Part shown: in pieces, positions 1-64,000 of the stretch
Position numbering within the stretch: the stretch's first letter is position 1
How the letters are laid out: every line of letters begins with the position of its first letter
Origin: Hyphomicrobiaceae bacterium
Lineage (GTDB): Bacteria; Pseudomonadota; Alphaproteobacteria; Rhizobiales; Hyphomicrobiaceae
Assembly (NCBI GenBank): GCA_041397645.1
Contig: JAWKWE010000008.1
Span: forward strand, 28,394-92,393
Direction of reading: 5' to 3'
DNA: 64,000 nucleotides
Made by a program: the position numbers and the translations under genes
The notes under the pieces: generated by a model
The model's input: the letters and a program-made list of their open reading frames with translations, nothing else
Databases searched by the model: none
What the model was told of the DNA's origin: nothing

Positions 1-51
1 ATGACCATCACGGTTCCGGCAACATTGCTGGAATCCGGGAGCGTGCAATGA
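1..51 (+). CDS. 3' end of an upstream CDS entering the window (partial, product unknown)
   Basis: Frame 1 is open from base 1 to TGA at 49-51 and overlaps the next ATG as ATGA, the coupling pattern used throughout this operon. Too short to identify. Confidence 0.35.
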   Translation: MTITVPATLLESGSVQ

Positions 52-743
52 CGACTTCGCGACGCGCCACCAAGCGAAGTCCGAACCGGCAATTGCTCCG
101 CGAGCGTGAAATCGTGAACGCGGCACGTCTGGTCTTCGAGACGGCCGGGTATGACAACGCATCGATGGCCGAAATAGCTGCGCGCGTGGGAATCGTGGAG
201 GGTACCGTCTATCTGTACTTCGACAGCAAGAAAGACCTGATGCACCGCGTAATCGCGGAATGGTACGAAGGTCTGATTGCGTCGGTGTCCGAAGGTCTGA
301 CGCGGGTCGTTGGCGTTCGCGCGCGCCTTCGATTTTGTATCCTGAGGCACCTACGTGTCTACGTCGAAGATACCGGGCTCGCCAATCTCATGATCAGGGA
401 ATTACGGCGCGACAGGAAGTTCTATGAGACCGAGGTCTATTCCTTGAACAAGCGCTACGCTGCTTTTGTGACGGCGGAAATTCTCGACGGCATCAAGCAG
501 GGTGAATTCAGTCCGGATATTGTTCCGGAAATTGTGCGTGATCTGATATTCGGCGGCATCGAGCATTGCGCCTATCGGATCCTGTCGGGTCGCGGCGGCC
601 TGGATATCGATCTCGTCGCCGATCGCATTCTCGGTACGCTCTGGCCAGGCATCGCGGCGCAGAATGACGCGTCGTCAGCTTCGATCGAGCACCGCATTGC
701 CAGACTCGAGAAATTGGTCGTCGCTAGTGGCGAGGATTCATGA
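48..743 (+). CDS. TetR/AcrR family transcriptional regulator
   Basis: N-terminal HTH REIVNAARLVFETAGYDNASMAEIAARVGIVEGTVYLYFDSKKDL; 231 aa; ATGA overlap with the next gene. Confidence 0.93.
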   Translation: MTTSRRATKRSPNRQLLREREIVNAARLVFETAGYDNASMAEIAARVGIVEGTVYLYFDSKKDLMHRVIAEWYEGLIASVSEGLTRVVGVRARLRFCILRHLRVYVEDTGLANLMIRELRRDRKFYETEVYSLNKRYAAFVTAEILDGIKQGEFSPDIVPEIVRDLIFGGIEHCAYRILSGRGGLDIDLVADRILGTLWPGIAAQNDASSASIEHRIARLEKLVVASGEDS

Positions 744-2200
744 AGCACATCCTTGTCGCAAACCGGGGCGAGATCGCGCTGCGGGTTATTCGCACAGCCC
801 ATCGCTTGGGCATCAAGACCACCCTCGCGGCCCACGCCGTGGATCTCAAATCCATCGCTTCCCAAGCAGCCGGTCAGACGGCGCAGATCTTTGGCGATCC
901 CCCGGTTTCGGCGTATCTTGATATCCCCCAATTGACCAAGGTTGCGTTGGACTGCGGTTGCGACGCGGTTCATCCCGGTTATGGATTTCTCTCGGAAAAT
1001 GCAGAATTTGCCGCGCAAGTAGAGGCTGCGGGTCTTTGCTGGGTCGGACCATCACCCGATCTCATCGATCTGATGGGAGACAAGATACGCGCGCGCGAAT
1101 TCGCGCATCGGTGCGGTCTGCCATTGGTGCCGTTCGCCCTGGACTCCGGTCATAAGGAGTTTCGCGACGCAGTTCTTGCCTTGGGATTTCCCGTGCTTGT
1201 CAAGGCGGCGGCCGGAGGCGGCGGGAAGGGCATCAAGATTGTTCGCCAGGAAATCGATCTGGATCGAGCGATCGCCCAGGCGCGTAGCGAAGCGCTCAGG
1301 TGCTTTGGTGACGAAAGGATTTATGCAGAAAGGTTTGTCGAAAGACCGCGGCACATCGAAGTGCAGATTCTCGCCGATCAATTTGGCAAAGTCATCCATC
1401 TAGGCGAACGTGAATGCTCGATTCAGCGGCGCTTCCAGAAGATTATCGAGGAGACGCCGTCAGTTGCCATCGATACCGATCTGCGCTCAAAGATTTGCGG
1501 GGCGGCAGTCGCGCTGGCCAAGGCATCTCAATATCGAAATGCGGGTACAGTCGAGTTTATTCTCGGTCCGGATCACGAATTCTATTTTCTCGAAGTGAAT
1601 ACCAGATTGCAAGTCGAACATCCCGTAACGGAGCTGGTGACGGGGTTGGATTTAGTCGAATGGCAACTGCGAATCGCGTCCGGGGAAGCATTGCCATTCG
1701 AGCAATCTGATGTCGCCAGCAACGGGCACGCGATCGAATGTCGGATCAACGCTGAAGATGTTCTATCGGGCTTTGTTCCCAGTTCAGGAATACTGGCTCG
1801 CTACATTGAACCGCATGGGGAGGGAATTCGCGTCGATAGCGGAGTATGCGAACTAGATCGGCTAACTAGCTCGTTTGATCCGATGTTGGCGAAGCTGATC
1901 GTTTGGGGTCCCGACCGGGGATCCACCATCGCTCGAACTGAAGACGCGCTCGGCAACTTCTGCCTTCTCGGCCCGGAGACGAACATCGCCTATTTACGCG
2001 CGCTGCTCAAGCAGCCCGATTATGTTGCGGGGCATATCGACACCGGCTTTATCGATCGCCATCACGAAGAAATATTGCGGCGCATGCAGGTCGAGAGTCG
2101 GCTTGACGCGAGAGTGGCCGCCGCATTTATCGCACTGATGATTCCGGAAGCCCGCGTTTCGTATTCGAGCCTTAGCGAACTTGGAGCGTGGAAGAACTAA
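740..2200 (+). CDS. Biotin carboxylase subunit (BC domain only) of acyl-CoA carboxylase module 1
   Basis: ILVANRGEIA, HPGYGFLSEN, GGGGKG, ERECSIQRRFQK, FLEVNTRLQVEHPVTE and RVDSG motifs; ends before any biotinyl domain. Confidence 0.93.
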   Translation: MKHILVANRGEIALRVIRTAHRLGIKTTLAAHAVDLKSIASQAAGQTAQIFGDPPVSAYLDIPQLTKVALDCGCDAVHPGYGFLSENAEFAAQVEAAGLCWVGPSPDLIDLMGDKIRAREFAHRCGLPLVPFALDSGHKEFRDAVLALGFPVLVKAAAGGGGKGIKIVRQEIDLDRAIAQARSEALRCFGDERIYAERFVERPRHIEVQILADQFGKVIHLGERECSIQRRFQKIIEETPSVAIDTDLRSKICGAAVALAKASQYRNAGTVEFILGPDHEFYFLEVNTRLQVEHPVTELVTGLDLVEWQLRIASGEALPFEQSDVASNGHAIECRINAEDVLSGFVPSSGILARYIEPHGEGIRVDSGVCELDRLTSSFDPMLAKLIVWGPDRGSTIARTEDALGNFCLLGPETNIAYLRALLKQPDYVAGHIDTGFIDRHHEEILRRMQVESRLDARVAAAFIALMIPEARVSYSSLSELGAWKN

Positions 2201-2698
2201 ATGACTGCGGTGTTGAGGTCAGGTTCCGAGTTTCTGGCGGTCATGGCGGAAGCGTCCGGGCGAGTCATGGTCGGGCGCAGCGAGGTGCGGATTGAGAATT
2301 TCAGTCGCAACGGCGGAACGCTGGCGGGTACGCTCGGAGGAACGCGATGGAAAATCGAGGTGGCTCGGATTGGCGATCGGATCATTGCCTGGTCGAGCGG
2401 GCGGATCTGGCAGGCTGAGATTCAGCTCCTTCCGGTATCTGAAATCGACGCGGCGGGTGAACACTCGGGCCAGATCACGGCTCCCATGCCCGGCTCCATC
2501 GTCCAAGTTCATGTTTCGCCGTCCCAGCCTGTCGCCGCAGGGGACGTCATGGTCACGATCGAAAGTATGAAAATGGAGACGGCGCTGGTCGCGATACGCG
2601 ACGGGGTGGTCGCGTCCGTCCTCGTCGAAGCCGGAACAACAGTAGACCGCGGAGCCCTATTGGTATCGTTCATGAAGCAGGAGGAAGCGGCTTCATGA
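2201..2698 (+). CDS. Biotin carboxyl carrier subunit (BT-like linker plus biotinyl domain) of carboxylase module 1
   Basis: ITAPMPG and the biotinylation motif ESMKME; starts in the same frame directly after the TAA of the BC gene. Confidence 0.9.
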   Translation: MTAVLRSGSEFLAVMAEASGRVMVGRSEVRIENFSRNGGTLAGTLGGTRWKIEVARIGDRIIAWSSGRIWQAEIQLLPVSEIDAAGEHSGQITAPMPGSIVQVHVSPSQPVAAGDVMVTIESMKMETALVAIRDGVVASVLVEAGTTVDRGALLVSFMKQEEAAS

Positions 2699-4308
2699 TG
2701 CGGCGAATAGTGTCTCGTGTGAATACTCAGAGCACGGAGTTCAAGGCCAATCACGCAAGAATGTCTGGTCTCGTCCAGGCTCTACGCGAACAGCAGCGTG
2801 CCACACGGTTCGATCGTCCGAAACGCGATCTTGAACGCATAGGGCGCCAGAACAAGCTCTTTGTCCGTGAGCGGCTCGAGCTTCTCATCGATGCTGGCAG
2901 CCCATTTCTCGAATTGTCTTCTCTTGCGGCGTGCCGCAGTTATGACGGGGAAGCGCCGGGTGCCGGTCTGCTAACTGGCATCGGGCTTGTCAACGGCCGC
3001 CAGGTGATGGTCCACGCCTCCGACCCGAGCGTCAAGGGAGGTGCCTGGTATCCGCATTCGGTCAAGAAGATCATAAGGGCGCTCGACATCGCCTTGGAAA
3101 ATCATCTGCCCGTCGTACATCTTTGCGACAGCGCAGGCGGATATCTCCCGCTTCAGCATGAATTCTTCGCGGACCGTCAATATGGCGGACGTATTTTTCG
3201 TAACCAGGTCGAGTTGTCAAAGCGCGGCATTCCCCAGGTCGCCGTCGTGTTGGGCCACTGTACTGCGGGGGGTGCTTACGTTCCGGCGTTATCGGATTAC
3301 AACATTATTGTCCGCGGCAATGGGGGCATCTTCCTGGGCGGTCCGCCGCTCGTGAAGGCGGCAACGGGAGAAGTGGTGTCAGCGAACGACTTGGGCGGGT
3401 GCGACGTCCACACACGCATTTCAGGTACAGCTGACTATCCGGCGGCCAATGAGCAAGATGCCATTCATCTTGCCCGCGAGATTGTCGGCGAAGCTTTTCC
3501 TCCGGCCCAGCCATGGCTGGCGGATCGAATAGAGCCGGAACAACCGTTTTATGAGCCGGATGAACTCTACGGAATCATTCCGGCAGACCGTAAACGGTCA
3601 TTTGACGTTCGCGAAGTCATTGCGCGCATCGTCGATGGAAGCAGGTTTCACGAATATCAGCCGGCCCTCGGCACGACCCTGGTCTGTGGTTTCGCGCGAG
3701 TATTCGGATGGAAAATCGGCATCGTTGCGAACAACGGCGTTCTCTTCAGTGACAGTTCGCTCAAGGCGGCCCATTTCATCCAGCTATGCGACCGGGACAA
3801 GGTTCCGCTTCTCTTTCTGCAGAACATTACAGGATTCATGATCGGGCGGGAGTACGAAGCGCGCGGCATCACCAAAGACGGCGCCAAGATGATCACCGCG
3901 CAGGCAAGCGTGAGAGTGCCGAAGTTTACTGTGATGGTGGGGAGCTCGTTTGGTGCTGGTAACTACGGCATGTGCGGCAGGGCGTTCGATCCCAGATTTC
4001 TGTTCTCATGGCCGAACAGCCAGATCGGTGTGATGGGTGGCGACCAAGCTGCGAATACGTTGACAGATATCAAGCGAAGTCAGCTCGCGCGAAACGGGGG
4101 CGTCGCCGATGAAGACGAAATCGCGTCGATGCGTAATGCAATCCTGGAAGACTATGAACGGCATTCGGATGCCTATTGGTCGACGTCGGAGCTATGGGAC
4201 GACGGCTTGCTTGATCCGGCCGACACACGAAACGCATTAGCAGTCGCGATCGCCGCATCTTTGCATCGGCCTCTGGACCCTTTGGGATCTGGGATCCTGC
4301 GACTATGA
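2695..4308 (+). CDS. Carboxyltransferase (MCC-beta-like) subunit, module 1
   Basis: [48 protein letters not shown] and [10 protein letters not shown] motifs. Confidence 0.92.
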
Positions 4309-4333
4309 AGAAGGGTCTGTACGGAGAGAGCAC

Positions 4334-5503
4334 ATGAACTTGCTGAGCTATTCGCAGAGCGACTTGGTGGAGGAACTGCGCTCGACTGCCAGAGGGTTCT
4401 CCGATGGTGAGATCGCACCCCGCGTGGAGGAAATGGATCGCTCCGACAGGTTCCCTCGAGAACTCTGGCCCCAAATGGGAAAACTTGGATTGTTCGGCAT
4501 CACGGCGCCCATGGAATTTGGCGGGCTCGGTCTGGGATATCTCGCGCATGTCGTTGTTACCGAAGAGATCTCGCGCGGGTCGGGTGCGTTGGGCGTGAGC
4601 TATCTTGCTCACTCGAACCTTTGCATCAATCAGATTTCCCTGAATGGGACCACGGCACAGAAGGAGAAATATCTGCCGAAACTTATTTCGGGAGAGTGGG
4701 TAGGAGGGCTGGCGATGTCGGAGCCCGAGGCAGGATCTGACGTTGTCAGCATGCGCCTCGAGGCTACCCGCCGAGGTGACGGCTACGTGCTGAATGGCAC
4801 CAAGATGTGGATCACTAATGGGCCCGTCGCTGACCTCCTGGTGGTCTATGCCAAGACTGACCGGAAGGCGGGGAAGCGCGGTATCACCGCCTTTGTCGTC
4901 GAAAGGTCGGCAAGTGGCTTCAGCGTTGCGCAGACGCTGGATAAGCTTGGCAATCGAGGTTCTCCCACCGGGGAGCTGGTTTTCCAGGACTGCGTCGTTC
5001 CCGCAGAGAATGTGCTGGGAAAGGTCGGTGGTGGTGTCCGGGTCTTGATGAGTGGCCTCGACTACGAGCGGACCGTGGGCGCTGCGATCCCGCTCGGCAT
5101 TATGCAGGCGTCGATGGACGTAACGCTTCCGTATGTCCGTCAACGAAAGCAGTTTGGCGAGCCGATCGGCAGCTTTCAGCTGATGCAAGGAAAATTGGCC
5201 GACATGTACACGCGGTTATCGACGTCGAGGTCCTATCTCTACACGGTTGCGCGGGCACTCGATGACGGGATTCCTGGCAGTACGGCGAACCGCAAGGATG
5301 CCGCAACCGCCTATCTGGTATGTGCCGAGAACGGCATCTGGGTCGCGGATCAGGCGCTGCAAAGCTTCGGCGGCAACGGTTACATCAACAGCTGCCCGGC
5401 AGGACGATTGCTTCGTGATGCGAGATTGCACACGATCGGCGGTGGAACGGCCGAGATTCGTCGCTGGCTCATCGGTCGCGAGCTTTACCAAGAGTCGCAA
5501 TAG
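4334..5503 (+). CDS. Isovaleryl-CoA dehydrogenase-like acyl-CoA dehydrogenase (LiuA/IVD family, diverged)
   Basis: [42 protein letters not shown] and GGNGYIN motifs; the C-terminal loop reads LHTIGGGT rather than the canonical LYEIGAGT. Confidence 0.88.
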
Positions 5504-5530
5504 GACGTACTCCGAGAGAAGGTGGCAGCA

Positions 5531-7276
5531 ATGACCAATCAAGCGGAGCTACTCAGAAAACTGACGGAGGAAGGCGAGAGCGTTGTTGCGCGCTTGAGGA
5601 AGTGGGCCGCCGAAACACCCGACCGCCGATTCTTCTTTTATGGGGAAGACCGCACCGGTCTGAGCTTCCGGCAGTTCGACGAAGTGACGGATTGCGTTGC
5701 TGGAAATTTCGCGGCGAGGGGCATCAGGAAAGGCGATCGTGTTGCGATCTTGGCCCGGAATCAAAAGCTCTCTGTTTTGTCGATGTTTGCGATCTGGAAG
5801 GCAGGCGCGGTATTCTGTCCGATCAATTTCAATTACACGGGCGCGCTCCTTCATTCGCTCATTCTGGACCTTGAGCCATCTCTGCTTATTGCGGATGACG
5901 AAGCAAAGCCTGCGATTGATGAGGTCTTGCGGCTTGGTCGCGGCCTCGCAGATATCAAGCGAATTGTGATCGATTGTCCCGGACAGCTACGGTCCATTCC
6001 CAATCATGCGTCCGCCGAGGTGCCGGTTCTGGAAAGCTGGTCCGCATATCTGGAACCCTCGCAGGCTCCTCCAATCGACCTCGATTTCGATGATATCGCG
6101 AATATCATCTATACGTCAGGAACAACTGGACCTTCAAAGGGCGTGCTTCAGACTCATCGCTGGATCAACCAGATGACGTTCTTCTTGCGGAAGCTGCTCA
6201 CGCCCGATGATGTGATCTACAATGATCTACCACTTTATCACATCGGAGGCGCAATCTGTAATGTTGCACGTGCCGCATGGGTGGGCTGTGAGGTGGCGTG
6301 CTGGGACCGCTTCAGTGTGAGCGACTTCTGGGATCGCATCGAAACAAGTTCTGCAAGCTGTGCGATCTTGCTCGATGTCATGATTCCCAGATTGATGAAA
6401 GCGCCAGCAAGCATTCGGGATCGCAACAACACCTTGAACAAGGTAAATCTTCAGCCGCTGCCGCTCAATCACAATGAAATCGCCCGGCGGTTTGGATTTG
6501 ATGTCGTCGCCACCGGGTTTGGCCAAACCGAAAGCGGAAATTCATTGGTCGCTTATATCCTTGAGACCGATGAGGAGACTGGAACACCGTCATCGATCCG
6601 GCGAGGCATGGGCCGAGAGGGGATCCGGCGCGTTATGGAGGCGTATGATGCAACCGTGGTTTCGGCATCCGAAGCCTCTTGGAAGGGTTTCATGGGACGC
6701 GAAACCATGTTCGTGGACGCGACGATTCTCGATGAACATGATCGAGAATGCAAACCGGGCGTGGCCGGCCAATTGGCGATCCGGCCCAAAGTACCGGGTT
6801 TACTGTTTTCCGGCTATCACAGGCGTCCCGAGGACTCCCTCAAATCGATGCGGAATTTCTGGTTCCATACCGGCGATGTGGCACGCAAGGAGCCTAGCGG
6901 CATCTTCACCTACATCGACCGGATGGCGGATCGAATCCGGGTGCGCGGCGAGAATATCTCCTCTTTCCAGATAGAGGATATCTTCAACCAGAATCCGTCG
7001 ATCAGCATTTGCGCTGCATTTCCCGTTCCTGCGCTAGAAGGCGATGAGGACGACGTGGTTGTTTTCGTTGTCCCCTCAAAGGACGTTCCCGACCTGGAGA
7101 AAGGTCTACGAGAATGGATCAAGACGGCGATGCCGAAATTCATGCAACCGAAATATATCCGTATTGTTGATGACATTCCGCGCACGCCGACGAACAAGAT
7201 CGAAAAATTCAAACTCAAGAGGATGTTCCTCGAACAACGCGCCAATGGATTGTCGTCAGCAGGGAGCAAGGGATGA
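5531..7276 (+). CDS. ATP-dependent acyl-CoA ligase (CaiC-like AMP-binding enzyme)
   Basis: YTSGTTGPSKG P-loop, FGQTE, FHTGD, RIRVRGENISS and PRTPTNKIEK. ATG 5531 preferred over GTG 5522. Confidence 0.9.
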   Translation: MTNQAELLRKLTEEGESVVARLRKWAAETPDRRFFFYGEDRTGLSFRQFDEVTDCVAGNFAARGIRKGDRVAILARNQKLSVLSMFAIWKAGAVFCPINFNYTGALLHSLILDLEPSLLIADDEAKPAIDEVLRLGRGLADIKRIVIDCPGQLRSIPNHASAEVPVLESWSAYLEPSQAPPIDLDFDDIANIIYTSGTTGPSKGVLQTHRWINQMTFFLRKLLTPDDVIYNDLPLYHIGGAICNVARAAWVGCEVACWDRFSVSDFWDRIETSSASCAILLDVMIPRLMKAPASIRDRNNTLNKVNLQPLPLNHNEIARRFGFDVVATGFGQTESGNSLVAYILETDEETGTPSSIRRGMGREGIRRVMEAYDATVVSASEASWKGFMGRETMFVDATILDEHDRECKPGVAGQLAIRPKVPGLLFSGYHRRPEDSLKSMRNFWFHTGDVARKEPSGIFTYIDRMADRIRVRGENISSFQIEDIFNQNPSISICAAFPVPALEGDEDDVVVFVVPSKDVPDLEKGLREWIKTAMPKFMQPKYIRIVDDIPRTPTNKIEKFKLKRMFLEQRANGLSSAGSKG

Positions 7277-8442
7277 GGCCGGCGTTTGATGAGGCGGAGG
7301 AGCTGTCGCTGCTGCGTGGCACCCTGCGCCGTTTTGTAAATGACCGCATGTTGAGGCCTGAAGCAGCGCGATGGGATGCAGAATCGATCTTTCCCGTCGA
7401 GGTGTTTCGCGAACTTGCAGCGCTTGGAGTGTTCGGCCTAACGATTCCGGAGGAATATGGCGGGGCTGGACGAAACATTCCGGCCACGATGGTCGTAATC
7501 GAGGAATTGTCGCGACGCAGCATCGCGATGTCGATACCTTACGTACTCGCTGCCTGCTATGGCGGCATGAACATCCTCGAGTGCGGGAGTGAAGACCAGA
7601 AGCGCACATTGCTTCCAAAATGCGCTACCGGCGAATTGATGCTCGCGTTCGGTGTAACTGAACCGGATGTTGGTGGTGACGTAGCCAGCGTCAAGACCAC
7701 TGCCAGGCGCACTGGTGACGTGATCAAGGTCAATGGAACAAAGCGGTATATCACCGGGGCCAATATCGCAGACTACATCTATACCCTAGTCCGGTCCGAC
7801 GAGACCTTGCCAAGATACAAAAATCTTTCAATCCTGCTGATCCCGAGAACCGCGAAGGGAGTCGAGATCCGCAAGCTGGACATGCTCGGGCTACGAAGCG
7901 GCGCCTGGACCACCGAAATCATCTTAGACGACGTCGAGGTGTCGGCCCAGGACATCGTGGGTGGAGAGCCGGGCTGGAACAAGGGCTGGTCGTACATCGC
8001 TGGACCTGGCCTCGATGTCGAGAAGCTCGAAGTTGGCGCGATCGCTCTGGGAATCGCCGAGGCGGCTGTCGACGACGCCTGGGAATATGCTGAGACGCGC
8101 AAGCAATTCGGAAAGCCCATCAGCAACTATCAAAACATCCGGCATATGCTTGCCGATGCCAGAACGGACCTGCACGCGTGCCGATTGATGCTGTACAGCG
8201 CGGCAGGTCTGGCGCAGGCCGGACGCCCTTGCGGAATCGAGAGCTCCATGGCGAAGCTGTTCATCTGCGAGCGGGCAAAACAGGTCGTTCTTAACTGCCA
8301 ACTGATCTTCGGCGCATATGGATGCGACCTTGATTTGGATATGCAGCGGTACGTGCGGGACATCCTTATTCTTCCGATCGCTGGCGGGTCGTCGGCCATT
8401 CAACGAAATAACCTAGCAAACAGAATGCGCCTTCGTCTCTAG
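7273..8442 (+). CDS. Acyl-CoA dehydrogenase
   Basis: TIPEEYGG, VTEPDVGGD, NGTKRYIT, RKQFGKPI and GGSSAIQRN motifs. Confidence 0.92.
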   Translation: MRPAFDEAEELSLLRGTLRRFVNDRMLRPEAARWDAESIFPVEVFRELAALGVFGLTIPEEYGGAGRNIPATMVVIEELSRRSIAMSIPYVLAACYGGMNILECGSEDQKRTLLPKCATGELMLAFGVTEPDVGGDVASVKTTARRTGDVIKVNGTKRYITGANIADYIYTLVRSDETLPRYKNLSILLIPRTAKGVEIRKLDMLGLRSGAWTTEIILDDVEVSAQDIVGGEPGWNKGWSYIAGPGLDVEKLEVGAIALGIAEAAVDDAWEYAETRKQFGKPISNYQNIRHMLADARTDLHACRLMLYSAAGLAQAGRPCGIESSMAKLFICERAKQVVLNCQLIFGAYGCDLDLDMQRYVRDILILPIAGGSSAIQRNNLANRMRLRL

Positions 8443-8467
8443 CCAGACGAAGATTCGGAGAAGCAAA

Positions 8468-9349
8468 GTGAAGTATGGATCCGTATTCCGTCCGGGCCTT
8501 TTTGCTGACCATCACTTCGTGATAACCGGCGGCGGCAGCGGGATCGGCCGTTGTACCGCGCACGAACTCGCCTCCTTGGGAGCGCACGTCGCCTTGGTAG
8601 GTCGTGATCCTGATCGGTTGATAGCCGTGGCCGCAGAGATCGAATCGACCGGAGCCATAGCCCCGACCACTCATGTCTGCGATATCCGCGACGAGGAAGC
8701 GTCAAAAAGAACGATTGCGGCAATTCTGATCCAACACGGCCAGATCGATGGTCTCGTGAACAATGCGGGCGGGCAGTTTCCCTCACCATTGAGGGATATA
8801 ACTCGGAAGGGTTGGGACGCCGTCATTGCCAACAACCTGACCGGCGGCTTCTTGATGGCGCGGGAGTGCTTCACACAGTGGATGGAGGCAAACGGCGGCT
8901 CCATCGTCAATATGATCGCGGACATGTGGTGGTCGATGCCCGGAATGGGACATTCCGGAGCCGCGCGGGCGGGAATGCTGAATTTCACGATGACTGCTGC
9001 CGTGGAATGGGCCGCCGCTGGCGTGCGGGTCAACGCTGTCGCGCCTGGTGCAATCGCGTCGTCAGGGCTGGATACCTATTCGGAGCCAATGAAGGCTCGG
9101 CTGCAGGAGTACTGGCGGCATATCCCGGCAAAGCGACTTGGAACGGAGGCCGAGTGCTCCGCGGCGATTGTCTTTCTGCTTTCGCCGGCAGCTGCTTTCA
9201 TCAGCGGCAGCTGTTTGCGTATCGATGGCGCTCAGCCGAACGGCAAGAGTATCTGGCCCATGCCGGACCACAAGAAGTCAAGGCCGTTCCGCGGCTTTCC
9301 GTTAGAACGTGCTCCGGCATATCTGGAGCCGCGTGAGCCTAAGGAATAA
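8468..9349 (+). CDS. SDR oxidoreductase, AtuB-like / enoyl- or dienoyl-CoA reductase clade
   Basis: GTG start after GGAG; SVFRPGLF, TGGGSGIG, NNAGGQF and PGMGHSGAARAG (no YxxxK), closely resembling Pseudomonas AtuB. Confidence 0.88.
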   Translation: MKYGSVFRPGLFADHHFVITGGGSGIGRCTAHELASLGAHVALVGRDPDRLIAVAAEIESTGAIAPTTHVCDIRDEEASKRTIAAILIQHGQIDGLVNNAGGQFPSPLRDITRKGWDAVIANNLTGGFLMARECFTQWMEANGGSIVNMIADMWWSMPGMGHSGAARAGMLNFTMTAAVEWAAAGVRVNAVAPGAIASSGLDTYSEPMKARLQEYWRHIPAKRLGTEAECSAAIVFLLSPAAAFISGSCLRIDGAQPNGKSIWPMPDHKKSRPFRGFPLERAPAYLEPREPKE

Positions 9350-9415
9350 CCATGCCACAGGGTGGCGTCGCGGCGCGTGACCATTGAAGGGGGAATGCCT
9401 GCATAAGGAGTGACT

Positions 9416-11041
9416 ATGCTGGGTCTCATGCAAGACAAACCGCTTCTGATAAGCGATATCATCACATATGCCGAGACTTATCATCCGCTGCGGGAGGTCA
9501 TATGGCGGACAGCATCGGGATCGATCAGCCATTCGAATTATTCGACGGTCGCGGGGCGCGCAAAAAAGCTCGCCAATGCGTTGCGAGCGTATGGAATCAA
9601 GACTGGCGATCGCGTCGCCACGCTTGCCACCAATTCCACGTGCCACCTTGAACTCTACTATGGAGTATCTGGCATCGGCGCGATTTTGCACACTGTCAAT
9701 CCGCGCCTGTATGATGAGCAGCTTATATACATCATCAATCACGCCGAAGACCGGATGCTTTTCGTGGATCCGGAATTGATTCCCATTTTGCTTCGGTTGA
9801 GAGAACAACTCCCGAGGCTGGAGCGAATCTTCGTTCTTGGAGATGTTGACAGGTCTGCTGTCGAGAATTTGGAGCTGGAAAGCTACGACGACTTTATTGA
9901 GCCGCATCCTGCAGCGATTGCCTGGCCGAGCTTCGACGAGAGGACCGCATCGTCACTTTGCTATACGTCCGGCACGACTGGGAACCCGAAAGGCGTTCTA
10001 TACTCCCATCGTTCGACCGTGCTGCACGCCATGAATGCCGCCCACACCAACGCGTATGGGATTTCAGTCCATGACGTCGCGATGCCGTTGACGCCGATGT
10101 TTCACGTCAACGCCGGTGGCCTTCCCTATATTGCTCCGCTATGCGGTGCGGCTTTGGTTCTCGTTGGGCCAAAAATTGATGGTGAGATCATGCAGTCTCT
10201 TATTGAATCGGAAAGGGTGAGTTTCACCACGGGCGTACCGACAATGGTCACGATGCTGATGGAGTATCTAGATCGCAGCGGAAAGCGTATTGATAGTCTG
10301 AAGCGTGCTGTGATTGGCGGCTCCTCCGTGCCCGCGGCGATGCTCGACCGCATGCGAACCCAATACGGCTGCAAGATCATGCAGCTCTGGGGAATGACGG
10401 AGACGAGCCCCGTTGGCGCGCTTTGCACAGAAACGCCGGCTGTGTCGGTCCTGCCGGAAGCGGCGCGAAGAGAAATCATGTTAAAGGCCGGGCGCGTGTT
10501 GTTTGGAATGGAGGTAAAGCTGGTAGGCGATGAAAGCTTGACCGCTTCTTCAGAACGAAGCCGGCAGGGTGCATTGTGGGTGCGTGGTCCTTGGACGGCG
10601 AAGGCGTATTTCAAGCAGGAGGATCCGCCAATATTGGACAAGGATGGCTGGTTTCCCACGGGCGACGTAGCTGCGCTGGACGAGTACGGTTTCCTTCAGA
10701 TTCTGGATCGCACAAAAGACGTCATAAAATCTGGAGGAGAGTGGATTTCGTCGATCGATATCGAGAACATGGTGTGCGGGCATCCCGAAGTCCGTCAGGC
10801 CGCTGTCATCGGCGTGCACCATCCAAAATGGGAGGAGCGGCCCCTGCTGATCATTGTTCCCGTGCCAGGTTCTTCGCCGACAAAGGAGGGCTTGCTCGAC
10901 TATCTAAGGCCGAGAATCGCAAGTTGGTGGATGCCGGATGATGTCGTGTTCATTGACGAGATGCCGATGACCGCGACTGGGAAAATTCGGAAGACTTCAC
11001 TACGCGAGAAATTTGAGAGCCGCCTAATGCCAGAAACCTAG
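9416..11041 (+). CDS. Medium/long-chain fatty acyl-CoA ligase (AlkK/DmdB-like)
   Basis: AAGGAG RBS; MLGLMQDKPLLIS N-terminus, YTSGTTGNPKGVLYSHRSTVLH, WGMTETSP, WFPTGD and KSGGEWISS. Confidence 0.92.
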   Translation: MLGLMQDKPLLISDIITYAETYHPLREVIWRTASGSISHSNYSTVAGRAKKLANALRAYGIKTGDRVATLATNSTCHLELYYGVSGIGAILHTVNPRLYDEQLIYIINHAEDRMLFVDPELIPILLRLREQLPRLERIFVLGDVDRSAVENLELESYDDFIEPHPAAIAWPSFDERTASSLCYTSGTTGNPKGVLYSHRSTVLHAMNAAHTNAYGISVHDVAMPLTPMFHVNAGGLPYIAPLCGAALVLVGPKIDGEIMQSLIESERVSFTTGVPTMVTMLMEYLDRSGKRIDSLKRAVIGGSSVPAAMLDRMRTQYGCKIMQLWGMTETSPVGALCTETPAVSVLPEAARREIMLKAGRVLFGMEVKLVGDESLTASSERSRQGALWVRGPWTAKAYFKQEDPPILDKDGWFPTGDVAALDEYGFLQILDRTKDVIKSGGEWISSIDIENMVCGHPEVRQAAVIGVHHPKWEERPLLIIVPVPGSSPTKEGLLDYLRPRIASWWMPDDVVFIDEMPMTATGKIRKTSLREKFESRLMPET

Positions 11042-11511
11042 CTCCAGTAAATCTGAACCGCTGCACCGAAGCGTATGATCGTTCGATTGCCCTCCGCGGA
11101 GAAAATTGTTGCCACAGCGGCAGACCTCGAGCGCATGGCGATGCTTGCTTTTCCGAGGCCGCCTCACTTAGCTTTTGCCTGTCAGGCTTTGCTCGGTTTG
11201 TCGCCGGAAAAGCCGATGAGGCGCCCCATCTGCACGCGTAGGGAGGCATTGCCTTTCTGAAGAAAAGAGGCTGCCGGCTAGTCGTTCGGCGATCATCGCA
11301 ACCCTTTGCTGGTCTCGGCTCTCTCCGCCGCCGTACGGTCGACGCTACTCGTAGGCGTTGCCGCTCAGGCCGATACCCGAAACACCCTGAATGACCGGCA
11401 CGCCGCCGGCGCCGTTACCGGCCGCGAGGTTGTACGCCGAAGTGTGGTTGTGCTCACTGCCATTGCAGCACATTGCGGCGGAGTCACAGCCGAATCTGGA
11501 TTTTGACGAAA

Positions 11512-11668
11512 TTCGACGAGTTATGGGACTTTCTCAGGGCTTCATTGCCGACGGATATTGCGACAAGATGTTGCGCCCGCGCATCCGGAGAAATCGGACA
11601 TCATCTGCTGGCAGCGGATATTGAATGCAAAGGGATGGGCCGTTCCGCTTGGACGGTCGAGCGGGTAG
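11512..11668 (+). pseudogene. Relic N-terminus of a PimC-like acyl-CoA dehydrogenase
   Basis: Three frame-shifted pieces, FDELWDFLRASLPTDIATR / HPEKSDIICWQRILNAKGWAVP / AWTVER, reconstruct the typical FxxEVRxFL...WQRILNxxGWAVPAWPVEYG start; compare the intact paralog at 14456 (VAPAWPVEYGG). Confidence 0.6.
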
Positions 11669-12136
11669 TTCGAACAATCCGTCAAGCGCAATTCATTCGA
11701 ACTGATCACGGCTGGTGCAGCCGTCGGCCAAAGCAAATGCGAAGTGGTCATGGTCAACGTCGAACCGCTCGTGCCGATTTGGACCGTTCTATCTTAAGCT
11801 GCAGCTTGTTGTTCTTGGTTGCGAACGAGCATGCTGATCACTTGAAGACGCTGTTGGCGGCCTGGAGTTCTCGCACCTTATCAATCTCCCGACCGCTCAT
11901 GCATCGCGCATGCCGATCTAGCAGGACGGTAGCCCGGCTTCGCGCACATACCTTTGATCGAGAAACATGCCTCTGGGGGGCTGCATTTTCAATAAGGCCG
12001 GAACCCCCAGTGGGACGCTGCAAATAAATTCCACGGGAGGATTGCGGGGCTGGCCGAGGCCGTTCGAATTTCTATCCCATTAAGCAGAAATCAAGATCCC
12101 GTTGCGCTGTTGACAGGCTTGCGCATGATGGATAAA

Positions 12137-12152
12137 TCTAACGTATGTTAGA
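12137..12152. promoter_or_regulatory. Operator copy 1, TCTAAC-GTAT-GTTAGA
   Basis: Perfect 6-bp arms; overlaps the -10 of a candidate promoter TTGACA (12110-12115)-N17-TAAATC ahead of the 12170 operon. Confidence 0.8.
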
Positions 12153-12169
12153 AAAAGTTGGCTCGAGAG

Positions 12170-12907
12170 ATGGAAATGTCTAGCGCGGATCATCGGCCGC
12201 CGGCGGATCCGGCGTGCTTCACTTCCCCGTCAAACTTTATCGATAGCGACAGCGCAGAGGTGAGGGCTTTCGTAAAGTCTGCTTTGCGCAACCTGAGTTC
12301 CAGCGCTTCCGATACCGAAAAGGCAATCCGACTGTTCGAAGCGGTGCGCGATGGGATCCGGTATGATCCCTACACGTTTGAACTGAGCCCCGATGCTTAT
12401 CGCGCTAGTGTGGTGGCAGGGGCGGAGTCTGCTTTTTGTGTGCCCAAGGCGATCTTGCTGACCGCCTGCCTACGTGCTGTTGGCATTCCCGCTGCATTGG
12501 GCTTCGCCGACGTTCGTAACCATTTGAATACGCCAAAGCTAACCGAGCTGATGCAAACGGATCTCTTCATTTACCACGGATACGTGCAGCTGTGGCTCGA
12601 CGGGAGGCCCTACAAGGTTACGCCGGCCTTCAACATGGAGCTATGCAAGCGCTTCGGAGTAAAGCCTCTTCTCTTCGACGGGACGTCTGACGCTCTGTTT
12701 CACGAGTTCGACGAAAAGAATCAGAGGCACATGGAATATGTTCATGACCGGGGCTTGTATGTGGACGCGCCAATTGACGAATTCCTGGCGGCGTTTAAGG
12801 CAACCTATCCGAAGCTGGAGGAATTCAACCGTTGCCGGATCGCGGGGCGGAACGCGAAAAACTTTGACGATGGTTTCACTCCGACGGAGGAAGGACATCG
12901 GACGTGA
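12170..12907 (+). CDS. Transglutaminase-like (Cys/His) family protein
   Basis: VRDGIRYDPY, FCVPKAILL (Cys), GIPAALGFADVRNH and YHGYVQLWLDG (His). Start could also be 12176. Confidence 0.82.
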   Translation: MEMSSADHRPPADPACFTSPSNFIDSDSAEVRAFVKSALRNLSSSASDTEKAIRLFEAVRDGIRYDPYTFELSPDAYRASVVAGAESAFCVPKAILLTACLRAVGIPAALGFADVRNHLNTPKLTELMQTDLFIYHGYVQLWLDGRPYKVTPAFNMELCKRFGVKPLLFDGTSDALFHEFDEKNQRHMEYVHDRGLYVDAPIDEFLAAFKATYPKLEEFNRCRIAGRNAKNFDDGFTPTEEGHRT

Positions 12908-13353
12908 AGTACCTGGAGGATTTCAAGGTCGAACAAATCTTTGCGTTCCGCACGCCGCCCTTAAGCAAGGACGAGATAATTTCGTTTGCCAGGGAATGGG
13001 ATCCGCAGCGGCTGCACACGGATGAAGACTATGCCAGGCAAATCCATGGCGGTCTGATCGCATCGGGGTTCCAGACACTCCTGCTCGTATTCAGGCCGAT
13101 TATGCGGGACTTCATGACGGGGGTCGCAAACATCGGTGGTTTGGGCTTCGAGAGGCTATCTTGGAACGCGCCTGTGCGGCCAGATGAACCGCTTGATATC
13201 ACGTTGAAGATGCTGGCAATTCGGCCCTCCCGAACCAAGCCCGATCGCGGTGTCATCAGCTACCGTGTCGAAGCGCGCAACATGGCAGGAGAGCCCGTGC
13301 TGACCGTCGATACCGGTGCAATGGTCAAACGAAAGACAGTACTGGTGTCATGA
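12904..13353 (+). CDS. MaoC-family (hotdog) dehydratase
   Basis: YLEDFKV, FAREWDPQRLHTDED, GGLIASG and PVRPDE motifs. Confidence 0.88.
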   Translation: MKYLEDFKVEQIFAFRTPPLSKDEIISFAREWDPQRLHTDEDYARQIHGGLIASGFQTLLLVFRPIMRDFMTGVANIGGLGFERLSWNAPVRPDEPLDITLKMLAIRPSRTKPDRGVISYRVEARNMAGEPVLTVDTGAMVKRKTVLVS

Positions 13354-14459
13354 GTAATGTGAGGGCGCATTCACAGGACGATCTGCGAATGCTGCGCGGA
13401 AGCGTGCGCACACTTTTGGAGCGCGCGGGCGGCATCGCGCGCGCCCGTAACGCTCGCAACAAGGGCTGGGACCGACAGGTGATGAACGAATTGGCCCATG
13501 CTGGCGTGCTCGGTGTCGCCGCTCCAGAAGCGGTCGGCGGGCTTGGCATGGGCCTTAGCGCGGCCGGTGTCATCGCGGAAGAAGTCGGTCGCGCCCTCGC
13601 GCCCGAACCGGTGGTGTCAGCCATCGCCCTTGCGATCGGAATGATTCAACGGGTATGTCCTGGCGATGCGATGCTCGCTGCAGCGATTGGCGGTGAAATC
13701 ACCTGGGCCCTCGCTTGGCAGGAACGTGGTCTTCGAGGTTACCCTGACCAAATGGCGTGCCGATTCGACGGCAAGCTGCTGAACGGCTCGAAGGCCTGGA
13801 TTGCCGGGGCGGTCGGCGCGGATCAATTGCTCGTGGTGGCGCAAAATGATTCGCAGCCCGTTCTCGTTGCCCTCGACGCTGATGGCAAGGGAATCTACTC
13901 GGAGCTGCGACGACAGTCCGACGGAAGCCATTGCTGTGACATCGGCTTTGTCGACGCCCCAGGTAAAGTGCTGGCCGAAGGCTCGGTGGTCTCGGAAGCA
14001 TTGTCCAGCGTCGTCGCCGACGCCACGGCGCTCGCCGCCGCCGAGTTGGTCGGCGTCAGCGCAAAAGCACTCGAACTGACCCTCGATTATGTGAAGACGC
14101 GCGAGCAGTTCGGCAAACCGATTGGGTCGTTCCAGGTGATCCAGCATCGCGCCGTAGACTTGTATGTCGCTCAGCAGGTGGCCGAGGCGGGGGTGACTGA
14201 GGCGCTGGCACGGATGGATGTGAGCGCCGATCAGGGCGCGCGCATGCGTGAGGCGAGCCGCGCCAAAGCCCGCGCCTGCAGCACGGCCAAGAAGATTACC
14301 CGGGAGTCGATCCAACTTCACGGTGCAGTCGGCTATACCGACGAGTTCGACATCGGCCTGTTTCTGAACCGTGCGCTTGTGCTTTCGGCTTGGCTCGGGG
14401 ACGCCGCCCACCACCGGGCTCGTTGGATGGACGCGCTCGATGTAAATGAGGCAGGATGA
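13350..14459 (+). CDS. Acyl-CoA dehydrogenase, PimD-like alpha partner of a heteromeric pair
   Basis: REQFGKPIGSFQVIQHR and IQLHGAVGYTDE; lacks the normal xEPxxGSD FAD segment and the GGxxEI C-terminal loop. Confidence 0.85.
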   Translation: MSNVRAHSQDDLRMLRGSVRTLLERAGGIARARNARNKGWDRQVMNELAHAGVLGVAAPEAVGGLGMGLSAAGVIAEEVGRALAPEPVVSAIALAIGMIQRVCPGDAMLAAAIGGEITWALAWQERGLRGYPDQMACRFDGKLLNGSKAWIAGAVGADQLLVVAQNDSQPVLVALDADGKGIYSELRRQSDGSHCCDIGFVDAPGKVLAEGSVVSEALSSVVADATALAAAELVGVSAKALELTLDYVKTREQFGKPIGSFQVIQHRAVDLYVAQQVAEAGVTEALARMDVSADQGARMREASRAKARACSTAKKITRESIQLHGAVGYTDEFDIGLFLNRALVLSAWLGDAAHHRARWMDALDVNEAG

Positions 14460-15610
14460 TGATTGACTGGAATACACTGAGCGATGAAGCGTTCTGCCGC
14501 CACGTTCGCACCTTCTTCCAGACCGAATATCCCGAGGGGCTGCGCCATCTGTCACATCGGGCGAAGTTCGCCGAGATCCGCAAGTGGCACGAGAAGCTCT
14601 ACGCCAACGGAATGGTCGCACCGGCTTGGCCGGTCGAATATGGCGGAATGGGCCTGGAAGCTTCGAAGCTCCTAATCTTTTACGAAGAGCAACAGCGCTG
14701 GGGCGTGACGCGGGGCCGCGACATGGGAGTGCAGATGGTCGGGCCCCTTATCATCAAGTTTGGAACCCAGGCGCAGAAAGATCACTGGCTGCCGCGTATC
14801 CTTACCTGCGAGCACATTTGGTGTCAGGGCTACTCCGAACCGGGCTCAGGCTCCGACCTCGCCAGTCTGCGCACAAACGCCGTGATTAATGGCGACCATT
14901 TCGTGATCAACGGGCAGAAGATCTGGACCACCATGGCTCATGACGCCACCCACATCTTCATGCTGGTGCGCACCGATCCTAATGCCGCGAAAAAACAGGA
15001 AGGCATCAGCTTCGTGCTCGCCGATATGAACCAGCCGGGCATCGAAGTCCGCGTGATCACAACGCTCGCGGGTGAAGACGAGTTCTGCGAAGTATTCTTC
15101 GACAATGCCCGCGCGCCCCGCGAAAACCTGGTTGGCGAACTGAACAAGGGATGGACGATGGCCAAGACGTTGCTTGGCTTTGAGAGAATCTTTATTGGAG
15201 CGCCTAACTTGGCGCAAAACGCGCTTGTTCAGCTTCGGACGATTGCGCAAGGACGCTGCATGTTCAACGACCCGGTGTTCCGCGATCGCTTTGCCAAAGT
15301 CGCTCTGGATGTTGAGGATCACGCGGCACTTTATACCCGCTTCGCCGACCAACTCAAGCGTGGCGAGACGTTAGGTCCCGACGTGTCAATGCTGAAAATC
15401 TGGGTCACTGAGACTTTCCAAGAAATTACCGAGCTCATGATCGAAGCCGCGGGACCCGACGGCGGCATGACCGGTCCGTTGCAGATCGGCAATGTCGGTG
15501 TCGACGTATTGGCAAACTTCTATAAGGCGCGACCCGCAACGATCTATGGCGGAACGAATGAGATCCAGCGCAACATCTTGTCGAAAGCCGTTCTTGGCTT
15601 GCCTGGCTGA
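14456..15610 (+). CDS. Acyl-CoA dehydrogenase, PimC-like catalytic partner
   Basis: PAWPVEYGG, WCQGYSEPGSGSDLASL, GQKIWTT, LGFER and IYGGTNEIQRN. Confidence 0.92.
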   Translation: MMIDWNTLSDEAFCRHVRTFFQTEYPEGLRHLSHRAKFAEIRKWHEKLYANGMVAPAWPVEYGGMGLEASKLLIFYEEQQRWGVTRGRDMGVQMVGPLIIKFGTQAQKDHWLPRILTCEHIWCQGYSEPGSGSDLASLRTNAVINGDHFVINGQKIWTTMAHDATHIFMLVRTDPNAAKKQEGISFVLADMNQPGIEVRVITTLAGEDEFCEVFFDNARAPRENLVGELNKGWTMAKTLLGFERIFIGAPNLAQNALVQLRTIAQGRCMFNDPVFRDRFAKVALDVEDHAALYTRFADQLKRGETLGPDVSMLKIWVTETFQEITELMIEAAGPDGGMTGPLQIGNVGVDVLANFYKARPATIYGGTNEIQRNILSKAVLGLPG

Positions 15611-15645
15611 AGAGGCAGTTCCATATTTACGGAGGAAAGCACACC

Positions 15646-16455
15646 ATGTCTGACCGCTATGCCAAATACAACAAACTGAAATTCGACTTTCCGGCGGATC
15701 GCGTTCTCCGGATCACGTTCGATCGCCCCGAAACCTTCAACTCTGTGGACGCGGAAACGCACACGCAGATGACCGACATGTGGATCGATATCGACCGTGA
15801 CCCCAACATCAACGCGGTTCTCGTAACAGGAGCCGGCAAAGCGTTTTCGGCGGGTGGCGATTTCAGCCTGATCGAGCGAATAGCTGGCAATTTCGATGAA
15901 ATGATGCGGACCTGGAAGGAAGCCAAGGATCTCGTCTACAACATCATCAATTGCAATAAGCCAATCATCTCTGCGATCAATGGACCGGCCGCGGGTGCTG
16001 GGCTAGTTGTCGGAATTCTCGCCGACGTCTCGATCGCTGGTAAGCGAGCTAAAATTGTTGACGGGCACCCGCGTCTCGGGGTTGCCGCAGGTGATGTGGC
16101 TGCGATCATATGGCCGCTCCTCTGCGGTATGGCCAAGGCGAAGTATTATCTTCTGACGTGCAAGGCAATTTCCGGTGAAGAGGCTGAGCGCATTGGCTTG
16201 GTGTCCATGTGTGTCGACGATGATCAACTGCAGCAAGTTGCTCTTGATACCGCAGTTGAATTGGCAAACGGTGCGCAAAGCGCGATCCGCTGGACGAAAT
16301 ATTCGCTGAACAATTGGCTGCGCCAGGCTGGCCCGACTTTCGACGCTTCTACCGCATTCGAGATGCTGGGTTTCATGGGCCCTGACGTCAAGGAAGGGGT
16401 GCTATCGCATCGGGAAAAGCGTGCTCCCAATTTTCGCAAGGACTGTCCCATTTAG
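15646..16455 (+). CDS. Crotonase-fold protein with a His...Asp motif (6-oxocamphor-hydrolase-like segment)
   Basis: FSAGGDF and [12 protein letters not shown]; [12 protein letters not shown]...WP replaces the two catalytic Glu of classical hydratases. Confidence 0.85.
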
Positions 16456-16479
16456 GTCGTGCGGAAAGGGGATCGTTAC

Positions 16480-17676
16480 ATGCCCGACGCGATTTACCGC
16501 GAGATTGCCGTAGCCTACGGTCAGGCGGCACGCAATGCGCCCGGCCTAAAGGCGCGCTTCGATGCGGCTGGTTTCGATCCTGCAAGCATCAGATCATTGA
16601 ATGATCTGTCTCGCCTGCCGGTTCTGAAAAAGGAACAGCTCCTAGCGCTCCAAAGGGACAATCCGCCCTTTGGAGGGTTTCTCGCAGCAGATCCAAAAAG
16701 CCTGTCGCGGATCTATGTGTCGCCTGGACCGATCTTCGAGCCGTCTTTGGCGGGAGGTGGCGGACACGGCCTCAAGGAGCTTTTCAAGGCTGCGGGGATC
16801 ACGGGAGGCGATCTTATCCTGAACACATGGTCTTATCATCTGGTTCCGGCAGGTCTTTTGTTTGACGAAGCTGCGCGTGCTGTCGGCGCGACTGTCATTC
16901 CCAGCGGTACTGGAAACCGCGAACTGCAAGCGCAGATCATTGTGGAAACCGGCGTGACCGCGATCTGCGCCAGCACGGCCTTTTTCCTTGCTCTGGCGGA
17001 TAAAGTCATCGAGGCGTATGGGCGCAGCGCCTGGAAGGTGAAGTCGGCCTTCCTCGGCGGCGAGATGGGCGATTGGATGGCCAAGCGGCGTCGTATCGAG
17101 GCAGATTACGGCGTCAAGACTTGGGCCGCCTATGCTACAGCCGACCTCGGTCTTGTGGCTTACGAGGATGACGGCGAAGGGTATTCTGTGCATCCCAACC
17201 ACGTGGTACAGATCTGCGATCCCATCAGTGGAGAGCCGTTGGCCGCCGGCGAGACCGGAGAAGTTGTGGTGACCGCGCGCGACGCCAACTGGCCGATGAT
17301 CCGCTTGGGCACCGGCGATAGCGGCTTCGCTCTTGAGAGCGATGGAGATGGTCGCGTAACGCGTCTTTCGGCCTTGCAGGGGCGTGTCGGCGCAGCTGTC
17401 AAAGTTCGCGAGATTTTCGTCTACCCCCGCGCTGTTGAAGAAGTGGTTATTGCGACCCCCGGCGTGCGTGCCGCTCAAGCGGTGGTGACACGCGAGAACG
17501 GCCGCGACACCGTGCGTCTCTTACTCGTCGCGGAGCCCGGCGCTGATCATGCGCTGGCCCAAACGCGTGCCATGGAAGGATTCGCGACCAGTTCCCGAAT
17601 TCGGGCTGATGGCGTGGATTTTGTCGATCTCCTGGAGGAAAACGCGCCGCTGATTGTAAACAAAAAAGACGTCTAG
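16480..17676 (+). CDS. Phenylacetate-CoA-ligase (PaaK)-family protein with a degenerate P-loop
   Basis: PaaK-like LSRLPVLKK, YHLVPAG, GTGN, GGE and RLGTGD; SPGPIFEP stands where SSGTTG is expected. Confidence 0.75.
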   Translation: MPDAIYREIAVAYGQAARNAPGLKARFDAAGFDPASIRSLNDLSRLPVLKKEQLLALQRDNPPFGGFLAADPKSLSRIYVSPGPIFEPSLAGGGGHGLKELFKAAGITGGDLILNTWSYHLVPAGLLFDEAARAVGATVIPSGTGNRELQAQIIVETGVTAICASTAFFLALADKVIEAYGRSAWKVKSAFLGGEMGDWMAKRRRIEADYGVKTWAAYATADLGLVAYEDDGEGYSVHPNHVVQICDPISGEPLAAGETGEVVVTARDANWPMIRLGTGDSGFALESDGDGRVTRLSALQGRVGAAVKVREIFVYPRAVEEVVIATPGVRAAQAVVTRENGRDTVRLLLVAEPGADHALAQTRAMEGFATSSRIRADGVDFVDLLEENAPLIVNKKDV

Positions 17677-19040
17677 GCGGAGGGGCCAGCGTGCGACACA
17701 TGCCGTCTCGCTCGTCTGCCCATGGAGCGCGGATTGCGACGAACGTATTGAAGACCATCCAACAGCAGACTCTGCAACATCACAATCAGTTCGGGCAGGG
17801 AATAATATCCATCGCGTTGATCCTTTTCGGGATTGAACCATTCAACAGTCCAATTCAGCGCTCCTAACATGGCCTGCCGCAAGGGCACAACCTTGATATC
17901 GGACCGCAGCTCACCGGATTCCTGTGCTTTGCGTAAGCAATCATCCCAAAGGTTCGCGTATTTGTGTCGAATTGGCTGATGACGTGCTCGCACCTGCTCC
18001 GGTAGTTGTCCGTAAATGCGGATATTCGCGGACGTAAATTCGCTCAAGCGAAAGAGGTATTCCATATGGGTACGGATCGCGGCAGCTATTCTGCTGCGAT
18101 GATCAGGAAAATGGCTTTCCTGCGAAAGAGTCGCCGAGACGCCGCGCAACAACGCTCGCAATCCAATGTCCAGCACCTCGTCGAGTATCTCATTCTTTGA
18201 CCTAAAATGATAATAGATGCTGCCTGCTTCCATGCCGGCTTCTTGTGCGATATCTCGCATGGTTGCCGCTTTGTATCCCCTGTCGCGAAAGATTCGCGCC
18301 GCGGCCGAGAGCACTTGGGCGCGCGTTCGGGATGCTTTGCCGTCCTCGGCAGTAATTACTTCTAGGGTTTCCAATTCCGTAGGATCTGGTCGTGTCAGTG
18401 GGATGCCGCGTGCCTTGGACATGCCCTCCAGAAGTAGTTTAGACATGCGCTCAGACAGCATGCTGACCGGGTAGCGAGTTGCGTCATACCATTCCACGGT
18501 CCAATTCATTGCTCCCAGCACGAACTGTCGCAGCGGCACGACTTTGATGTCGATCCGAATGTCTCCAGCCTTTTGCGCTTGTTCCAGAAACTCGTCCCAT
18601 ATGGATGTATAGGTCTGGCGCAGCTTCCGATGTGGCGACCTCCTAGATCGAGGAAGCCTTGAGTAGTTCCTAATATTGGCCGAGGTGAAGCTGCCTTCCC
18701 GCAGAACATGAGTTAGGTGCGTAGTGATCATTGACGCAAACGTCTGGCGGAAATCTATGCCGGACGACCTGCAGCGGTCCCGCACCTCTTGGACAGCGTT
18801 AAGAACATCCTGAACGCCCAGCTGGAGAATCTCGTCAAGGATCGCGTCCTTCGACGCAAAGTGGTAATATAAGCTGCCCGCTTCCATGTTTGCCGCAGCT
18901 GCAATTTTGCGAAGCGTCGTGGCGCTATAACCTTCATCACGGAAAAGTTTGGCGGTGGCGCTCAGGATGAGAGCCCGCGTCTGGTCGGACTTGACGGCAG
19001 CTGTATCCACCGCGTTGGGCTTTGTAGAACGCCTATCCAT
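17673..19040 (-). CDS. Tandem double-TetR repressor (two full HTH plus ligand domains in one chain)
   Basis: Two repeats: TRALILSATAKLFRDEGYSATTLRKIA..EAGSLYYHF..LGAMNWTVEWY and TRAQVLSAAARIFRDRGYKAATMRDIA..EAGSIYYHF..LGALNWTVEWF. Converges on the previous gene with a shared CTAG. Confidence 0.9.
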   Translation of the reverse strand: MDRRSTKPNAVDTAAVKSDQTRALILSATAKLFRDEGYSATTLRKIAAAANMEAGSLYYHFASKDAILDEILQLGVQDVLNAVQEVRDRCRSSGIDFRQTFASMITTHLTHVLREGSFTSANIRNYSRLPRSRRSPHRKLRQTYTSIWDEFLEQAQKAGDIRIDIKVVPLRQFVLGAMNWTVEWYDATRYPVSMLSERMSKLLLEGMSKARGIPLTRPDPTELETLEVITAEDGKASRTRAQVLSAAARIFRDRGYKAATMRDIAQEAGMEAGSIYYHFRSKNEILDEVLDIGLRALLRGVSATLSQESHFPDHRSRIAAAIRTHMEYLFRLSEFTSANIRIYGQLPEQVRARHQPIRHKYANLWDDCLRKAQESGELRSDIKVVPLRQAMLGALNWTVEWFNPEKDQRDGYYSLPELIVMLQSLLLDGLQYVRRNPRSMGRRARRHVSHAGPSA

Positions 19041-19084
19041 ATCGTTTAATTTGCGTCTGGACATTGAAAGCACAAGTGCGATAA

Positions 19085-19100
19085 TCGAACATTCGTTAGA
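19085..19100. promoter_or_regulatory. Operator copy 2, TCGAAC-ATTC-GTTAGA
   Basis: Lies between the divergent double-TetR and badH-like genes, immediately after TGGACA-N16-GATAAT. Confidence 0.78.
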
Positions 19101-19151
19101 ATTTATCGCGGAATCGACTGGAGCGTATCCGCGGAAGGGAGGGTGATAACC

Positions 19152-19913
19152 ATGCGTGGGCTAAAAGGGAAGCGGACAATCGTAACCGGTGGTGGCAGTG
19201 GGATCGGGCGCGAGGTATGCAAGCGATTTGCTGAAGAAGGCAGCGAGGTCGCCGTTTTCGACGTTAATGCGGCCGGAGCGGCCGAAACGGTGAAGATCAT
19301 AAAGGAGGCAGGCGGTAAGGCCACTGCTCACGCAGTTGATATAACCGATCGTGCGGCAGTCGATGCGGCTGTGGCTGAGGTGGAGAAGGGCGGCCCCATC
19401 AACGTTCTGGTCAACAATGCGGGCTGGGACGTTCCTCGCGCTTTTCTGGAAAGCGACGCGGCCCTTTGGAAGAAGGTTATTGACATCAATCTTTACGGTC
19501 CGCTGAATCTGCATCACGCGGTACTTCCTGGCATGGTTAAAAACGGTGGTGGTCGCGTAGTTAATATCAGTTCCGACGCGGGCCGCGTAGGCTCCTCAGG
19601 CGAAGCTGTCTATTCGGCGTGCAAGGGCGGCATCATTGCTTTTACCAAGACAGTGGCACGGGAGTTGGCGCGCAAGGGAATACAGCTCAACGCGGTGGCT
19701 CCGGGGCCGACCGACACCCCGTTGTTCGCGGAATTCTCAAAGGGCGAAGGAGGCGAGAAAATCGCAGAAGGTCTCAAGCGTTCCATTCCAATGCGAAGGC
19801 TTGCACAACCGACCGACTATCCCGGAATCATCTGCTTTCTTGCTTCCGATGACGCTGGTTTTATCACGGGCCAGGTGATTTCGGTTTCTGGCGGCCTGAC
19901 GATGCATGGATAA
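19152..19913 (+). CDS. badH: 2-hydroxycyclohexanecarboxyl-CoA dehydrogenase-like SDR
   Basis: NNAGWD, HHAVLPGMV, SSDAGRVGSSGEAVYSACKGG, PGPTDT and ITGQVISVSGGLTM match the BadH signature; exact substrate not established. Confidence 0.8.
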   Translation: MRGLKGKRTIVTGGGSGIGREVCKRFAEEGSEVAVFDVNAAGAAETVKIIKEAGGKATAHAVDITDRAAVDAAVAEVEKGGPINVLVNNAGWDVPRAFLESDAALWKKVIDINLYGPLNLHHAVLPGMVKNGGGRVVNISSDAGRVGSSGEAVYSACKGGIIAFTKTVARELARKGIQLNAVAPGPTDTPLFAEFSKGEGGEKIAEGLKRSIPMRRLAQPTDYPGIICFLASDDAGFITGQVISVSGGLTMHG

Positions 19914-19963
19914 CGCGCAAGGCGCTGCCCAACCAACTAACGGATTTATGTAGCCGGACTGCG

Positions 19964-19968
19964 CCGAC
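19964..19968 (+). repeat. IS21 target-site duplication, left copy (CCGAC)
   Basis: Identical 5-mer directly flanking both IS ends. Confidence 0.85.
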
Positions 19969-20027
19969 TGTCAAACGCCATCCGGAACTGCCCCCTTTGC
20001 GTCATGAAGAACTGCCCCCACCCTTGG
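19969..20027 (+). repeat. IS21 terminal inverted repeat (istB side)
   Basis: TGTCAAACGCCATCCGGAACTGCCCCCT...GTCATGAAGAACTGCCCCCACCCTTGG, with two internal AACTGCCCCC subrepeats. Confidence 0.9.
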
Positions 20028-20029
20028 GT

Positions 20030-20887
20030 TCATGATGTCGGTTGAAGGTCGGCTCCGCCGCTGACGGGACGGAGGGAGGCGGAGCCGACCGGAGGGCCGT
20101 CAGCGGCGGGCGGCTTGATGAGGCCGCTCTTTCGCTTGGCGCGGAGCCGGTAGCTGTCGCCGCGGATGGTCAGCACGTGGCTGTGGTGCAGGAGCCGGTC
20201 GAGGATCGCGGTGGCGACCACCGGATCGGCGAACACGGCGCCCCATTCGGCAACGCTGCGGTTCGATGTGATCAGCATGGCGCCGGTTTCGTAGCGGCGG
20301 CTGACCAGCTGGAAGAACAGATGCGCCGCGTCGGGCTCCAGCGGCAGGTAGCCGAGTTCGTCGACGATAAGCAGCTTTGGTTTCGCCAGCGCGAGCAGTT
20401 TCTCGTCCAGGCGCCGCTCGCCATGCGCCTTGGCGAGGCCAGCGACCAGCGTCGTCGCCGTGGTGAACTGCACCGTGTAACCGGTCAGGATCGCCTCTCG
20501 CCCGAGCGCGATCGATAAATGCGTCTTACCGACGCCCGGCGGGCCGAGCAGCAGCACGTTCTCGCCGTTGGCGATCCAACGTGACGCGGCCAGGTCGCGG
20601 ATCTGCTTCGGATCGATCGACGGCTGCGCCTCGAAGTCGAAGCCGGCAAGCTCCTTCACGGCCGGGAAGTGTGCGAGTTTCAGCGCCATCTCGATGCGGC
20701 GATGATCCTTGCGCACGATCTCGCGCTCGCACAGCAGGATCAGCGTCTCACGTGCCGACAGGTTCGCGCGCGCCGCCTCGTCGAGCAGGTTGTCGAGCTG
20801 GTCGCGGATGCCGGAGAGCTGCAATCGCACCAGCATGGCGTCGAGCCGATCGATTGGTGCTTCGGTAGCCTTCTTTGCGCGCGCCAT
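20030..20887 (-). CDS. istB: IS21 helper AAA+ ATPase IstB
   Basis: FDFEAQP, Walker A GPPGVGKT, LLIVDELGY, ITSN and AILDRLLHH; true ATG at 20887 overlaps the istA TGA. Confidence 0.95.
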   Translation of the reverse strand: MARAKKATEAPIDRLDAMLVRLQLSGIRDQLDNLLDEAARANLSARETLILLCEREIVRKDHRRIEMALKLAHFPAVKELAGFDFEAQPSIDPKQIRDLAASRWIANGENVLLLGPPGVGKTHLSIALGREAILTGYTVQFTTATTLVAGLAKAHGERRLDEKLLALAKPKLLIVDELGYLPLEPDAAHLFFQLVSRRYETGAMLITSNRSVAEWGAVFADPVVATAILDRLLHHSHVLTIRGDSYRLRAKRKSGLIKPPAADGPPVGSASLRPVSGGADLQPTS

Positions 20888-22140
20888 CAGAAGCTCCCTC
20901 CGATCACTGCTTCGTATTCGGCAAGAGGACGCAACAACGAGGGCAGCGGAGATGACCCCGGCACTGTCGGTGTCGCGATCGCCGGTCGGCAGACCGCGCC
21001 ATTGCGACCGGCAACCCCGTCGAGGTGGGCGGAATCGACGATCCGCAGCCGGCGACCCTCCGATTGCTTGTGGACCGCAACCTCGCGCATGCCGTGGCGG
21101 ACGCGCACCTCGCCGGCCGCAACCGTCACTGCCACGCGCTCCCCGATCAGCCGCCAAGGCACCGAGTAGCTGTTTGTATCGATCTCGACCGCGCAATCGT
21201 TGCCAACGACACGGGTCAGTTCGCGCAACGATCCGAACGACGGCTGCCCGCCGAGCGGCTTCAACCGGTGTGCCTCGTCACGCGCAAAGCGAGCGATCGG
21301 CGCCTCGCCGGTCGTGCCGTGGATACGCAGGTTCGCCACCTCACGCTCCCACTCGGCGAGATGCGCCTCGAATGCCTCCCAGCTCGCGAAGGAATGCCCC
21401 GCGATCGCATTCTTCTTCACGTAGCCGACGCCATTCTCCGTCTTGCCCTTCGTGCGCGCCCGATACGGCGCACAGGCGCGAGGACGGAAGCCCCAATGCT
21501 TTGCGAACGCGATGAGCTTGTCGTTAAACTGGACCGACCGGCTCACCGCGTCGTGGCGCACCACCAGCGCGCGTGGATTGTCCATCAGCACCTCCTCCGG
21601 CACGCCGCCGAAGGTCGTAAACGCGCTCTCGAGCCCCGCAAACCAGTGCTCCTGCTTCTCAGCTCGGAACGCACGCACATGCAGCCGTCGCGAATGCCCG
21701 AGCGTCGCCACGAACACGAATGTTTTGACCTTCACCACGCCGATCTCGACCAGGCGCTCGCCGAAGTCGATCTGCAGCTGTCGGCCCGGTGGCGTCTCGA
21801 ACCGCGTCGTTGCCAGCGCTTCGGCCTTCAGCGCCTGGCGATATGGCTGCACGGCGCGTTGCAGCGTCCGCCGGCTGACTGCCACGCCTTTCTCGGCCAA
21901 CAGGTCCTGGCGCACCACATCTGCATTGCCGCGGTGCCGGATGAACCGCTCGCGCAACCAACCTTCAAGGCCATCGAGCCGCTTCGGGCGCTCAGGTGAC
22001 TTGAACGGCTTCACCCCGCCCGCCGCCACGTAGTCCTTCACCGTGTGATGGCTGCAGCCCAGCTGCCGCGCAATCCGCTTCAGACCCCACCCGCACGCCC
22101 TCAGGCGCAACATCTCCGCCACGTCATCCGGCGTCTTCAT
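20887..22140 (-). CDS. istA: IS21 DDE transposase IstA
   Basis: N-terminal HTH, RFETPPGRQLQIDFG, GGVPEEVLMDN and RARTKGKTENGVGYVK. Confidence 0.95.
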   Translation of the reverse strand: MKTPDDVAEMLRLRACGWGLKRIARQLGCSHHTVKDYVAAGGVKPFKSPERPKRLDGLEGWLRERFIRHRGNADVVRQDLLAEKGVAVSRRTLQRAVQPYRQALKAEALATTRFETPPGRQLQIDFGERLVEIGVVKVKTFVFVATLGHSRRLHVRAFRAEKQEHWFAGLESAFTTFGGVPEEVLMDNPRALVVRHDAVSRSVQFNDKLIAFAKHWGFRPRACAPYRARTKGKTENGVGYVKKNAIAGHSFASWEAFEAHLAEWEREVANLRIHGTTGEAPIARFARDEAHRLKPLGGQPSFGSLRELTRVVGNDCAVEIDTNSYSVPWRLIGERVAVTVAAGEVRVRHGMREVAVHKQSEGRRLRIVDSAHLDGVAGRNGAVCRPAIATPTVPGSSPLPSLLRPLAEYEAVIGGSF

Positions 22141-22216
22141 CACCTGCCCCCGTGGATCAATCCACGACGAGCCTTCCGTGATTCGTTCCTCTTTCATTCA
22201 CTCTCTCCTCGGCTAT

Positions 22217-22274
22217 CCAAGGAGGGGGCAATTCCTCATGACGCCGAGGGGGCAGTTTTCCATGGCGCGCGACA
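22217..22274 (-). repeat. IS21 terminal inverted repeat (istA side)
   Basis: Reverse complement reads TGTCGCGCGCCATGGAAAACTGCCCCCT...GTCATGAGGAATTGCCCCCTCCTTGG and aligns with the other end. Confidence 0.9.
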
Positions 22275-22279
22275 CCGAC
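22275..22279 (+). repeat. IS21 target-site duplication, right copy (CCGAC)
   Basis: Matches 19964-19968. Confidence 0.85.
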
Positions 22280-22302
22280 ACGCCATATCGGATGAAATTT
22301 GT

Positions 22303-24240
22303 ATGTTTACGCCGGCAAAGGATATCCAGGATGACAGCAGCCTAAGAGCGTTTCTGACGCGCTGGGGTCTGAAAGATTACGAAAGTCTAGTCGAGCGGGC
22401 GGACGCCGACCCCGACTGGTTCTGGTCAAGAGTTATCGGTCTTGCGGATATACGCTTTTCGCGCCCGTACCAAAAGTTGCGCGATGTGAGTGGTGGACCC
22501 GAGGATATTCGTTGGGCCGTAGACGGCACTCTCAACCTCACTGAGACCTGCCTTGACGGGCGCATCGAGGCCGGCCTTGGGCAAAAAGCCGCCATCGACT
22601 GGATCGGCGAAGACGGGGAACGGCGCGTCTGGACTTATCGCGATCTCGCCCGCGAAAGCGCCCGGGTTGCCAGCGCCCTGGCCGCTCGCGGCGTCGGCGC
22701 GGGTGATGCGGTTGGCATCTACATGCCGATGGTGCCCGAGATCGAAGCGGCCCTCCTGGGCGTTGCGAGGCTCGGCGCTATCGCCGTTCCCCTGTTCTCC
22801 GGATACCCGGCGCCGGCCGTGGCGGCACGCTTGAACGACTGCGCGGCCAAAGCGGTTTTGACGGCCGATGCGAGCAGGCGTCGCGGCAGGCCTGTTCCCA
22901 TGGAATCCGTGCTGGTTGAGGCTCTGGCCGACGTGTCCAGCGTGCACACGGTGATCAGCCTGCGCCGCTTCAGCGGCAGCGCCGCCGACCCACGGCGGGA
23001 TCTAGACTGGGCTGCCACAGTCGGGGCCGCAAAGGCGGATTTTGCACCTGTTCCGGTTGCATCGGACGCGCCGATGATGATTGCCTACACGTCTGGGACA
23101 ACCGGCCGGCCAAAGGGGGTGGTGCACACGCATTTGGGTGTGCAGGCGGCAGCAACGACCAATTTCTTGTTGTGCCTCGACTTGAAGCTCGAGGACCGGC
23201 ACCTGTGGATGACCGATATGGGCTGGGTTATGGGCCCGCTAACCTTGGTCTCGACGCTTCTGGCGGGTGCGACAGTGGTTCTGGCCGAAGGTGCGCCCTC
23301 CACGCCGGACGACCCGTTCCGCCTGCTGCGACTGGCAAGCGAACACGGCGTTACACATCTTGGCGTCGCGCCCACATTGGTGCGACAGTTCATGAGAAGC
23401 GATCCCGGACTGCTGGCGCGGTACAATCTCTCTGCGCTCCGCATCGTCGCTTCCACCGGCGAGCCTTGGACCGACGACGCCTGGCTTTGGCATCTCGAAC
23501 ACATCTGTCGCCGCAGGGCGGTGCCACTCAACATCTCCGGCGGTACTGAGCTCTTTGGCGCAATTCTGACGTCGACGGTGCTGCACACGCTGCAGCCCTG
23601 CGGTTTTTCGACCGAGGCATTGGGCGTTGGGGCGAAAGTGCTACGACCGGACGGGTCCGAGGCAAGGAATGGCGAGGTGGGCGAGCTGGTGGTCACCAAG
23701 CCGCCGCTAGGCCTGACGCCCACGATTTGGCAGGATCACTCGCGATATCTCGAGACCTACTGGTCGGATTATCCCGGCATTTGGCGGCATGGCGACTGGG
23801 CGCGTCGGGATTCCGACGGAACATGGTTTATTCTCGGCCGTTCGGACGACACGCTCAATATCGCCGGCAAACGTATCGGCCCGACTGAGATCGAGGCCGC
23901 ACTCACTGCCACTGGTAAGGTGATCGACGCTGCGGCAATCGCAGCGCCGGATGATCTGAAAGGCTTCGCCGTAGTGTGCGTCTGCGTGCCCTCCGCTGCC
24001 GTGAAAAGAGACGACATCTTGGTGGAGCAACTGAAGGACAATGTAGCCGCCGCGGTCTCTCAACCCTTTCGCCCGCGCGAAATCCATTTTGTCGAAGCAC
24101 TGCCGAAGACTCGGAGCATGAAAACCATGCGCCGCGTCGTCCGCGCAGCGTTTCTGGGCGAGAACCCGGGCGACCTGTCACCCCTACAGAATCCTGAAGC
24201 CATTGCTCCGATCGCTGCATTGAGAAACAAAGGCCGCTGA
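22303..24240 (+). CDS. Acetate-CoA-ligase-like acyl-CoA synthetase (Acs/AcsA superfamily)
   Basis: DPDWFW, YTSGTTGRPKG, WMTDMGWVMGP, STGEPW, WRHGDW, GRSDDTLNIAGKR and LPKTRSMK. Start is the first ATG outside the IS. Confidence 0.88.
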   Translation: MFTPAKDIQDDSSLRAFLTRWGLKDYESLVERADADPDWFWSRVIGLADIRFSRPYQKLRDVSGGPEDIRWAVDGTLNLTETCLDGRIEAGLGQKAAIDWIGEDGERRVWTYRDLARESARVASALAARGVGAGDAVGIYMPMVPEIEAALLGVARLGAIAVPLFSGYPAPAVAARLNDCAAKAVLTADASRRRGRPVPMESVLVEALADVSSVHTVISLRRFSGSAADPRRDLDWAATVGAAKADFAPVPVASDAPMMIAYTSGTTGRPKGVVHTHLGVQAAATTNFLLCLDLKLEDRHLWMTDMGWVMGPLTLVSTLLAGATVVLAEGAPSTPDDPFRLLRLASEHGVTHLGVAPTLVRQFMRSDPGLLARYNLSALRIVASTGEPWTDDAWLWHLEHICRRRAVPLNISGGTELFGAILTSTVLHTLQPCGFSTEALGVGAKVLRPDGSEARNGEVGELVVTKPPLGLTPTIWQDHSRYLETYWSDYPGIWRHGDWARRDSDGTWFILGRSDDTLNIAGKRIGPTEIEAALTATGKVIDAAAIAAPDDLKGFAVVCVCVPSAAVKRDDILVEQLKDNVAAAVSQPFRPREIHFVEALPKTRSMKTMRRVVRAAFLGENPGDLSPLQNPEAIAPIAALRNKGR

Positions 24241-24426
24241 CAACCGTCTCAAGGGAAACGAAAGCCGTGCAATTCGTCGCCCGGCCCCGCCGAGGGTTCT
24301 GCCCGCCTTGTCATAGTCCATCCTTTGAGGCGCGGTGTCCCAAGAAGGACCTCTTCGACAGCCGGTCTCAATGCGCTGCCAGCGGGCCGGTCCATGGCCT
24401 ATGTCAACAGCTAATATCATCCACAC

Positions 24427-26460
24427 TTAAAGGGATTGTGCTACCCGGATGCCCTCGTCAATCGCGCGCAAAGCGTCCAGTTCGGCGGCCTCCTTGGCGC
24501 CACCGATGACAGTTGCCGGAATACCCCGCTCCACCAGTGCGGCATGAAGCGTGTCGTCAGATTGTTGTCCGGTGCAAAGCACGATCGTGTCGACTACGAT
24601 GACCTGGCGCCGACCATCGATCATGATGTGCAGACCCTCGTCGTCGATTCGTTCATAGCTGACGCCCGTCAGCATCTCGACGCCATACTTGCGGAGGGCG
24701 TTGCGAAGGATCCAGCCTGTGGAAACGCCGAGTCCGTCCCCGGGCTTGGAGGTTTTACGCTGCAGCATGATCACCTTGCGGGTGCCACTCACGGGTGCCA
24801 GCGGATCGGCTTTGAGTGCGCCCGCCGCGGAGAAACTTCCATCCACGCCCCAAGTGTGGAAGAAGGCCTCGCTGCCGTTGGTTTCAACAGGGGGGGTGAC
24901 AAGAAACTCGGCCACGTCGAAGCCGATCCCGCCAGCGCCCATGATCGCAACCGATTTTCCCGCGGTCCGTTCCCCCGACAGGATTTCTGCATAGGTCGCC
25001 ACCTTGGGGTGGTCGATGCCCGGCAGATCGGGGATGCGTGGGCCGACGCCGGTGGCAATCACCACATGATCGTACCCGCTCAGATCCTTGGGGGAGGCGC
25101 GGCGGCCAAGATGCAGGTTGACCCCGAGCTTGTCCACCTGGCGTCGGAAGTAGCGAATGGTATCGTCGAATTCGTTCTTGCCCGGAACTGCACGCGCCAG
25201 CATAAGCTGCCCGCCGAGGGTTCGGGAAGCTTCAAACAATGATACGATATGACCGCGTCGTGCCGCTTCCGTTGCGGTAGCCATCCCTGCTGCGCCGCCG
25301 CCGACAACGGCGATCCTTTTCTGCCCGGCGGCAACAGTGTCGCTCAGCTCGGACTCGCGACCGGCGCGAGGATTGACGAGGCAACTTACCGCTCGGCCAG
25401 AAAAAATGTAGTCAAGGCAAGCCTGATTGCAGGCGATGCAGGTGTTGATTTCGTCTACCCGCCCCTCTCTGATCTTGTTCACAAAAAAAGGATCAGCGAG
25501 CATTGGTCGTGCCATGGAGATAAGATCTGCATCGCCGCTTTCGAGGATGTCCTCAGCCATATCAGCAGTGCTGATGCGGTTCGATGCGACAACGGGGATG
25601 GACACGGCAGCGCGGACCCGCGCGGCAGCCTTGCGCCAAGCTCCTCGCGGTACCGGATAGGCTATCGTCGGCACGCGAGCCTCGTGCCAACCAATACCCG
25701 TGTTGATAATGTCGGCGCCGGCAGCTTCGACCTTACGGGCTAGGGCGGCGATTTCATCCGCTGGCGCGCCGCCCTCGATCAGATCGGCAGCCGAAATGCG
25801 ATAGATGATCAGTAGATCCGAACCGCAACGCTGTCGTACCGCGCGTACAATCTCGACCGGAAAGCGATGGCGCTTCTCTACACTGCCTCCCCAGGAATCT
25901 TCGCGCTTGTTGGTGTGAGTCACCGTAAATTCGTTGATGAGATAGCCCTCTGAACCCATTATTTCCACGCCGTCAAAGCCTGCGGCCTGCGCATTTGCTG
26001 CCGCTTCGGCGAATTGATCGATTGTGCGCAGGATGTCGCTATCAGTCATCTCGCGCGGGATATGTCGATTGATTGGCGCGCGAATGGGGGACGGGGCTAC
26101 GCAGCCGACAATCTTTGCATAGCGCCCTGCGTGAAGGAGTTGCGCGCAGATAAGGGCGCCCTCCTGATGTACTGCGTCGCAGATGGGGCGCAGCGCCTGA
26201 GCCTCATTGGGGTCGTCAAGACGCGGCCCTTGAGGGTCGAGTACGCCCTCGGCGTTAGGCGAAAACCCGCCAGTTACGATGAGCGCAACACCGCCCTGCG
26301 CACGTTCGGCGTAGAAGGCAAGTTGCGCCGCGATCGGATCGGGCTTGCACTCGAGCTTAGTGTGCATTGAACCCATGATGATCCGGTTGCGCATTTCGTG
26401 GCGTCCGACCTTAAGCGGCGAAAGCAATCTGGTGTACGTTGACGAAACCGGCGTGTTCAT
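24427..26460 (-). CDS. fadH: NADPH-dependent 2,4-dienoyl-CoA reductase (FMN/FAD/4Fe-4S)
   Basis: NRIIMGSMHT, LHAGRY, DGVEIMGSEGYLI, GIGWHEARVPTI, CIACNQACLD and GGGAAG; GAGG RBS before ATG 26460. Confidence 0.93.
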   Translation of the reverse strand: MNTPVSSTYTRLLSPLKVGRHEMRNRIIMGSMHTKLECKPDPIAAQLAFYAERAQGGVALIVTGGFSPNAEGVLDPQGPRLDDPNEAQALRPICDAVHQEGALICAQLLHAGRYAKIVGCVAPSPIRAPINRHIPREMTDSDILRTIDQFAEAAANAQAAGFDGVEIMGSEGYLINEFTVTHTNKREDSWGGSVEKRHRFPVEIVRAVRQRCGSDLLIIYRISAADLIEGGAPADEIAALARKVEAAGADIINTGIGWHEARVPTIAYPVPRGAWRKAAARVRAAVSIPVVASNRISTADMAEDILESGDADLISMARPMLADPFFVNKIREGRVDEINTCIACNQACLDYIFSGRAVSCLVNPRAGRESELSDTVAAGQKRIAVVGGGAAGMATATEAARRGHIVSLFEASRTLGGQLMLARAVPGKNEFDDTIRYFRRQVDKLGVNLHLGRRASPKDLSGYDHVVIATGVGPRIPDLPGIDHPKVATYAEILSGERTAGKSVAIMGAGGIGFDVAEFLVTPPVETNGSEAFFHTWGVDGSFSAAGALKADPLAPVSGTRKVIMLQRKTSKPGDGLGVSTGWILRNALRKYGVEMLTGVSYERIDDEGLHIMIDGRRQVIVVDTIVLCTGQQSDDTLHAALVERGIPATVIGGAKEAAELDALRAIDEGIRVAQSL

Positions 26461-26490
26461 AATTTTCCTCCCTCGGCACTTGCCGCCTAT

Positions 26491-26506
26491 TCTAACGTTT
26501 GTTAGG
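26491..26506. promoter_or_regulatory. Operator copy 3, TCTAAC-GTTT-GTTAGG
   Basis: Lies in the 92-bp gap between divergent fadH and aliB-like genes, inside the spacers of TTGCCG-N17-TAGGTT (+) and TTGCAC-N16-TAGAAT (-). Confidence 0.8.
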
Positions 26507-26552
26507 TTTCGTGCAAAGTCGATTTTAAAGGGCTTTGCGGGAGGACCATTCA

Positions 26553-27734
26553 ATGCCTTTTCAGCCGACGGAGGATCAGGTCGCTTTTCGCGAGGTGGCC
26601 CGGCGCTTTGCGCGCGAACGATTGGCCGGCGGCTATCAAAAACGTGCCAAAGGCCATGTTCTTGATAGGGAACTGATCCGTGAAATGGGTTCGCTCGGTC
26701 TCATTGCGCCGGATCTTCCTGAAAAACTTGGCGGAATGGGCGAGAGCTCCGTTACAGCCGGTCTAATCACCGAACAAATCGCCTATGCCGATTTTAACGT
26801 CAGCTACGTGCAACTGCTGGGCTCGCTCATGGGCGGCATGGTCGCCAAACACGCCTCGGAAGACATCGCACGCGATTGGGTACCGCGCGTTATCGCCGGG
26901 GAAGCAGTAATTGGGCTCGGGCTTACCGAGCCACGCGGGGGTTCGGATGCGGCAAACCTTCAGCTGCGGGCCGACAAATCGGGCAATGGCTGGCGGCTCA
27001 ATGGCGAAAAGACCTCGATGAGCTTTGCCGCACAGGCGGACGCTGCCGTTGTCTTCGCCCGCACCGGCGATCCACAGGGCGGATCGCGCGGCGTCAGTGC
27101 ATTCTTTGTCAACTTGACGGAAAAAGGGATCAAGCGGACCCACTTCGACGACATCGGGACCAAGCCGGTCGGCCGCGGCTCGGTTTTCTTCGACGATGTC
27201 AATGTGCCGGCTGAATGCCTGATGGGCGAACAGGACCGCGCCTTTGGCACCATCATGGCCGGCTTTGACTATAGCCGCGCGCTGATCGGTCTGGAGTGCC
27301 TTGGTCCGGCGCAGGCCTCCGTTGATGAGACCTGGGGTTACGTGCAGGAACGCGAGGCATTCGGCGCGCCGCTCGCCCAATACCAGGGCGTTACCTTTCC
27401 GCTCGCAGAGGCCGAGACCCAGCTGACGATGATGCGTCAACTCTGCTATTTCACCCTCGATCTCCGCGATCGCGATATGCAGCATACGGCCGAAGCGGCC
27501 ATGTGCAAATGGTATGTGCCTAAGACAGCCTGCGAGATCATACAGCAGTGTCTGATCTTGCACGGGCACTACGGCTACACAACCGACCTGCCGCACCATC
27601 AGCGCTACAACGACGTGCTCGGGCTTCAAATTGGCGACGGCACGGCGCAAATCCAGAAGCTCGTCATAGCGCGCGAGAAGATTGGTCGCGTGGCGCTCCA
27701 GTACGACAAGCGATCGAAGGGAGCGGCAAAATGA
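26553..27734 (+). CDS. aliB: Cyclohexanecarboxyl-CoA dehydrogenase-like acyl-CoA dehydrogenase
   Basis: DFNVSYV, LTEPRGGSDAANL, GEKTSMS, VGRGSVFFD, GFDYSRALIGL and VLGLQIGDGTAQI match the AliB clade; GGAGG RBS. Confidence 0.8.
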   Translation: MPFQPTEDQVAFREVARRFARERLAGGYQKRAKGHVLDRELIREMGSLGLIAPDLPEKLGGMGESSVTAGLITEQIAYADFNVSYVQLLGSLMGGMVAKHASEDIARDWVPRVIAGEAVIGLGLTEPRGGSDAANLQLRADKSGNGWRLNGEKTSMSFAAQADAAVVFARTGDPQGGSRGVSAFFVNLTEKGIKRTHFDDIGTKPVGRGSVFFDDVNVPAECLMGEQDRAFGTIMAGFDYSRALIGLECLGPAQASVDETWGYVQEREAFGAPLAQYQGVTFPLAEAETQLTMMRQLCYFTLDLRDRDMQHTAEAAMCKWYVPKTACEIIQQCLILHGHYGYTTDLPHHQRYNDVLGLQIGDGTAQIQKLVIAREKIGRVALQYDKRSKGAAK

Positions 27735-28510
27735 GCGATCCGGTCAAGACCCGAACCGAAGGCAGCACTGGAATCATCGAGTTAAGTCGGCCGGAGAAAC
27801 TCAATAGTCTTTCTCTCGAGGTGCATCAGCTAATCGATGCGGCCCGTGCGAACTTTGAAAACGACGGTGGGGTCCGTGCGCTTCTGATCTGCGCTCAGGG
27901 AAAGCATTTTTGCACAGGGGCTGACCTCGTCGAAGTTAAGGCCAAAATGAACGATCCGGTGGCGCTGGATCTTTTCATTGGCTTCGGCATGGGCGTGCTG
28001 CGCCGGCTTGAGCAGAGTAGCCTGCCGGTCGTCGTGGCGGTCCAGGGCCTATGCCTCGCAGGAGGCATAGAATTGATGTTGTCGTGCGACGTCTGTTTTG
28101 CCGCGGAGACCGCGCAGTTTGGTGATCAGCACGCGCAATTTGGACTCGTTCCGGGATGGGGTGGAAGCCAGCGGTTGGTGCGTCAAATGGGTCTGCGTCG
28201 AGCGTTAGATCTGATGTTTTCTGCGCGTTGGTTGAAGGCGAATGAAGCGAAGGCGGCTGGCCTCGTCAACTATGTGGTGGCTGACGACCAACTCCGCACG
28301 GAGGCCCTGGCTTACTGTCAGAAGATCGGTACGCGCTCGCGGCGGGGCATAGCTGAAATGAAGCGGCTGGGGCGCGAGGGTATTGAGCTGTCGCTCGAGC
28401 AGGGCATGCGCCTTGAACGCGATTCTGCATTGCGCCACTTGCCAGGTGCGGACGTGGCCGAGGGGCTGTCGGCGTTTGCCGGTCGTCGAGAGCCGAAGTT
28501 CAATCAATAA
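27731..28510 (+). CDS. Enoyl-CoA hydratase/isomerase family protein
   Basis: RPEKLNSL, FCTGADL, AGGIEL and FGDQHAQFGLVPGWGG. Confidence 0.88.
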   Translation: MSDPVKTRTEGSTGIIELSRPEKLNSLSLEVHQLIDAARANFENDGGVRALLICAQGKHFCTGADLVEVKAKMNDPVALDLFIGFGMGVLRRLEQSSLPVVVAVQGLCLAGGIELMLSCDVCFAAETAQFGDQHAQFGLVPGWGGSQRLVRQMGLRRALDLMFSARWLKANEAKAAGLVNYVVADDQLRTEALAYCQKIGTRSRRGIAEMKRLGREGIELSLEQGMRLERDSALRHLPGADVAEGLSAFAGRREPKFNQ

Positions 28511-28526
28511 CGCCACGGGGTTCAAC

Positions 28527-29687
28527 ATGGATTTCAACTTGAACGATGAGCAGCGCCAAATCTACGAATATGGCGCTCAGTTGGCGCAAAGCTTTGACAA
28601 CGCCTATTGGCTTGACCATGCGCGCCGGCATGTTTTCCCGCAGGAAATGTTCTCAAAGATCGCTGAGGATGGATTTTTGGGGCTTATGGTGCCCCAAGAA
28701 TATGGCGGAGCAGGGCTCGGGATGACCGAGATGGCACTATTTATGGAGGGCACGGCGAATCACGGCATTCCACTTTTGATGATGGTCGTGGGACCGACCA
28801 TGTCATTGGCGCACATTGCCAACCATGGAAGTGAATTTCAAAAGAAGGAGCTTTTACCAAAGGCGTGTCGCGGAGAGATCCAGTTTTGTTTTGCGATCAC
28901 TGAGCCGGGAGCCGGATCGAACACCATTAAAGCCCGCACCCTTGCACGGCAAAGGGGCAACCGTTTTTCTCTAACGGGCGAGAAGACGTTTATTACTGGC
29001 GCTGATGTTGCCGACTATTGCCTGGTAGTGGCGCGTACGAAGTCGCATGAAGAGGTTCAACGCAAAACCGATGGCTTCACACTTTTCGCGGTCGATCTGA
29101 AGAAAAAGGGGATCGATAAGCAACGAGTAAAAATTTCGATTCCGCTACCCGAGGAACAATGGACGCTATTCTTCGACGACGTTGATCTGGGACCCGAAGA
29201 TGTTGTGGGCCATGTGGACGAAGGCTTCTCGATTCTTTTCGATTCACTCAATCCCGAGCGTATCATCCTGGCGGCATTATGCTGCGGAATTGGCCGATTT
29301 GCGCTCAATAAGGGCGTCGCCTATGCGTCGCAGCGCAACGTATTTGGCCAGCCTATCGGTGCGCATCAAGGTGTCCAACATCCGATGGCCAAGGCGCATA
29401 CCGCTGTCGAGATGGCGAGCCTCATGACTCGTCGAGCAGCTTGGGAATTCGACAATAGCCTACCCGCCGGCGCCTCGTCCAACATGGCGAAATACGCGGC
29501 TGCAGAGGCAGGTATCGAGGCGGTGGATGCGGCGCTCCAGGCTCATGGCGGATCGGGGTTTACCGAAGACACCGGCATCTACGAGCTGTATCCACTGATG
29601 CGTTTGCTGCGCACAGCGCCGGTCAATCGCGAGCTGTGTCTGAGCTTCATCGGCGAGAAAGTCATGGGTCTGCCGCGCTCCTACTGA
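28527..29687 (+). CDS. Acyl-CoA dehydrogenase
   Basis: VPQEYGGAGLG, FAITEPGAGSN, GEKTFIT, LNPERI, VFGQPIGAHQGVQHP and APVNRE. Confidence 0.9.
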   Translation: MDFNLNDEQRQIYEYGAQLAQSFDNAYWLDHARRHVFPQEMFSKIAEDGFLGLMVPQEYGGAGLGMTEMALFMEGTANHGIPLLMMVVGPTMSLAHIANHGSEFQKKELLPKACRGEIQFCFAITEPGAGSNTIKARTLARQRGNRFSLTGEKTFITGADVADYCLVVARTKSHEEVQRKTDGFTLFAVDLKKKGIDKQRVKISIPLPEEQWTLFFDDVDLGPEDVVGHVDEGFSILFDSLNPERIILAALCCGIGRFALNKGVAYASQRNVFGQPIGAHQGVQHPMAKAHTAVEMASLMTRRAAWEFDNSLPAGASSNMAKYAAAEAGIEAVDAALQAHGGSGFTEDTGIYELYPLMRLLRTAPVNRELCLSFIGEKVMGLPRSY

Positions 29688-29716
29688 CAGTTGCGGATCG
29701 ATAAGGAGGCTAAGCA

Positions 29717-31108
29717 ATGGATTTCGGGATCAGTTTCCGGCGAACTGACGCTTACGAACGCTCGGGCTCGCGCTGCTGGCATGAAATCGAAGCGACCCCG
29801 CTCAACGAGGTTCGACGCGTTCAGGAAGAAAAGTTGATCGCGCAGATGGCCTATTTGAAGGGCAACTCGGAGTTCTACCAGAAGAAGCTGGATGCGGCCG
29901 GTGTCCGGTTCGACGACGTACGCACTATCGAGGATTTGCAGAAGCTGCCCTACACATTCAAAGCAGAGATCCGCGATAGTCTTGCCGCCCGCAAGCCATT
30001 CGGCCTTCACCTCGCGGCGAGACGTGAAGACATAATTCAGATGCAAGCCTCATCCGGCACGACGGGCAGTCCATCTTATGTTGCCCTGACCCAGTCCGAC
30101 GCCGCGATGTGGCATGAAATGTCAGCGCGTTGCTTCTTTGCTAACGGCGTGCGACCTGGCGACACGGTGCTGCATGCCTTTTCGTTAGCCAAGGGCTTTG
30201 TTGGTGGAATTCCCGTCATGCAAGGTTTGCAATACATGGGCGCGATCGACGTTCCTATCGGCGCCGATGGTGGGGCGGACCGCCTCATTCGTGCATGTGC
30301 CGACATCCGCCCGCGCTGCGTCGTTGGAGCACCTAACTTTGTTCTACATCTGGGAGAGAAAACGCCCGAAGTCTTGGGCATTCAGGCGTCGCAACTGGGT
30401 GTTGAGCGAGTCATCGTGGGCGGCGAGCCGGGTGGCGGCATTCCAACGGTGCGCCGCCGTATTGAAGAACTTTGGGGTGCGAAATGCACCGAGTTGCTTG
30501 GTGGTACTGACCTTGGTGTGACCTATTGGGCCGAGTGCGAAGAGCAGTCGGGCATGCACATGGTCAGCATGGACTACATTATTACCGAACTCCTCGACCC
30601 CGATACCGGAGAAATCATCCCCTTCGAAGATGGTGCTCGTGGTGAGATGGTTTATACGGCCATTGGCCGACAAGCGAGTCCGCTTCTACGCTTCCGCTCT
30701 GGCGACTACATCGAGGTGCTAGGTACAAGTTGCTCCTGCGGTCGAACAGGGCCCAAAATTCGCTGCATCGGTCGCACCGACGACATGCTTATTGTCCGCG
30801 GTGCAAATGTGTTTCCCTCAGCCATTCATAGCGTTATCGGCGAAATGATGCCCGACACCAACGGCGTTGTTCGAGTTGTTGCCGACTTCGAAGGGCACAC
30901 GACGCAGTCGGCACTCAAAGTGATTGTCGAACGCGGACCCCACCGACCTCCTGACACAGACGAGGAGCTAAAAAGCAAAATCGAGGCGCGTTTACGCGAT
31001 GCGCTTGTATTCAAGGCCGACGTCCGTATCGTGAAGCCCGATACGTTCGAGAAGCCCGGCGCAGCGAAGGTTGCGCTTACTCTCCGTAAATACCCCGATC
31101 TGACATGA
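29717..31108 (+). CDS. Phenylacetate-CoA-ligase (PaaK)-family CoA ligase
   Basis: ASSGTTGSP P-loop, GGEPG, PLLRFRSGD, GRTDDMLIVRGANVFPS and PGAAK. Confidence 0.88.
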   Translation: MDFGISFRRTDAYERSGSRCWHEIEATPLNEVRRVQEEKLIAQMAYLKGNSEFYQKKLDAAGVRFDDVRTIEDLQKLPYTFKAEIRDSLAARKPFGLHLAARREDIIQMQASSGTTGSPSYVALTQSDAAMWHEMSARCFFANGVRPGDTVLHAFSLAKGFVGGIPVMQGLQYMGAIDVPIGADGGADRLIRACADIRPRCVVGAPNFVLHLGEKTPEVLGIQASQLGVERVIVGGEPGGGIPTVRRRIEELWGAKCTELLGGTDLGVTYWAECEEQSGMHMVSMDYIITELLDPDTGEIIPFEDGARGEMVYTAIGRQASPLLRFRSGDYIEVLGTSCSCGRTGPKIRCIGRTDDMLIVRGANVFPSAIHSVIGEMMPDTNGVVRVVADFEGHTTQSALKVIVERGPHRPPDTDEELKSKIEARLRDALVFKADVRIVKPDTFEKPGAAKVALTLRKYPDLT

Positions 31109-32712
31109 CAATCTTCAAATCACTCCTGGACAAGGGTTCGGAAAATTTCCGAGCGAACGATGCGCAATACCGCGCAAGAATTAGAAGACTGCACGAGCTG
31201 CGGCTGGAACAACGTGCCGGCGGCCCGCCCAAAGCACGGGAGCGACACGAGGAGAAGGGCAAGATCTTGCCACGTGATCGCGTCGAACGGCTGATTGATC
31301 CAGGAAGCCCCTTTTTGGAGCTGGGTGAACTTGCGGGCCTAAATAAGTATGAAGGCGTGCCTCCTGGTGCGGGCATCATCACCGGCATTGGCGTGATCGA
31401 AGGGCGCCACTGCATGATCATTGCGAACGACGCCACCGTGAAGGGCGGCACTTATTTCGGTATGACGAGCAAGAAGCATGTGCGCGCTCAGCGTGTCGCT
31501 TGGAGCAACCGGCTGCCGGTGATCACGTTGGTGGATAGTGGTGGAGCCTTTCTGCCCGAACAAGCGAACATTTTCCCTGACGAGGGCCAGTTCGGCTCGA
31601 TCTTCCACAATCAAGTAGGCATGTCGGGCGATGGCATTCCGCAGATTGCCGTGGTGATGGGGCCTTGTACCGCAGGGGGTGCCTATATTCCGGCGTTGTG
31701 CGACGAGGTTGTGATCGTGCGCGGTCAAGGATTCATGTACCTTGGCGGGCCCGAACTGACGTTCGCCGCGACTGGCGAACGGGTCGACGCCGAAACATTA
31801 GGCGGCGGCAAGATGCATTGCGCAATCTCGGGAGTGACCGACCATCTGGCTGAAAATGACGCCCATGCGCTGGCGATTACTCGACAAATCGTCGCACATC
31901 TTGGCGAGAAGACCAGTCCTCGGAAAACTCCCGTTGTGCCGAGTCCGCCCGCTTATCCGGTTGATGAAATCTACGGCATCGTCAGTCGTGACGCCAAGGT
32001 GCCAACCGATAATCGCGAAATCGTCGCGCGCCTCGTCGATGGCAGCGAACTACACGAGTTCAAGCCACTGTATGGCGACACTTTGATCACTGGTTGGGCA
32101 CGTATTCACGGCCACGAGGTCGGCATCCTGGCCAACAACGGAGTGCTCTTTGTCGAGGCAGCTTTGAAGGCTGCGCATTTCATTAACCTCTGCGTGCAGC
32201 GCGACATTCCGCTTGTCTTTCTCGCCGACGTTAATGGCTTCATGGTTGGACGCGAAGTAGAGCAGGCAGGCATCGCGAAGGCGGGCGCCAAGATGATTAC
32301 TGCCATGTCGTCGGCTCGCGTGCCGAAGTTCACGGTGATCACCGGTGGCTCCTACGGTGCGGGCTACCTCGCAATGTTGGGCCGACCGTTTCAGCCCGAC
32401 GCCATGTTTGCCTGGCCGAACGGACGCGCGGCCATCATGGGACCAGAGCAGGCAGCGAGCGTGCTGTCCCAAGTGCGCGCTCAGATCAACGACCGAGAAG
32501 GCAAAAGGTGGACCGCCGAAGAAGAAGAGGTTTTCAAGGCACCGATTCGTCGCGAGTATGAGACGTTTCAGGATGCGTACAATTTCGCATCGAATCTTTG
32601 GATTGACGGCGTTATCGAGCCCGCCGAAACGCGCGATGTGCTCGCGCTGCTCCTAGATGTCGCCTCCCGACGTCCGAAGGTTGACAGCCACTTCGGCGTT
32701 TTTCGGTTTTAG
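31105..32712 (+). CDS. Carboxyltransferase (MCC-beta-like) subunit, module 2
   Basis: IANDATVKGGTY, LVDSGGAFLP, CTAGGAYIPA, ANNGVLF and GGSYGAG. Confidence 0.93.
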   Translation: MTIFKSLLDKGSENFRANDAQYRARIRRLHELRLEQRAGGPPKARERHEEKGKILPRDRVERLIDPGSPFLELGELAGLNKYEGVPPGAGIITGIGVIEGRHCMIIANDATVKGGTYFGMTSKKHVRAQRVAWSNRLPVITLVDSGGAFLPEQANIFPDEGQFGSIFHNQVGMSGDGIPQIAVVMGPCTAGGAYIPALCDEVVIVRGQGFMYLGGPELTFAATGERVDAETLGGGKMHCAISGVTDHLAENDAHALAITRQIVAHLGEKTSPRKTPVVPSPPAYPVDEIYGIVSRDAKVPTDNREIVARLVDGSELHEFKPLYGDTLITGWARIHGHEVGILANNGVLFVEAALKAAHFINLCVQRDIPLVFLADVNGFMVGREVEQAGIAKAGAKMITAMSSARVPKFTVITGGSYGAGYLAMLGRPFQPDAMFAWPNGRAAIMGPEQAASVLSQVRAQINDREGKRWTAEEEEVFKAPIRREYETFQDAYNFASNLWIDGVIEPAETRDVLALLLDVASRRPKVDSHFGVFRF

Positions 32713-32724
32713 GTGCGCCAGACC

Positions 32725-34740
32725 ATGCGTATTAAAACACTCCTCATTGCCAACCGTGGTGAAATCGCCTGTCGGATCGCGCGCACGGCCCGCGCGCTCG
32801 GAATTGCACCGATCGGTGTTCATTCCGACGCTGACGCCAAGGCGTTGCATGTGCGCGAAATCGGCCGGTCGCTGAGAATCGGACCCGGGCCAGCTGCCGA
32901 GAGTTATTTGCGAATCGAAGCGGTGATTGCTGCCGCCCGGCAGGCCAGCGCAGACGCAATCCATCCGGGTTACGGCTTTCTGGCAGAAAATCCGGACTTC
33001 GCCCGCGCGGTGGAGGCCGCCGGTATGATCTTCGTTGGCCCCACAGTCGACACGTTGCAGCGGTTTGGCGACAAGGCCAGTGCCAAAACGGCCGCAATAG
33101 CTGCCGGCGTGCCGGTCATTCCCGGTAGCGACGGCGTAATGTCTGACGCTCTTCAGATTGCACAAGCGGTGCGGGAAGTAGGGCTTCCGGCACTCTTGAA
33201 GGCTGTTGGCGGTGGAGGCGGTCGCGGTCAGAGGTTGATCGAGAACGAAACGACGCTGAATGAAGACATCGAGAGCGCTCAACGCGAAGCGAAATCTACC
33301 TTCGGCTCCGAAGGACTTTTGCTGGAGCGCTTCCTGCCTGAGGCTCGCCATGTTGAAATTCAGATTGCTGGCGATGGTAAGGGTCGCGTATTGCATCTCT
33401 TTGAACGCGACTGCACCCTTCAGCGCCGACATCAGAAAGTGATCGAGGAAGCACCGGCTTGGGGGCTGCCACGGCCATTTCTCGATCGGATAGCTCAGGA
33501 TGCGGTCCGGCTGGCGGAGGGGGTGAACTATCGAGGGCTCGGAACCGTCGAGTTCTTGGTACTGGGCGAGGAGTATTTTTTTCTTGAAGTGAATCCCCGA
33601 ATCCAGGTTGAGCATCCGGTAACCGAGGCAGTCACCGGGCTAGACCTCGTCGCGCTGCAAATTCGTATCGCAGAGGAGGCAGGTTTGGGCCTGACACAGG
33701 ATCAGATCACCTGCACCGGCCACGCCGTAGAGGCGCGACTTTACGCCGAGGACCCGCGGATGCAGTTCGCTCCCTCAACGGGCCTAATCACGGCGCTTTC
33801 GCTGCCGAGCGGTCTACGGATTGATAGTGGCGTCGAGGCGGGCGACAGCGTGAGCCCATTCTACGATCCGATGGTGGCGAAGTTAGTCGTGCATGATTCC
33901 AATCGAGATGCAGCTCTGGCGAAATTAGCTCGAGCACTGGACCATGTGGTTGTGGATGGCATCGAGACCAACCGCGATTTCCTGGCGGCTCTTGCGCGGA
34001 ACGCCCATTTCACACGAATGCATGTCCATACCCGTTGGATTGACGGTTGCGTCGATGCGTTGGTTGTCGCTCCGCAGCGCTCGGATGAGCAGTTGTGGCA
34101 GGCGGTGGCGGCGGTCCTGTTCGTCACCAGTGGGCGCAGAGACGGAGACGCCAATCCTTGGCAAAACCGGGACAAGTTTACCGGCTGGAGACTGGGCCTT
34201 GGCGGCACGCTGGGGGAAGCCGGCCAGCGTGTGATCGTCGCTCGCTCGGCCACTTTCGCCAAGGAGCTGCGCATCAGTCCAGTGAGAAATGACCACAGCT
34301 TCGTTGTCTATAGCGACGACAGCACTTCCCTCGCCTTGCAAGTAACTGAACTTCAAGATGGCTCGTATCAGGTCACACATGAGGATGAAGCCATTACCAT
34401 CGAAGCGTGCGTTCGAGGGAGTTCGATCGAGATCGACACGCCTTGCGGCCGTCACGTTTACCAAGCGTCTACATCGCTGGCTTTTGCCGAGGTAGATAGC
34501 GCCGCGGACCGCATTCTCTTGTCTCCACTAACCGGCAAAATTGTCAAGGTATTGGTCAATGAGGGGACTCCAGTAGCGGCCGGGGAGGTTGTGGCGATCC
34601 TGGAATCTATGAAGCTCGAGATTTCTATAAAGGCGATGGTGTCGGGGGTAGCGAAAAATATATCCGTTTCGCAAGGCGCGATGGTGGATCGAGGGCAGCC
34701 AATCGTCGAGATAGCTCTCTTAGAAAGTGAGGTTTCATGA
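32725..34740 (+). CDS. Carboxylase alpha subunit (BC plus biotinyl domain), module 2
   Basis: LLIANRGEIACR, HPGYGFLAEN, ERDCTLQRRHQKV, FLEVNPRIQVEHPVTE and biotin motif ESMKLE. Confidence 0.93.
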   Translation: MRIKTLLIANRGEIACRIARTARALGIAPIGVHSDADAKALHVREIGRSLRIGPGPAAESYLRIEAVIAAARQASADAIHPGYGFLAENPDFARAVEAAGMIFVGPTVDTLQRFGDKASAKTAAIAAGVPVIPGSDGVMSDALQIAQAVREVGLPALLKAVGGGGGRGQRLIENETTLNEDIESAQREAKSTFGSEGLLLERFLPEARHVEIQIAGDGKGRVLHLFERDCTLQRRHQKVIEEAPAWGLPRPFLDRIAQDAVRLAEGVNYRGLGTVEFLVLGEEYFFLEVNPRIQVEHPVTEAVTGLDLVALQIRIAEEAGLGLTQDQITCTGHAVEARLYAEDPRMQFAPSTGLITALSLPSGLRIDSGVEAGDSVSPFYDPMVAKLVVHDSNRDAALAKLARALDHVVVDGIETNRDFLAALARNAHFTRMHVHTRWIDGCVDALVVAPQRSDEQLWQAVAAVLFVTSGRRDGDANPWQNRDKFTGWRLGLGGTLGEAGQRVIVARSATFAKELRISPVRNDHSFVVYSDDSTSLALQVTELQDGSYQVTHEDEAITIEACVRGSSIEIDTPCGRHVYQASTSLAFAEVDSAADRILLSPLTGKIVKVLVNEGTPVAAGEVVAILESMKLEISIKAMVSGVAKNISVSQGAMVDRGQPIVEIALLESEVS

Positions 34741-35696
34741 GCGATTTTCCAAAATTCGTCGAGTTCAGGGAAGAGGGACCTCGGGAAGGGTTTCAGATTG
34801 AGAAGAAGATCTATTCGATCGAAGAGCGAGTTGAACTGATCGACATGCTCAGCGATACCGGGCTGAAGCGAATTCAGGTTGGCAGCTTCGTCAATCCGCA
34901 AAAAGTGCCTCAAATGGCTGATACGGCCGAACTGTTCAAGCGCATCAAGCGGGTGTCTGGCGTTAAATACACATCGCTCTGGCTTAACGACAAAGGTTTT
35001 CGCAAGGCGCTCGCTGCGCATCGGGTCGATATTGATCCGCGCCTTTTGTTCTATCCATCTGACACATTCTCGCGAAAGAACAACGACGCGTCGTCGATGG
35101 AAATGCGCGAAAAGCAGCGCGAATGGGTTAAGCTCTACAAAGAAGACGGTTACGCTGTCGAGACGGCGTACGTGATGACCGCATTCGGATGCAATTTCGA
35201 AGGACCGATTCCGCAGGATCGCGTCTTAGACGATTTCCGCTACATTCTGGAGCTTTGTGCAGAAGAAAATATCGCGCTGCCGATTTTTGTTGTGGCCGAC
35301 ACAATGGGCTGGGGCAATCCCGAGTCGGTTAAGCGCATGATCGGAGCGCTGAAAGACCTGGCGCCTGACGCACGCATTGGCATGCATCTACACGACACCA
35401 GAGGTCTTGGGATAGCTAACGTTCATGCGGCGCTTTCTATGGGCGTTGACATGTTTGAGAGCTCCGTCGCCGGATTGGGCGGATGTCCGTTTGCAGGTCA
35501 CGGCCATGCGCGCGCCGCCGGGAATGTCTGCACCGAGGATGCTGTGTTTCTGTGCCATGAACTCGGCATAGCGACCGGGGTCGATCTCGATAAATTAATC
35601 GCCGCTTCCGCTTATGCCGAAAAGATTATTGGTTCCCCGTTAATGGGCCGCGTGATGCATTCGGGTGGCCTCGAGAAGTATCGTAAGGTCAGCTGA
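34737..35696 (+). CDS. HMG-CoA lyase family C-C lyase (REG variant)
   Basis: EEGPREGFQ (canonical is EVGPRDGLQ), SFVNPQKVPQMAD, ADTMGW, HLHDTRG, GLGGCPFA and GNVCTED. Confidence 0.87.
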   Translation: MSDFPKFVEFREEGPREGFQIEKKIYSIEERVELIDMLSDTGLKRIQVGSFVNPQKVPQMADTAELFKRIKRVSGVKYTSLWLNDKGFRKALAAHRVDIDPRLLFYPSDTFSRKNNDASSMEMREKQREWVKLYKEDGYAVETAYVMTAFGCNFEGPIPQDRVLDDFRYILELCAEENIALPIFVVADTMGWGNPESVKRMIGALKDLAPDARIGMHLHDTRGLGIANVHAALSMGVDMFESSVAGLGGCPFAGHGHARAAGNVCTEDAVFLCHELGIATGVDLDKLIAASAYAEKIIGSPLMGRVMHSGGLEKYRKVS

Positions 35697-35884
35697 AGAA
35701 CGATCGAAAGAGCGGCTTGCTTGGTGAAGTGATCTGGTGATCACAGCGGTAAATCGGGGCACTGATTGAAAATCGCGCTGACAGCCGCAGAGGATTGTGT
35801 AGTCGTTGCGGTCAGGGCTAATAGCGAAAGCATCTGGCCAGAAAAGCCCGGCACGCAAAAAGCAGCGGACCAAAGGAGGAAGGG

Positions 35885-37438
35885 ATGTCGAATGTACTCC
35901 TGGCTGCGGGTCAGACAAATGTCTACGGACTATTCAGAACTTGTGCACAAAAGCAGCCATTTGGTACCGCGCTCGAGTATGAGGGGGGTACTGTTTCATA
36001 CGGTGAACTTCTGAAGAGAGTGGATGGGCTTGCTTCCGCCTTACTCAATAGAGGCGTCAATACAGGCGACCGTATTGCAATCCTTTCGCATAACCGTCCC
36101 GAGTATGTCGAACTGCAGCTGGCAGCGGCGGCAATCGGCGCTGTCGTGGCGTGCTTAAACTGGCGGCTGGCGCCGGCCGAACTCAAGCATTGTATCGAAC
36201 TTGTTGAGCCGGTGGTGGCGGTCGTGGAGCCAGAATTGCTTGCGACGTTTGTCGCCGTGTCTCAATTGCCGATAATCGAAGTCGGCGTTGAGTGGATCCG
36301 CATGCGCTCGTCGGCCGCCCTCGATTCGAGGCTGGGAACGATGCTCGATAGCAATGAGCAGGGTTTGACTATTCTTTTTACCTCAGGGACCACGGGACTA
36401 CCCAAAGGCGCGCTGATCAGTCATCGCGCACATGTGGCGCGCGCCATGGCTTTTGCAGCGGAACTAATGCTTGATTCACGAGACGCCTTTGTTGCCTGGG
36501 CGCCTATGTTCCACATGGCCTCGACCGACCATATGCTGGCAACGCTCCTGCGAGGAGGTACGGTTGTTGTCATCAACGGCTTCGAGCCAGAGGCGATCAA
36601 CCGTGCGTTGGCGCAGCACGAGATCGGATGGCTGGTGATGATGCCAGGCGTGCTAGATGCCTTCATAGAGTTGCGGAAAGCCAACCCAGGGCCAATCAAG
36701 GGGATTAAGGTCTGCGGCGCTATGGCGGATCTTGTGCCGCGGCATCAGATCGCGGAGCTGACGCGCCTGTTGGATGCCCCCTATCTGAACTCCTTCGGCG
36801 CTACTGAAACGGGTCTGCCGCCGGCAAGTGGGTCTGTCATTGAGGTCGGCGTGACACCGACCGATCTAGCCAAGCGGATTTCATCGTTTTGTGAGATCAG
36901 GTTGGTTGATCCTTTAGACAACGATGTGCCCGATGGCGAGCCGGGCGAAATGGCGATCCGCGGGCCTACCCTGTTTTCAGGCTACTGGAATGCTCCTGAA
37001 ACCAACGCCGTCGATTTCAGAGGTGGCATGTTCCATATGGGTGATACGTTTCGGCGGCTCCCCGATGGACGCGTCGATTTCGTTGATCGAGTGAAATATA
37101 TGATCAAGAGCGGAGGTGAAAACGTTTACCCGGCCGAAATCGAGCGAGTGTTATTGGCTCATCCAGCAGTTCTGGAAGCCGCAGTCGTGAAAGCTAGCGA
37201 CCCTAAGTGGGGAGAAACGCCAGTAGCGTTCGTCGCTTGTGATGAGGCAGCAGTTCGCGCCGATGAATTGTTGCTACTCTGCAACGAACGGCTGGCCAGA
37301 TACAAACGACCAAGAGAAATCCGGTTCATCGCGTTCGATGATTTCCCGCGTTCGACCAGCGGCAAAGTCCAGCGTCACGTTCTGGAAGACCGCTTGAAAG
37401 AGCAAAGTCTCGGTAATCGAACAAGCAATTCAGTGTGA
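35885..37438 (+). CDS. Acyl-CoA synthetase (AMP-binding)
   Basis: GGAGG RBS; FTSGTTGLPKG, FGATETG, FHMGD, KSGGENVYPAEIE and PRSTSGKV. Confidence 0.92.
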   Translation: MSNVLLAAGQTNVYGLFRTCAQKQPFGTALEYEGGTVSYGELLKRVDGLASALLNRGVNTGDRIAILSHNRPEYVELQLAAAAIGAVVACLNWRLAPAELKHCIELVEPVVAVVEPELLATFVAVSQLPIIEVGVEWIRMRSSAALDSRLGTMLDSNEQGLTILFTSGTTGLPKGALISHRAHVARAMAFAAELMLDSRDAFVAWAPMFHMASTDHMLATLLRGGTVVVINGFEPEAINRALAQHEIGWLVMMPGVLDAFIELRKANPGPIKGIKVCGAMADLVPRHQIAELTRLLDAPYLNSFGATETGLPPASGSVIEVGVTPTDLAKRISSFCEIRLVDPLDNDVPDGEPGEMAIRGPTLFSGYWNAPETNAVDFRGGMFHMGDTFRRLPDGRVDFVDRVKYMIKSGGENVYPAEIERVLLAHPAVLEAAVVKASDPKWGETPVAFVACDEAAVRADELLLLCNERLARYKRPREIRFIAFDDFPRSTSGKVQRHVLEDRLKEQSLGNRTSNSV

Positions 37439-37559
37439 TCCAGGAATCCGGGAGAACTGCAACGCGTGTGAATTCGCACTTGACGACGCATTTGTTTCGC
37501 AGGTCGGTCAATTCCAATGTCTGTCACCGCATACAGTGTCGAGCGGTAGCCGATCGTCG

Positions 37560-37961
37560 TCACATTACCAGAAAGTGGAATAGCCCCTTGGCCACGGGGT
37601 TCTCTGGCTCCGCCTGCCAACTTACGGCTTGGACACTTGCCATCCTGCGCCCTTTCCTCAACACCACAGCTCGCACATTCAGTGGCTCTGCGATCGCAGG
37701 CCTTAGGTAATCCACCGTAAGATTGATCGGCTTCGGACTCCGTTGTTCAAGGTCTTGCCAAACTGCTACGGATGCGACCACTTCCATAACGCTGGCAATG
37801 ATGCCGCCATGGTAGTAGTTCATGACAGGATTGCCTATGTAGTTTTCAGAAAAAGGCATCCGACCGGAGACTTGTCTGTCCTCGATGTCCACGATGGTGA
37901 AGTCAAGAAACCTGAAGAAGGGCCTTGTCATCAGTAGTGCAGTTGTCTCCTCGGGAGTCAT
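37560..37961 (-). CDS. PaaI-family hotdog thioesterase
   Basis: IGNP..YYHGGIIAS, NLTVDYLRPA and GRRMA. Confidence 0.85.
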   Translation of the reverse strand: MTPEETTALLMTRPFFRFLDFTIVDIEDRQVSGRMPFSENYIGNPVMNYYHGGIIASVMEVVASVAVWQDLEQRSPKPINLTVDYLRPAIAEPLNVRAVVLRKGRRMASVQAVSWQAEPENPVAKGLFHFLVM

Positions 37962-38440
37962 GCTGGGTCCCGCGGTTTCTGGTCATCGAAAAAGCTTTTC
38001 TCGCCTCGTGTCAAAGCGAAGGTAGCAGCGCCCCGTGCAACTTCGTCGCCCTTGTCATCATCAAACCAAATGACGCCGGAGTTGAAAGCAATATGGCGAG
38101 TCTGGTGGTAGCATTTGGCGCGCACCAGCACATCAGCGCGCGATTGTGCTGGCCTGAGGTAATCCACGCGCAAGTCAAGCGTGGCCATGGTACTGATGTC
38201 GTCGACTTCAATGAAATTGACGATTCCAAATACGCTATCCAGTAGCGCAGTCAGTACTCCGCCATGGAGAAGGGTCGGCGGCTCGTCAATACAGAAAATG
38301 GGGTTAAACGGCATGCGGACTGTCACGCCGTCAGGCCCGAGCCCCTCGATCCGAAGGTTCATCTGAGTAATGAGACCTTTTGCCCTCGTGATCCAGAGAG
38401 TGCTTATTTGCTCAAAGCGTTGCTGATCTTTGAGGAGCAT
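37958..38440 (-). CDS. PaaI-family hotdog thioesterase
   Basis: LHGGVLTALLD and ATLDLRVDYLRPA; ATGA overlap with its partner. Confidence 0.87.
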   Translation of the reverse strand: MLLKDQQRFEQISTLWITRAKGLITQMNLRIEGLGPDGVTVRMPFNPIFCIDEPPTLLHGGVLTALLDSVFGIVNFIEVDDISTMATLDLRVDYLRPAQSRADVLVRAKCYHQTRHIAFNSGVIWFDDDKGDEVARGAATFALTRGEKSFFDDQKPRDPA

Positions 38441-38555
38441 CGGTTCGAACCTAGATGATGATTGCAGGAGGGACTTGGCGGAGATTTTCGGTTACTTGGG
38501 CAACTTCTAGGGAAAGGCGGCGTGGTACGACCCGCATGGTAAGGGTGGCAAGAAA

Positions 38556-39407
38556 TCAGCCGTGTCGTCGATCGCCGCGTTCGCGGTTAACAAACATTTC
38601 GGTGTTGATCATGTCGCGCGCGTCGTGTGCGAGGTGGAGGGTTTCCCCACCGTCCACGTACCAATCTTCACCGGTGATGAATTTGCCCAGCTTTGACGCA
38701 AGAAAGATAATCGCGCCAGCGACATCCTCAGGGCCGCCCATGCGGTTCAGAACGGAACGGTTGAGTTCACTCCATCTCTGCGGGGGAATCGGATAGCGTC
38801 CGAGCGCCTCCGTCTTGACGGTGCCGGGTGCTACGCAATTGAGCCTGATTCCATATTGTGCCCACTCGGCGGCGAGGGTCTTCATTAATCCGGTCACGCC
38901 CGCGCGTGCAGCGGCGGTGTGAGCGAAGCCGGTTAAGGCGGTGCGGCTCACCGCCGTCACAAAGACGATGGAGCCGCCATGGTCGAACATGAAGTGATCG
39001 GCGACGGCCCTCGTCATCTGCCGTGATCCAATTAGATTGTTACGAATTACGGCCTCAAAACCTTTATTGGTAATATCGCGTGCGGCGGCGACATACTGCC
39101 CACCCGCGTTGTTGACCAACACATCCAAGTGCCCGTAGTCCTCCTTGATGCGGCGCATCGCAGAAGCAACACTTCCTTCATCTCGGATGTCGCCCGAAAT
39201 CACTAATGCTTCGCCGCCATGAGATCTAATCATCTCAGCGGTTTGCCGCAGCGGCCCCTCTTGGCGAGCGAAAAGCACGACTTTTGCTCCGCAGCGTGCC
39301 ATTTCGATCGCGGTTGCGCGGCCCATACCAGAGCCGCTGCCGGTGACGAGCGCGACTTGATCAATCATTAGGCTAGGGGCGAATCGACCCCCGATTTCCT
39401 CGTTCAT
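38556..39407 (-). CDS. SDR oxidoreductase, AtuB/dienoyl-CoA-reductase-like clade
   Basis: TGSGSGMG, NNAGGQY, AHTAAARAG and YITG-like FITGE..YVDGG. Confidence 0.85.
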   Translation of the reverse strand: MNEEIGGRFAPSLMIDQVALVTGSGSGMGRATAIEMARCGAKVVLFARQEGPLRQTAEMIRSHGGEALVISGDIRDEGSVASAMRRIKEDYGHLDVLVNNAGGQYVAAARDITNKGFEAVIRNNLIGSRQMTRAVADHFMFDHGGSIVFVTAVSRTALTGFAHTAAARAGVTGLMKTLAAEWAQYGIRLNCVAPGTVKTEALGRYPIPPQRWSELNRSVLNRMGGPEDVAGAIIFLASKLGKFITGEDWYVDGGETLHLAHDARDMINTEMFVNRERGDRRHG

Positions 39408-39519
39408 TTCCGATCTCCAACATCGGTCAGGACGACTTCCATGCGATGGCCAACTGGCCCATTTCCTGCCGCTCCGCGACTGGCCGCAGAGATCAGCCTA
39501 TCCGAGGCATTGACCAAAA

Positions 39520-39535
39520 TCAAACATATGTTAGA
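39520..39535. promoter_or_regulatory. Operator copy 4, TCAAAC-ATAT-GTTAGA
   Basis: Lies between the divergent SDR and carboxylase module 3, just downstream of TTGACC (39510-39515). Confidence 0.75.
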
Positions 39536-39598
39536 AAAAATTAGCGGGTCTGGATCGGTCCCACGACGGTGGACCGCTAGAAAATTTGAGATGAACGA

Positions 39599-41197
39599 AT
39601 GAGGCGACTTTCTTCATCGATCAACATCACTTCCGAACGTTTTGTTCGCAACCGCGAAGCGCAGAACGCGCGCACAGCGCTTCTGCGCGAGCGTATGGCG
39701 GAGGCAACACGAGGTGGTCGTATCGATATGGTCGAGCGGCATCGCGCTCGCGGTAAGTTGCCGGTCCGTGAGCGTATCGACTTGCTTGTCGATCCCGGAA
39801 CGGCATTTCTTGAGCTTTCCAGCCTCGCCGCATGGGGACAGTATGGGGGAGAGGTTCCGGGTGCCGGTATCGTCACTGGCATTGGGATCGTCTGTGGGTT
39901 GCCCTGCATGGTCATCGCGAACGATGCGACGATCAAAGGCGGATCATTCTATCACGAGACGGTGCAGAAACATATTCGCGCCCAGGAGATTGCCGAGCAG
40001 AATCGATTGCCGTGCCTTTATCTGGTTGATTGCGGAGGCGCCTATCTGCCCGAGCAAGACCGCGTGTTTCCCGGTGGTCGCGATTTCGGTAATGCCTTTT
40101 ATCGGCAATGCAATATGTCAGCGTCGGGGCTGCCGCAGATATCCGCCGTATTTGGCGGTTGCACTGCTGGTGGAGCTTATATTCCCGCTCTTTCTGACGA
40201 AGTTATAATGGTGCGGGGCAATGCACGCATTCATTTGGGCGGGCCGTCGATCGTCAAGGTCGCGATCGGTGAGCAAGTCGATGGCGAAACTCTCGGTGGA
40301 GCCGAGATGCACACTCGCGTCTCCGGAGTAAGCGATCATCTTGCGGACGACGAGTATCACGCCCTCACGCTCATGCGCGATATCGTCGCTAGTTCGGGCC
40401 AGAAACGCACAACCGCGCCTGCAGACCGGCCGCGGCCTCCACTGTACGATCCCGAGCAGCTTCTAGGCGTCGTGAGTGCGGATCGCAGGGAGCCTTATGA
40501 CGTGCGCGAGCTCCTGCTGCGTATCATCGATGCCGGCGAATTCAACGAGTTCAAGCCCGATTGGGGGGGCACATTGGTATGCGGCATCGCACGCATTCAC
40601 GGCTATCAAGTCGGCATCTTGGGCAACAACGGTGCACTTCTATCAGAGTCTTCGCTCAAAGGTGCGCAGTTCGTTTCGATGTGCGACCAAAGAAGTCTGC
40701 CACTTCTCTTCCTGCACAACGTCCCCGGCTTCATGGTCGGCACGGAGGCCGAGCGCGGCGGCATCGCCAAGAATAGCGCCAAGTTGGTCTATGCCTTGTC
40801 AATCGCCAAAGTTCCCAAACTTTCGCTGATCGTGGGCGGCTCCTACGGTGCGGGTAACTATGGAATGTGCGGTCGTGGATTTGCGCCGCGCTTCTTGTTC
40901 GCATGGCCGACGGCAGAAGTTTCCACCATGTCAGCGGATATTGCAGCAAACGTGATGATGGAGTTGCGCCTACAAAAGGGAGGCGAACAGAACCAAATGC
41001 AGACGGAGTTAAAGGAGATAGAGCTCGCGGTGCGTGCACAATATGCGGAACAATCGAGTCCTTACTATGCAACGTCACGGCTATGGGACGATGGTCTGAT
41101 TGAGCCAATTCAAACTCGCGACGTCCTCGGGCTGTGTCTCGGCATCGTAACGTCGGTGCCCGAGGCCGGGCGCCACACGCCCGTTTTTCGAATGTGA
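39599..41197 (+). CDS. Carboxyltransferase (MCC-beta-like) subunit, module 3
   Basis: IANDATIKGG, RAQEIAEQNRLPCLYLVD, CTAGGAYIPA, GNNG and [10 protein letters not shown]. Confidence 0.93.
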   Translation: MRRLSSSINITSERFVRNREAQNARTALLRERMAEATRGGRIDMVERHRARGKLPVRERIDLLVDPGTAFLELSSLAAWGQYGGEVPGAGIVTGIGIVCGLPCMVIANDATIKGGSFYHETVQKHIRAQEIAEQNRLPCLYLVDCGGAYLPEQDRVFPGGRDFGNAFYRQCNMSASGLPQISAVFGGCTAGGAYIPALSDEVIMVRGNARIHLGGPSIVKVAIGEQVDGETLGGAEMHTRVSGVSDHLADDEYHALTLMRDIVASSGQKRTTAPADRPRPPLYDPEQLLGVVSADRREPYDVRELLLRIIDAGEFNEFKPDWGGTLVCGIARIHGYQVGILGNNGALLSESSLKGAQFVSMCDQRSLPLLFLHNVPGFMVGTEAERGGIAKNSAKLVYALSIAKVPKLSLIVGGSYGAGNYGMCGRGFAPRFLFAWPTAEVSTMSADIAANVMMELRLQKGGEQNQMQTELKEIELAVRAQYAEQSSPYYATSRLWDDGLIEPIQTRDVLGLCLGIVTSVPEAGRHTPVFRM

Positions 41198-41208
41198 GGG
41201 TTGCTACC

Positions 41209-42006
41209 ATGACCCTAGGCATGGAAAAGACCATCAGCGTCGACGTGAATGCCTTGGGGGTGGCGACCCTGACGCTCAACCGTGCAGAAAAGCACAATGC
41301 GATCAATGGAGAGCTGATCGCTGACCTGGGTGCAGCAGTTCAGTCTCTGGCGGGCGACCCAGCCGTTCGTGTCGTAGTGTTGACGGGGGCTGGCAACAGC
41401 TTTTGCGCGGGAGGCGACTTCAATTGGTTCGCGTCGAATGTGGAAAAGACTCGTGCTGAGCGAGTGGCAGAGAGCGCGTCGTTGGCCCATTTGCTGCGTG
41501 GGCTCGATAGCTTGCCCAAGCCGTTGATTGGACGGATCAATGGTCCGGCCTATGGCGGTGGCGTCGGCCTGATTTCAGTGTGCGACTATACGATCGGAGT
41601 CGAAGGTTCAAAATTCGGACTTACGGAGGTCCGACTGGGTCTGCTGCCCGCCACTATCTCACCCTACGTCGTCGCAAGGATCGGAGCGGCCGCCTCGCGC
41701 GAGACGATGCTCTCGGGGGCGCTGTTCGATTGTGCGCGTGCCAGGCGCATCGGCCTTTTGACAGAGGTCGTGGCTCCCGGAGAGCTAGACAATGCGGTTG
41801 AGCGCATTGTCAATGCACATCTTCAGGCCGCTCCGGGTGCAGTAGCGGACACCAAGCGGCTCATTGCGTATGTCGCGCGTCACGAACTCGATGCCAACAT
41901 GATCTACACCGCTGACCGACTGGCCGACGCCTGGGAGACTGAAGAGGGAGTTGAAGGCATCAGTTGTTTTTTGAATAGGGGCACACCCTCATGGCGCGTG
42001 AAATGA
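41209..42006 (+). CDS. Methylglutaconyl-CoA hydratase-like crotonase (LiuC/AtuE type)
   Basis: NRAEKHNA, FCAGGD, GGGVGLISVCD and FGLTEVRLGLLPATISPYV. Confidence 0.83.
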   Translation: MTLGMEKTISVDVNALGVATLTLNRAEKHNAINGELIADLGAAVQSLAGDPAVRVVVLTGAGNSFCAGGDFNWFASNVEKTRAERVAESASLAHLLRGLDSLPKPLIGRINGPAYGGGVGLISVCDYTIGVEGSKFGLTEVRLGLLPATISPYVVARIGAAASRETMLSGALFDCARARRIGLLTEVVAPGELDNAVERIVNAHLQAAPGAVADTKRLIAYVARHELDANMIYTADRLADAWETEEGVEGISCFLNRGTPSWRVK

Positions 42007-44018
42007 GTTTCAAGCGCGTTCTCATTGCCAATCGAGGCGAGATTGCGCGTCGCATCCATCGCGCCTGTACCAAGCTTGGACTTGAAAGTGTTGCTACGTT
42101 TTCCGAGGCCGACCGGAACGCCCCTTTCGTCGCCGAAGCCAATCACGCTATCTGCATTGGCCCGCCCGCACCTTTGCGGAGTTATCTGAACGTCGACGCG
42201 ATCTTGGAGGCCGCGCAAGTCGTGGGAGCCGACGCGGTACATCCAGGCTATGGTTTCTTGTCGGAAAGCGCCGAATTTGCTCACCGCGTGACCGAGGCCG
42301 GGCTCGTCTTCGTCGGTCCGTCACCCGAGGCAATAACGCGGATGGGTTCGAAGATCGAAGCCAAGGCAGTCGCGGAGGCGGCTGGCGTGCCAGTTCTGCC
42401 CGGTTATCGCGGTGCAGATCAATCAGAAGCGCGACTGCTTTCAGAAGCCGAGGGCCTCGGCGTGCCATTTATCGTCAAAGCCAGCGCCGGCGGCGGTGGG
42501 CGGGGAATGCGGCTTGTCACGCAGCTTGGGGAGGCGATCGACGCGATCCGCGAAGCCAGAGCCGAAGCGCGCGCTGCCTTTGGCGATGCGACCGTATTTC
42601 TTGAGCGTTATGCTCCCCGCGCGCGACACGTCGAAGTACAGATCCTGGGGGACAGTTACGGTAATATCGTGCACCTGTGGGATCGCGATTGCTCGCTCCA
42701 ACGCAACCACCAGAAGCTTGTCGAAGAAGCGCCGGCTCCCGGCCTGCCGGCGCCGCTGCGCGAGAAGATGCTCGATGCCGCTGTAAGCCTCGCCCGCGCT
42801 ATTGGTTACAGCTCGGCTGGCACTGTGGAATACCTTTACGATTTTGAACGCGGGGACTTCTATTTCCTGGAAATGAATACCCGGCTTCAAGTCGAACATC
42901 CCGTCACCGAGGCGATCACCGGCATCGATCTCGTCGAATGGCAACTGCGAGTCGCGCGCGGCGAGGAATTGCCCTTCGCCCAGCGCGACATCGGCTGTTC
43001 TGGTCATGCAATCGAGATTCGCCTCGCAGCTGAAAACCCGAGCGACCGATTCCGTCCCGAAACGGGCACAATTACTCTCTGGGAGCCTCCGGTGGCGCCA
43101 GGTCTCCGGCTCGACTCGGGAGTCGAAACAGGCAGTGTTGTAAGCCATCATTATGATTCGATGGTCGCCAAGCTCATTGCGAAGGCAGACGATCGTGAAG
43201 GTGCGATCCGCAAGGCGGTTGCGGCGCTCGACGGTTTTTTAATCGGGGGCGTAGGCATGAATATCGCCTATCAGCGTGCACTTCTCATTCATCCAGATTT
43301 CGCCGCGCTGCGCCACCACACTGCAGCGCTCGAACAGCTTTTTCCCGGTGGATGGAAGGCGCCAGAGGTCGACAAGGAAAGCCAAGCACTGGCTGTGTTG
43401 GCGCTGCACCAACATTTGGCCAGGGCCGAGCAAATCGACCCGTGGCACTCCTTGGGGGGATGGCGTGTAACCGATCTAGCGGGCCGCCCCGGCGCGGCAC
43501 GCTATTTTTTGGTGGGTGACCAGGTCGAAGAGCTCTTGGTGGTCGGGCAGAAGCTTCAGATGGAAGTGCGCTTCAAAGAGATGACGCCGATCTCGGTCGA
43601 AGACGTCCAATTCCGCGACGGACGGTTGACCGGGCGCGTTGCCGGCCGACCGTTTGCCCGCATCGTGCGCTTGGAACGCGGCGACATGAACTGGCGCATT
43701 CATCTTTCGGGCCGCGATGGCGTGCTGCAGGTGCACATACTCACACTAGACGATCTTCATGGTGGCGATGCCGGTGCTGCTTCAGCTGACGCAGACACTC
43801 TGAAAGCTCCAATGCCCGGCACCGTCGTCGAGCTCAGTACCAGACGAGGCGACCTGGTCGAACAAGGTCAGACATTGGTCGTGCTCGAGGCAATGAAGCT
43901 ATTGCAAAACTTAACCGCACCCTTGAGCGGCACCGTAGAAGAGATTTTTTGCTCGACGGGCGACACCGTGTCTAGCGGTGCCTCCCTTGTCCGATTAGCA
44001 CGGAAGGAAGAAATATGA
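42003..44018 (+). CDS. Carboxylase alpha subunit (BC plus biotinyl domain), module 3
   Basis: VLIANRGEIA, HPGYGFLSE, DRDCSLQRNHQK, FLEMNTRLQVEHPVTE and biotin motif EAMKLL. Confidence 0.93.
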   Translation: MSFKRVLIANRGEIARRIHRACTKLGLESVATFSEADRNAPFVAEANHAICIGPPAPLRSYLNVDAILEAAQVVGADAVHPGYGFLSESAEFAHRVTEAGLVFVGPSPEAITRMGSKIEAKAVAEAAGVPVLPGYRGADQSEARLLSEAEGLGVPFIVKASAGGGGRGMRLVTQLGEAIDAIREARAEARAAFGDATVFLERYAPRARHVEVQILGDSYGNIVHLWDRDCSLQRNHQKLVEEAPAPGLPAPLREKMLDAAVSLARAIGYSSAGTVEYLYDFERGDFYFLEMNTRLQVEHPVTEAITGIDLVEWQLRVARGEELPFAQRDIGCSGHAIEIRLAAENPSDRFRPETGTITLWEPPVAPGLRLDSGVETGSVVSHHYDSMVAKLIAKADDREGAIRKAVAALDGFLIGGVGMNIAYQRALLIHPDFAALRHHTAALEQLFPGGWKAPEVDKESQALAVLALHQHLARAEQIDPWHSLGGWRVTDLAGRPGAARYFLVGDQVEELLVVGQKLQMEVRFKEMTPISVEDVQFRDGRLTGRVAGRPFARIVRLERGDMNWRIHLSGRDGVLQVHILTLDDLHGGDAGAASADADTLKAPMPGTVVELSTRRGDLVEQGQTLVVLEAMKLLQNLTAPLSGTVEEIFCSTGDTVSSGASLVRLARKEEI

Positions 44019-45184
44019 ATACCGGTCATGAGCAAACGAAATCGACCGCTTTTCCGTTCGACGAAGACATAGAAATGATCCGCGTTCAGCTGCGGCGGTT
44101 CATCGAGACCGAAGTCATTCCGGCGGCCGACGCGTGGGAGGAAAAAGGCGTGGTACCTCGCGAAGTCCTGCGCGATATGGGTAAGCTTGGCGTGTTGGGA
44201 ATGCGCTACGATCTCGAATATGGCGGTGCCGAGCTCGACACGATGGCGAGCGTGATGCTGGCCGAGGAACTGGGGCGCTCCACCTTCGGTGGATTTTCGG
44301 CGACGGTTCTGGTCCATACCGACATGGCGTCGCCACATTTGGAGAATGCCGGGACGCCCGAGCAAAAGGCGCGTTGGATGCCCGCTATCACCAGCGGTGA
44401 GAAGGTAGCCGCGGTGGCCGTCACCGAGCCGGACGCGGGATCGGACGTCGCGGGTATGCGTACTCGTGCGGTGAAAAAGGGATCCGATTGGGTGTTGAAC
44501 GGCACCAAGATGTTCATCACCAACGGCGTGTACGCCGATCTGTATTTTGTGGCCGCCAAGACTGATCAGGAGGCGAAGGGCTCCCGCGGGATCACAATGT
44601 TCGCCGTCGAGAAAGGCGCACCCGGCTTTTCGGTAAGTCGAGCGCTGAAGAAAACGGGATGGCTGTGTTCGGACACAGCCGAACTGGTTTTCGAGAATGT
44701 TCACGTGCCCGCTGAAAACGTGCTCGGTGAAGTCAATCGAGGTTTCTATGCAGTGATGAAAAATTTCCAAAACGAAAGGATTGTGCTGGGCACACTAGCG
44801 GTTGCCGAAGCGCAGACAGCTCTGAACTTGACAGTTGCTTACGTTAAGCAACGGAAGGCGTTCGGCGGCGTGCTGTGGGACAAGCAGGCTGTCCGCCAAC
44901 GCCTGGCTAATTGCCAGGCCCAGATCGAAGCGGGGCGTCAATTAGCTTATCACGCTGCCCGACTGGACTGCGAAGGTCATGACTGTGTGCGGGAAGTTTC
45001 AATGGTCAAGGCGTACTGCGGTGAGCTGGTGAATCGGGTTCTCTACGACTGCATTCAATTCCACGGGGGGATGGGTTACATGCGCGAGATGGCGGTAGAG
45101 CGGATGTCGCGCGACGCCCGAATTCATGCCATTGGAGGCGGTGCAAGCGAGGTCATGCTGGAAGAGGTTGCTAAACGAATGTAG
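44015..45184 (+). CDS. Acyl-CoA dehydrogenase (LCAD/AtuD-like clade)
   Basis: VHTDMASPHL, VTEPDAGSDVAG, NGTKMFITNG, FQNERI and IGGGASEVM. Confidence 0.9.
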   Translation: MNTGHEQTKSTAFPFDEDIEMIRVQLRRFIETEVIPAADAWEEKGVVPREVLRDMGKLGVLGMRYDLEYGGAELDTMASVMLAEELGRSTFGGFSATVLVHTDMASPHLENAGTPEQKARWMPAITSGEKVAAVAVTEPDAGSDVAGMRTRAVKKGSDWVLNGTKMFITNGVYADLYFVAAKTDQEAKGSRGITMFAVEKGAPGFSVSRALKKTGWLCSDTAELVFENVHVPAENVLGEVNRGFYAVMKNFQNERIVLGTLAVAEAQTALNLTVAYVKQRKAFGGVLWDKQAVRQRLANCQAQIEAGRQLAYHAARLDCEGHDCVREVSMVKAYCGELVNRVLYDCIQFHGGMGYMREMAVERMSRDARIHAIGGGASEVMLEEVAKRM

Positions 45185-45349
45185 TCATTTGACCCCCGCG
45201 CTTGCGATAGCTTGGAATCCTCGATAATTATGAAATGCGGATGCGGAAGAAAACTCGATCCGATCATGCGCAGCTTATCGCGCGTGCCGGACTCCCAAAC
45301 CAGAGCCAGCTTGAGCCGTTGCGGTGTGGCAGCGGTAAACGGGCGGCCG

Positions 45350-46186
45350 TTAAGCTTTCCTGCCCTCATCCCGCCTGACGATGCGGGTAGGCTGACCATG
45401 GCCGCCGATCAGCAGAAACTCTTGCGCGCCATATCCCGCTTCCATCGGAATACGCAGAATTCTCCCCTCGTCGGTCGTGCGAGGCTCGGGCCTGACCGTC
45501 ACCACTCTCGCATCACGCCCAGCCGCGATCGCTTCTGCGACAGTTCGATGGCGGCCGACCTTTTCAAGGTTCAATTGCGTCGGGAACAGCACAGTCCGCC
45601 GGCCCGCGTCGGCCTCGCTACACGCATGGGCGGGCGTGAGCCAGATGGAATCGACTGATTCTCGTCCATCATGCCGCAGGACATGATCAAGCGGTGCTTC
45701 GGCGAGGAAGAAGTGTGTGTCAAAACGCTTAGGCATGTGCGGTGGCGTAATCCAATGGGCGAAATGCACCAGCCGGTCGAAGGCAGCCACCAAACCTTCA
45801 CGTTCAATCATGTCGGCGAATCCGACCGCCCCCCTCTCGATTGCCTGCCGATAACGCCTGCCCAGCGCCTCGGCGCGCGCGCCCTCGATGAGCGGGCCGC
45901 GGGTCGTCCCACGTGCGAAAAGGACACCGCATTCCTCGAAAGCCTCGCGCGCCGCCGCCGCCATGAGGCACAACATCTCGTCGCTCGCCCAGTCTACACC
46001 CACTGCTAGATTGCGCCATCGCGGATCAAAATCGGCGGGATCGACGGAGCCACCAGGGAATACCAAAGCCCCTGATGCGAATTCGATCTCATGATGGCGG
46101 ACGACCATGAATAGCTCCAATCCGTCCGTGCCGTCACGCGCGAGCATGAGTGTCGCGGCGATTCGTGGTTGTGCGGGCTCGGTCAT
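45350..46186 (-). CDS. Nudix hydrolase, NUDT19-like (putative acyl-CoA/CoA diphosphatase)
   Basis: AATLML, LVFPGG, AAAREAFEECG and HWITP....RFDTHFF. Confidence 0.82.
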   Translation of the reverse strand: MTEPAQPRIAATLMLARDGTDGLELFMVVRHHEIEFASGALVFPGGSVDPADFDPRWRNLAVGVDWASDEMLCLMAAAAREAFEECGVLFARGTTRGPLIEGARAEALGRRYRQAIERGAVGFADMIEREGLVAAFDRLVHFAHWITPPHMPKRFDTHFFLAEAPLDHVLRHDGRESVDSIWLTPAHACSEADAGRRTVLFPTQLNLEKVGRHRTVAEAIAAGRDARVVTVRPEPRTTDEGRILRIPMEAGYGAQEFLLIGGHGQPTRIVRRDEGRKA

Positions 46187-46411
46187 GCGAAGACTCCGCA
46201 GATGATGCCAAAGTGATTATTCATGGTCGACCGTAGGTGCGATCGCAGCACTTCGTCGGCAGCCGCAGCGGAGAGCGGCGAGGTGGCGTATCGCCAGCAC
46301 TGATGAATCGTAAAGAAAAATGCGAGAGGGACCGGGGGCGCCCCATCTCGAGACTTACACAGTCTTGAATTCATTTGCTCACTCTTTCCGTTATGCGCGC
46401 CGGCTTGCCGT

Positions 46412-48058
46412 TCATGCCAAGATGAGCTCGCTATATCCGCCCTCGGCGACCGCATTGGCCTTCTTGCGAAAGGCCGGCGCACTACCGCTGTAGCGGGCTA
46501 CAACCCGCTTTTGCTTGCCCTCGATATTCTGGTTAATGCCGGTCATCCAGCTATCCACCTCGTTGGACAGCAAGCCCTCTCCGGTCTTCAGCACGAAATT
46601 TGTCCATTCCTCGACCGCTTCGTCGCGGGGAACCGCGAAAGTATAGCCGTGCTCGCGGAGAAACCGGATTAGCTCGGCTACCCAAAGAACATTGTACTCG
46701 GCCGAGCGGGGAATGTTGCCGAGGGCAGAATGCGGTCCGATGCACATGAACATATTCGGGAATTCCGCCACCATCATTCCAAGGAAGGTCTCAAGCGCCT
46801 GTCGCCATTTCTCCTTGAGCCTCCTGCCGCCGAGACCACAGATATCGATGCGGTCAAAACTGCCTGTGATCGCATCGAAGCCGGTCGCATATACGATCAT
46901 ATCGAAAGCCAAGCTACGGTCCGCGAGTTCGATCCCCGTCGGCGTGATGCGTCGGATCGGGTTATGGAGAATGCTGATCAGTTCCACGTTTGCGCGGTTG
47001 AAAACCTCGTAATAGCCGGATTCCTGTGGTACCCGTCGCGTTCCGAACCCGTGATCCTTGGGGATCAGCAGGTCGGCGACTTTGGGATCATGCACGCGTT
47101 CACGGATTTTTCTGGCGACGAATTTTGACACTTCCTCGTTCGCGCGGCGGTCGGTCATCATATCCTTGAAGCCGCCGACCCACATCGAAAATCCGGGCGT
47201 CTGATATTGCTTCTCCCAAAACGCCTCCCGCTCCTCGGGTGACAGCTCGAATGTGGTGCGGCCATCCGGGGTATGAAGAAATCCAGCCGAAGTCTGGTCG
47301 CATAACGAGAACATCTCGGGGTACCATGCGCGCAACCGCCGCATCTCCTCTCGCGAGATCGGCCGGTTGTGCAGCGGCTTGCACCAGTTGGGACGACGCT
47401 GGAACACCGTCAGCGTCTTGGCGGTCTTGGCGATCTCGGTGATCACCTGCACGCCACTCGCCCCGCTCCCGATCACCGCGACGCGCTTGCCCTCGAATGT
47501 CACCGAATGTTTTGGCCACAATCCTGTGTGGTAGGCCTCGCCGGCAAAACTCTCTCGCCCGGGCACATTCGGATAGGTCGGGGCCGAGAGCGGGCCGACC
47601 GCCGTGACTAAGAAGCGGCAGCTGTGGCGCGAACCGTCCTCGAGGATCACATTCCATAAGCGACTGTCCTCCCGGTAATGGCACGCGGCCACCTTGCTCG
47701 AGAAGCTGATGCTGCGGCGCAGGTCGAGCTTGTCCGCCATATAGTTCAAATAGCGCTCGGTCTCCGGCTGGCCGGCGAAGTGCTCGCTCCAGTCCCACTC
47801 GTCCAAAAGTTCTTGGCTGAACGAGTAAGCGTAGGAGTAGCTTTCACTATCGAAGCGCGCACCTGGATAACGGTTCCAGTACCATGTACCGCCGACGCCG
47901 GTGCCCATTTCGAACAACTTGACGTTCATCCCGAGCCGGTCGCGCAGGCAATGTAGCTGATACAGTCCGGACAGGCCGGCACCAACGATGATGGTGTCCC
48001 AGTCCAGAGCCGCTACGGGTTCGGGACGGGACAGGCTGGGGATCGTCTCGGCTTCCAT
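46412..48058 (-). CDS. Type I Baeyer-Villiger monooxygenase
   Basis: GAGLSG, GGTWYWNRYPGARFD, fingerprint FAGEAYHTGLW, GSGASG, FGTRR and ATGF. Confidence 0.93.
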   Translation of the reverse strand: MEAETIPSLSRPEPVAALDWDTIIVGAGLSGLYQLHCLRDRLGMNVKLFEMGTGVGGTWYWNRYPGARFDSESYSYAYSFSQELLDEWDWSEHFAGQPETERYLNYMADKLDLRRSISFSSKVAACHYREDSRLWNVILEDGSRHSCRFLVTAVGPLSAPTYPNVPGRESFAGEAYHTGLWPKHSVTFEGKRVAVIGSGASGVQVITEIAKTAKTLTVFQRRPNWCKPLHNRPISREEMRRLRAWYPEMFSLCDQTSAGFLHTPDGRTTFELSPEEREAFWEKQYQTPGFSMWVGGFKDMMTDRRANEEVSKFVARKIRERVHDPKVADLLIPKDHGFGTRRVPQESGYYEVFNRANVELISILHNPIRRITPTGIELADRSLAFDMIVYATGFDAITGSFDRIDICGLGGRRLKEKWRQALETFLGMMVAEFPNMFMCIGPHSALGNIPRSAEYNVLWVAELIRFLREHGYTFAVPRDEAVEEWTNFVLKTGEGLLSNEVDSWMTGINQNIEGKQKRVVARYSGSAPAFRKKANAVAEGGYSELILA

Positions 48059-48274
48059 CTGTGCGCTCCGGTATTTTTTTGCCGGAACCTGACGCGATCT
48101 GCCTCAGGGCGATGATCGCCGGATTCCGTCTTGACGAACGCCGACATCTCCGCCTCTGGTGGATAACCTCGATCCTGCCGCCCGAGATTGACCTCTTGCG
48201 AGATGGCATGCGCGTGCCGTCCTAGAACCGCCTTTCATTTTCTTGACATCGATCGTGAAAGGTAACACTGTTGA

Positions 48275-48290
48275 CCGAACAAACGTTAGA
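48275..48290. promoter_or_regulatory. Operator copy 5, CCGAAC-AAAC-GTTAGA
   Basis: Overlaps the -10 of a minus-strand promoter TTGACT (48311-48306)-N17-TAACGT (48288-48283) pointing at the BVMO. Confidence 0.78.
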
Positions 48291-48307
48291 AATTTTGTGG
48301 AGCAAAG

Positions 48308-48326
48308 TCAAACTTCTGAAGTTTGA
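48308..48326. promoter_or_regulatory. Perfect 19-bp palindrome TCAAACTTC-T-GAAGTTTGA (candidate second regulator site)
   Basis: 9-bp perfect arms overlapping the -35 of the BVMO promoter. Confidence 0.6.
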
Positions 48327-48498
48327 TGTCGCCAAATCAGTGTTGCCGAAACGCGTACTGTCAGTGCGGCTGGCGCACTTCTGGCGAGTGAGAGAGGTTC
48401 CGATGTTGGCGTGTGCTCCCGGTAGGTTGTTCATTCGGCCCTAACCGAGGAAGCTGAGGTTTCGTCCGATTTCAATGAAGGATCGAGTAGACCGCTCC

Positions 48499-48543
48499 AA
48501 GAATGCAACTCTGACACCGAAGGGGCGAGAGGACATGATGCGA
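48499..48543 (+). pseudogene. Relic N-terminus of an IS481-family transposase
   Basis: KNATLTPKGREDMMR resembles the IS481 start HKNARLTPKGREEMVR; similarity is lost after about 15 codons. Confidence 0.5.
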
Positions 48544-49418
48544 AGTGGGAGCCTGTTGCCCGTTTGTGGGGCCGCGCGAAGCCGTGTCGGTCATGGAGAA
48601 ACCCAAATCGTGGGGAAATCTTATCAGTTCCCAGTATTTGAGTTGATCCTGAGACAGCGCCGTCGTTCGTGGAGATGGGGCGTCTGCATGGCCGGAGGTG
48701 ACATCGTCATGCAGGGTCGGGAAAACAGTCGGCCAGCTGCCAGATACGCGGCGGAGCGGGCGCTCTTTTTGTTGCTGTTGTCCGCCGCCTTGAGCACACG
48801 CTGTCGCAAACTCGCCGAAGAGTAACCCACAAAGCGGCCCTCAGGGCAACCACTTCGAAAAACCGCACTGCTGGTGGGCACCCTTCCGCGAAAGGTCTCA
48901 CACTCGCGTCGTCCACCCGGCGCGCGCGCGGCGACCAGCGTGATTTCCGCGCCCATCGCGCGACTAGCGGCGCACAGACCTGATTGACCACGACGTGGCG
49001 ACCCTCGTCGACTTGCCGGAGAGGGCGCTTGAGAAGGCGATGCAACAATCGACCGACGTTCTCGACAAGTCGATAGCGCGTCGGCAAGCTTGAGATAGTC
49101 GATGGAATGCCATCATGACATCATTGAGTCGCGTGGCCTGGTTGATGAGGCTGATCGGAATGCCGCCCGGGATGGTCGCCTCTGAGGAAACGTTCAACAT
49201 CGCGTGGCGTTGGACAGAGGCCTGCGCCCAGAGTCAGTCAACACCTAGGACAAGCCCGGCTTCATGCGGAACGCCGTTATGGCGCCGTTCCACAATGATA
49301 TAATCCGGGTGGTGGGATCAGAACGACGAGAAACGCGCCGAGAAAGAAACCTACTTTTCCCTACCGAGGAAGAGCGACAGCTGCACTTTCCTGGAGACGA
49401 ACCGCCCTTGCAGCATTT

Positions 49419-49434
49419 TCTAACACATGTTAGA
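49419..49434. promoter_or_regulatory. Operator copy 6, TCTAAC-ACAT-GTTAGA
   Basis: Perfect arms, inside TTGCAG-N17-TAGATA, 39 bp before the SDR/ABC operon start. Confidence 0.82.
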
Positions 49435-49473
49435 TATGATCAAGCCCGACATAAGGGATCGGGGAGGGAGGAA

Positions 49474-50337
49474 ATGGATAGTTCACCGCGAGGGCCATTC
49501 GGGTTCTCGGAATCCGAGTTGCGCAATTGCGCGACGGTTTTCAGGCCCGATCTTTTCAAAGGAAAAACCGTCGTCGTTTCTGGCGCTGGCAGCGGCTTGG
49601 GACGGGCAATCGCTTCGCTCTTCGCGCGGCTTGGCGCATCATTGGCGATTTGCGGCCGCAATGAAGAAAAACTGAAAAGCGCTGCGGACCATTTGCGCGG
49701 CTTCGGCGGCGATGTCCTGAGCCAGCGGATGAGCATACGCGATCCCGAGCAGGTAGCTGCTTTCATGAGTGCGGTGTACGAGCGCTTCGGGCGGCTGGAT
49801 ATTCTAGTCAACAACGCTGGTGGTCAATTTCCGCAGCCGGCGCTCGACTACTCGCCCAAGGGTTGGAATGCAGTAATCGATACCAATCTTAATGGGACAT
49901 GGTGGATGATGCAGGCTGCAGCGAAGAGATGGGTCGCGGCAAAACAGCCTGGCAATATAGTAAGCATCGTTGCCGACATCTGGCGCGGCTTACCCGGCAT
50001 TGCGCACTCCTGCGCAGCTCGCGCCGGCGTGATCTATCTGTCCAAATCAGTGGCGGTGGAATGGGCGCCGTACAACATCAGGGTCAATTGCGTCGCGCCT
50101 GGATGCTGCAAAAGCAACGGATTCGGCAACTATCCGCCAGAAGGCGCGGCCACTTTTGAGGAAGCAAATCCGATGCGCCGGTCAGGTGACGAGTGGGACG
50201 TTGCCGAGGCCGTTGTTTATCTGGCTGCACCCTCGGGCAAGTTCATCACCGGCGAAATTCTGACGGTCGACGGCGGTCAGCAAATGTGGGGTGATCCGTG
50301 GCCGACGGGGCGTCCAGATTACTTCAGAATAGGCTAA
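49474..50337 (+). CDS. SDR oxidoreductase, AtuB/dienoyl-CoA-reductase-like clade
   Basis: GGGAGGG RBS; TVFRPDLFKGK, SGAGSGLG, NNAGGQF and PGIAHSCAARAG. Confidence 0.87.
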   Translation: MDSSPRGPFGFSESELRNCATVFRPDLFKGKTVVVSGAGSGLGRAIASLFARLGASLAICGRNEEKLKSAADHLRGFGGDVLSQRMSIRDPEQVAAFMSAVYERFGRLDILVNNAGGQFPQPALDYSPKGWNAVIDTNLNGTWWMMQAAAKRWVAAKQPGNIVSIVADIWRGLPGIAHSCAARAGVIYLSKSVAVEWAPYNIRVNCVAPGCCKSNGFGNYPPEGAATFEEANPMRRSGDEWDVAEAVVYLAAPSGKFITGEILTVDGGQQMWGDPWPTGRPDYFRIG

Positions 50338-50373
50338 TCAGGTTTGCGAGCCGCTAATGCGGATCGAAAGGGT

Positions 50374-51183
50374 ATGACGGAAAAGTGCATGGCAAAAGAG
50401 TTCTGCGAAGCGGTGCCGATCCTACAATGTACCGGCGTTGAACGTCGCTTCGGCGGTCTAATTGCTGTGACCGGAGTCGATTTGAGCGTTTATCGCGGCG
50501 AGATCTTCGGTCTTGTCGGGCCAAACGGTAGCGGCAAGACCACGCTGACAAACGCCATAACCGGCTTTTATCCGCCCAACAAGGGGACGATCAAGCTAGA
50601 CGGCAAGGACATTACAGGCACGGCGCCCCACAAGGTGGCCGGATTGGGCGTCGCTCGCACATTTCAGAATCTGGCTCTGTTCAATGGCATGAGTGTGCTC
50701 GACAACATCTTGCTTGGCCGACACGTCCACATGCGCCCCGGCGTGATTCGCACGGCGCTCTATTGGTGGTTGGCGCGTCCGGATGAAATGCGAAACCGTG
50801 AAATCGTGGAGGAGGTGGTTGAGTTTTTGCAACTCGAAAGCGTCCGTGATGACCTTGTCGATGGCATTCCGATCGGAATGAAGAAGCGTGTCGAGCTTGC
50901 ACGCGCGTTGGTGGCGGAGCCGCGCCTTCTGATCCTCGATGAGCCGATGGCTGGAATGAACCAGGAGGAGAAGGAGTATATGGCAAGGTTCATTCTCGAT
51001 GCGCGCGCGGAGCGCGGCGTGAGCGTTTTGTTGATCGAACACAGCATGGATGTGATTACCGGCATATGTGATCGCGTGCTGGCATTGAACTACGGAGAAA
51101 TGATCGCAACGGGCAAACCAAGGGAGGTTGTCAAGGATCAGCGAGTCATCGAAGCCTATATTGGTGTCGGTCATGCGGCATGA
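50374..51183 (+). CDS. ABC transporter ATP-binding protein (LivG-like)
   Basis: GPNGSGKTT, RTFQN, LARAL, LDEPMAG and IEHSM. Start 50374 or 50389. Confidence 0.92.
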   Translation: MTEKCMAKEFCEAVPILQCTGVERRFGGLIAVTGVDLSVYRGEIFGLVGPNGSGKTTLTNAITGFYPPNKGTIKLDGKDITGTAPHKVAGLGVARTFQNLALFNGMSVLDNILLGRHVHMRPGVIRTALYWWLARPDEMRNREIVEEVVEFLQLESVRDDLVDGIPIGMKKRVELARALVAEPRLLILDEPMAGMNQEEKEYMARFILDARAERGVSVLLIEHSMDVITGICDRVLALNYGEMIATGKPREVVKDQRVIEAYIGVGHAA

Positions 51184-51190
51184 AAAAGTG

Positions 51191-53098
51191 ATGGGTATGC
51201 AAGCAAGTGCCGCAGACGATACCTTGGCGCGCCTTCTAGCTTACAACGCCGCCCAGCATGGCGATAAGATCGCGATGCGGGAAAAGGATCGCGGCATTTG
51301 GAAGGAGATGACATGGTCCGAGTATTTCGGTGAGGTGCTGGTTTGCGCGGCTGGTTTGGACGCTCTCGGAGTTCGGTCGGGCGACGCCGTCATGATCCTT
51401 GGCGACAACCGCGCGCGCCTTTATGCGGGCATGACGGCATCGTCGATGCTGGGAGCATATGCGATGCCAGCCTATCCGGGGACGACACTGGACGAATTGC
51501 GCCACTTCGTCGGTGAAGTGAAGGTTGTGGCGGCGCTCGCGGAAGACCAGGAGCAGGTCGACAAATTTCTCGATTTGCGGGAGGATGGCAGCGCGATCCA
51601 ATATATCGTCTACGAGGACAAGAGGGGCCTTAACACTTATGACGCGCCGGGGCTCCTGTCGTGGGAGGACTTTCAGGACAAAGGTAGGACAAATCTCAAG
51701 TCAAATCCGGAGCTGCGGGATGGCTTAGTCGATCGTGCTATGCCGGACGATCCTGCGATATTCCTGCATTCGTCGGGCACGACCGGTAAACCAAAGGGGG
51801 TCGTGCTCAGCCACAGAAATGTCGTCGCCGCAGCTCGCAATGCCCATGCGGGCGGGGCGTTCTGCCACGGTGAAGAGGTTCTCGCCTATTTGCCGATGGC
51901 ATGGGTCGGAGATTTTGCCCTGACGGTTGCTGCCGCAATCGCTTTTCGCTTTACCGTCAATGTACCGGAAAGGCAGGAAACGGTTTTGCGTGACATGCGC
52001 GAGATCGCGCCCAGCCTTTATCTAGCTGCTCCGCGCAGCTGGGACAACTTACTAACCTCCATTCAGGTGGGAATCGAGAACTCCACTCCGTTGAAGAAAT
52101 GGCTCTACCACTTTTTTACGGACAGAGCGGTTGCCTCGGAAAGGCGAAAGCTCGATGGGAAAAAGCCTGGCCGTCTGGAATGGCTGGCCCGGTTGCTGGG
52201 CGAGCGCATTGTCTTCGGGCCCGTGAAAGATTTGTACGGTCTCAGCAGATTGAAGAGCGCGTTCACGGGTGGCGAAGCCATTGGGGAGGATACGTTTGTT
52301 TTCTACCGTGCGCTGGGGATCAAGTTGCGACAGCTTTATGGCCAGACCGAAAATGCAGCCTTCAATGCCATTCAGGCGCCCGATGAAGTCAAGCTACATA
52401 CCGTAGGCCGACCGCTTCCTGGCGTTCAGGTAAAGGTGACGGACGCGGGTGAAATACTGCTTAAGGCAGAAAGCGTGTTTCGCGGGTACCACAACAATCC
52501 TTCGGCAACCACGGAAGCGCTCAAAGACGGTTGGCTGCACACCGGCGATGCCGGATATCTGGAGAACGACGGCCACCTCGTCGTGCTGGGACGCGTTTCC
52601 GAAGTTGTCCATACCAAAAACGGCGAACGCTACGTCCCGAATTACATCGAGAACCGGCTGAAGTTCAGCCCGTACATCAAAGACGCGGCCGTATTCGGAG
52701 CCGGCCGGGATGAATTGACGGCCATTGTTTGCATCGACCTGGAGGCAGCCGGGCATTGGGCCGAAACCAACGCCGTGCCCTATGTCTCATACGCGGACCT
52801 GTCGCAACGGTCGGAGATTTCCGAGTTGCTCCGCGATGCGTTTCACCGGGTCAACAAAGCGCTTCCAGAAGCGCTGAAACTGCATCGATTCGTCAGCCTC
52901 CACAAAGAATTCGATCCGGATGATGGTGAAATCACGCGCACCCGCAAGCTCCGCCGCGCAGTCGTCGAAGAGCGGTACGAGCCGGTTATTGCTGCGCTTT
53001 ACGATGGATCGAAACAGATACATGTGAAAGCCGCGGTGAGGTACGAGAGCGGCGATGTCGGCCTCGTGGAACGCACGCTGGCCATCCGGGAGGTCTGA
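51191..53098 (+). CDS. Long-chain acyl-CoA synthetase embedded in the ABC operon
   Basis: HSSGTTGKPKG, YLPMAWVGD, YGQTE, WLHTGDAG and ITRTRKLRR. Start uncertain (51173/51191/51197). Confidence 0.88.
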   Translation: MGMQASAADDTLARLLAYNAAQHGDKIAMREKDRGIWKEMTWSEYFGEVLVCAAGLDALGVRSGDAVMILGDNRARLYAGMTASSMLGAYAMPAYPGTTLDELRHFVGEVKVVAALAEDQEQVDKFLDLREDGSAIQYIVYEDKRGLNTYDAPGLLSWEDFQDKGRTNLKSNPELRDGLVDRAMPDDPAIFLHSSGTTGKPKGVVLSHRNVVAAARNAHAGGAFCHGEEVLAYLPMAWVGDFALTVAAAIAFRFTVNVPERQETVLRDMREIAPSLYLAAPRSWDNLLTSIQVGIENSTPLKKWLYHFFTDRAVASERRKLDGKKPGRLEWLARLLGERIVFGPVKDLYGLSRLKSAFTGGEAIGEDTFVFYRALGIKLRQLYGQTENAAFNAIQAPDEVKLHTVGRPLPGVQVKVTDAGEILLKAESVFRGYHNNPSATTEALKDGWLHTGDAGYLENDGHLVVLGRVSEVVHTKNGERYVPNYIENRLKFSPYIKDAAVFGAGRDELTAIVCIDLEAAGHWAETNAVPYVSYADLSQRSEISELLRDAFHRVNKALPEALKLHRFVSLHKEFDPDDGEITRTRKLRRAVVEERYEPVIAALYDGSKQIHVKAAVRYESGDVGLVERTLAIREV

Positions 53099-53986
53099 AT
53101 GGACATCGCATTTCTCAGCGAGCTTGGTGTAAATGGTGCATTGACCGGATTGCTCTACTCGCTTTTCGCACTTGGGCTTGTGCTGATCTACAAATCGTCG
53201 TCGGTTCCCAATCTTGCTCAGGGCGCATTGACGATGTTGGCCGCATACGCGGTGCTGGCCCTTTCCCGGCAGCTGGGGTTCCCATTGTGGCTGGCCATAG
53301 CTGCCGCAACGATCATCATGTTTCTGGCCGGCTTTGCCGTGGAGAAGGTGGCGCTGCGGCGGATGGCAGGGCGTCCGATCGTCATGATCCTGATGATGAC
53401 GCTCGGTATCGATATCTTTATACGCGGTACGACCTTGGCTGTGTGGGGCGGCACCTCCCGTTCGATGGAGCTGGGCATCAGCTACGATCCTTTGTTTCTG
53501 GGGCCGCTACTGCTGAGCCGGATAAATCTGGCCGGAGCTGGCGTCGCGCTCGCACTCTTTGTGGGACTTTTCCTGTTCTTCCGAACGCGCCTTGGAATCC
53601 GATTACGTGCAATCTCGGACGATTATGTCGCTTCTTGGTCGATCGGGATCTCCGTCGAGCGCGGCGTAGCTTTGTCATGGGGTATGGCTTCCGTGATTGC
53701 GGTTGCGTCAGGTGTGATTTGGGGAGAGATCCAGGGCGTCGACCAATCGCTTTCGCAGCTTCTGCTGAAGGGACTTACAGTGGCCGTCCTGGGCGGTCTC
53801 GACAGCATTGCCGGCGCGGTTCTTGCCGGAATTTTCCTTGGGATCGTTGAGAACGTAGGCTCCTCCTATCTCGATTCAGTAGTTGGAGGAGGTAGCCGTG
53901 ATCTGATCGTTGCTGCCGTGCTGATCTTCACCGTCGTGTTGCGTCCGCATGGACTCTTCGGCCGCCACGACATCGAAAGAGTGTGA
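53099..53986 (+). CDS. ABC transporter permease (LivH-like)
   Basis: Hydrophobic; GLVLIYKSS..PNLAQG, RTRLGIRLRA and VLGGLDS. Confidence 0.9.
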   Translation: MDIAFLSELGVNGALTGLLYSLFALGLVLIYKSSSVPNLAQGALTMLAAYAVLALSRQLGFPLWLAIAAATIIMFLAGFAVEKVALRRMAGRPIVMILMMTLGIDIFIRGTTLAVWGGTSRSMELGISYDPLFLGPLLLSRINLAGAGVALALFVGLFLFFRTRLGIRLRAISDDYVASWSIGISVERGVALSWGMASVIAVASGVIWGEIQGVDQSLSQLLLKGLTVAVLGGLDSIAGAVLAGIFLGIVENVGSSYLDSVVGGGSRDLIVAAVLIFTVVLRPHGLFGRHDIERV

Positions 53987-53989
53987 CGT

Positions 53990-55063
53990 ATGTTCTATCC
54001 TCTCGCGGGTGTCCGTCATGGGAGCTACAAGTCGGACAGCAAGCTGTTCCCGGTGCCGACGGACCGGACCCTGCTTATTCTCCTTACTATTGTTGCCATC
54101 GCTGCACCGTTCCTTCTGAGTTCGTTGTATTTGAACAGCTACGTTCAACCGTGGCTGATCTGGACGGCGGCGGCTCTCGGTCTCAATCTAGTGACGGGTT
54201 GGGCAGGGCAACTGCATCTGGGATACGCTGCTACTATGGCGGTGGGAGCCTATGCGGCCGTACACGCGGCTAGGTTCGGCACTCCCTGGGAGCTCGCTCT
54301 TCTGATCGGCGGCCTTGCCGCATCGTTGATAGGAAGCCTGTTTGCCTTCGCGGCCCTGCGCGTGAAAGGGCTTTATCTTGCGATCGTCACGCTTGCCATG
54401 CAGTTCGTAATGGACTGGGTGCTAAACCATTCGCCCGCGATTTCTGGCGGCTCTCACGCCTCGCTTCAATCCCCTCGTTTTGCCCTCTTTGGGCAGGAAA
54501 TCGCTTCAGACAAAGGACTATATTATGTGGCACTCGGATGGTGTGCGTTGGTTACCATTTTCATGATGAACACGCGCCGAACCGCTTTGGGACGGGCCTT
54601 GGTTGCAGTACGTGAAAAGGACTATGCGGCTGCAATCCTTGGCGTGAACAGCTTCTACTACAAGCTGATTGCCTTTTCGGCTTCCTCGTTCATCGGTGGG
54701 ATCGGCGGAGCCATTCTCGTTGCGACGTTCTTTTTCCTGGCTGCGCCTGAGCAATTCTCGGTAAACGTTTCGATCCAGGTGCTTGCCATGATCATCGTCG
54801 GAGGGCTCGGCAGCATCATCGGCACGTATTTTGGAGTGGCGTTGATTCTCCTTATGCCAGGAATTGCGAACGAAATCCTTGCTAAGGCAGCGGGCCTGTT
54901 TGGACTTCAACTCGGCAATGAAACGCTCGCTCATATCCCGACGGCCGTCTACGGCGCTTTGATCATCATTTTTCTGCTGGTTGAGCCTTTAGGCCTCGGA
55001 AAGCTCTATGCGAACATCAGGGACTATTTCCTGGTCTGGCCCTTCGACCAGTTCAAGAAATAG
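53990..55063 (+). CDS. ABC transporter permease (LivM-like)
   Basis: GLNLVTGWAGQLHLG, RVKGLYLAIVTL, GRALVAVRE and IIVGGLGS. Confidence 0.9.
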   Translation: MFYPLAGVRHGSYKSDSKLFPVPTDRTLLILLTIVAIAAPFLLSSLYLNSYVQPWLIWTAAALGLNLVTGWAGQLHLGYAATMAVGAYAAVHAARFGTPWELALLIGGLAASLIGSLFAFAALRVKGLYLAIVTLAMQFVMDWVLNHSPAISGGSHASLQSPRFALFGQEIASDKGLYYVALGWCALVTIFMMNTRRTALGRALVAVREKDYAAAILGVNSFYYKLIAFSASSFIGGIGGAILVATFFFLAAPEQFSVNVSIQVLAMIIVGGLGSIIGTYFGVALILLMPGIANEILAKAAGLFGLQLGNETLAHIPTAVYGALIIIFLLVEPLGLGKLYANIRDYFLVWPFDQFKK

Positions 55064-55071
55064 GACCCGCC

Positions 55072-55890
55072 ATGAATCCGCAAGAGATCCACAAAGATAG
55101 CCCGATACTGTCGATGAACAGTGTGGAGGTGCTTTACGATTCGGTCATGCTTGCCATCAAGGGAGTATCGATCGAGGTGCCGCACGGAGGGGTGGTTGCG
55201 CTTCTTGGATCCAACGGAGCCGGGAAGAGTACGACATTGAAAGCAATAAGTGGCCTTCTGGCCGCGGAACGCGGGAAGGTGAGCCGAGGTGAGATCCGCT
55301 TTGACGGCAAAGCAATTGGCGACCGTCCGCCTCAGGAGCGGGTCGATCTCGGGATTTGCCATGTGATCGAGGGACGTAGGGTTTTCGAACATCTGACGCC
55401 GGATGAGAACCTCGAAGCGGCGGCTCCAACGTCGATGTCGAGGGCGCGGGTCGCTTCGGATAAAGCGCGCATTTACGACTACTTTCCACGCCTGGCCGAG
55501 CGAAAGTCTGCGCTTGCCGGATATCTTTCGGGCGGTGAACAGCAAATGCTCGCAATCGGGCGGGCCTTGATGACGCAACCGCGTTTACTGATGCTGGACG
55601 AGCCTAGCTTGGGCCTAGCTCCGTTTCTGGTGGCCGAGATTTTCGAAATCATCAAACGCATTAATCGCGATCACGGCCTGTCCGTCCTGCTTGTCGAACA
55701 AAACGCGCTTGCGGCTCTCGATATCGTCTCGCATGGCTATCTGATCGAGAATGGGCGCGTTGTCATGCATGACACGGCGGAAAGGCTGAAGGCAAACTCC
55801 GATATTCAGGAGTTCTACCTGGGCGGTAGCGAAGCCAAGAGTTTTCACGACATCAAGCATTATCGCAGGCGCAAGCGCTGGCTCAGCTGA
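55072..55890 (+). CDS. ABC transporter ATP-binding protein (LivF-like)
   Basis: GSNGAGKST, LSGGEQQMLAIGRAL, LDEPSLGLAP and VEQN. Confidence 0.93.
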   Translation: MNPQEIHKDSPILSMNSVEVLYDSVMLAIKGVSIEVPHGGVVALLGSNGAGKSTTLKAISGLLAAERGKVSRGEIRFDGKAIGDRPPQERVDLGICHVIEGRRVFEHLTPDENLEAAAPTSMSRARVASDKARIYDYFPRLAERKSALAGYLSGGEQQMLAIGRALMTQPRLLMLDEPSLGLAPFLVAEIFEIIKRINRDHGLSVLLVEQNALAALDIVSHGYLIENGRVVMHDTAERLKANSDIQEFYLGGSEAKSFHDIKHYRRRKRWLS

Positions 55891-55935
55891 TCAGGAACGT
55901 CCAGACCGGCATTTGTGAAGGGAGGAGAGCTCATC

Positions 55936-57180
55936 ATGGGATTTTCGAGGTTGCTTGCAAGTGCGGCAATCGCCTGCGTCGTGGTGCTTTCGATAGCGCC
56001 TCAGGCCAGTGCCGTACAACCGCTCAAGCTTGGCGTTTGCTACGATTTGAGCAAGGCCTACACTTTCGCCACGCCCCAGGTATCGCAGGCGGCACAGGAT
56101 CTGGTCGCGCTAACCAATCTCAAGGGTGGGATCGCCGGTGCTCCGATCGAAGTCATCGTGCGAGACCATGGCAATGAGCCGCAACGCGGCATCGAGTGCT
56201 ACGAAAAGCTCAAACGAGAAGGTGTCTTCATCTTCGACACACTGTCGACCCCCGTTTCGCTCGCCGTGTTGCCGCGAGTTATGCAGGACAAGAACATCCT
56301 CATCCAGGCATTGGTCGGCCGCGGAGATGCCGTGGACGGCGCCGTGTTTGAGTGGGTTTTCCCGCTGGGGCCCACTTACTGGGGGCAGGTCGCCAACGAT
56401 GTTGCCTACTTGAAACAGGTGCATGGCGGCGATCTGCGCGGGGTGAAAGTCGGATTCGTCTATCTCGACTATCCGTTCGGTCAGGAGCCGATTCCAATTC
56501 TCGAGACACTGGCCAAGGTGGAAGGCTTCGAGTTGAAGCTCTACCCGGTGCCGCTCCCTGGCAACGATCAGGCCGGCATCTGGACTCAAGTTCGCCGAGA
56601 CCAGCCCGACCACATCATCAGCTGGCTGTTGGGAGGGGCGCATGTCGTGGCATCGAAGGAGATGAAGCGCAACGGCATCCCAATGGACAAGTATATCTCG
56701 GTCAATTGGCTGAACGAAGTGGATATTGCCAATATCGGCCCCGAGGCAGCCAAGGGGTTGAAGCGGGGCACCAACGTTGCAGGTGGGCAGGATGTTCCGC
56801 TGATCCAGGAGATCATCGCTGAGCTTTACAAGAAGGGCAAAGGCAGCGGGCCGGAGAAAAACCTCAAGGATGTCTACTACAACACTGGACTGGCCATGTA
56901 CTCCATGATCCTCGAAGGCGCTCGCCAAGCTGCCAAGTTGCAGGGCGATCCGATCACTGCCGCGGCAATGCGTGAAGGGCTCCAACACATCACAAACTAT
57001 GATGCCAACGGGCTGATGGCACCGGTAACGGTGACATCGAACGATCATGGTGGCGGCGGCAAGACCCGCATCGAGATGTGGGATGGTCAGAGATGGGTGC
57101 CGCAGACAGAATGGAGGGCGGCCTATACGGATCTGATCTGGGAAGTGGTGAGGAAGAGTTCCTCCAAATATCGAAACTAG
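55936..57180 (+). CDS. ABC substrate-binding protein (type I periplasmic, fatty/dicarboxylic-acid-like clade), copy 1
   Basis: Sec-type signal peptide; DHGNEPQRGIECYEKLK, YLDYPFG and DHGGGG. Confidence 0.88.
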   Translation: MGFSRLLASAAIACVVVLSIAPQASAVQPLKLGVCYDLSKAYTFATPQVSQAAQDLVALTNLKGGIAGAPIEVIVRDHGNEPQRGIECYEKLKREGVFIFDTLSTPVSLAVLPRVMQDKNILIQALVGRGDAVDGAVFEWVFPLGPTYWGQVANDVAYLKQVHGGDLRGVKVGFVYLDYPFGQEPIPILETLAKVEGFELKLYPVPLPGNDQAGIWTQVRRDQPDHIISWLLGGAHVVASKEMKRNGIPMDKYISVNWLNEVDIANIGPEAAKGLKRGTNVAGGQDVPLIQEIIAELYKKGKGSGPEKNLKDVYYNTGLAMYSMILEGARQAAKLQGDPITAAAMREGLQHITNYDANGLMAPVTVTSNDHGGGGKTRIEMWDGQRWVPQTEWRAAYTDLIWEVVRKSSSKYRN

Positions 57181-57190
57181 CCTTTGAGGG

Positions 57191-57235
57191 CTCCGCTCGG
57201 CGCAGCGCCGGTGCAAGGCTTTGCGGATAGCGGAG
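57191..57235 (+). other. Candidate intercistronic stem-loop after SBP1
   Basis: CTCCGCT...AGCGGAG outer stem with an inner CGGCG-CAG-CGCCG hairpin; no U-tract. Confidence 0.35.
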
Positions 57236-57271
57236 ATGTAGGATTGGAAATTTGGGACTAACAGACGGGAG

Positions 57272-58525
57272 ATGAGAATGTCGGTCGAAAAAGCAATAAA
57301 ATGGCTCGTGGTCGCCGCTGCCATCAGCGTCGCAGGATGCGCGCAGGCTTTAGCTCAGGAGACCTTGAAATTCGGTGCGTGCTTTGATCTCAGTAAATCC
57401 TATACCTTCATCTCACCGCAGGTGGCGCAAGCCGCGCAGGATCTTGCCGCGCTTACGAACATGAAGGGCGGCATCGATGGGCACAAGATCGAGATCGTGG
57501 TTCAGGACCACGGCAATGAGCCCCAGCGCGGCATTGAATGCTACGAAAAGCTTAAGCGTGAAGGCGTCTTCGTCTTTAACATGCTGTCGACCCCCGTGTC
57601 GATCGCGGTGCTGCCGCGGATCATGAAGGAGAAGAATGTCCTTATCCAGTCGTTGGTCGGGCGCGGTGACGCCATCGACGGTTCGATCTTCACTCAGATC
57701 TTTCCAGTGGGTGCAACTTATTGGGGGCAGGCTGCCAACGATATCGCCTATATCAAACAACTGCGCGGCGGCGACATGAAAGGGGCCAAGATCGGATTTA
57801 TCTATCTCGACTATCCTTTTGGTCAGGAGCCGATCGGTATCCTCAAGACTCTCGCCGAACGCGAGGGCTTTGAACTAAAGCTTTATCCTGTACCTTTGCC
57901 CGGCAGCGATCAGACCAGCGTTTGGACACAGGTGCGACGCGACCAGCCTGATTTCATGATCAGCTGGCTGCTGGCCGGAGGACATGTCGTGGCAGCCAAA
58001 GAAATGAAGCGCAACGGCTATCCGATCGAAAAGTACATTTCGGTCAACTGGCTTAACGAGGTGGATATTGCCAATATTGGTCCCGAGGCTGCCAAGGGGA
58101 TCAAGCGTGGAACAAACGTCGTCGGTGGTCAGGATGTTCCGATCATCAGGGAGATGACGGCAGAGCTTTATGCCAAAGGCAAAGGCAGCGGGCCCGAGAA
58201 AAACCTGAAGGACGTGTATTACAATACCGGTTTAGCTATCTATTCGGTCGCTTTCGAGGCTACCCGCAACGCCATCAAACAGGCGGGTTGGCCGGTGACC
58301 GCAGCCTCGATGAAGGGCGGATATGAGAGCATAAAGGACTTCGACGCCAATGGCCTGCTTGCCCCCGTGACTGTAACGGCGGCAGACCATGGCGGCGGGG
58401 GCAAGACGCGGATCGAAATGTGGGACGGCCAGAAGTGGGTGCCGCAGACTGCTTGGTTATCAGCCTATCAGGACCTGATCTGGCAGATCGTGAAGACGAG
58501 TTCATCTGGATTCAAGGTCGAGTAA
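57272..58525 (+). CDS. ABC substrate-binding protein, copy 2 (tandem paralog)
   Basis: Same motifs as copy 1 with long identical stretches and a different signal peptide. Confidence 0.88.
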   Translation: MRMSVEKAIKWLVVAAAISVAGCAQALAQETLKFGACFDLSKSYTFISPQVAQAAQDLAALTNMKGGIDGHKIEIVVQDHGNEPQRGIECYEKLKREGVFVFNMLSTPVSIAVLPRIMKEKNVLIQSLVGRGDAIDGSIFTQIFPVGATYWGQAANDIAYIKQLRGGDMKGAKIGFIYLDYPFGQEPIGILKTLAEREGFELKLYPVPLPGSDQTSVWTQVRRDQPDFMISWLLAGGHVVAAKEMKRNGYPIEKYISVNWLNEVDIANIGPEAAKGIKRGTNVVGGQDVPIIREMTAELYAKGKGSGPEKNLKDVYYNTGLAIYSVAFEATRNAIKQAGWPVTAASMKGGYESIKDFDANGLLAPVTVTAADHGGGGKTRIEMWDGQKWVPQTAWLSAYQDLIWQIVKTSSSGFKVE

Positions 58526-58572
58526 TTCAGGCACCCAACGAGTTAATAGCATACGCGTCGGCGGGTGCAATC

Positions 58573-58609
58573 CGGCTCGGCGGCGGGCAATGCATCCGTC
58601 GCCGAGCCG
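58573..58609 (+). other. GC-rich stem-loop after SBP2 (mRNA stabiliser or attenuating terminator)
   Basis: 14-bp stem CGGCTCGGCGGCGG / CCGTCGCCGAGCCG with one G-U pair and a 9-nt loop; no U-tract. Confidence 0.55.
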
Positions 58610-58640
58610 CCAATCTTCAGCGCGAAAGCCAGTGAACTCC

Positions 58641-59423
58641 ATGGTTGATAGTCCAATCCAAGTCAGCGTCGATGAGGGTATTGCTACCGTTTTTATCAAT
58701 CGTCCTGAGCGCAAGAACGCTCTATCTGTGGCGGCCGCCAATGGACTGGCCGACGCGTGGGATCAGATCGAAGCGGATGCCAAGATCCGAGTGGTAATTC
58801 TAACCTCTGCCGATTGTGGCGTCTTCAGCGCAGGGCTTGACCTCAAGGAGGCGGCCGAGATCGCTCGCAATGAGCACGTCGATATCCTCTCCAAAATGCG
58901 CGATCCTTTCCACGAGCGCATGCGCGCCTGCTCGAAGCCGATCGTTGCCGCGATGACCGGCTCGCTCATGGCGGGAGGGATGATGCTGTCGCTCATGTGC
59001 GATCTGCGCGTGGGTCTCAAGAGAACCAAAGTCGGGATCACGGAGGTCAAGATCGGTCGCGGCTCGCCGTGGGCCGCTCCGGCCCTCTATATGCTCCCTC
59101 AGGCGATCCTTATGGAGATCGTTCTGACCGGCGATCTCATGCCAATTGAACGGCTGCACGATTACGGCTTCACCAATTATCTTGAAGATACACCCGACGC
59201 AGTGCGGTCTCGTGCGATGGATCTGGCACGACGGATTGCCGCCGGCGCGCCGTTGTCCGTAATTGCGGCCAAGGCCAGTGTTCGCGCGACAATGGATCTC
59301 GGATGCCGCGCCGGGCTGGTAGAAGGCGCTCGCCTTCACGAGGTCGTTTATGCCAGCCGAGACGCAATTGAAGGCCCCAGAGCTTTCGCCGAAAAGCGCA
59401 AGCCGGTCTGGCAGGGCAGGTAG
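58641..59423 (+). CDS. Enoyl-CoA hydratase/isomerase family protein (single catalytic Glu)
   Basis: NRPERKNAL, FSAGLDL, AGGMML (no first Glu), GITEVKIG and EGPRAFAEKRKPVW. Confidence 0.87.
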   Translation: MVDSPIQVSVDEGIATVFINRPERKNALSVAAANGLADAWDQIEADAKIRVVILTSADCGVFSAGLDLKEAAEIARNEHVDILSKMRDPFHERMRACSKPIVAAMTGSLMAGGMMLSLMCDLRVGLKRTKVGITEVKIGRGSPWAAPALYMLPQAILMEIVLTGDLMPIERLHDYGFTNYLEDTPDAVRSRAMDLARRIAAGAPLSVIAAKASVRATMDLGCRAGLVEGARLHEVVYASRDAIEGPRAFAEKRKPVWQGR

Positions 59424-59527
59424 GGCCGCCACGATCGAACGGCGCTGTCGGGAGTTCAGAACGCACGGTTTCAGCAACTCCGCGATGCGTGTTACTTTAT
59501 TTGTCAAGAATTAGGGGAGCGATCGCA

Positions 59528-60763
59528 GTGGGCAGTGTTGCGTTTGAGCTTCCCGAAGACGTCATTGAAGTGCGCGACGGCGTTCTGCGCTTCGTCGAGT
59601 CGCAGGTCGTTCCGCTGATTGACCGGAATCGCGCGCTTCTCGAAGATCAGCGGCGCCTGTATGACGAATACGGTCGATACTCGGCCGAAGTACGCAAGTT
59701 GATCCAAGAAGTCAGGATGCTTTCGGCCGAAGCCGGCTTCTATGCGATGTGCGCACCCGCGGAAATCGGAGGAGGGGGGCTGGGGCATCTGGCCTACTAC
59801 GTGGCCTGGGAGGCGATATATCGCCGACTCGGAGGACAGGGCGTCATCATTCCCTGGGTCATTGCTCATTGGGCCTTCGGTCCCAGCCGGTTACTCACCC
59901 AGGTCACGGAGGAGGCCCGCGAGAGATGTCTGGCGGGCATGATGGCTGGGAAGACATCGATGTGCTTTGGTCTTTCCGAGCCAGGGGCTGGCTCAGACGC
60001 CAGCATGATCAAGACGCGGGCTGGCAAGACCGGACCAGGCTGGAAAATCTCTGGCCGCAAGCTTTGGACAACAAACGCTCCCACCGCGGAATGGTGTGTC
60101 GTTTTCGCCATCACCGATGTCGAGAAAGCCGCGCGAAAGGCTGGAGGCATCAGCGCATTTCTCGTTCCAACCGATGCACGAGGATTCCATGTTGAGAGTG
60201 TAGTGCGCTTGTTTGGTCACGCCGGGGGTCACGAGGGCGCTCTCGTGCTTGAGGATGTCGATGTGCAGCCCTGGCAATTGGTCGGCGAGCTCGACGAGGG
60301 ATTTAAGATCGCACTTTATGGAGTCTCGCTGGGTCGGGTCTACAACGCTGCCCGTGCTGTCGGACAGGGAAGATGGGCGCTGGAAATGGCCATCGACTAT
60401 TCGAAGCAACGTGAGGCCTTCGGTGCCAAGATCGCGGAGTATCAAGCCGTCTCGTTCCCGATAGCCGAGGCAGCCACGGAATTGCATGCCGCGCACCTGA
60501 TGGGATTGAATGCAGCGATGCTCCTCGACCGCGGCGATAAGGCGCCGAAGGAGCTTTCAATGGCAAAGGCCTATTCGGTACAAGCCGGATTTCGCGCCGT
60601 GGATCGCGCAATTCAGACACACGGCGGCATGGGATTGACGAACGAAATCGGTCTTGTTCACGCTTGGCAAGACCTTCGGATCGTCAACATTGCCGACGGT
60701 ACGAATGAAATTCTGACGCGGATGATTGCCCAGCGGTTGTTGGCAGGCGACGTCGATCTCTAG
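59528..60763 (+). CDS. Acyl-CoA dehydrogenase
   Basis: AGGGGAG RBS then GTG; FGLSEPGAGSDA, GRKLWTTN, REAFGAKI and NIADGTNEI. Confidence 0.9.
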   Translation: MGSVAFELPEDVIEVRDGVLRFVESQVVPLIDRNRALLEDQRRLYDEYGRYSAEVRKLIQEVRMLSAEAGFYAMCAPAEIGGGGLGHLAYYVAWEAIYRRLGGQGVIIPWVIAHWAFGPSRLLTQVTEEARERCLAGMMAGKTSMCFGLSEPGAGSDASMIKTRAGKTGPGWKISGRKLWTTNAPTAEWCVVFAITDVEKAARKAGGISAFLVPTDARGFHVESVVRLFGHAGGHEGALVLEDVDVQPWQLVGELDEGFKIALYGVSLGRVYNAARAVGQGRWALEMAIDYSKQREAFGAKIAEYQAVSFPIAEAATELHAAHLMGLNAAMLLDRGDKAPKELSMAKAYSVQAGFRAVDRAIQTHGGMGLTNEIGLVHAWQDLRIVNIADGTNEILTRMIAQRLLAGDVDL

Positions 60764-60816
60764 GCCAGGGCGGAAGTTGACGACTTGTCCGCCGGCGGTT
60801 CCCGCGGCCAAACGGG

Positions 60817-61689
60817 TCAGGTGAACCGCAGTTGCACCTCCATGGCGATGGTCCCGCCCGGCGTCATTGCCCACAGCTCGGCGCCCGCGCCGCCGTCGAC
60901 GGGGCGTCCGGCGACGTCGAACGGCGTGGTATCGAACAAAGGTGCACGCGCGCGTTGCGTGAATGAGGCGATCGTCCTGCTCGCATTGTTGTCCCGGACG
61001 AGATCGATGAGGCATTGCTGCGAATAAGGGCCGTGCACCACCAGCCCGGGGTAACCCTCCACGGTTGTCGCGTAAGTCCGATCGTAGTGAATACGATGCG
61101 GGTTGAAGGTCACAGCAGAATAGCGGAACAGCGATACCGGTTCCGTTGTGATCTGCCGCGTCCACGGTAGGTCGGCGGGCGGCGTATCTCGCTTCGGTAT
61201 CCCGCTTTTCTCCCCCGGCTTCACGGCGTCGCGAAACACGGTGTAACTCTCCTCCACGATCGCGAGGCCGCGTGGCGAGAATATGCGCCGCGTTTGCGTG
61301 GCAAAGATGAGAGGGCCCGTACTGCCGGAACGCAACGTCATGTCTGTCAGTTCCGTCTCGCGCTTGAGCGCGTCCCCCACCAGCAGCGGATGATGAAACG
61401 TCAGGCTCGTGCCCGCGTACATGCGCCGCGGGAACGGCACATCGGGAATGACGCCCCCCGACGTTGGCAGGCCATCCTCGCCCAGCGTCGCCCTGCGCGC
61501 GAAGGAATGGAAATAGGCGAGGTGCCATCCCGGCGGAATCGCTTCGCCCCTGGTGGGTACCTGATCGTCTCGGTCGAATGCAGCCACGAGCCCGAAGAGC
61601 GGCGCTCGCGTGGCTTCGTCTTCTTCCACGATCTTCGCGCCTATGTGCTTGCGCAAACTGTCAATGTCGATTTCGGCAGCCATCGTCAT
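60817..61689 (-). CDS. Double-hotdog (R)-hydratase, mesaconyl-C4/itaconyl-CoA-hydratase-like
   Basis: PPGWHLAYF, GEDG, PRRMYAG, LFRYSAVTFNPHRIHYD, GYPGLVVHGP and RARAPLF. Confidence 0.85.
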   Translation of the reverse strand: MTMAAEIDIDSLRKHIGAKIVEEDEATRAPLFGLVAAFDRDDQVPTRGEAIPPGWHLAYFHSFARRATLGEDGLPTSGGVIPDVPFPRRMYAGTSLTFHHPLLVGDALKRETELTDMTLRSGSTGPLIFATQTRRIFSPRGLAIVEESYTVFRDAVKPGEKSGIPKRDTPPADLPWTRQITTEPVSLFRYSAVTFNPHRIHYDRTYATTVEGYPGLVVHGPYSQQCLIDLVRDNNASRTIASFTQRARAPLFDTTPFDVAGRPVDGGAGAELWAMTPGGTIAMEVQLRFT

Positions 61690-61713
61690 TCTCCCAGGCT
61701 GGGTGCAGGCATG

Positions 61714-62139
61714 TCAGCTCGCGGGCGCTGCAAGAACGAATCCGGGCAGTGTGAGGCCGGGTTTCGCTTTCTCGAAAACGAGGCGGACGGGCATGCCGAT
61801 CTCGAGCCGCGTGTCCGCCGGCGCATGCAGTCGCCCCAGCATGCGCACGCCTTCCTCCAGATCGACCGTCACCAGCGTGCAGGGCAGGTCGGACCTGTAA
61901 GCGTCGTGAAACGGATGATGCGTAATCGTCCAGCTGTGAATCGTACCTTGCTCTAATGCCTCGACCCACCGGGTTTCGAAGGAATGGCATGCATCGCATA
62001 CCGGCCGGGGATAATGCCGGACCTTTCCGCAGCCCGCGCATTGCTGAAGCAGCAACTTGCCTTCGTTGAGGCCCTCCCAATAGGGCATAGTGTCTGGTGT
62101 CGGTTCGGGCACGAGCCTCGAATATGTGTCGCCAATCAT
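61714..62139 (-). CDS. DUF35 Zn-ribbon/OB-fold protein
   Basis: PYWEGL, QQCAGC..HYPRPVCDAC, VDLEEGVRM and IGMPVRLVF. Confidence 0.9.
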   Translation of the reverse strand: MIGDTYSRLVPEPTPDTMPYWEGLNEGKLLLQQCAGCGKVRHYPRPVCDACHSFETRWVEALEQGTIHSWTITHHPFHDAYRSDLPCTLVTVDLEEGVRMLGRLHAPADTRLEIGMPVRLVFEKAKPGLTLPGFVLAAPAS

Positions 62140-62143
62140 ACTC

Positions 62144-63295
62144 TCAACCTCTCCTCATGATCGCGACCGACCCGTCGCCCATGTCGCCGTAACCGGAGAC
62201 GAGACCCAGTTCAGCGCCGTTTACTTGGGCTTTTCCGGCACTCCCCCTGAGCTGCTTTACGAGCTCGACCACATGATTCATCCCAACCATGTGCGCTTGG
62301 GACAGCAGACCGCCATGCGTGTTGACCGGGAGCCTGCCGCCAAGCCTTATGGCGCCGCTCTCGACAAACGGCCCGCCCTCGCCCTTCCTGCAGAAGCCGA
62401 TATCTTCCAGCTGGCAGAGCACGACATACGTGAAACAATCGTAGATCTCGGCCACTTGAATTTCCCGAGGCGTAACGCCCGCCATCGCAAACGCCTTGGG
62501 TGCGGCTTTGGCGATGCCCAAACGCGTCATGTCGGGACGCTGGGTGATCGAACTCGGAGAGTCGGGATGTCCTTCGGCGACGCCCATGATGAGGATCGGC
62601 TTCTGGCGCAAATCTCTGCTGCGCTCGGCAGCGCTGACGACGATTGCAGCACCGCCATCGCTCTCGAGACTGCAGTCCAGCAACCGCAGCGGATCGGAGA
62701 TCATGCGCGAATTCTGATGATCTTCGATCGTGACAGGCTTCGTCATCATCGCATTGCCGTTCAGGGCCGCGTTGTGGCGTGTCGACACGGCGATCTCGCC
62801 GAGTTGGCGGCTTGTCGTGCCGTAGAGCTCCATATGCCGCCGTGCCATCGGGGCGTAGAGCTGCGCCGGCGCGATTGCCCCGATTGGCATCTCGAATTCG
62901 CCGACAACCTTGAACTGCGGCATCTGCTGTACGCGTGTGCCGATACGGCCTGCAGACGAGCCGTTCCGTCCGATCGGCAGCAGGACATGATTGCAAAGAC
63001 CCGCACCGATCGCCAGGAGTGCGGCTTGAATTCCGGCCACGCAACTCGCGCCTCCGAGAGGCGTTGTGGCTGAAAAACGAAGATCCTCGATACCGAAGTT
63101 AGTCACGAAATCCTCGGCGACGACAGCTGAATTCGAATAGGGAATGATCCCGTCGATGTCTCTTGGCGACAATCCGGCGTCCTCGATGGCCTTCAGCGAG
63201 GCTTCGAGCTGGAGAGCGAGCACGCTTTTTCCGGAGTTGCGGCTGTAGGCCGTCTCGCCGACGCCGGTTATGGCGACCCGTTCCTTCAATACCAT
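62144..63295 (-). CDS. SCP2/Ltp2-type thiolase-fold protein
   Basis: AITGVGET, GGASC, PLRLLDCSLESDGG, IYDCFT and NTHGGLLSQAH; GAGGAG RBS before ATG 63295. Confidence 0.88.
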   Translation of the reverse strand: MVLKERVAITGVGETAYSRNSGKSVLALQLEASLKAIEDAGLSPRDIDGIIPYSNSAVVAEDFVTNFGIEDLRFSATTPLGGASCVAGIQAALLAIGAGLCNHVLLPIGRNGSSAGRIGTRVQQMPQFKVVGEFEMPIGAIAPAQLYAPMARRHMELYGTTSRQLGEIAVSTRHNAALNGNAMMTKPVTIEDHQNSRMISDPLRLLDCSLESDGGAAIVVSAAERSRDLRQKPILIMGVAEGHPDSPSSITQRPDMTRLGIAKAAPKAFAMAGVTPREIQVAEIYDCFTYVVLCQLEDIGFCRKGEGGPFVESGAIRLGGRLPVNTHGGLLSQAHMVGMNHVVELVKQLRGSAGKAQVNGAELGLVSGYGDMGDGSVAIMRRG

Positions 63296-63331
63296 CTGTA
63301 GTCTCCTCGAATGCACTGCGGGGCAGTTGTC

Positions 63332-63670
63332 CTAGCGACAGGCGAAGCTCGGTGCGATTCTATTCGCAAAAAGCTCCAGCGAGCCGAAATCCTGGCCGCG
63401 CTCGTGAATGCTTCGCGGAATGAGCCGGAAACACTCGTTCACCCGGAATACGCTTATAGCGGCGAACTCATTGGCGACCTCAAAGCCTGTCGATCTGCAG
63501 GTGGTGCTCGAGTATCCGAAACCGGTATAACCGGCTTGTTCAGCGACTTGGACGTACCCCGCGATCTCTTGCAACATGCGCTGATAGGGTTCGGGCCGCT
63601 TGCCGGCCATGCCAGCTTTGAGCTCCTGCGGCCGACCAATCGTGCAGTACATGCATAGATTGAAATCCAC
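63332..63670 (-). pseudogene. Internally deleted luciferase-like (LLM-class) flavin monooxygenase
   Basis: AAGGAG RBS and GTG; LLM N-terminus (MYCTIGR..AGMAG..YQRML..AEQAGY), hidden out-of-frame EHHLQID at 63509-63489, joined to a C-terminal SLELFANRIAPSF; only 112 codons. Confidence 0.7.
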
Positions 63671-63714
63671 GGAGCGAACTCCTTGACGCCGGTCGTGGGA
63701 AGTAACAATATGAA

Positions 63715-63730
63715 CCGAACAAACGTTAGA
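63715..63730. promoter_or_regulatory. Operator copy 7, CCGAAC-AAAC-GTTAGA
   Basis: Overlaps the -10 of minus-strand TTGACT (63751-63746)-N17-TAACGT (63728-63723), in the gap before a divergent ACAD. Confidence 0.78.
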
Positions 63731-63901
63731 ATTGTTGCGCCATGAAGTCAAATATCAGGCTATCGGCGGCCCGCACAGTCGTGAGTTGAGGCGTGGTCAG
63801 GATCGCCAGTTCTTGCGCGATGTAGATAAACGAGGAGCTAGGTTTGATGCAGCGGATCCCGCTGGCTTGGCACAAAGTAGCGCGCATGGAGGAGAACGCT
63901 C

Positions 63902-64000
63902 ATGGATTTGAGCTATGGTCCCAAATATCGAGCGCTGCAGCAGGAGGTTCGCGGCTTCGTGAAAAGCTACGGCCATTTGTCGCCGCGAACGGGCGGCGGC
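63902..64000 (+). CDS. Probable acyl-CoA dehydrogenase, N-terminus only (runs off the window)
   Basis: GGAGGAG RBS; MDLSYGPKYRALQQEVRGFV resembles the MDLxxxxExxAFRxEVRxF ACAD start. Confidence 0.6.
   Translation, partial: MDLSYGPKYRALQQEVRGFVKSYGHLSPRTGGG

Follow-up and report, generated by a model that had tools for sequence, protein, structure and literature searches.

In the Atu and Liu pathways of Pseudomonas (AtuRABCDEFGH, LiuRABCDE), carboxylation, hydration and cleavage by a lyase remove the β-methyl group. Other described systems that resemble parts of the locus studied here are the Bad/Ali/Pim pathway of Rhodopseudomonas palustris, leading from cyclohexanecarboxylate to pimeloyl-CoA, the steroid side-chain hydratase-aldolases (ChsH1-ChsH2/Ltp2 and Shy/Sal), and OTEMO (2-oxo-Δ3-4,5,5-trimethylcyclopentenylacetyl-CoA monooxygenase), an enzyme from the P. 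putida camphor pathway whose substrate is an alicyclic terpenoid keto-acid CoA ester.

The window, by which we mean the whole 64,000-nucleotide stretch of DNA analysed, holds about 50 genes for carboxylic acids with branches or rings that block β-oxidation, the majority of them under one common operator. Our best reading is that the pathway serves acids that are β-blocked, of terpenoid type or alicyclic, the substrate itself being our inference; with slightly better than even confidence, we see in the window a copy of a regulon that is conserved in Alphaproteobacteria and would handle β-methyl-branched, unsaturated and/or alicyclic acids, those of terpenoid type being the most plausible. We checked the gene content by NCBIfam and Pfam scans, which bore out the enzyme inventory of a preliminary description: seven CoA ligases, nine ACADs (eight complete, the ninth present as an N-terminus from 63902 that runs past the window end), three biotin carboxylase sets for the three MCC-like carboxylases, HMG-CoA-lyase-like, LiuC-like, BadH-like and AliB-like enzymes, FadH, a BVMO, an ABC importer, and an Ltp2-like/DUF35 pair, which forms a trio with the MaoC protein alongside. 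Nearly all NCBIfam matches were below the equivalog cutoffs, so that the enzyme names used here are valid at family level only.

With the Atu/Liu systems the window shares a TetR regulator, a CoA ligase, an ACAD, SDRs, a carboxylase of the MCC/GCC lineage, a crotonase resembling AtuE/LiuC, a lyase of the HMGL family and, probably, an association with AtuA. The central features of this comparison are:

1-51, + strand, 3' end of an upstream ORF (…TITVPATLLESGSVQ, then the stop, which overlaps the next gene's start as ATGA)
48-743, + strand, TetR-family regulator with a single unit, heading the first carboxylase unit
740-4308, + strand, carboxylase 1 with split subunits: biotin carboxylase (BC) 740-2200, BCCP 2201-2698, carboxyltransferase (CT) 2695-4308
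31105-34740, + strand, carboxylase 2: CT 31105-32712, BC-BCCP 32713-34740
34737-35696, + strand, HMGL-like lyase (PRK05692 subfamily model, 257 bits, cutoff 246)
39599-45184, + strand, carboxylase 3 unit: CT 39599-41197, LiuC/AtuE-like ECH ~41209-42006, BC-BCCP 41991-44018, ACAD 44015-45184

All three carboxyltransferases scored 593-622 bits against MCCβ-type chains, 435-472 against GCCβ (5ikl) and about 250-280 against PCCβ; judged by sequence, they are members of the γ-carboxylating MCC/GCC lineage and not of the PCC/ACC lineage. GCCβ is marked by a glycine replacing Phe191 of MCC and by a three-residue deletion (PMC4673880). The corresponding motifs (GRIFRNQ in g04, GSIFHNQ in g27, GNAFYRQ in g33) keep a phenylalanine, mapped to 'Phe191' by inference and not from a structure, and the GCC-type deletion is absent from all three proteins relative to PaMCCβ. 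Under the Phe/insertion rule (PMC4673880), each of the three carboxylases would have a small pocket of the MCC type, which makes long acyclic isoprenoid (geranyl-type) chains unlikely and implies small or compact substrates.

The highest scores to MCCβ structures, the MCC-type phenylalanine and insertion, and the presence of an HMGL-family lyase and a LiuC-like hydratase would also fit a redundant set of leucine/isovalerate (liu) and general β-oxidation genes, with three ordinary MCC isoenzymes. We consider this quite unlikely, given that the carboxyltransferases are only 50-56% identical to canonical MCCβ and 43-47% to each other, against 65-73% among canonical MCCβ proteins across phyla, and that they form three separate NJ clades outside canonical MCC. 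No canonical isovaleryl-CoA dehydrogenase (IVD) is paired with any of the three, and the partner ACADs do not resemble IVD: the matches of g25 at E ≤ 1e-40 do not include one (the top match is a Thermus ACAD, 169 bits), and for g36 the best IVD score, 251 bits, falls under those of the unrelated ACADs 2pg0 (295) and LCAD (270). The lyase reaches just 164-179 bits against solved, true HMG-CoA lyases and is about 35% identical to LiuE-type enzymes; keeping HLHDTRG and GLGGCP, with GPREG for GPRDG, it appears to be a divergent member of its family in which the catalytic motifs (Arg-Asp, HxH and Cys) are mostly retained. Canonical CT-ECH-BC-HMGL clusters, moreover, occur separately in metagenomes. 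Placement of the enzymes inside leucine clades had been named beforehand as an argument against a dedicated pathway; since the carboxyltransferases lie outside the canonical MCC clade and lack an IVD partner, this comparison does not refute it. The window thus differs from Atu/Liu in its three deeply paralogous carboxylases (all outside the canonical MCC clade, all lacking the GCC-type glycine and deletion, one with split BC and BCCP), in the fusion of two TetR units in its regulator, and in the addition of an aldolase, a BVMO and alicyclic modules.

The preliminary description had further stated that AtuA is missing. A tblastn search found no AtuA inside the window, but this is doubtful evidence of absence and probably an effect of the window edge. 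The tail at 1-51 resembles AtuA C-termini (PIKVPAAWLEKGG…, IEIPVPADLAA…) and is probably the end of an AtuA-family gene. Carboxylase 1 falls in an AtuA-associated clade, and, counting as AtuA a PF07287 protein encoded with the carboxylase, AtuA lies immediately upstream of the split carboxylase that is the orthologue or nearest match in the related loci L085, L087-L091 and L131 and in Roseovarius indicus.

Similarity to the Bad/Ali/Pim pathway resides in AliB-like, BadH-like and PimCD-like proteins and crotonases, which are encoded among the following features:

4334-11041, + strand, remainder of the first unit: ACAD 4334-5503, AMP-ligase 5522-7276, ACAD 7273-8442, DECR-like SDR 8468-9349, AMP-ligase 9410-11041
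12158-17676, + strand, module B: transglutaminase-like 12158-12907, MaoC 12904-13353, PimD-like ACAD 13350-14459, PimC-like ACAD 14456-15610, ECH (PRK07327) 15646-16455, PaaK-type ligase 16459-17676
19143-19913, + strand, BadH-like SDR (TIGR03206)
19969-22274, - strand, IS21-family element (istA, istB), bounded by terminal inverted repeats of 27 bp and by a duplicated CCGAC target
22303-24240, + strand, Acs-type CoA ligase of 645 aa, separated from its promoter by the IS21 element
24427-26460, - strand, FadH-type (OYE + FAD/NAD) 2,4-dienoyl-CoA reductase-like protein
26553-37438, + strand, module A: AliB-like ACAD 26553-27734, ECH 27731-28510, ACAD 28527-29687, PaaK-type ligase 29717-31108, carboxylase 2 and the lyase (above), AMP-ligase 35885-37438
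37557-39407, - strand: SDR 38556-39407, 4HBT/PaaI thioesterase 37958-38440, second 4HBT paralogue ~37557-37931
63902-64000, + strand, N-terminus of the ninth ACAD (MDLSYGPKYRALQQEVRGFV…), continuing past the window

A Rhodopseudomonas-like bad/ali/pim pathway for cyclohexanecarboxylate/pimelate, restricted to alicyclic rings and without branched-chain logic, would account for the PimC/PimD-like ACADs, the AliB-like ACAD (TIGR03207, 528 bits) and the BadH-like SDR (353 bits). These scores are, however, all below the equivalog cutoffs (575 and 431, respectively), the AliA model TIGR03208 reaches 228 bits against a cutoff of 792, and no BadI-type ring hydrolase is among the crotonase matches listed in the window, in agreement with the earlier statement that the genes do not match canonical bad/ali. 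The operon that starts with the AliB-like gene has a carboxylase and a lyase at its end in place of a ring hydrolase. As such a pathway would also leave the three γ-carboxylases, the lyase, the aldolase, the BVMO and the AtuA association unexplained, we regard it as unlikely.

Parts of this region recur in relatives: module B is kept as a block in roseobacter loci, and the 4HBT pair is also found in L085 and L168. L081, L085 and L168 lack the IS21 element, which here separates the BadH-like gene from the Acs-type ligase gene and may have disabled the ligase in this strain.

The third set of comparisons concerns the end of the window:

45350-46186, - strand, divergent NUDIX-family protein, after the BVMO
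46412-48058, - strand, type I BVMO with the motif FAGEAYHTGLWP
49474-60763, + strand, module C: DECR-like SDR, LivG, FadD-type ligase (~51191-53098), LivH, LivM, LivF, two Peripla_BP_6 binding proteins, ECH 58590-59423, ACAD 59489-60763; LivG/H/M/F, the binding proteins and the ligase form the importer (50344-58525)
60817-63316, - strand: thiolase-like protein 62144-63316, DUF35 protein 61714-62139, double-hotdog MaoC hydratase 60817-61689

Like the steroid hydratase-aldolases, this last group has a thiolase-fold protein, marked by the motif Y-D-(C/H)-(F/Y), whose partner is a DUF35 zinc-ribbon/OB protein; a MaoC hydratase adjoins, and no dehydrogenase lies beside the trio. The catalytic roles of this Sal/Ltp2-type aldolase motif, in which a catalytic tyrosine replaces the histidine of SCP2-thiolase, have been described (PMC12329534). 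In the window protein, IYDCF aligns with YDHF of TcLtp2 (6ok1), giving the form YDCF (Sal/TbSLP-like), and a histidine takes the position of Tyr344 of Ltp2. On this motif, we consider the protein a candidate retro-aldolase. Sal/Ltp2-type aldolases are also marked by loss of the nucleophilic cysteine; the window protein retains a cysteine (GGASCVAG) and a histidine (QAHMVG) at thiolase-like positions, so that it may instead act as a thiolase. Differences from the steroid enzymes are that the DUF35 partner is a separate small protein and that no steroid-ring genes form the context.

Catabolism of steroid or bile-acid (or hopanoid) side chains or ring fragments would explain the Sal/Ltp2-like protein with its DUF35 and MaoC partners, heteromeric ACAD-like pairs, EchA19-like crotonases, and the JGI label 'cholesterol catabolism regulator' on homologues of the double TetR regulator (see below). 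Yet that label is automatic, biotin carboxylases and AtuA have no part in steroid pathways, and neither the 64 kb of the window nor the 57-kb region of R. indicus yielded any ring-opening gene like KshA, KstD, HsaA-D or IpdAB, which makes a steroid pathway very unlikely.

The BVMO translation holds the fingerprint FxGxxxHxxxW(P/D) and the Rossmann motifs GAGLSG and GSGASG. It belongs to the type I family and, among solved BVMOs (400-512 bits), has OTEMO as its top match at 512 bits, followed by PAMO, STMO and CHMO at 400-456, a level of similarity that does not fix its substrate. No other camphor genes are in the window, and no esterase or lactonase adjoins the BVMO, whose neighbour is the NUDIX protein.

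What joins these modules is a 16-bp palindrome, TCTAAC-N4-GTTAGA: at least seven transcription-unit regions have it in or beside their promoters. The sites, and the regulator proposed to bind them, are:

12137-12152, operator TCTAACGTATGTTAGA, following closely on a TTGACA box
17673-19040, - strand, single-chain double TetR (two TetR_N + TetR_C units)
19085-19100, operator, double TetR/BadH-like intergenic region, abutted by a σ70-like promoter (19058-19085)
26491-26506, operator, FadH/AliB-like divergent region
39520-39535, operator, SDR/CT divergent region
48275-48290, operator, with a + strand promoter similar to that at 63681-63752; no convincing gene lies between it and 49474
49419-49434, operator, ahead of the unit with the SDR and transporter genes
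63715-63730, operator, with a + strand TTGACG promoter

These seven sites (at most two mismatches) compare with 0.75 expected, a count reached in 0 of 100 shuffles, and all are intergenic and in promoter regions, which upholds the claim of a common operator on most transcription units. We saw no such site ahead of the AMP-ligase at 35885 or of the first unit (48-11041), the promoter of which is beyond the window edge. Across 80 related loci, 129 sites with at most one mismatch occur in 70 loci, against 1 in shuffles, and they are kept at orthologous intergenic positions in other genera. The site between the double TetR and BadH-like genes is also present in L081, L085 and R. indicus, and that at 49419 in L008. 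Of the 80 loci fetched, 64 contain an exact operator match, and in the great majority of these it lies at the position (~1,772) equivalent to the FadH/AliB-like site. In L085 and R. indicus the operator precedes the AtuA, double-TetR, FadH/AliB and Ltp-like units. We did not find the form TCTAAC-AT(T/C)T-GTTAGA described in the literature.

Chance clustering of β-oxidation paralogues that form no functional unit would agree with the varying gene order between genomes and with the IS element that breaks one unit. The conservation of the operator across families contradicts this, as does the repeated occurrence of the same modules together on single contigs and plasmids; we give chance clustering next to no credence.

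From its position and co-occurrence, the double TetR is the likely candidate for a regulator of the whole regulon. Its start codon was set by a 455-aa protein at 100% identity, and its orthologues are found on the same contigs as the cluster, including in distant genera. The single-unit TetR regulator at 48-743 had weak matches to the Bacillus-type FadR, KstR and PsrA models, all below cutoff. As in the PsrA, FadR (Bacillus/Thermus), KstR and AtuR regulons, a palindromic operator overlaps the promoters of many catabolic units and autoregulation is probable, judged from operator placement; the difference here lies in a regulator with two TetR units in one polypeptide.

The synteny search suggested in the preliminary description was positive: modules are syntenic with relatives at 67-96% protein identity, Bradyrhizobium holds the central block at 81-96%, the set occurs on 38 plasmids in roseobacters, and R. 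indicus pRIdsm_01 has all three carboxylase types. Besides Bradyrhizobium, the carriers include many Rhodobacteraceae and further Alphaproteobacteria, and the regulon often resides on conjugative plasmids. The view of a peculiar island therefore does not hold; no borders, tRNA genes or integrase were seen within the window, so that its status as an island is not demonstrated.

The same distribution bears on the substrate. Dedication to anthropogenic naphthenic acids would agree with window-like DNA in wastewater and bioreactor-sludge metagenomes and with the induction of atu and MCC-type proteins by naphthenic acids in Pseudomonas (PMC8289671; bioRxiv 10.1101/2025.09.24.678253). We found no analysis or paper, however, that ties the set to oil-sands material, and the regulon is common among roseobacters from the open ocean or associated with algae and among Bradyrhizobium from soil, a distribution that favours natural, terpenoid-type substrates. 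A naphthenic-acid island is therefore highly improbable, and of the proposed pathway joining two bypasses of β-oxidation, the encoding of both chemistries and their probable co-regulation stand, whereas the suitability for naphthenic acids lacks support.

In the terpenoid-type or alicyclic pathway that we favour, the ABC importer with its own ligase would take up the acids, six further ligases would activate substrates and cleavage products, and ACADs would form 2-enoyl-CoAs. A methyl group at C3 would be met by one of the three MCC/GCC-lineage carboxylases, crotonase hydration and cleavage by the HMGL-like lyase, following atu/liu logic. Where carboxylation is impossible, the MaoC hydratase and the Sal/Ltp2-like aldolase-DUF35 pair could make a retro-aldol cut to a carbonyl compound, and the OTEMO-like BVMO might then oxygenate a keto-acyl-CoA. 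The AliB-like and BadH-like enzymes, the FadH-type reductase and three DECR-like SDRs would handle ring carbons and conjugated double bonds. The double TetR would repress all units until released by an acid or acyl-CoA effector.

Both the gene set and its operator are found again in Bradyrhizobium and on plasmids in many marine roseobacters. The regulon would thus represent a widespread but uncharacterised pathway, which we did not find described in the literature, and not a one-off island.

Our gene map was built from ORFs and codon-position GC, and about 55 products were scanned against NCBIfam and Pfam. Every enzyme listed in the preliminary description was found in the window. The seven CoA ligases comprise four of the FadD type, two of the PaaK type and one of the Acs type. 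Eight acyl-CoA dehydrogenases (ACADs) are complete; a ninth begins at 63902 and is cut by the window end after 33 codons. There are three biotin carboxylases, an HMGL-family lyase and a crotonase resembling LiuC/AtuE, and a thiolase-like protein is accompanied by a DUF35 protein and a MaoC hydratase of the double-hotdog type. A BadH-like and an AliB-like enzyme, a FadH-type reductase and a type I BVMO are also encoded, as is an importer of the LivFGHM type, with two binding proteins and a ligase embedded among its genes. NCBIfam scores were nearly all below the curated equivalog cutoffs (AliB 528 bits against 575, BadH 353 against 431), so the gene names are valid at the family level only. Three ORFs (11473-12027, 48475-48825, 63332-63751) had no family match in NCBIfam or Pfam and are considered doubtful, and Rfam and tRNA scans of the window gave zero matches. 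The 1.1 kb or so at 11042-12136 lack a credible gene. A second 4HBT/PaaI-type thioesterase paralogue lies at about 37557-37931, 3' of the one at 37958-38440; Sediminimonas (locus L085) and Roseovarius indicus have the same two genes in tandem.

Features of the window discussed in the text
48-11041, first unit
740-4308, carboxylase 1, with split subunits
12158-17676, module B
17673-19040, minus strand, double TetR, the candidate regulator
19969-22274, IS21-family element with intact istA/istB, 66% GC, 27-bp inverted repeats and a CCGAC target duplication
26553-37438, module A, from the AliB-like ACAD to an AMP-ligase
26553-35696, operon for an AliB-like ACAD, a crotonase, an ACAD, a PaaK-type ligase, a non-canonical MCC-lineage carboxylase and a divergent HMGL-like lyase
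31105 and 32713, CT and BC-BCCP of carboxylase 2
39599 and 41991, CT and BC-BCCP of carboxylase 3
49474-60763, module C, the transporter module
12137, 19085, 26491, 39520, 48275, 49419 and 63715, operator sites with at most two mismatches, all seven intergenic

All three CTs scored 593–622 bits against MCCβ-type chains (P. aeruginosa, human, Mtb AccD1), compared with 435–472 bits against P. aeruginosa GCCβ and about 250–280 against PCCβ, which places them in the MCC/GCC lineage, whose members carboxylate the γ-carbon of 3-methyl-2-enoyl-CoAs (PMC4673880). Their pairwise identity is 44–46%; in the identity matrix they reach 50–56% to canonical MCCβ proteins, which share 65–73% with each other across phyla. 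In a neighbor-joining tree, computed without a GCCβ sequence so that the distance to GCC is taken from phmmer scores, each of the three forms a separate clade together with its orthologues. Selectivity in this lineage follows a rule by which MCC has a Phe and a three-residue insertion and GCC a Gly (PMC4673880). Scored by the conserved Phe of GRIF(F/Y)NQ and the lack of a three-residue deletion, standing in for Phe191 of PaMCCβ, all three CTs are MCC-type, which argues for compact substrates and against geranyl-like ones. The residue following this Phe differs by clade, being Arg, His or Tyr. The ACADs beside the carboxylases are not isovaleryl-CoA dehydrogenases. The HMGL-like lyase scored only 164–179 bits against solved HMG-CoA lyases and retains the HxH and Cys motifs, with the metal-binding Asp replaced by Glu.

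At the left edge, the preliminary description had noted that AtuA is missing, which now appears doubtful. The window starts 47 nt 5' of the TetR gene at 48, and frame 1 of positions 1-51 ends in TITVPATLLESGSVQ and a stop codon that overlaps the TetR start codon (ATGA), so the first unit begins outside the window. This peptide matches the AtuA C-terminus PIKVPAAWLEKGGPL at 8 of 15 positions, and in Sediminimonas, R. indicus and six metagenome loci, an AtuA-family gene lies directly 5' of the carboxylase 1 type with split BC and BCCP. Given this short tail and the synteny, we think that the first unit is atu-like, with an AtuA gene probably just outside the window. A metagenome scan with the first CT found no relative above 70% identity and thereby did not recover the left flank.

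The thiolase-like protein scored about 262–265 bits against 4u4e and TcLtp2 (6ok1), and has YDCF at the position of HDCF in SCP2-thiolases. In the aldolase CtSal, the Tyr and Cys of YDCY form the catalytic dyad, and YDHF has the same role in Ltp2 (PMC12329534). The operon further encodes the DUF35 protein and the MaoC hydratase and lacks a dehydrogenase, which fits hydration followed by retro-aldol cleavage. The assignment as an aldolase is nevertheless not certain, since the protein keeps a Cys and a His at thiolase-like positions. The BVMO carries the type I fingerprint and is most similar to OTEMO of the camphor pathway (512 bits; PAMO 456, STMO 442, CHMO 388–418). The gene 3' of it (45350-46186) encodes a divergent NUDIX-family protein, which has no Pfam match of its own and many homologues with PF00293; the pairing is retained in GCA_027430935.1, with an NMO-like gene in between.

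The IS21-family element, placed by comparison with the uninterrupted locus L081 and also absent from L085 and L168, lies about 30 nt 5' of the Acs-type ligase and splits it from the operator-controlled promoter it had in common with the BadH-like gene. GC content is mostly 55–60% in the window and 60–66% over about 20-26 kb, peaking at 66% in the bin 20,001-22,000, which contains most of the element.

A k-mer screen led to the operator, the 16-bp palindrome TCTAAC-N4-GTTAGA. At up to two mismatches the window holds seven sites against 0.75 expected, a number reached in none of 100 shuffles; at three mismatches the signal in the window is indistinguishable from noise. Among the related loci, exact copies occur in 64 of 80, nearly always at an identical position in the FadH/AliB spacer. 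With up to one mismatch allowed, 70 of the 80 loci (1.5 Mb in total) contain 129 sites, compared with a single one in shuffled sequence. The consensus is TCTAAC-AT(T/C)T-GTTAGA. Several sites lie immediately 3' of TTGACA-like boxes, a σ70-like promoter stops right at the site at 19085, and a minus-strand σ70-like promoter overlaps the one at 26491, a geometry that fits a repressor; overall, matches in the σ70 promoter scans were not above chance and only two touch operators. Similar plus-strand promoter/operator segments are found at 48241-48312 and 63681-63752, the second of which is predicted to drive the partial ACAD at 63902. Downstream of the first, about 1.1 kb (48291-49418) have no convincing ORF or family match.

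The candidate regulator comprises two complete TetR units in one polypeptide of 455–466 residues. Its orthologues (53–85% identity) share both taxa and contigs with the enzymes; orthologues of about 430–460 residues are frequent among Rhodobacteraceae, Sneathiella and Phyllobacteriaceae. In Sediminimonas and on the R. indicus plasmid pRIdsm_01, the double TetR gene is flanked by the BadH-like/Acs-ligase unit on one side and a thioesterase/ECH/SDR/ACAD unit on the other, with operator copies in its own promoter region and more ahead of the FadH/AliB, AtuA-carboxylase and Ltp-like/TetR/CT units. From this position and co-occurrence we infer that the double TetR binds the palindrome.

For the distribution of the genes, we scanned genomes with the lyase and then compared all window proteins by tblastn. 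The block from FadH through AliB-like, ECH, ACAD, PaaK ligase, CT and BC to the lyase is intact in six Bradyrhizobium assemblies (79–96% protein and about 85% DNA identity), five of which (L001-L005) also keep the next 10 kb (ligase, thioesterase, SDR, CT-ECH-BC-ACAD). It recurs at 67–91% identity in about 70 genomes of Rhodobacteraceae, Ahrensia, Phyllobacteriaceae and Nisaea, and in several roseobacters module B and the transporter module adjoin it. In L020, L081 and L168, the HMGL-like gene is followed by an SDR, a short citrate-synthase-like 'citryl-CoA lyase', an ACAD and a MaoC hydratase, a set that neither the window nor Bradyrhizobium L001-L006 has 3' of the lyase. The PaaK-type ligase of module A was found on 38 plasmids, 12 of them typed conjugative, from Pseudosulfitobacter, Sulfitobacter, Roseibium, Sagittula, Phaeobacter, Roseovarius, Paracoccus, Marinovum and Nitratireductor. 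On pRIdsm_01, all three carboxylase types lie inside about 57 kb. The plasmid also encodes the double TetR, both of the thioesterases, an Ltp-like protein and BioY, a biotin transporter. The BioY gene (154.6-155.2 kb on the plasmid, locus L169) ends the carboxylase 3 operon, which fits a high biotin demand. The synteny search proposed earlier was thus positive, with the gene set recurring in Bradyrhizobium, in roseobacters and on pRIdsm_01, and the 'island' is one of the ways in which a widely shared gene set is arranged; no island borders were seen within the window.

Window-like DNA came from wastewater, bioreactor-sludge and drinking-water metagenomes, and one wastewater run (X1) held contigs identical to the window within 24001-44000. 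Synthetic-community metatranscriptomes contained 95–99% identical fragments across all units. Coverage in RNA and DNA reads, by thin and fragmentary contigs from relatives of 95–99% identity, speaks for presence and low-level transcription, not for regulation.

On the best-supported reading, the window represents a conserved regulon for β-blocked acids that is controlled by TetR and would combine atu/liu-type carboxylation, hydration and lyase chemistry in three versions with a hydratase-aldolase and a BVMO. This agrees in part with the pathway proposed in the preliminary description; nothing supports its suggestion of naphthenic acids in particular. The enzyme families, the link to AtuA, the similarity to OTEMO, the many dienoyl-CoA reductase-like proteins and the alga- and plant-associated hosts point to natural terpenoid-type or alicyclic acids as substrates. 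Our literature searches found no published description of this cluster.

A more specific scenario, which we put forward as rather unlikely, is that the operon 26553-35696 opens or shortens compact cyclic terpenoid acids and that the whole regulon is a widespread, plasmid-spread route for cyclic isoprenoid acids. Ring hydrolysis by BadH/BadI fails with a tertiary β-carbon. The operon would provide a biotin-dependent substitute, in which a ring-attached β-methyl group would be carboxylated and hydration followed by cleavage of the Cα-Cβ bond. The acids would then be derived from algae or plants, with apocarotenoid-, monoterpenoid- or abscisate-type compounds as candidates; abscisic acid itself is pure speculation. 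If this scenario were true, the regulon would also hold the as yet unassigned genes for hydratase-lyase reactions such as that of (1-hydroxycyclohexan-1-yl)acetyl-CoA lyase.

Under the broader reading as a regulon for β-blocked acids, 45–50 genes would answer to one operator in Bradyrhizobium as well as in ecologically dominant marine roseobacters, where conjugative plasmids often carry them. They include three unexplored MCC/GCC branches, a divergent HMG-CoA-lyase-like clade, a fused double TetR and a candidate Sal-type aldolase outside any steroid context. As the operator is conserved, the regulon hypothesis is directly testable in cultured strains. Identifying the substrate would fill a gap in our understanding of how branched or cyclic, terpenoid-like acids are recycled by marine and soil Alphaproteobacteria, and could also yield enzymes, as well as a sensor, for branched and alicyclic acids that are recalcitrant.

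Follow-up and report, generated by a model that had tools for sequence, protein, structure and literature searches.

The window, i.e., the whole 64,000-nucleotide stretch of Hyphomicrobiaceae DNA analysed here, belongs to a mobile gene island that many alphaproteobacteria carry. In our preferred reading, to which we give a probability of about 0.6, the island serves the catabolism of carboxylic acids that are methyl-branched or alicyclic, by means of three carboxylases each specialised in its substrate; the acids named below are candidate substrates. Judged by sequence, none of the three carboxyltransferases (CT1, CT2, and CT3) is an ordinary housekeeping MCC of the leucine pathway, each belonging to an ancient family of its own. 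The proposal of the initial annotation that the three differ in acyl-CoA specificity is supported indirectly, by the separate families and their pocket signatures, a Gly in CT1, purifying selection, and co-occurrence of the trio, while the reaction type is one we infer from homology to MCC and GCC.

The MCC/GCC-type biotin carboxylases in the window make up three complete modules, mutually very different, and Pfam domain content confirmed the positions initially assigned to them. All three combine a beta subunit (Carboxyl_trans, about 535 aa) with BC, BT, and BCCP functions encoded alongside. Module 1 consists of a BC gene (740-2200, +) with the BC domain and the first part of the BT domain and without BCCP, according to Pfam, a 165-aa carrier protein (2201-2698, +) with the rest of the BT domain and BCCP (Biotin_lipoyl at aa 91-156), and CT1 (2695-4308, +; family 1, full-length Carboxyl_trans, 537 aa). 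The alpha subunit is here encoded by two genes, BC and BCCP, split inside the BT domain, and the joined products gave a single alignment stretch (2-643) against P. aeruginosa MCC alpha (3u9s_A, 9-650). The split alpha is kept in 33 genomes, and every family-1 locus examined has it. Module 2 contains CT2 (31105-32712, +; family 2, full-length Carboxyl_trans, 535 aa) and alpha2 (32713-34740, +; BC-BT-BCCP, 675 aa), and module 3 contains CT3 (39599-41197, +; family 3, full-length Carboxyl_trans, 532 aa) and alpha3 (41991-44018, +; BC-BT-BCCP, 675 aa). The biotinyl-Lys lies within SMKME in the module 1 carrier protein (nt 2570-2572), SMKLE in alpha2 (nt 34612-34614), and AMKLL in alpha3 (nt 43896-43898). 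The translated module 1 BC has the GGGG loop, the NTRLQVEHPVTE motif, and the ECRI Arg, and the translations were generally intact in the BC glycine loop, NxRxQVEHPVTE, and ECRI Arg, in TAGGAY and GAG of the CTs, and in MK(M/L). In CT2, GAGYLAM replaces GAGNYGM, with N449Y kept across family 2. Every gene tested, carboxylase and accessory, was under purifying selection (dN/dS 0.03-0.19), the CTs at 0.03-0.08 (CT1 0.059, CT2 0.028, CT3 0.083), module 1 BC at 0.10, alpha2 at 0.11, and alpha3 at 0.17.

CT1-3 were placed within the MCC/GCC clade and outside the PCC clade, with 593-622 bits to MCC beta, 435-472 bits to GCC beta (472, 435, and 453 bits, respectively, to 5ikl_B), and approximately 230-280 bits to PCC-type CTs. 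MCC, as known from P. aeruginosa (LiuB/LiuD, 3U9R/3U9S), human (MCCC1/MCCC2), and Mtb (AccD1/AccA1), has the same domain set and catalytic motifs and provided the top PDB matches for all three CTs as well as for the alphas. However, MCC beta subunits from Pa, Mtb, human, and 9tps are 65-70% identical among themselves, and the Thalassospira MCC, whose genes form part of a CT-ECH-alpha-HMGL operon, reaches 74% identity with PaLiuB, whereas CT1-3 are only 50-58% identical to bona fide MCC beta (human, Pseudomonas, Mycobacterium, Thalassospira) and 46-48% among themselves. With the best 120 matches per CT query taken as family sets, identity was 73-74% within families, 45-48% between them, and about 52% to canonical MCC. 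A CT phylogeny had been suggested in the initial annotation; the NJ tree, which took in no GCC, Mtb AccD2, or actinobacterial sequences, separated the three families into clades of their own (bootstrap 1.00 each) outside canonical MCC. Public annotation names all three methylcrotonoyl-CoA carboxylase. Several identities were considered and rejected: a canonical MCC beta (LiuB/MCCC2 orthologue), from the separate clades and an identity outside the 65-74% range; an AtuC orthologue, since all three CTs score higher to MCC beta than to GCC beta; and a Na+-pumping acyl-CoA decarboxylase, given a BC beside each CT without a membrane subunit and only 125-170 bits to 1pix/3gf3.

The pocket segments are found at aa 150-168 of CT1 (nt 3142-3198), aa 149-167 of CT2 (nt 31549-31605), and aa 149-167 of CT3 (nt 40043-40099). 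The three differing strings first reported for them are exact in the translations, and the MCC string used for comparison is the exact P. aeruginosa LiuB sequence (PDB 3u9r). Inside the segment lies Phe191 (human numbering), the experimentally defined MCC/GCC selectivity residue; its exchange for Gly turns MCC towards geranyl-CoA with practically no activity left on 3-methylcrotonyl-CoA, a rule that rests on Pseudomonas MCC and GCC only (PMC4673880). CT1 has Gly164 (nt 3184-3186) at this position and DSAGG where MCC has DSGGA, while Phe is retained in both CT2 and CT3 (Phe163 in each) and MCC Arg193 is Asn in CT3. Among the best 120 matches per query, the residue is Ala in 104 and Gly in 16 members of family 1, and Phe in family 2 (118/119) and family 3 (119/120). 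Pocket signatures are conserved within the families and distinctive of each, with additional family-specific changes at positions that are invariant in MCC. The CT2 and CT3 families, with Phe retained, could still take 3-methylcrotonyl-CoA. In an alignment with MCC alone as reference, the segment was gapless in all three CTs, so the pocket loop has MCC length. With Gly in place of the pocket-closing Phe191, CT1 is predicted to act on a substrate bulkier than 3-methylcrotonyl-CoA.

The surroundings of module 1, and only of this module (window 1-11041 and the upstream genes in loci L001 and L009), are of the Atu type. The window edge cuts an AtuA-family (DUF1446) gene, of which the last 16 codons remain (1-51, +); their product matches the C-terminal end of AtuA from locus L001 (598 aa, PF07287) without a difference. 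A TetR-family regulator (48-743, +; TetR_N, TetR_C) follows, and a TetR gene stands ahead of BC-BCCP-CT in many family-1 loci. Relatives that are 95% identical in DNA carry an enoyl-CoA hydratase and AtuA immediately upstream of module 1, the gene order in L001, L009, and L010 being ECH-AtuA-TetR-BC-BCCP-CT. Behind CT1 we found the IVD-like ACAD that had been proposed there (4334-5503, +), with 519/512 bits to bacterial IVD (4o5m, 4kto), 472 to human IVD, and 284 to the next class; ACADs 42-47% identical to its product border 20 of the 33 family-1 loci. An IVD-type ACAD beside the open-pocket CT1 is equally compatible with a short substrate (C5) and with a longer one. The rest of the block (5522-11041, +) encodes an acyl-CoA ligase (5522-7276, +), an ACAD (7273-8442, +), an SDR (8468-9349, +), and a medium-chain-type acyl-CoA ligase (9410-11041, +), and is colinear with L001 and L009 (95% nt identity) to base 11019, after which the relatives carry a transposase.

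In gene content module 1 is similar to the GCC/atu cluster of Pseudomonas (AtuC/AtuF, AtuA, AtuR, AtuD, AtuE, AtuB/G, AtuH; 5IKL), both comprising AtuA, a TetR regulator, CT, alpha, ACAD, ECH, SDR, and ligase, as judged by gene kinds, with orthology to Atu proteins assessed for AtuA alone (Pfam). In addition, CT1, alone among the three, shares the Gly of GCC (Gly162). On the other hand, CT1 is nearer to MCC (615-618 bits) than to GCC, its loop has the length of that in MCC while the GCC loop is three residues shorter, the alpha subunit is split, and the module 1 hydratase, when compared with AtuE, was not specifically AtuE-like. These differences suggest that module 1 arrived at its solution independently, by convergence, and that CT1 is no orthologue of AtuC.

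Module 2 is a conserved ACAD-ECH-ACAD-ligase-CT-alpha-lyase unit, self-contained and Liu-like. Its initial ACAD (26535-27734, +) is close to cyclohexanecarboxyl-CoA dehydrogenase (TIGR03207, 528 bits, under the cut-off of 575), and an old-yellow-enzyme/FadH-type (2,4-dienoyl-CoA-reductase-like) flavoenzyme is encoded divergently from the module (24427-26553, -), in a position kept in L005, L008, and L089. The enoyl-CoA hydratase (27731-28510, +; ECH_1), listed as an ORF from 27548 and with ATG 27731 as the likely start, has a 259-aa orthologue at the same position in these three loci. A second ACAD (28527-29687, +) lies between it and a PaaK-like acyl-CoA ligase (29717-31108, +). The lyase attributed to this module is indeed of the HMG-CoA-lyase family (34737-35696, +; NF004283, NCBIfam HMG-CoA lyase, 257 bits over a cut-off of 246; dN/dS 0.06), and is the single HMG-CoA-lyase-like gene in the window, as marine islands likewise have only one. 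The genes of module 3 follow the liuB-liuC-liuD order, with an ACAD in addition. The hydratase in the LiuC position (41209-42006, +; NF005675, 360 bits over a cut-off of 350) is 41-44% identical to the same-position ECH of canonical CT-ECH-alpha-HMGL operons, in agreement with its earlier description as LiuC-like; its top PDB match was 3i47 (169 bits), with AtuE 4zu2 at 123. The ACAD (44015-45184, +) is generic and not of the IVD type (2pg0 295 bits, LCAD 270, IVD about 250). The initial annotation had module 1 without hydratase or lyase and the modules complementing each other. The lyase is absent from module 1, but a hydratase is located just upstream in its relatives, i.e., beyond base 1, and modules 2 and 3 have their own ECH, so the idea of complementary accessory genes is largely an artefact of the window edge and of annotation. 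Sharing of the lyase is possible, because its gene is single and in module 2, and the carboxylases might also act one after another on the branch points of a single substrate.

The remaining genes include a block with a PimD/PimC-like two-subunit ACAD (13350-14459 and 14456-15610), an ECH (15646-16455), a 405-aa ORF without family (16459-17676), a double TetR (17673-19073, -), and an SDR (19143-19913), and this block, 13350-19913, is present on Pseudosulfitobacter and Nitratireductor plasmids too. An acetyl-CoA-synthetase-like acyl-CoA ligase (22303-24240, +) has a counterpart directly adjoining the SDR in L089, where the IS is missing. An acyl-CoA ligase (35885-37438, +), a 4HBT thioesterase (37958-38440, -), and an SDR (38556-39407, -) lie between modules 2 and 3 and have the identical order in L090, where modules 2 and 3 are adjacent and arranged as in the window. 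An SDR followed by a LIV-type ABC transporter, an embedded AMP-ligase, and two solute-binding proteins (49264-58525, +) was found also in L090 and in N. thuwali and P. pseudonitzschiae plasmids, and likely serves acid uptake and activation. The island is a mosaic with IS elements and insertions, and the modules sit with transposases on plasmids or islands. The trio recurs on Nitratireductor plasmids and, again on plasmids, in phytoplankton-associated members of the Roseobacter group; in N. thuwali it shares a single replicon (p1536_2), and in P. pseudonitzschiae it lies on 290-kb plasmids. It is retained together in distant genera, across three orders. Many Roseobacter-group plasmids carry 3-4 CT genes each, Pseudosulfitobacter plasmids four. 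Families 1 and 3 occur alone as well, in other genomes and plasmids, and the three therefore need not share one pathway.

The target acids would be those with a C3 branch, methyl or alkyl, that blocks beta-oxidation, with terpenoid-type, naphthenic-type, or methyl-substituted alicyclic acids as candidates. Such acids would be imported by the LIV-type ABC system, activated by one of several acyl-CoA ligases, and desaturated by an ACAD to a 3-substituted 2-enoyl-CoA, the gamma carbon of which would be carboxylated by an MCC/GCC-type biotin carboxylase; a crotonase would hydrate the carboxylated product, and HMG-CoA-lyase-type cleavage would let ordinary beta-oxidation resume. Each carboxylase is encoded in a separate module that provides an ACAD and a hydratase of its own, the three not being copies of one enzyme. 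The atu operon of Pseudomonas responds to branched acyclic naphthenic acids, e.g., citronellate (PMC11495318). The Atu and Liu systems together offer a parallel, in that paralogous carboxylases whose pockets differ in size take off 3-methyl branches, either successive or different ones, and one HMG-CoA-lyase-type enzyme may serve several of them. The island differs in having three carboxylases (four on Pseudosulfitobacter plasmids) outside the MCC and GCC clades and clustered in one mobile island, together with alicyclic-acid-type genes, i.e., the cyclohexanecarboxyl-CoA-dehydrogenase-like ACAD, the PimC/D-like ACAD, and the PaaK-like ligase.

Could one module be the host MCC for leucine or isovalerate, leaving new substrates to the other two only? 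Candidates are module 1, whose IVD-type ACAD scores 519 bits against bacterial IVD, and module 3, with a CT-ECH-alpha order as in canonical operons; Phe191 is retained in CT2 and CT3, and module 2 by itself has all Liu functions (ACAD, CT, alpha, ECH, lyase). We regard this as unlikely, since canonical MCC beta is unusually conserved from human to alphaproteobacteria, with CT1-3 well outside its range, the module 3 ACAD is not of the IVD type, the modules are associated with transposases on plasmids and islands, and CT1 is without Phe191, the loss of which left MCC almost inactive on 3-methylcrotonyl-CoA (PMC4673880). Lower still is our estimate for redundant MCC copies piled up by horizontal transfer, or in part decaying, which we consider very improbable: the mosaic structure with IS elements and the uniform public annotation would agree with it, but mutual identity is 46-48% with family-specific conserved pockets, the ORFs are undisrupted and the motifs for catalysis and biotinylation preserved, the CTs are under strong constraint (dN/dS 0.03-0.08), and distant genera have kept the same three families together.

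A further alternative is that the modules are incomplete and share hydratase and lyase in one pathway, with the carboxylases acting at successive branch points of one substrate. In Pseudomonas, GCC and then MCC act in one route with a common lyase, and LiuE is reported to serve both Atu and Liu. This precedent, the single lyase gene in the window and in marine islands, and the cohesion of the trio across three orders all speak for such a pathway; nevertheless it appears rather improbable to us, as every module has its own hydratase and ACAD, ligases of their own are present in modules 1 and 2, and families 1 and 3 are found alone in many genomes and plasmids.

Beyond the preferred reading of a catabolic island with three specialised carboxylases, we tentatively suggest that the three families, with the fourth paralogue of Roseobacter plasmids, may constitute an unrecognised modular toolkit for "3-methyl-branch excision". 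Family 1 would then be a split-alpha GCC analogue that arose independently from an MCC-like ancestor, and families 2 and 3 would take ring-bearing or dicarboxylic 3-substituted enoyl-CoAs. If this holds true, widespread alphaproteobacteria, including the phytoplankton-associated Roseobacter group and Bradyrhizobium-like organisms from water systems, would mineralise poly-methyl-branched or alicyclic acids, e.g., isoprenoid (phytol, carotenoid, monoterpene-derived) or naphthenic ones.

Gene content was read from a six-frame ORF list together with Pfam and NCBIfam scans of the window, which is a dense catabolic region with nearly all genes on one strand. All three methylcrotonyl-CoA carboxylase (MCC)-like modules of the initial annotation were present, each with a complete biotin-dependent acyl-CoA carboxylase. 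Module 1 comprised a TetR regulator (48-743), a biotin carboxylase without carrier domain (BC1, 740-2200), a 165-aa protein with a biotinyl domain at its end (BCCP1, 2201-2698) and the carboxyltransferase CT1 (2695-4308). Module 2 was a conserved unit of seven genes (26535-35696), encoding an acyl-CoA dehydrogenase (ACAD, 26535-27734; 528 bits against the cyclohexanecarboxyl-CoA dehydrogenase model, whose cut-off is 575), an enoyl-CoA hydratase (ECH, 27731-28510), a second ACAD (28527-29687), a PaaK-like ligase (29717-31108), CT2 (31105-32712), a 675-aa alpha subunit running from BC to BCCP (alpha2, 32713-34740) and a lyase of the HMG-CoA lyase family (34737-35696), with a divergent FadH/OYE-type reductase upstream. 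Module 3 contained CT3 (39599-41197), an ECH in the LiuC position (about 41209-42006), a 675-aa alpha3 (41991-44018) and an ACAD which was not similar to isovaleryl-CoA dehydrogenase (IVD) (44015-45184). In the NCBIfam scan all CTs and alpha subunits matched only generic models, below cut-offs, and no specific model. The biotinyl-lysine lies in an MKL context in alpha2 (SMKLE, 34612-34614) and alpha3 (AMKLL, 43896-43898) instead of the usual MKM; the carrier of module 1 has SMKME. A reading of the enzymes as decarboxylases was rejected, as BC is present and a membrane subunit is absent. Against moderately diverged orthologues, the CTs had dN/dS values of 0.03-0.08, and the alpha subunits, hydratase, lyase and ACADs values of 0.06-0.19. 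Together with the catalytic and biotinylation motifs, which were intact in the translations, these low values show that the three carboxylases have been kept as working genes.

To our knowledge, the MCC-like biotin carboxylases have just two characterised specificities, one for 3-methylcrotonyl-CoA and the other for geranyl-CoA. Against PDB entries, CT1-3 scored 593-622 bits to MCC beta, 435-472 to the beta subunit of geranyl-CoA carboxylase (GCC, 5ikl; compared by bit score only) and about 230-280 to PCC-type enzymes. Genuine MCC betas are unusually well conserved: those of P. aeruginosa (LiuB), M. tuberculosis (AccD1), human (MCCC2) and 9tps share 65-70% identity with each other, and that of Thalassospira, whose gene lies in a classic CT-ECH-alpha-HMG-lyase operon, shares 74% with P. 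aeruginosa LiuB and 70% with the human protein. CT1-3 are 50-58% identical to these MCC betas and 46-48% among themselves, and none of them is predicted to be a canonical MCC. The homologue sets, which are query-centred as they comprise the top 120 matches of each CT, showed no overlap; identity was 73-74% inside the sets, 45-48% across them and about 52% to MCC. A neighbour-joining tree of the CTs (200 bootstraps) included MCC and left out GCC and AccD2. Within this tree the three sets stood apart, each monophyletic with a bootstrap of 1.00, and family 1 plus MCC was separated from families 2 and 3 with a support of 0.91. Each CT is thus most probably the head of a family of its own. All three families are automatically annotated as "methylcrotonoyl-CoA carboxylase".

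The CT pocket segments quoted in the initial annotation were exact in the translations, and its MCC comparison string was the exact segment of P. aeruginosa LiuB. According to PDB alignments, residue 191 of human MCCC2, the Phe of DHFGRTF, is position 15 of the 19-residue string; since this selectivity residue falls inside, the quoted segment is a true substrate-pocket segment. Phe191 of MCC beta occupies the pocket that takes the second isoprene unit in GCC, where the residue is Gly162; MCC F191G gained geranyl-CoA activity and was essentially inactive on 3-methylcrotonyl-CoA, while GCC G162F showed the opposite switch (PMC4673880, Jurado et al., 2015). At this position CT1 has Gly164 (YGGRIF), and both CT2 and CT3 have Phe163. 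The column was Ala (n = 104) or Gly (n = 16) in the top-120 set of family 1, and Phe in 118 of 119 sequences of family 2 and 119 of 120 of family 3. The pocket signature of MCC, DSGGA.LPRQ..VFPDR.HFGR.F.NQA, becomes DSAGGFLPLQ...F.DR..[A/G]GRIFRNQ..LSK in family 1, DSGGAFLP.Q.NIFPD.GQFGSIF..QV in family 2 and DCGGAYLP.QD.VFPD..HFGN.F.RQC in family 3. Replacements at MCC-invariant positions, defined on four MCC references, include G174A/A176G, Y169H and V171C in family 1, H190Q and N449Y in family 2, and S173C, R193N and N197R in family 3. The P. pseudonitzschiae plasmid CP070877.2 has a fourth carboxylase (13407-15002 of locus L008), which is split, resembles family 1 and is 61% identical to CT1. 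Its pocket loop is about four residues shorter, DSAGGYLEEMSGVFAPGGRVF, and in this resembles GCC, for which a shorter loop has been reported. The pocket loop seems to be a hot spot of diversification.

The alpha subunit of module 1 is divided between two genes. Joined BC1 and BCCP1 (651 aa) align from residue 2 to 643 in one stretch to residues 9-650 of P. aeruginosa MCC alpha, and because this alignment is unbroken the gene boundary at 2200/2201 lies inside the BT domain. Two alpha genes followed by CT (BC-BCCP-CT) were also found in Oleomonas, N. thuwali and, twice, in P. pseudonitzschiae. The genome scan gave 33 loci whose CT shares at least 59% identity with CT1; all of them had BC 5' of CT, about half with a separate BCCP match in between. 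Matches at or below 57% mostly had the canonical CT-ECH-alpha(-HMGL) order. A frameshift artefact was rejected as the origin of the split, which is conserved across the family-1 loci examined, with a dN/dS of 0.19 for BCCP1. The split alpha is a trait of family 1.

The idea that the modules carry complementary accessory genes fared less well, and proved for the most part to be an artefact, produced by the window edge and by the overlooked hydratase of module 2 (27731-28510). The ACAD 3' of CT1 is a true IVD-family enzyme, as had been claimed, and ACADs 42-47% identical to it adjoin 20 of the 33 family-1 loci. The claimed absence of a hydratase from module 1 did not hold: window positions 1-51 are the 3' end of an AtuA-family gene, and an ECH-AtuA pair lies immediately 5' of TetR in three relatives (L001-L003) and in Bradyrhizobium campsiandrae (L009), at 95% DNA identity over 1-11019. 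This upstream ECH was neither specifically AtuE-like nor LiuC-like. There is thus one hydratase per module, that of module 3 being found in the LiuC position as expected, and the lyase assigned to module 2 is indeed the only one. At the step for which a lyase might be looked for, module 1 has AtuA. In gene content (AtuA, TetR, CT, alpha, ACAD, ECH, SDR and ligases) module 1 matches the Pseudomonas atu cluster, but CT1 is not the orthologue of AtuC.

The trio was met again on other replicons. Each family has one member on the N. thuwali plasmid p1536_2 (identity 64% to CT1, 87% to CT2 and 81% to CT3), which also has the transporter and ACAD/ECH blocks of the window, and 290-kb plasmids of P. 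pseudonitzschiae hold four carboxylases inside 50 kb. Within the plasmid collection, family-1 CTs at 60% identity or more occurred in 48 records, family 2 in 38 records at 80-90% (the next matches being below 58%) and family 3 in 66 records at 80-90%; most marine plasmids bearing family 1 had three to four CT genes. Genera included Sulfitobacter, Sagittula, Roseovarius, Roseibium, Marinovum, Phaeobacter and Paracoccus, and many of the records came from diatom, dinoflagellate or coccolithophore cultures. Modules 2 and 3 were laid out exactly as in the window on the metagenome contig L090 (CT3 89% identical), and families 1 and 3 were also found alone. On the N. thuwali plasmid, the counterpart of module 3 is followed by a gene for a BioY biotin transporter (15645-16250 of locus L006), which would fit a high need for biotin in an island with three biotin enzymes. 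No paper on the island or its carboxylase families was found in literature searches covering N. thuwali, phytol and isoprenoid degradation, Roseobacter plasmids and pseudonitzschiae carboxylase.

The closest genome was a 50-kb contig of B. campsiandrae INPA 394B (CT1 99% identical in amino acids), and the sequencing runs containing the sequence were metagenomes of bioreactor sludge, drinking water and wastewater. At about 0.57, the GC content of the island is lower than is usual in Bradyrhizobium, to which the nearest named genome belongs. Synteny of module 1 with L001-L003 and L009 stops at base 11019, where the relatives have a DDE transposase (18408-19676 in L001); the module 1 block is mobile on its own. 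A 2,307-bp insertion sequence (19968-22274) lies between an SDR and an ACS-like ligase. It has two ORFs, one of them on the minus strand and encoding a 436-aa rve/Mu-transposase-C protein, and its imperfect terminal inverted repeats measure 54 nt (19969-20022 and 22221-22274). Its GC content, about 0.65, is higher than that of the island (about 0.57), and it is missing from the otherwise colinear contig L089. Likewise, a 4.2-kb block (45195-49405) with a Baeyer-Villiger/FMO-type monooxygenase (46412-48058, minus strand) and a 278-aa ORF of no family (45350-46186, minus strand) is missing from the colinear L090, so that the monooxygenase does not belong to what is conserved in the island.

Among the other genes, a 466-aa double TetR (17673-19073, minus strand) consists of two full units in tandem (two TetR_N and two TetR_C_24 domains), and is conserved beside the PimC/D-like ACAD block on marine plasmids. 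Pfam gave no match for the ORFs at 16459-17676 (405 aa), 11473-12027 (184 aa) and 62090-63073 (327 aa); the first, located within the conserved ACAD-ACAD-ECH block, had no NCBIfam match either. A LIV-type ABC transporter operon (50344-58525) includes two solute-binding proteins and, between its ATPase and permease genes, an AMP-forming ligase gene (51128-53098), an unusual arrangement also seen in N. thuwali, P. pseudonitzschiae and L090. This LIV-type uptake with its ligase, the six ligases, the cyclohexanecarboxyl-CoA-dehydrogenase-like and PimC/D-like ACADs and the FadH-type reductase point to branched and alicyclic carboxylic acids as the likely substrate class. Branched acyclic naphthenic acids, citronellate among them, induce the Pseudomonas atu operon (PMC11495318), a precedent for the proposed role of the island.

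By homology, each enzyme would carboxylate a 3-substituted 2-enoyl-CoA at its gamma carbon, the reaction of MCC and GCC, and this would let a hydratase and a lyase take off the branch that blocks beta-oxidation. Three distinct acyl-CoA specificities, as the initial annotation had suggested, are the best reading, indirectly supported by the conserved division into three families, by pocket loops that differ between them and by the joint retention of the genes. The families are well conserved and are carried together by plasmids and islands of alphaproteobacteria that are common in the environment, and the interest of the trio lies mainly in its wide distribution, its consistent mis-annotation and the ease with which it can be tested directly. 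If the substrates are distinct, a widespread annotation error would be corrected and a natural test set, including a naturally split alpha, would be at hand for the control of specificity by the Phe191 loop. The known chemistry for unblocking the beta-oxidation of branched and alicyclic acids would also be wider, the acids concerned including terpenoids, breakdown products of chlorophyll or carotenoids, and the naphthenic acids of oil-sands and waste water.

Follow-up and report, generated by a model that had tools for sequence, protein, structure and literature searches.

The locus raises the question of whether a short sequence that recurs between its genes is the operator of a single regulator, and which protein reads it. 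A sequence-only reading of the window (the whole 64,000-nt stretch analysed here) had listed seven intergenic 16-mers and assigned them to one repressor of an island-wide regulon. All seven were present at the positions given. A symmetrised position weight matrix (PWM) built from these sites scored them at 22.2–27.5 bits while the next best 16-mer in the window reached 11.2 bits; there are therefore exactly seven copies, with no weaker tail. Allowing at most two mismatches, the degenerate pattern proposed earlier gave 12 strand-matches in the window against 1.27 ± 1.22 in 100 dinucleotide shuffles, none of which reached 12. The motif is better described as the palindrome TCTAAC-N4-GTTAGA, the core of a family-wide 20-bp form, aW-TCTAACA-nn-TGTTAGA-Wt. 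The flank positions A(-1) and W(0), which are external to the PWM, carry about 1 bit each and thus lend independent support to an operator.

Non-coding DNA makes up ~6.5% of the window, and the claim that every copy is intergenic, with none in coding sequence, holds once start codons are corrected. The sites at 26491 and 49419 fall inside mechanically over-extended ORFs, yet they lie 5' of the real starts, for which ribosome-binding sites are present (minus-strand ATG 26460 for OYE, 26553 for ACAD and 49474 for SDR_4, the last lying 40 bp downstream of operator 6). Four sites (19085, 26491, 39520 and 63715) are divergent, as had been proposed, and 48275 may be a fifth.

Table 1. Sites, genes and operons in the window, with the proposed role of each.
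Feature	Coordinates	Strand	Sequence or gene content	Score or basis	Remarks
Operator 1	12135..12154 (core 12137–12152)		TCTAACGTATGTTAGA	27.5 bits	heads operon 12170–17676(+)
Operator 2	19083..19102 (core 19085–19100)		TCGAACATTCGTTAGA	24.3 bits	between divergent tandem-TetR and SDR_2 genes
Operator 3	26489..26508 (core 26491–26506)		TCTAACGTTTGTTAGG	24.0 bits	between divergent OYE reductase gene and ACAD_5 operon
Operator 4	39518..39537 (core 39520–39535)		TCAAACATATGTTAGA	25.8 bits	between SDR_3-TE-TE(−) and CT-ECH-BC-ACAD(+)
Operator 5	48273..48292 (core 48275–48290)		CCGAACAAACGTTAGA	22.2 bits	upstream of BVMO operon (−) and gene-poor stretch (+)
Operator 6	49417..49436 (core 49419–49434)		TCTAACACATGTTAGA	25.6 bits	heads SDR_4–ABC importer–ECH–ACAD operon
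Operator 7	63713..63732 (core 63715–63730)		CCGAACAAACGTTAGA	22.2 bits	between SCPx-DUF35-MaoC(−) and partial ACAD-like ORF (+)
Target operon	12170..17676	+	transglutaminase-like, MaoC, ACAD, ACAD, ECH, PaaK-like ligase	Pfam	
Tandem (double) TetR	17673..19037	−	454 aa from ATG 19037		alternative starts 19061, 19073
Target gene SDR_2	19152..19913	+	BadH-like short-chain dehydrogenase	Pfam	always divergent from regulator
IS21-family insertion	19964..22274	−	istA/istB	Pfam, GC profile	GC ~66%
Ligase-like gene	22303..24240	+	acetate/acetoacetate-CoA-ligase-like		severed from operator here by IS21
Target gene OYE	24427..26460	−	OYE/FadH-type 2,4-dienoyl-CoA reductase-like flavoenzyme		
Target operon	26553..37438	+	ACAD, ECH, ACAD, PaaK-like ligase, carboxyltransferase, biotin carboxylase-BCCP, HMG-CoA-lyase-like, possibly also a CoA ligase past a 189-bp gap		
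Target operon	37560..39407	−	SDR_3, two hotdog thioesterases		
Target operon	39599..45184	+	carboxyltransferase, ECH, biotin carboxylase-BCCP, ACAD		liu/atu-like order
Probable target operon	45350..48058	−	Baeyer-Villiger-type flavin monooxygenase, two ORFs without Pfam match		
Target operon	49474..60763	+	SDR_4, LIV-type ABC importer with embedded acyl-CoA ligase, two binding proteins, ECH, ACAD		
Target operon	60817..63316	−	SCPx-type thiolase, DUF35/OB-fold (ChsH2-C-like), MaoC double hotdog		
ORF 5' end	63902..64000	+	MDLSYGPKYRALQQEVRGFVKSYG…		runs off window, downstream of operator 7

The promoters marked by the seven sites belong to a mobile island of ~50 kb for fatty-acyl-CoA-type degradation. 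The genes behind operator 1 are syntenic in a Bradyrhizobium locus (L002; 91–98% identical), and this block is also found on a Sulfitobacter plasmid, which has the same gene order as the 26553..37438 operon as well. A CoA ligase that follows a 189-bp gap is possibly a further member of the latter. The SDR_3/two-thioesterase module is kept beside the regulator in three related loci (L052, L025 and L022), and the 39599..45184 operon is conserved in L009 and on the plasmid. The Baeyer-Villiger (BVMO) operon is probably under operator 5, judging from its position, and from its N-terminal sequence we would guess that the truncated ORF beyond operator 7 encodes an ACAD. The earlier statement that the sites cover all visible promoter regions is nearly right, the exceptions being the 189-bp gap itself (35697–35884), a second gap (11042–11472), and the TetR1-led carboxylase operon that comes first (48–11041) and whose promoter lies off the window.

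The copies had also been said to overlap -35/-10 pairs, which was confirmed in part. A strict sigma-70 scan found such an overlap at two of the seven operators (19085, and 26491 on the minus strand), with no enrichment over shuffles; as a result, the geometry given here is largely a relaxed or by-eye reading. At operator 1, TTGACA-16-ATAAAT ends at 12137 (relaxed scan), and the operator therefore begins on the last base of the -10. Sparse, unstranded metatranscriptome contigs, a weak guide, begin in the bin containing this operator, and none covers 11000–12101. At operator 2, TGGACA-16-GATAAT ends at 19085, and at operator 3 TTTGCA-17-TAGAAT on the minus strand overlaps the left arm (both strict scan). 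The relaxed scan also added candidates at operator 5 (TTGACA-17-CACTGT on the plus strand, TTGACT-17-TAACGT on the minus strand) and operator 7 (TTGACG-17-CAATAT, 10/12, on the plus strand, TTGACT-17-TAACGT on the minus strand). Matches made by eye are TTGCCG-17-TAGGTT (operator 3, plus strand), TTGCAG-17-TAGATA (operator 6) and, at 39520, where the promoter scan gave no match, TTGACC-16-TAGAAA.

The most likely reader of the seven sites is the tandem TetR. Its sequence contains two TetR_N and two TetR_C_24 domains, in halves that are 46% identical (E = 9e-63). The recognition helices of both halves read EAGS(I/V)YYHFxSK; across α2-turn-α3, 17 of 23 positions are identical and α3 differs by I/V only. 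Invariant residues match between the two ligand domains. In an AF2 model (pLDDT 83.7, pTM 0.82), the protein is predicted to fold as an intramolecular pseudo-dimer like Mce3R, whose full-length DNA-bound structure (9b7y) was its best fold match (420 columns, TM 0.73); the half-length matches were acyl-CoA TetRs.

We then scored 80 related loci, covering ±10 kb around the regulator, with the PWM trained on the window sites, which would miss more divergent operators and gives counts that vary with the threshold. In 1.44 Mb there were 178 sites against 0–3 in simulated DNA, and none of the 178 lay inside homology-defined genes. With a match of at least 14 bits within 300 bp as the definition, a site preceded the tandem-TetR gene in 77/77 testable loci, at a median of 49 bp, and operator 2 is presumed to be its autoregulatory site. 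Site-bearing loci span Bradyrhizobium, Rhodobacteraceae, Phyllobacteriaceae, Sneathiella, Ferrovibrio and Nisaea, and sites are conserved at orthologous promoters in at least four alphaproteobacterial orders. The divergent SDR_2 gene was preceded by a site in 75/75 loci; the same was true of homologs of ACAD_5 (31/31, at 41–53 bp), OYE (32/33), the transglutaminase (6/6, operator 1 having its ortholog in the L002 site at 16931) and SDR_4 (3/4), and internal operon genes had essentially no upstream sites. More than 50 loci have a 16-mer of the operator 4 type, TCAAACAYATGTTAGA, ~6.3 kb downstream of where the tandem-TetR gene starts, and the 49474..60763 operon also lies downstream of a site in L072. 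In a 16-genus footprint (A3), operator 2 was the sole invariant block of the tandem-TetR/SDR_2 intergenic alignment, with conserved -35 and -10 blocks next to it. Outgroup proteins share the helix type, and their own promoters contain related palindromes (CCTAAC-TATC-GTTTGA in Polaromonas, CCTAATC-CA-GATTAGG in Rhodococcus). Hundreds of alphaproteobacterial species share this conserved combination of repressor, operator and target genes.

The plasmid mentioned above, NZ_CP040754.1, is a complete 147.5-kb Sulfitobacter conjugative plasmid. At 18 bits or more it has 8 sites (next best 11.7); all fall within a 66-kb homologous island that matches in gene content, and the remaining 82 kb has none. 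All stand at operon heads in PGAP intergenic gaps; 94789 corresponds to operator 6, with the same operon downstream, and 82310, adjoining the OB-fold/thiolase genes, to operator 7. With exclusively intergenic sites at operon heads, the regulon is real, and the claim of island-wide control is supported apart from the first 11 kb, to which we do not extend it.

Could a conventional single-domain TetR homodimer read the operator, the tandem TetR being merely a target? In spacing the operator matches the PsrA box, TTCAAAC-N4-GTTTGAA, and its half-site is almost identical though distinct, with an exact TCAAAC arm in 39520. There are also single-domain relatives, up to ~50% identical to one half of the tandem TetR, that share its recognition helix, a Polaromonas protein among them. 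The candidates would be a PsrA/FadR-like protein encoded elsewhere or TetR1 (48–743), which has a YsiA/FadR-like C-domain. Both local TetR proteins had been put forward for binding tests; TetR1 was dropped, its homologs being found in 0/80 related loci. The tandem TetR scored 78 bits with the NCBIfam PsrA model, whose cut-off is 300. Within the ±10 kb covered, the only gene that always adjoins a site encodes the tandem TetR, in a classic divergent autoregulatory layout, and its two near-identical heads are what a palindrome demands, so that we regard a separate homodimer as unlikely. The sites could also be LexA/Cheo-box-like SOS elements (CGAAC-N4-GTTCG) or short dispersed repeats carried by the island, since CGAAC-N4-GTT occurs within 19085, 48275 and 63715, a search of the literature for AAC-N4-GTT yielded nothing but LexA and unrelated papers, and 48275 and 63715 lie in paralogous promoter modules of ~60 bp. 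However, no SOS gene adjoins any site, all targets are acyl-CoA catabolic, and the LexA of alphaproteobacteria recognises a direct repeat, GTTC-N7-GTTC. Beyond ~20 bp the flanks are unconserved except in that paralogous pair. The distance to orthologous starts is fixed across orders, as at ACAD_5, and this is what one expects of a cis-regulatory site rather than a mobile repeat. Together with the locus, footprint and plasmid data, this largely refutes such an origin, to which we give hardly any credence.

That the tandem TetR binds the sites but activates or regulates in both directions, or that it forms a chain dimer looping between two operators, seems unlikely, slightly more so than a separate homodimer. 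PsrA both activates and represses, Mce3R pseudo-dimers dimerise further on DNA (a C2 dimer), just 1.1 kb, in which no clear gene lies, separates operators 5 and 6, and several sites have weak promoter assignments. At the best-supported promoters, however, the operator lies against or over the -10 and start region, the position of a repressor, and most operators are single and kilobases apart. FadR, KstR2, AibR and PfmR, the acyl-CoA-liganded relatives, are repressors. Mce3R is the only characterised double TetR, and its operator is asymmetric, in contrast to the palindrome here; given this and its dimerisation, one chain per palindrome is not guaranteed for the tandem TetR.

As a whole, the data are best explained, with good probability, by seven operators of a single-chain double TetR repressor; binding and repression are predictions from sequence. 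Two TetR modules, each with a helix-turn-helix and a ligand-binding domain, would fold against each other, so that one chain may do the job of the homodimer of ordinary TetR regulators. The recognition helices would face successive major grooves and each read one TCTAACA arm; the arm centres are 10 bp apart in the 20-bp palindrome. At 12137, 19085, 48275 and 63715, the operator would begin 0–4 nt past the -10 hexamer and cover the transcription start, and at 26491, 39520 and 49419 it would fill the -35/-10 spacer, its right arm (TAGRWW) serving as the -10. Once bound, the repressor would keep RNA polymerase from both promoters wherever a pair is divergent, its own promoter included, and inducer would release it. 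A CoA thioester formed by ligases of the pathway itself is the probable inducer, because each half is related to acyl-CoA-sensing TetRs (FadR, PfmR, KstR2 and AibR) and the two ligand domains share their invariant residues. In this reading the regulon amounts to a mobile island of 50–66 kb that would serve the uptake and β-oxidation-like breakdown of a carboxylic acid. Our guess is that this substrate is probably methyl-branched and/or alicyclic, given three biotin carboxylase/hydratase/HMG-CoA-lyase-type sets, the BadH-like SDR (353 bits against NCBIfam BadH, under the 431 cut-off), the OYE reductase and the BVMO. The motif had been called unlike any described operator, and indeed its strings were absent from the searchable literature; neither there nor in the main proteobacterial regulon atlas did we find such a regulon. 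Repressor, operator and target-gene set appear to be undescribed.

The IS21 insertion lies outside the regulon and disrupts it. The acetate/acetoacetate-CoA-ligase-like gene is contiguous with SDR_2 in Bradyrhizobium L002, where the insertion is absent, and on the Sulfitobacter plasmid, and is normally co-transcribed with it. An RNA contig of run X25 skips the insertion, fusing 19963 straight to 22275.

The sequence-only reading had described seven copies of an intergenic operator, each overlapping a -35/-10 pair, through which one repressor would control the whole island. All seven 16-mers were found in the window. Scanning with the degenerate pattern of that reading and up to two mismatches gave 12 strand-matches, which correspond to seven places, five of them matched on both strands, as the site is palindromic; shuffled sequence gave 1.27 ± 1.22 matches, and no shuffle reached 12. 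With a symmetrised matrix (PWM) trained on the window's own seven sites, these scored 22.2–27.5 bits and the best other 16-mer in the 64 kb scored 11.2 bits, a clear gap from which we conclude that the window holds exactly seven copies. Two of them, at 26491 and 49419, fall within mechanically called ORFs whose over-extended heads are artefacts; the true starts, each with a ribosome-binding site, lie downstream of the operators, and thus all seven sites are intergenic after start correction, in a window that is about 93% coding. Each site stands at an operon head or in the gap between two divergent operons.

Promoter overlap, by comparison, was borne out for some of the sites. A strict sigma-70 scan supported it for two of the seven (19085 and 26491) and a relaxed scan added 12137, 48275 and 63715, while for 39520 and 49419 the pair was seen by eye only. 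Strict sigma-70 matches were not enriched over shuffles in the window scan, in which two of the seven operators were flagged. A transcription start at operator 1 is compatible with metatranscriptome contigs, which are of low depth, unstranded and not decisive. Operators 5 and 7 are identical (CCGAACAAACGTTAGA), and each lies within a paralogous module of about 60 bp, with CTTGAC…GTAACA upstream and AAGTCAAA downstream. Since the latter is the reverse complement of an opposite-strand TTGACT -35, these modules look like a duplicated compact bidirectional promoter.

Coordinates of the operators and of the other features discussed (window positions unless another sequence is named)
Feature	Position	Details
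Operator 1	12137	Promoter TTGACA-16-ATAAAT (relaxed scan)
Operator 2	19085	Promoter TGGACA-16-GATAAT (strict scan), its last base being the operator's first
Operator 3	26491	Minus-strand promoter TTTGCA-17-TAGAAT (strict scan)
Operator 4	39520	
Operator 5	48275	Surrounding region 48215–48320
Operator 6	49419	
Operator 7	63715	Surrounding region 63655–63760
Ordinary TetR (TetR1)	48–743	
Carboxylase operon 'a', headed by TetR1	48–11041	Operon promoter off-window
184-aa ORF	11473–12027	
Tandem TetR	17673–19037 (−)	454 aa
IS21-family element (istA/istB)	19964–22274	2311 bp; GC ~66% vs 57% around
OYE reductase, true start	26460 (−)	ATG
ACAD_5, true start	26553	
Gene-poor stretch	48059–49473	1.4 kb, between two operators
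SDR_4, true start	49474	
Carboxylase homologs, locus L025	16329–21254	Downstream of tandem-TetR operator
Carboxylase homologs, locus L052	16365–20542	Downstream of tandem-TetR operator
Rhodococcus locus L085, intergenic region	5632–5970	Perfect palindrome
Polaromonas locus L086	5038–5053	CCTAACTATCGTTTGA
Catabolic island of plasmid NZ_CP040754.1	41.2–106.7 kb	~66 kb

The window encodes two TetR proteins, of which the tandem one lies directly beside the site at 19085. This protein carries two TetR_N and two TetR_C_24 domains in a single chain (PF00440 twice, total E = 4.9e-36; PF17932 twice). Its halves are 46% identical (E = 9e-63), and over α2-turn-α3 the consensus sequences of the two halves agree at 17 of 23 positions; among 22 family members, EAGS(I/V)YYHFxSK is the sequence of both recognition helices. 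Invariant residues are also paired across the ligand domains (H107/H324, S119-N121-R123/S336-N338-R340, R133/R350, H136/H353 and R140/R357), and NW..EW is present in both. An AlphaFold2 model was all-α (pLDDT 83.7, pTM 0.82), with disorder limited to the linker 223–227 and the termini, and the two modules are predicted to pair within one chain as a pseudo-dimer, an arrangement that double TFRs of the Mce3R type build on a four-helix bundle. A palindrome whose arm centres are 10 bp apart would call for two near-identical DNA-reading heads held in this way. The family is annotated publicly only as 'TetR family transcriptional regulator', and JGI pipelines automatically mislabel several members as 'cholesterol catabolism regulator'; NCBIfam has no dedicated model for the regulator, and the assembly look-up returned no record of the exact protein.

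The tandem TetR family is compact in Alphaproteobacteria, with 314 matches, the best 120 of which are all 408–502 aa long, and a relative of the regulator is encoded in at least 246 GTDB species genomes. We collected 80 loci with 10 kb of flank on either side from Bradyrhizobium, many Rhodobacteraceae, Phyllobacteriaceae, Sneathiella, Ferrovibrio and Nisaea. Across these 1.44 Mb the window PWM detected 178 sites scoring 14 bits or more, as against 0–3 in Markov-simulated sequence, and none of the 178 fell within homology-defined genes. Counting a site when it lay no more than 300 bp upstream of a gene's homolog, we found one before the tandem TetR in 77/77 loci (median distance 49 bp), before the divergent SDR_2 in 75/75, and before the first genes of other site-headed operons: OYE reductase in 32/33, ACAD_5 in 31/31 (at 41–53 bp), TGase in 6/6 and SDR_4 in 3/4. 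Genes internal to operons had essentially no sites, with three isolated matches over about 25 gene families. When the sequences between regulator and SDR were aligned for 16 genera, the operator was the sole invariant block; it is flanked by conserved TTTAT/TTATC and then, about 17 bp on, by TGTCCAG, the reverse complements of the -10 and -35 (TGGACA) of the SDR promoter. Pooling 89 distinct sites gave the consensus aW-TCTAACA-nn-TGTTAGA-Wt, a near-perfect palindrome of 20 bp in which the outer A/W positions, absent from the PWM, each contribute roughly 1 bit. In 84% of arms the half-site has T and not A at its third position, and few arms read TCAAAC. The Bradyrhizobium loci are the same as the window in synteny, with 86–94% DNA identity and a GC content of 59%. 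At the protein level, most enzymes encoded near the regulator are 85–98% identical to those of the window, but the regulator itself reaches only about 80% in these loci (L001–L006) and seems to evolve faster than its own targets.

The regulator was also found on 43 PLSDB plasmids, 40 of them alphaproteobacterial and 14 of the 43 predicted to be conjugative; the hosts are mostly Pseudosulfitobacter and Sulfitobacter, with Sagittula, Roseibium, Marinovum and Phaeobacter among the others. In many Roseobacters a plasmid carries the island in its entirety, and the island is widespread in marine, often alga-associated members of that group as well as being present in Bradyrhizobium. We read one complete conjugative plasmid, the 147,547-bp NZ_CP040754.1 of Sulfitobacter sp. 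BSw21498, with its PGAP annotation. Its catabolic island has essentially the same gene content as the window and additionally carries ETF genes, genes for a B12-dependent acyl-CoA mutase together with MeaB, and two further single-domain TetR genes; outside the island the plasmid encodes replication, partition, type IV secretion, defence and other functions. The PWM found eight sites of at least 18 bits (next best 11.7); every one of them is within the island, and the remaining 82 kb has none. All eight occupy annotated intergenic gaps at operon heads: four between two genes (regulator and SDR; dienoyl-CoA reductase and ACAD; OB-fold/thiolase and CoA transferase; lipid-transfer protein and ligase), and the others upstream of TGase, of SDR-ABC, of ACAD-ACAD-SDR-ECH-PaaI-PaaI and of TetR-CT-ECH-BC-ACAD. 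The island is therefore mobile, being carried on a conjugative plasmid, and the island-wide regulon proposed for the window was independently reproduced in a homologous island from another bacterial order. Sequence, statistics, conservation and co-occurrence stand as observations; the finding is real, and its interpretation as one repressor with one operator was essentially right.

Several other explanations of the repeated motif were weighed. None of the 80 loci encodes a homolog of the ordinary TetR (TetR1), which was therefore ruled out as the binder. A dispersed repeat or MITE was rejected because, apart from the paralogous pair at 48275 and 63715, the flanks beyond about 20 bp are not conserved. 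The LexA/Cheo-box of the SOS response (CGAAC-N4-GTTCG), which precedes DNA-repair genes, was rejected: only partial arm matches to it occur, in three sites, the neighbouring genes are all acyl-CoA catabolic and the taxonomy is against it. The nearest described motif is the box of PsrA, TTCAAAC-N4-GTTTGAA, which has the same AAC-N4-GTT core and spacing and lies from -18 to +20 of PsrA's own promoter. PsrA, known from Pseudomonas, Shewanella and others, is likewise an autoregulated TetR-family controller of β-oxidation that answers to fatty acids. However, its half-site TCAAAC differs from TCTAAC by one base per arm, the window motif does not conform to the PsrA operator definition C/GAAAC-N2-4-GTTTG/C, and PsrA is a single-domain homodimer whose targets are general fad/etf genes and not this island. 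The tandem TetR scored 78 bits against the NCBIfam PsrA model NF053516 (cut-off 300) and is no PsrA ortholog. KstR and KstR2 of Actinobacteria resemble it as TetR repressors, KstR governing a large multi-operon lipid/steroid catabolic regulon from a motif (TnnAACnnGTTnnA) in its own divergent promoter, overlapping the -10. The KstR operator TnnAAC-N2-GTTnnA (TAGAAC-N2-GTTCTA) has an N2 arm spacing versus N4 here, KstR is a single-domain dimer, and the tandem TetR reached 46 bits against NF033703 (cut-off 280).

The palindrome itself is placed as TetR-family operators are, at the regulator's own promoter and between a divergent gene pair. Mce3R (Rv1963c) of Mycobacterium tuberculosis has been shown experimentally to form an intramolecular pseudo-dimer (PDB 9b7y), and, like 204 predicted actinomycete double TFRs, it has been described as an infrequent fusion of two dissimilar TetRs (PMC11667970, PMC3711444). 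Like Mce3R, the tandem TetR has two complete TetR modules per polypeptide, and the DNA-bound Mce3R structure was the top PDB match in Foldseek and the best over the full length (420 aligned columns, TM 0.73), but at only 16% identity. The targets of Mce3R are likewise lipid/β-oxidation-type genes, and its halves are similar to acyl-CoA sensors of the KstR2/Fad35R type. In contrast, those halves show 'weak homology' and belong to distinct TetR subgroups, whereas the halves of the tandem TetR are nearer to each other than to any outgroup half; the Mce3R operator is long, asymmetric and non-palindromic, whereas the putative operator here is nearly a perfect palindrome; and the described double-TFR family is actinomycete, the tandem TetR alphaproteobacterial. 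With similar halves and a palindromic operator, the protein thus lacks two defining features of double TFRs. The remaining Foldseek matches each span one half and are all acyl-CoA-sensing TetRs (PfmR, FadR, AibR, KstR2), in agreement with the sequence search. The best matches per half in both sequence and fold, Bacillus/Thermus FadR, PfmR and AibR, repress acyl-CoA catabolic operons and are freed by CoA thioesters; they differ in being homodimers of chains of about 190 aa with other operators. Single-chain TetR has been engineered from two TetR copies and a linker, giving a covalent pseudo-dimer that acts on a palindromic operator as one chain. That protein is synthetic, whereas the tandem TetR is natural, is conserved across at least 246 species-level genomes and has halves that are now 46% identical. 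We found nothing specific in the open-access literature on the motif, the regulon, the pathway or tandem/double TetRs outside actinomycetes. The system represents an ordinary kind, a TetR repressor with a palindromic operator in a catabolic cluster, in a form that is unusual and, it appears, not yet described; what sets it apart is the duplicated single-chain TetR, the symmetric operator and a large mobile island kept across orders.

Two outgroups bear on the origin of the duplication. Between the window and Sulfitobacter, N halves are 54% and C halves 70.5% identical, as orthologs, while N and C halves are about 45% identical to each other. A tandem TetR from the Rhodococcus sp. DK180 plasmid pDK3 is colinear with the alphaproteobacterial protein at 31.6% identity, and its halves are 46.8% identical to each other but only 28–37% to either alphaproteobacterial half. 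Plasmid 2 of Polaromonas sp. JS666 encodes a single-domain TetR that is 40–43% identical to every half compared, and this system looks like the unduplicated form. Related palindromes are present in the promoter regions of both regulators: CCTAAC-TATC-GTTTGA in Polaromonas, about 50 bp upstream of the SDR-TetR operon, and CCTAATC-CA-GATTAGG in Rhodococcus, so some actinomycete double TetRs may, unlike Mce3R, also use symmetric operators. The simplest reading of these comparisons is that duplication recurred within one TetR subfamily; the alternative is concerted evolution in place of recurrent duplication. We give an even chance to the fuller proposal that internal duplication of an alphaproteobacterial acyl-CoA-sensing TetR, separate from the origin of Mce3R and, it seems, from that of the tandem TetRs in Rhodococcus, produced a natural covalent pseudo-dimer reading a symmetric operator as one chain, and that this protein governs a conjugative catabolic island of 50–66 kb as its master switch. 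The Rhodococcus gene is divergent from a CaiB–ACAD–HMG-CoA lyase–ACAD–MaoC operon, and the Polaromonas TetR lies within a similar ABC-importer/SDR/MaoC/PaaI cluster.

In our model, one tandem-TetR chain would bind one 20-bp palindrome and occlude the -10/start region at class I sites (12137, 19085, 48275 and 63715) or the spacer/-10 at class II sites (26491, 39520 and 49419). Both promoters of each divergent pair, the regulator's own included, would be repressed, and a CoA-thioester of the pathway would release the repressor, an inducer class suggested by the relatives of each half and by the regulon content. On the fuller proposal, single-chain forms would have arisen repeatedly in one TetR subfamily, and one may ask what covalent dimerisation offers: possibly the avoidance of mixed dimers with paralogous TetRs when the island moves between hosts' genomes, dimerisation independent of concentration, or two ligand pockets free to diverge. 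Mce3R, the only studied double TetR, suggested that fusions serve asymmetric DNA; the tandem TetR family indicates that a symmetric operator can be kept, and a 20-bp site with a 454-aa protein offers a clean system for asking why covalent dimers evolve. The operator is also a precise marker of a large mobile catabolic island, its PWM permits regulon prediction in genomes with a tandem TetR, and for synthetic biology the pair is predicted to be a naturally optimised single-chain repressor and operator. A reporter made from the operator and repressor would allow the inducer to be screened for directly and, through it, the compound that the pathway degrades.

The window is one large acyl-CoA catabolic cluster. 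Biotin carboxylase/carboxyltransferase genes occur in three sets, and there are some eleven genes for acyl-CoA dehydrogenases, six for CoA ligases (AMP-forming or PaaK-like) and others for enoyl-CoA and MaoC hydratases. The cluster further encodes thioesterases, an enzyme of the HMG-CoA-lyase type, a thiolase of the SCPx type and its DUF35/OB-fold partner, a flavoenzyme of the OYE/2,4-dienoyl-CoA-reductase type, a Baeyer-Villiger-type monooxygenase (BVMO), a BadH-like SDR (353 bits, below the NCBIfam cut-off of 431) and a LIV-type ABC importer whose genes enclose that of a CoA ligase. The HMG-CoA lyase exceeded its NCBIfam subfamily cut-off (257 vs 246 bits); the carboxylases, ligases and BVMO reached no equivalog-level NCBIfam name. 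Atu/Liu-type pathways remove β-methyl branches, and all their enzyme types (biotin-dependent carboxylase, enoyl-CoA hydratase, HMG-CoA-lyase-type enzyme and ACAD) occur here in three sets. By analogy, these repeated carboxylase/hydratase/lyase sets suggest β-methyl-branch removal, and the BadH-like SDR, OYE reductase and BVMO suggest alicyclic or ketone intermediates. Many hosts of the plasmids were isolated from diatoms, dinoflagellates, coccolithophores or corals, which hints at an alga-derived substrate.

Other features of the cluster were observed. The IS21-family element lies between SDR_2 and an acetate/acetoacetate-CoA-ligase-like gene, which it now parts from the operator and promoter at 19085. 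These two genes adjoin without it in Bradyrhizobium locus L002 and on the Sulfitobacter plasmid, and the existence of an IS-free allele is shown by a metatranscriptome contig (run X25) in which 19963 is followed directly by 22275. The carboxylase operon headed by TetR1 has homologs that lie downstream of a tandem-TetR operator in Phyllobacteriaceae and Rhodobacteraceae loci (L025 and L052), a difference that may reflect regulatory rewiring. The 184-aa ORF has no Pfam match and may not be a gene, since the metatranscriptomes examined gave no RNA contigs over 11000–12101. The gene-poor stretch contains no convincing gene; its ORFs had no Pfam match, and tblastn with all window proteins gave nothing significant, which led us to reject descent from a paralog of one of the local genes. 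The stretch may represent some other gene that has decayed, a long leader, or non-coding RNA. Near-identical DNA (0.84–0.97 of sampled words) was present in sequencing runs X1–X20, from drinking-water, bioreactor-sludge, cold-seep, 'snake' and synthetic-community metagenomes, which fits a widespread environmental or water-system Bradyrhizobium-like organism.
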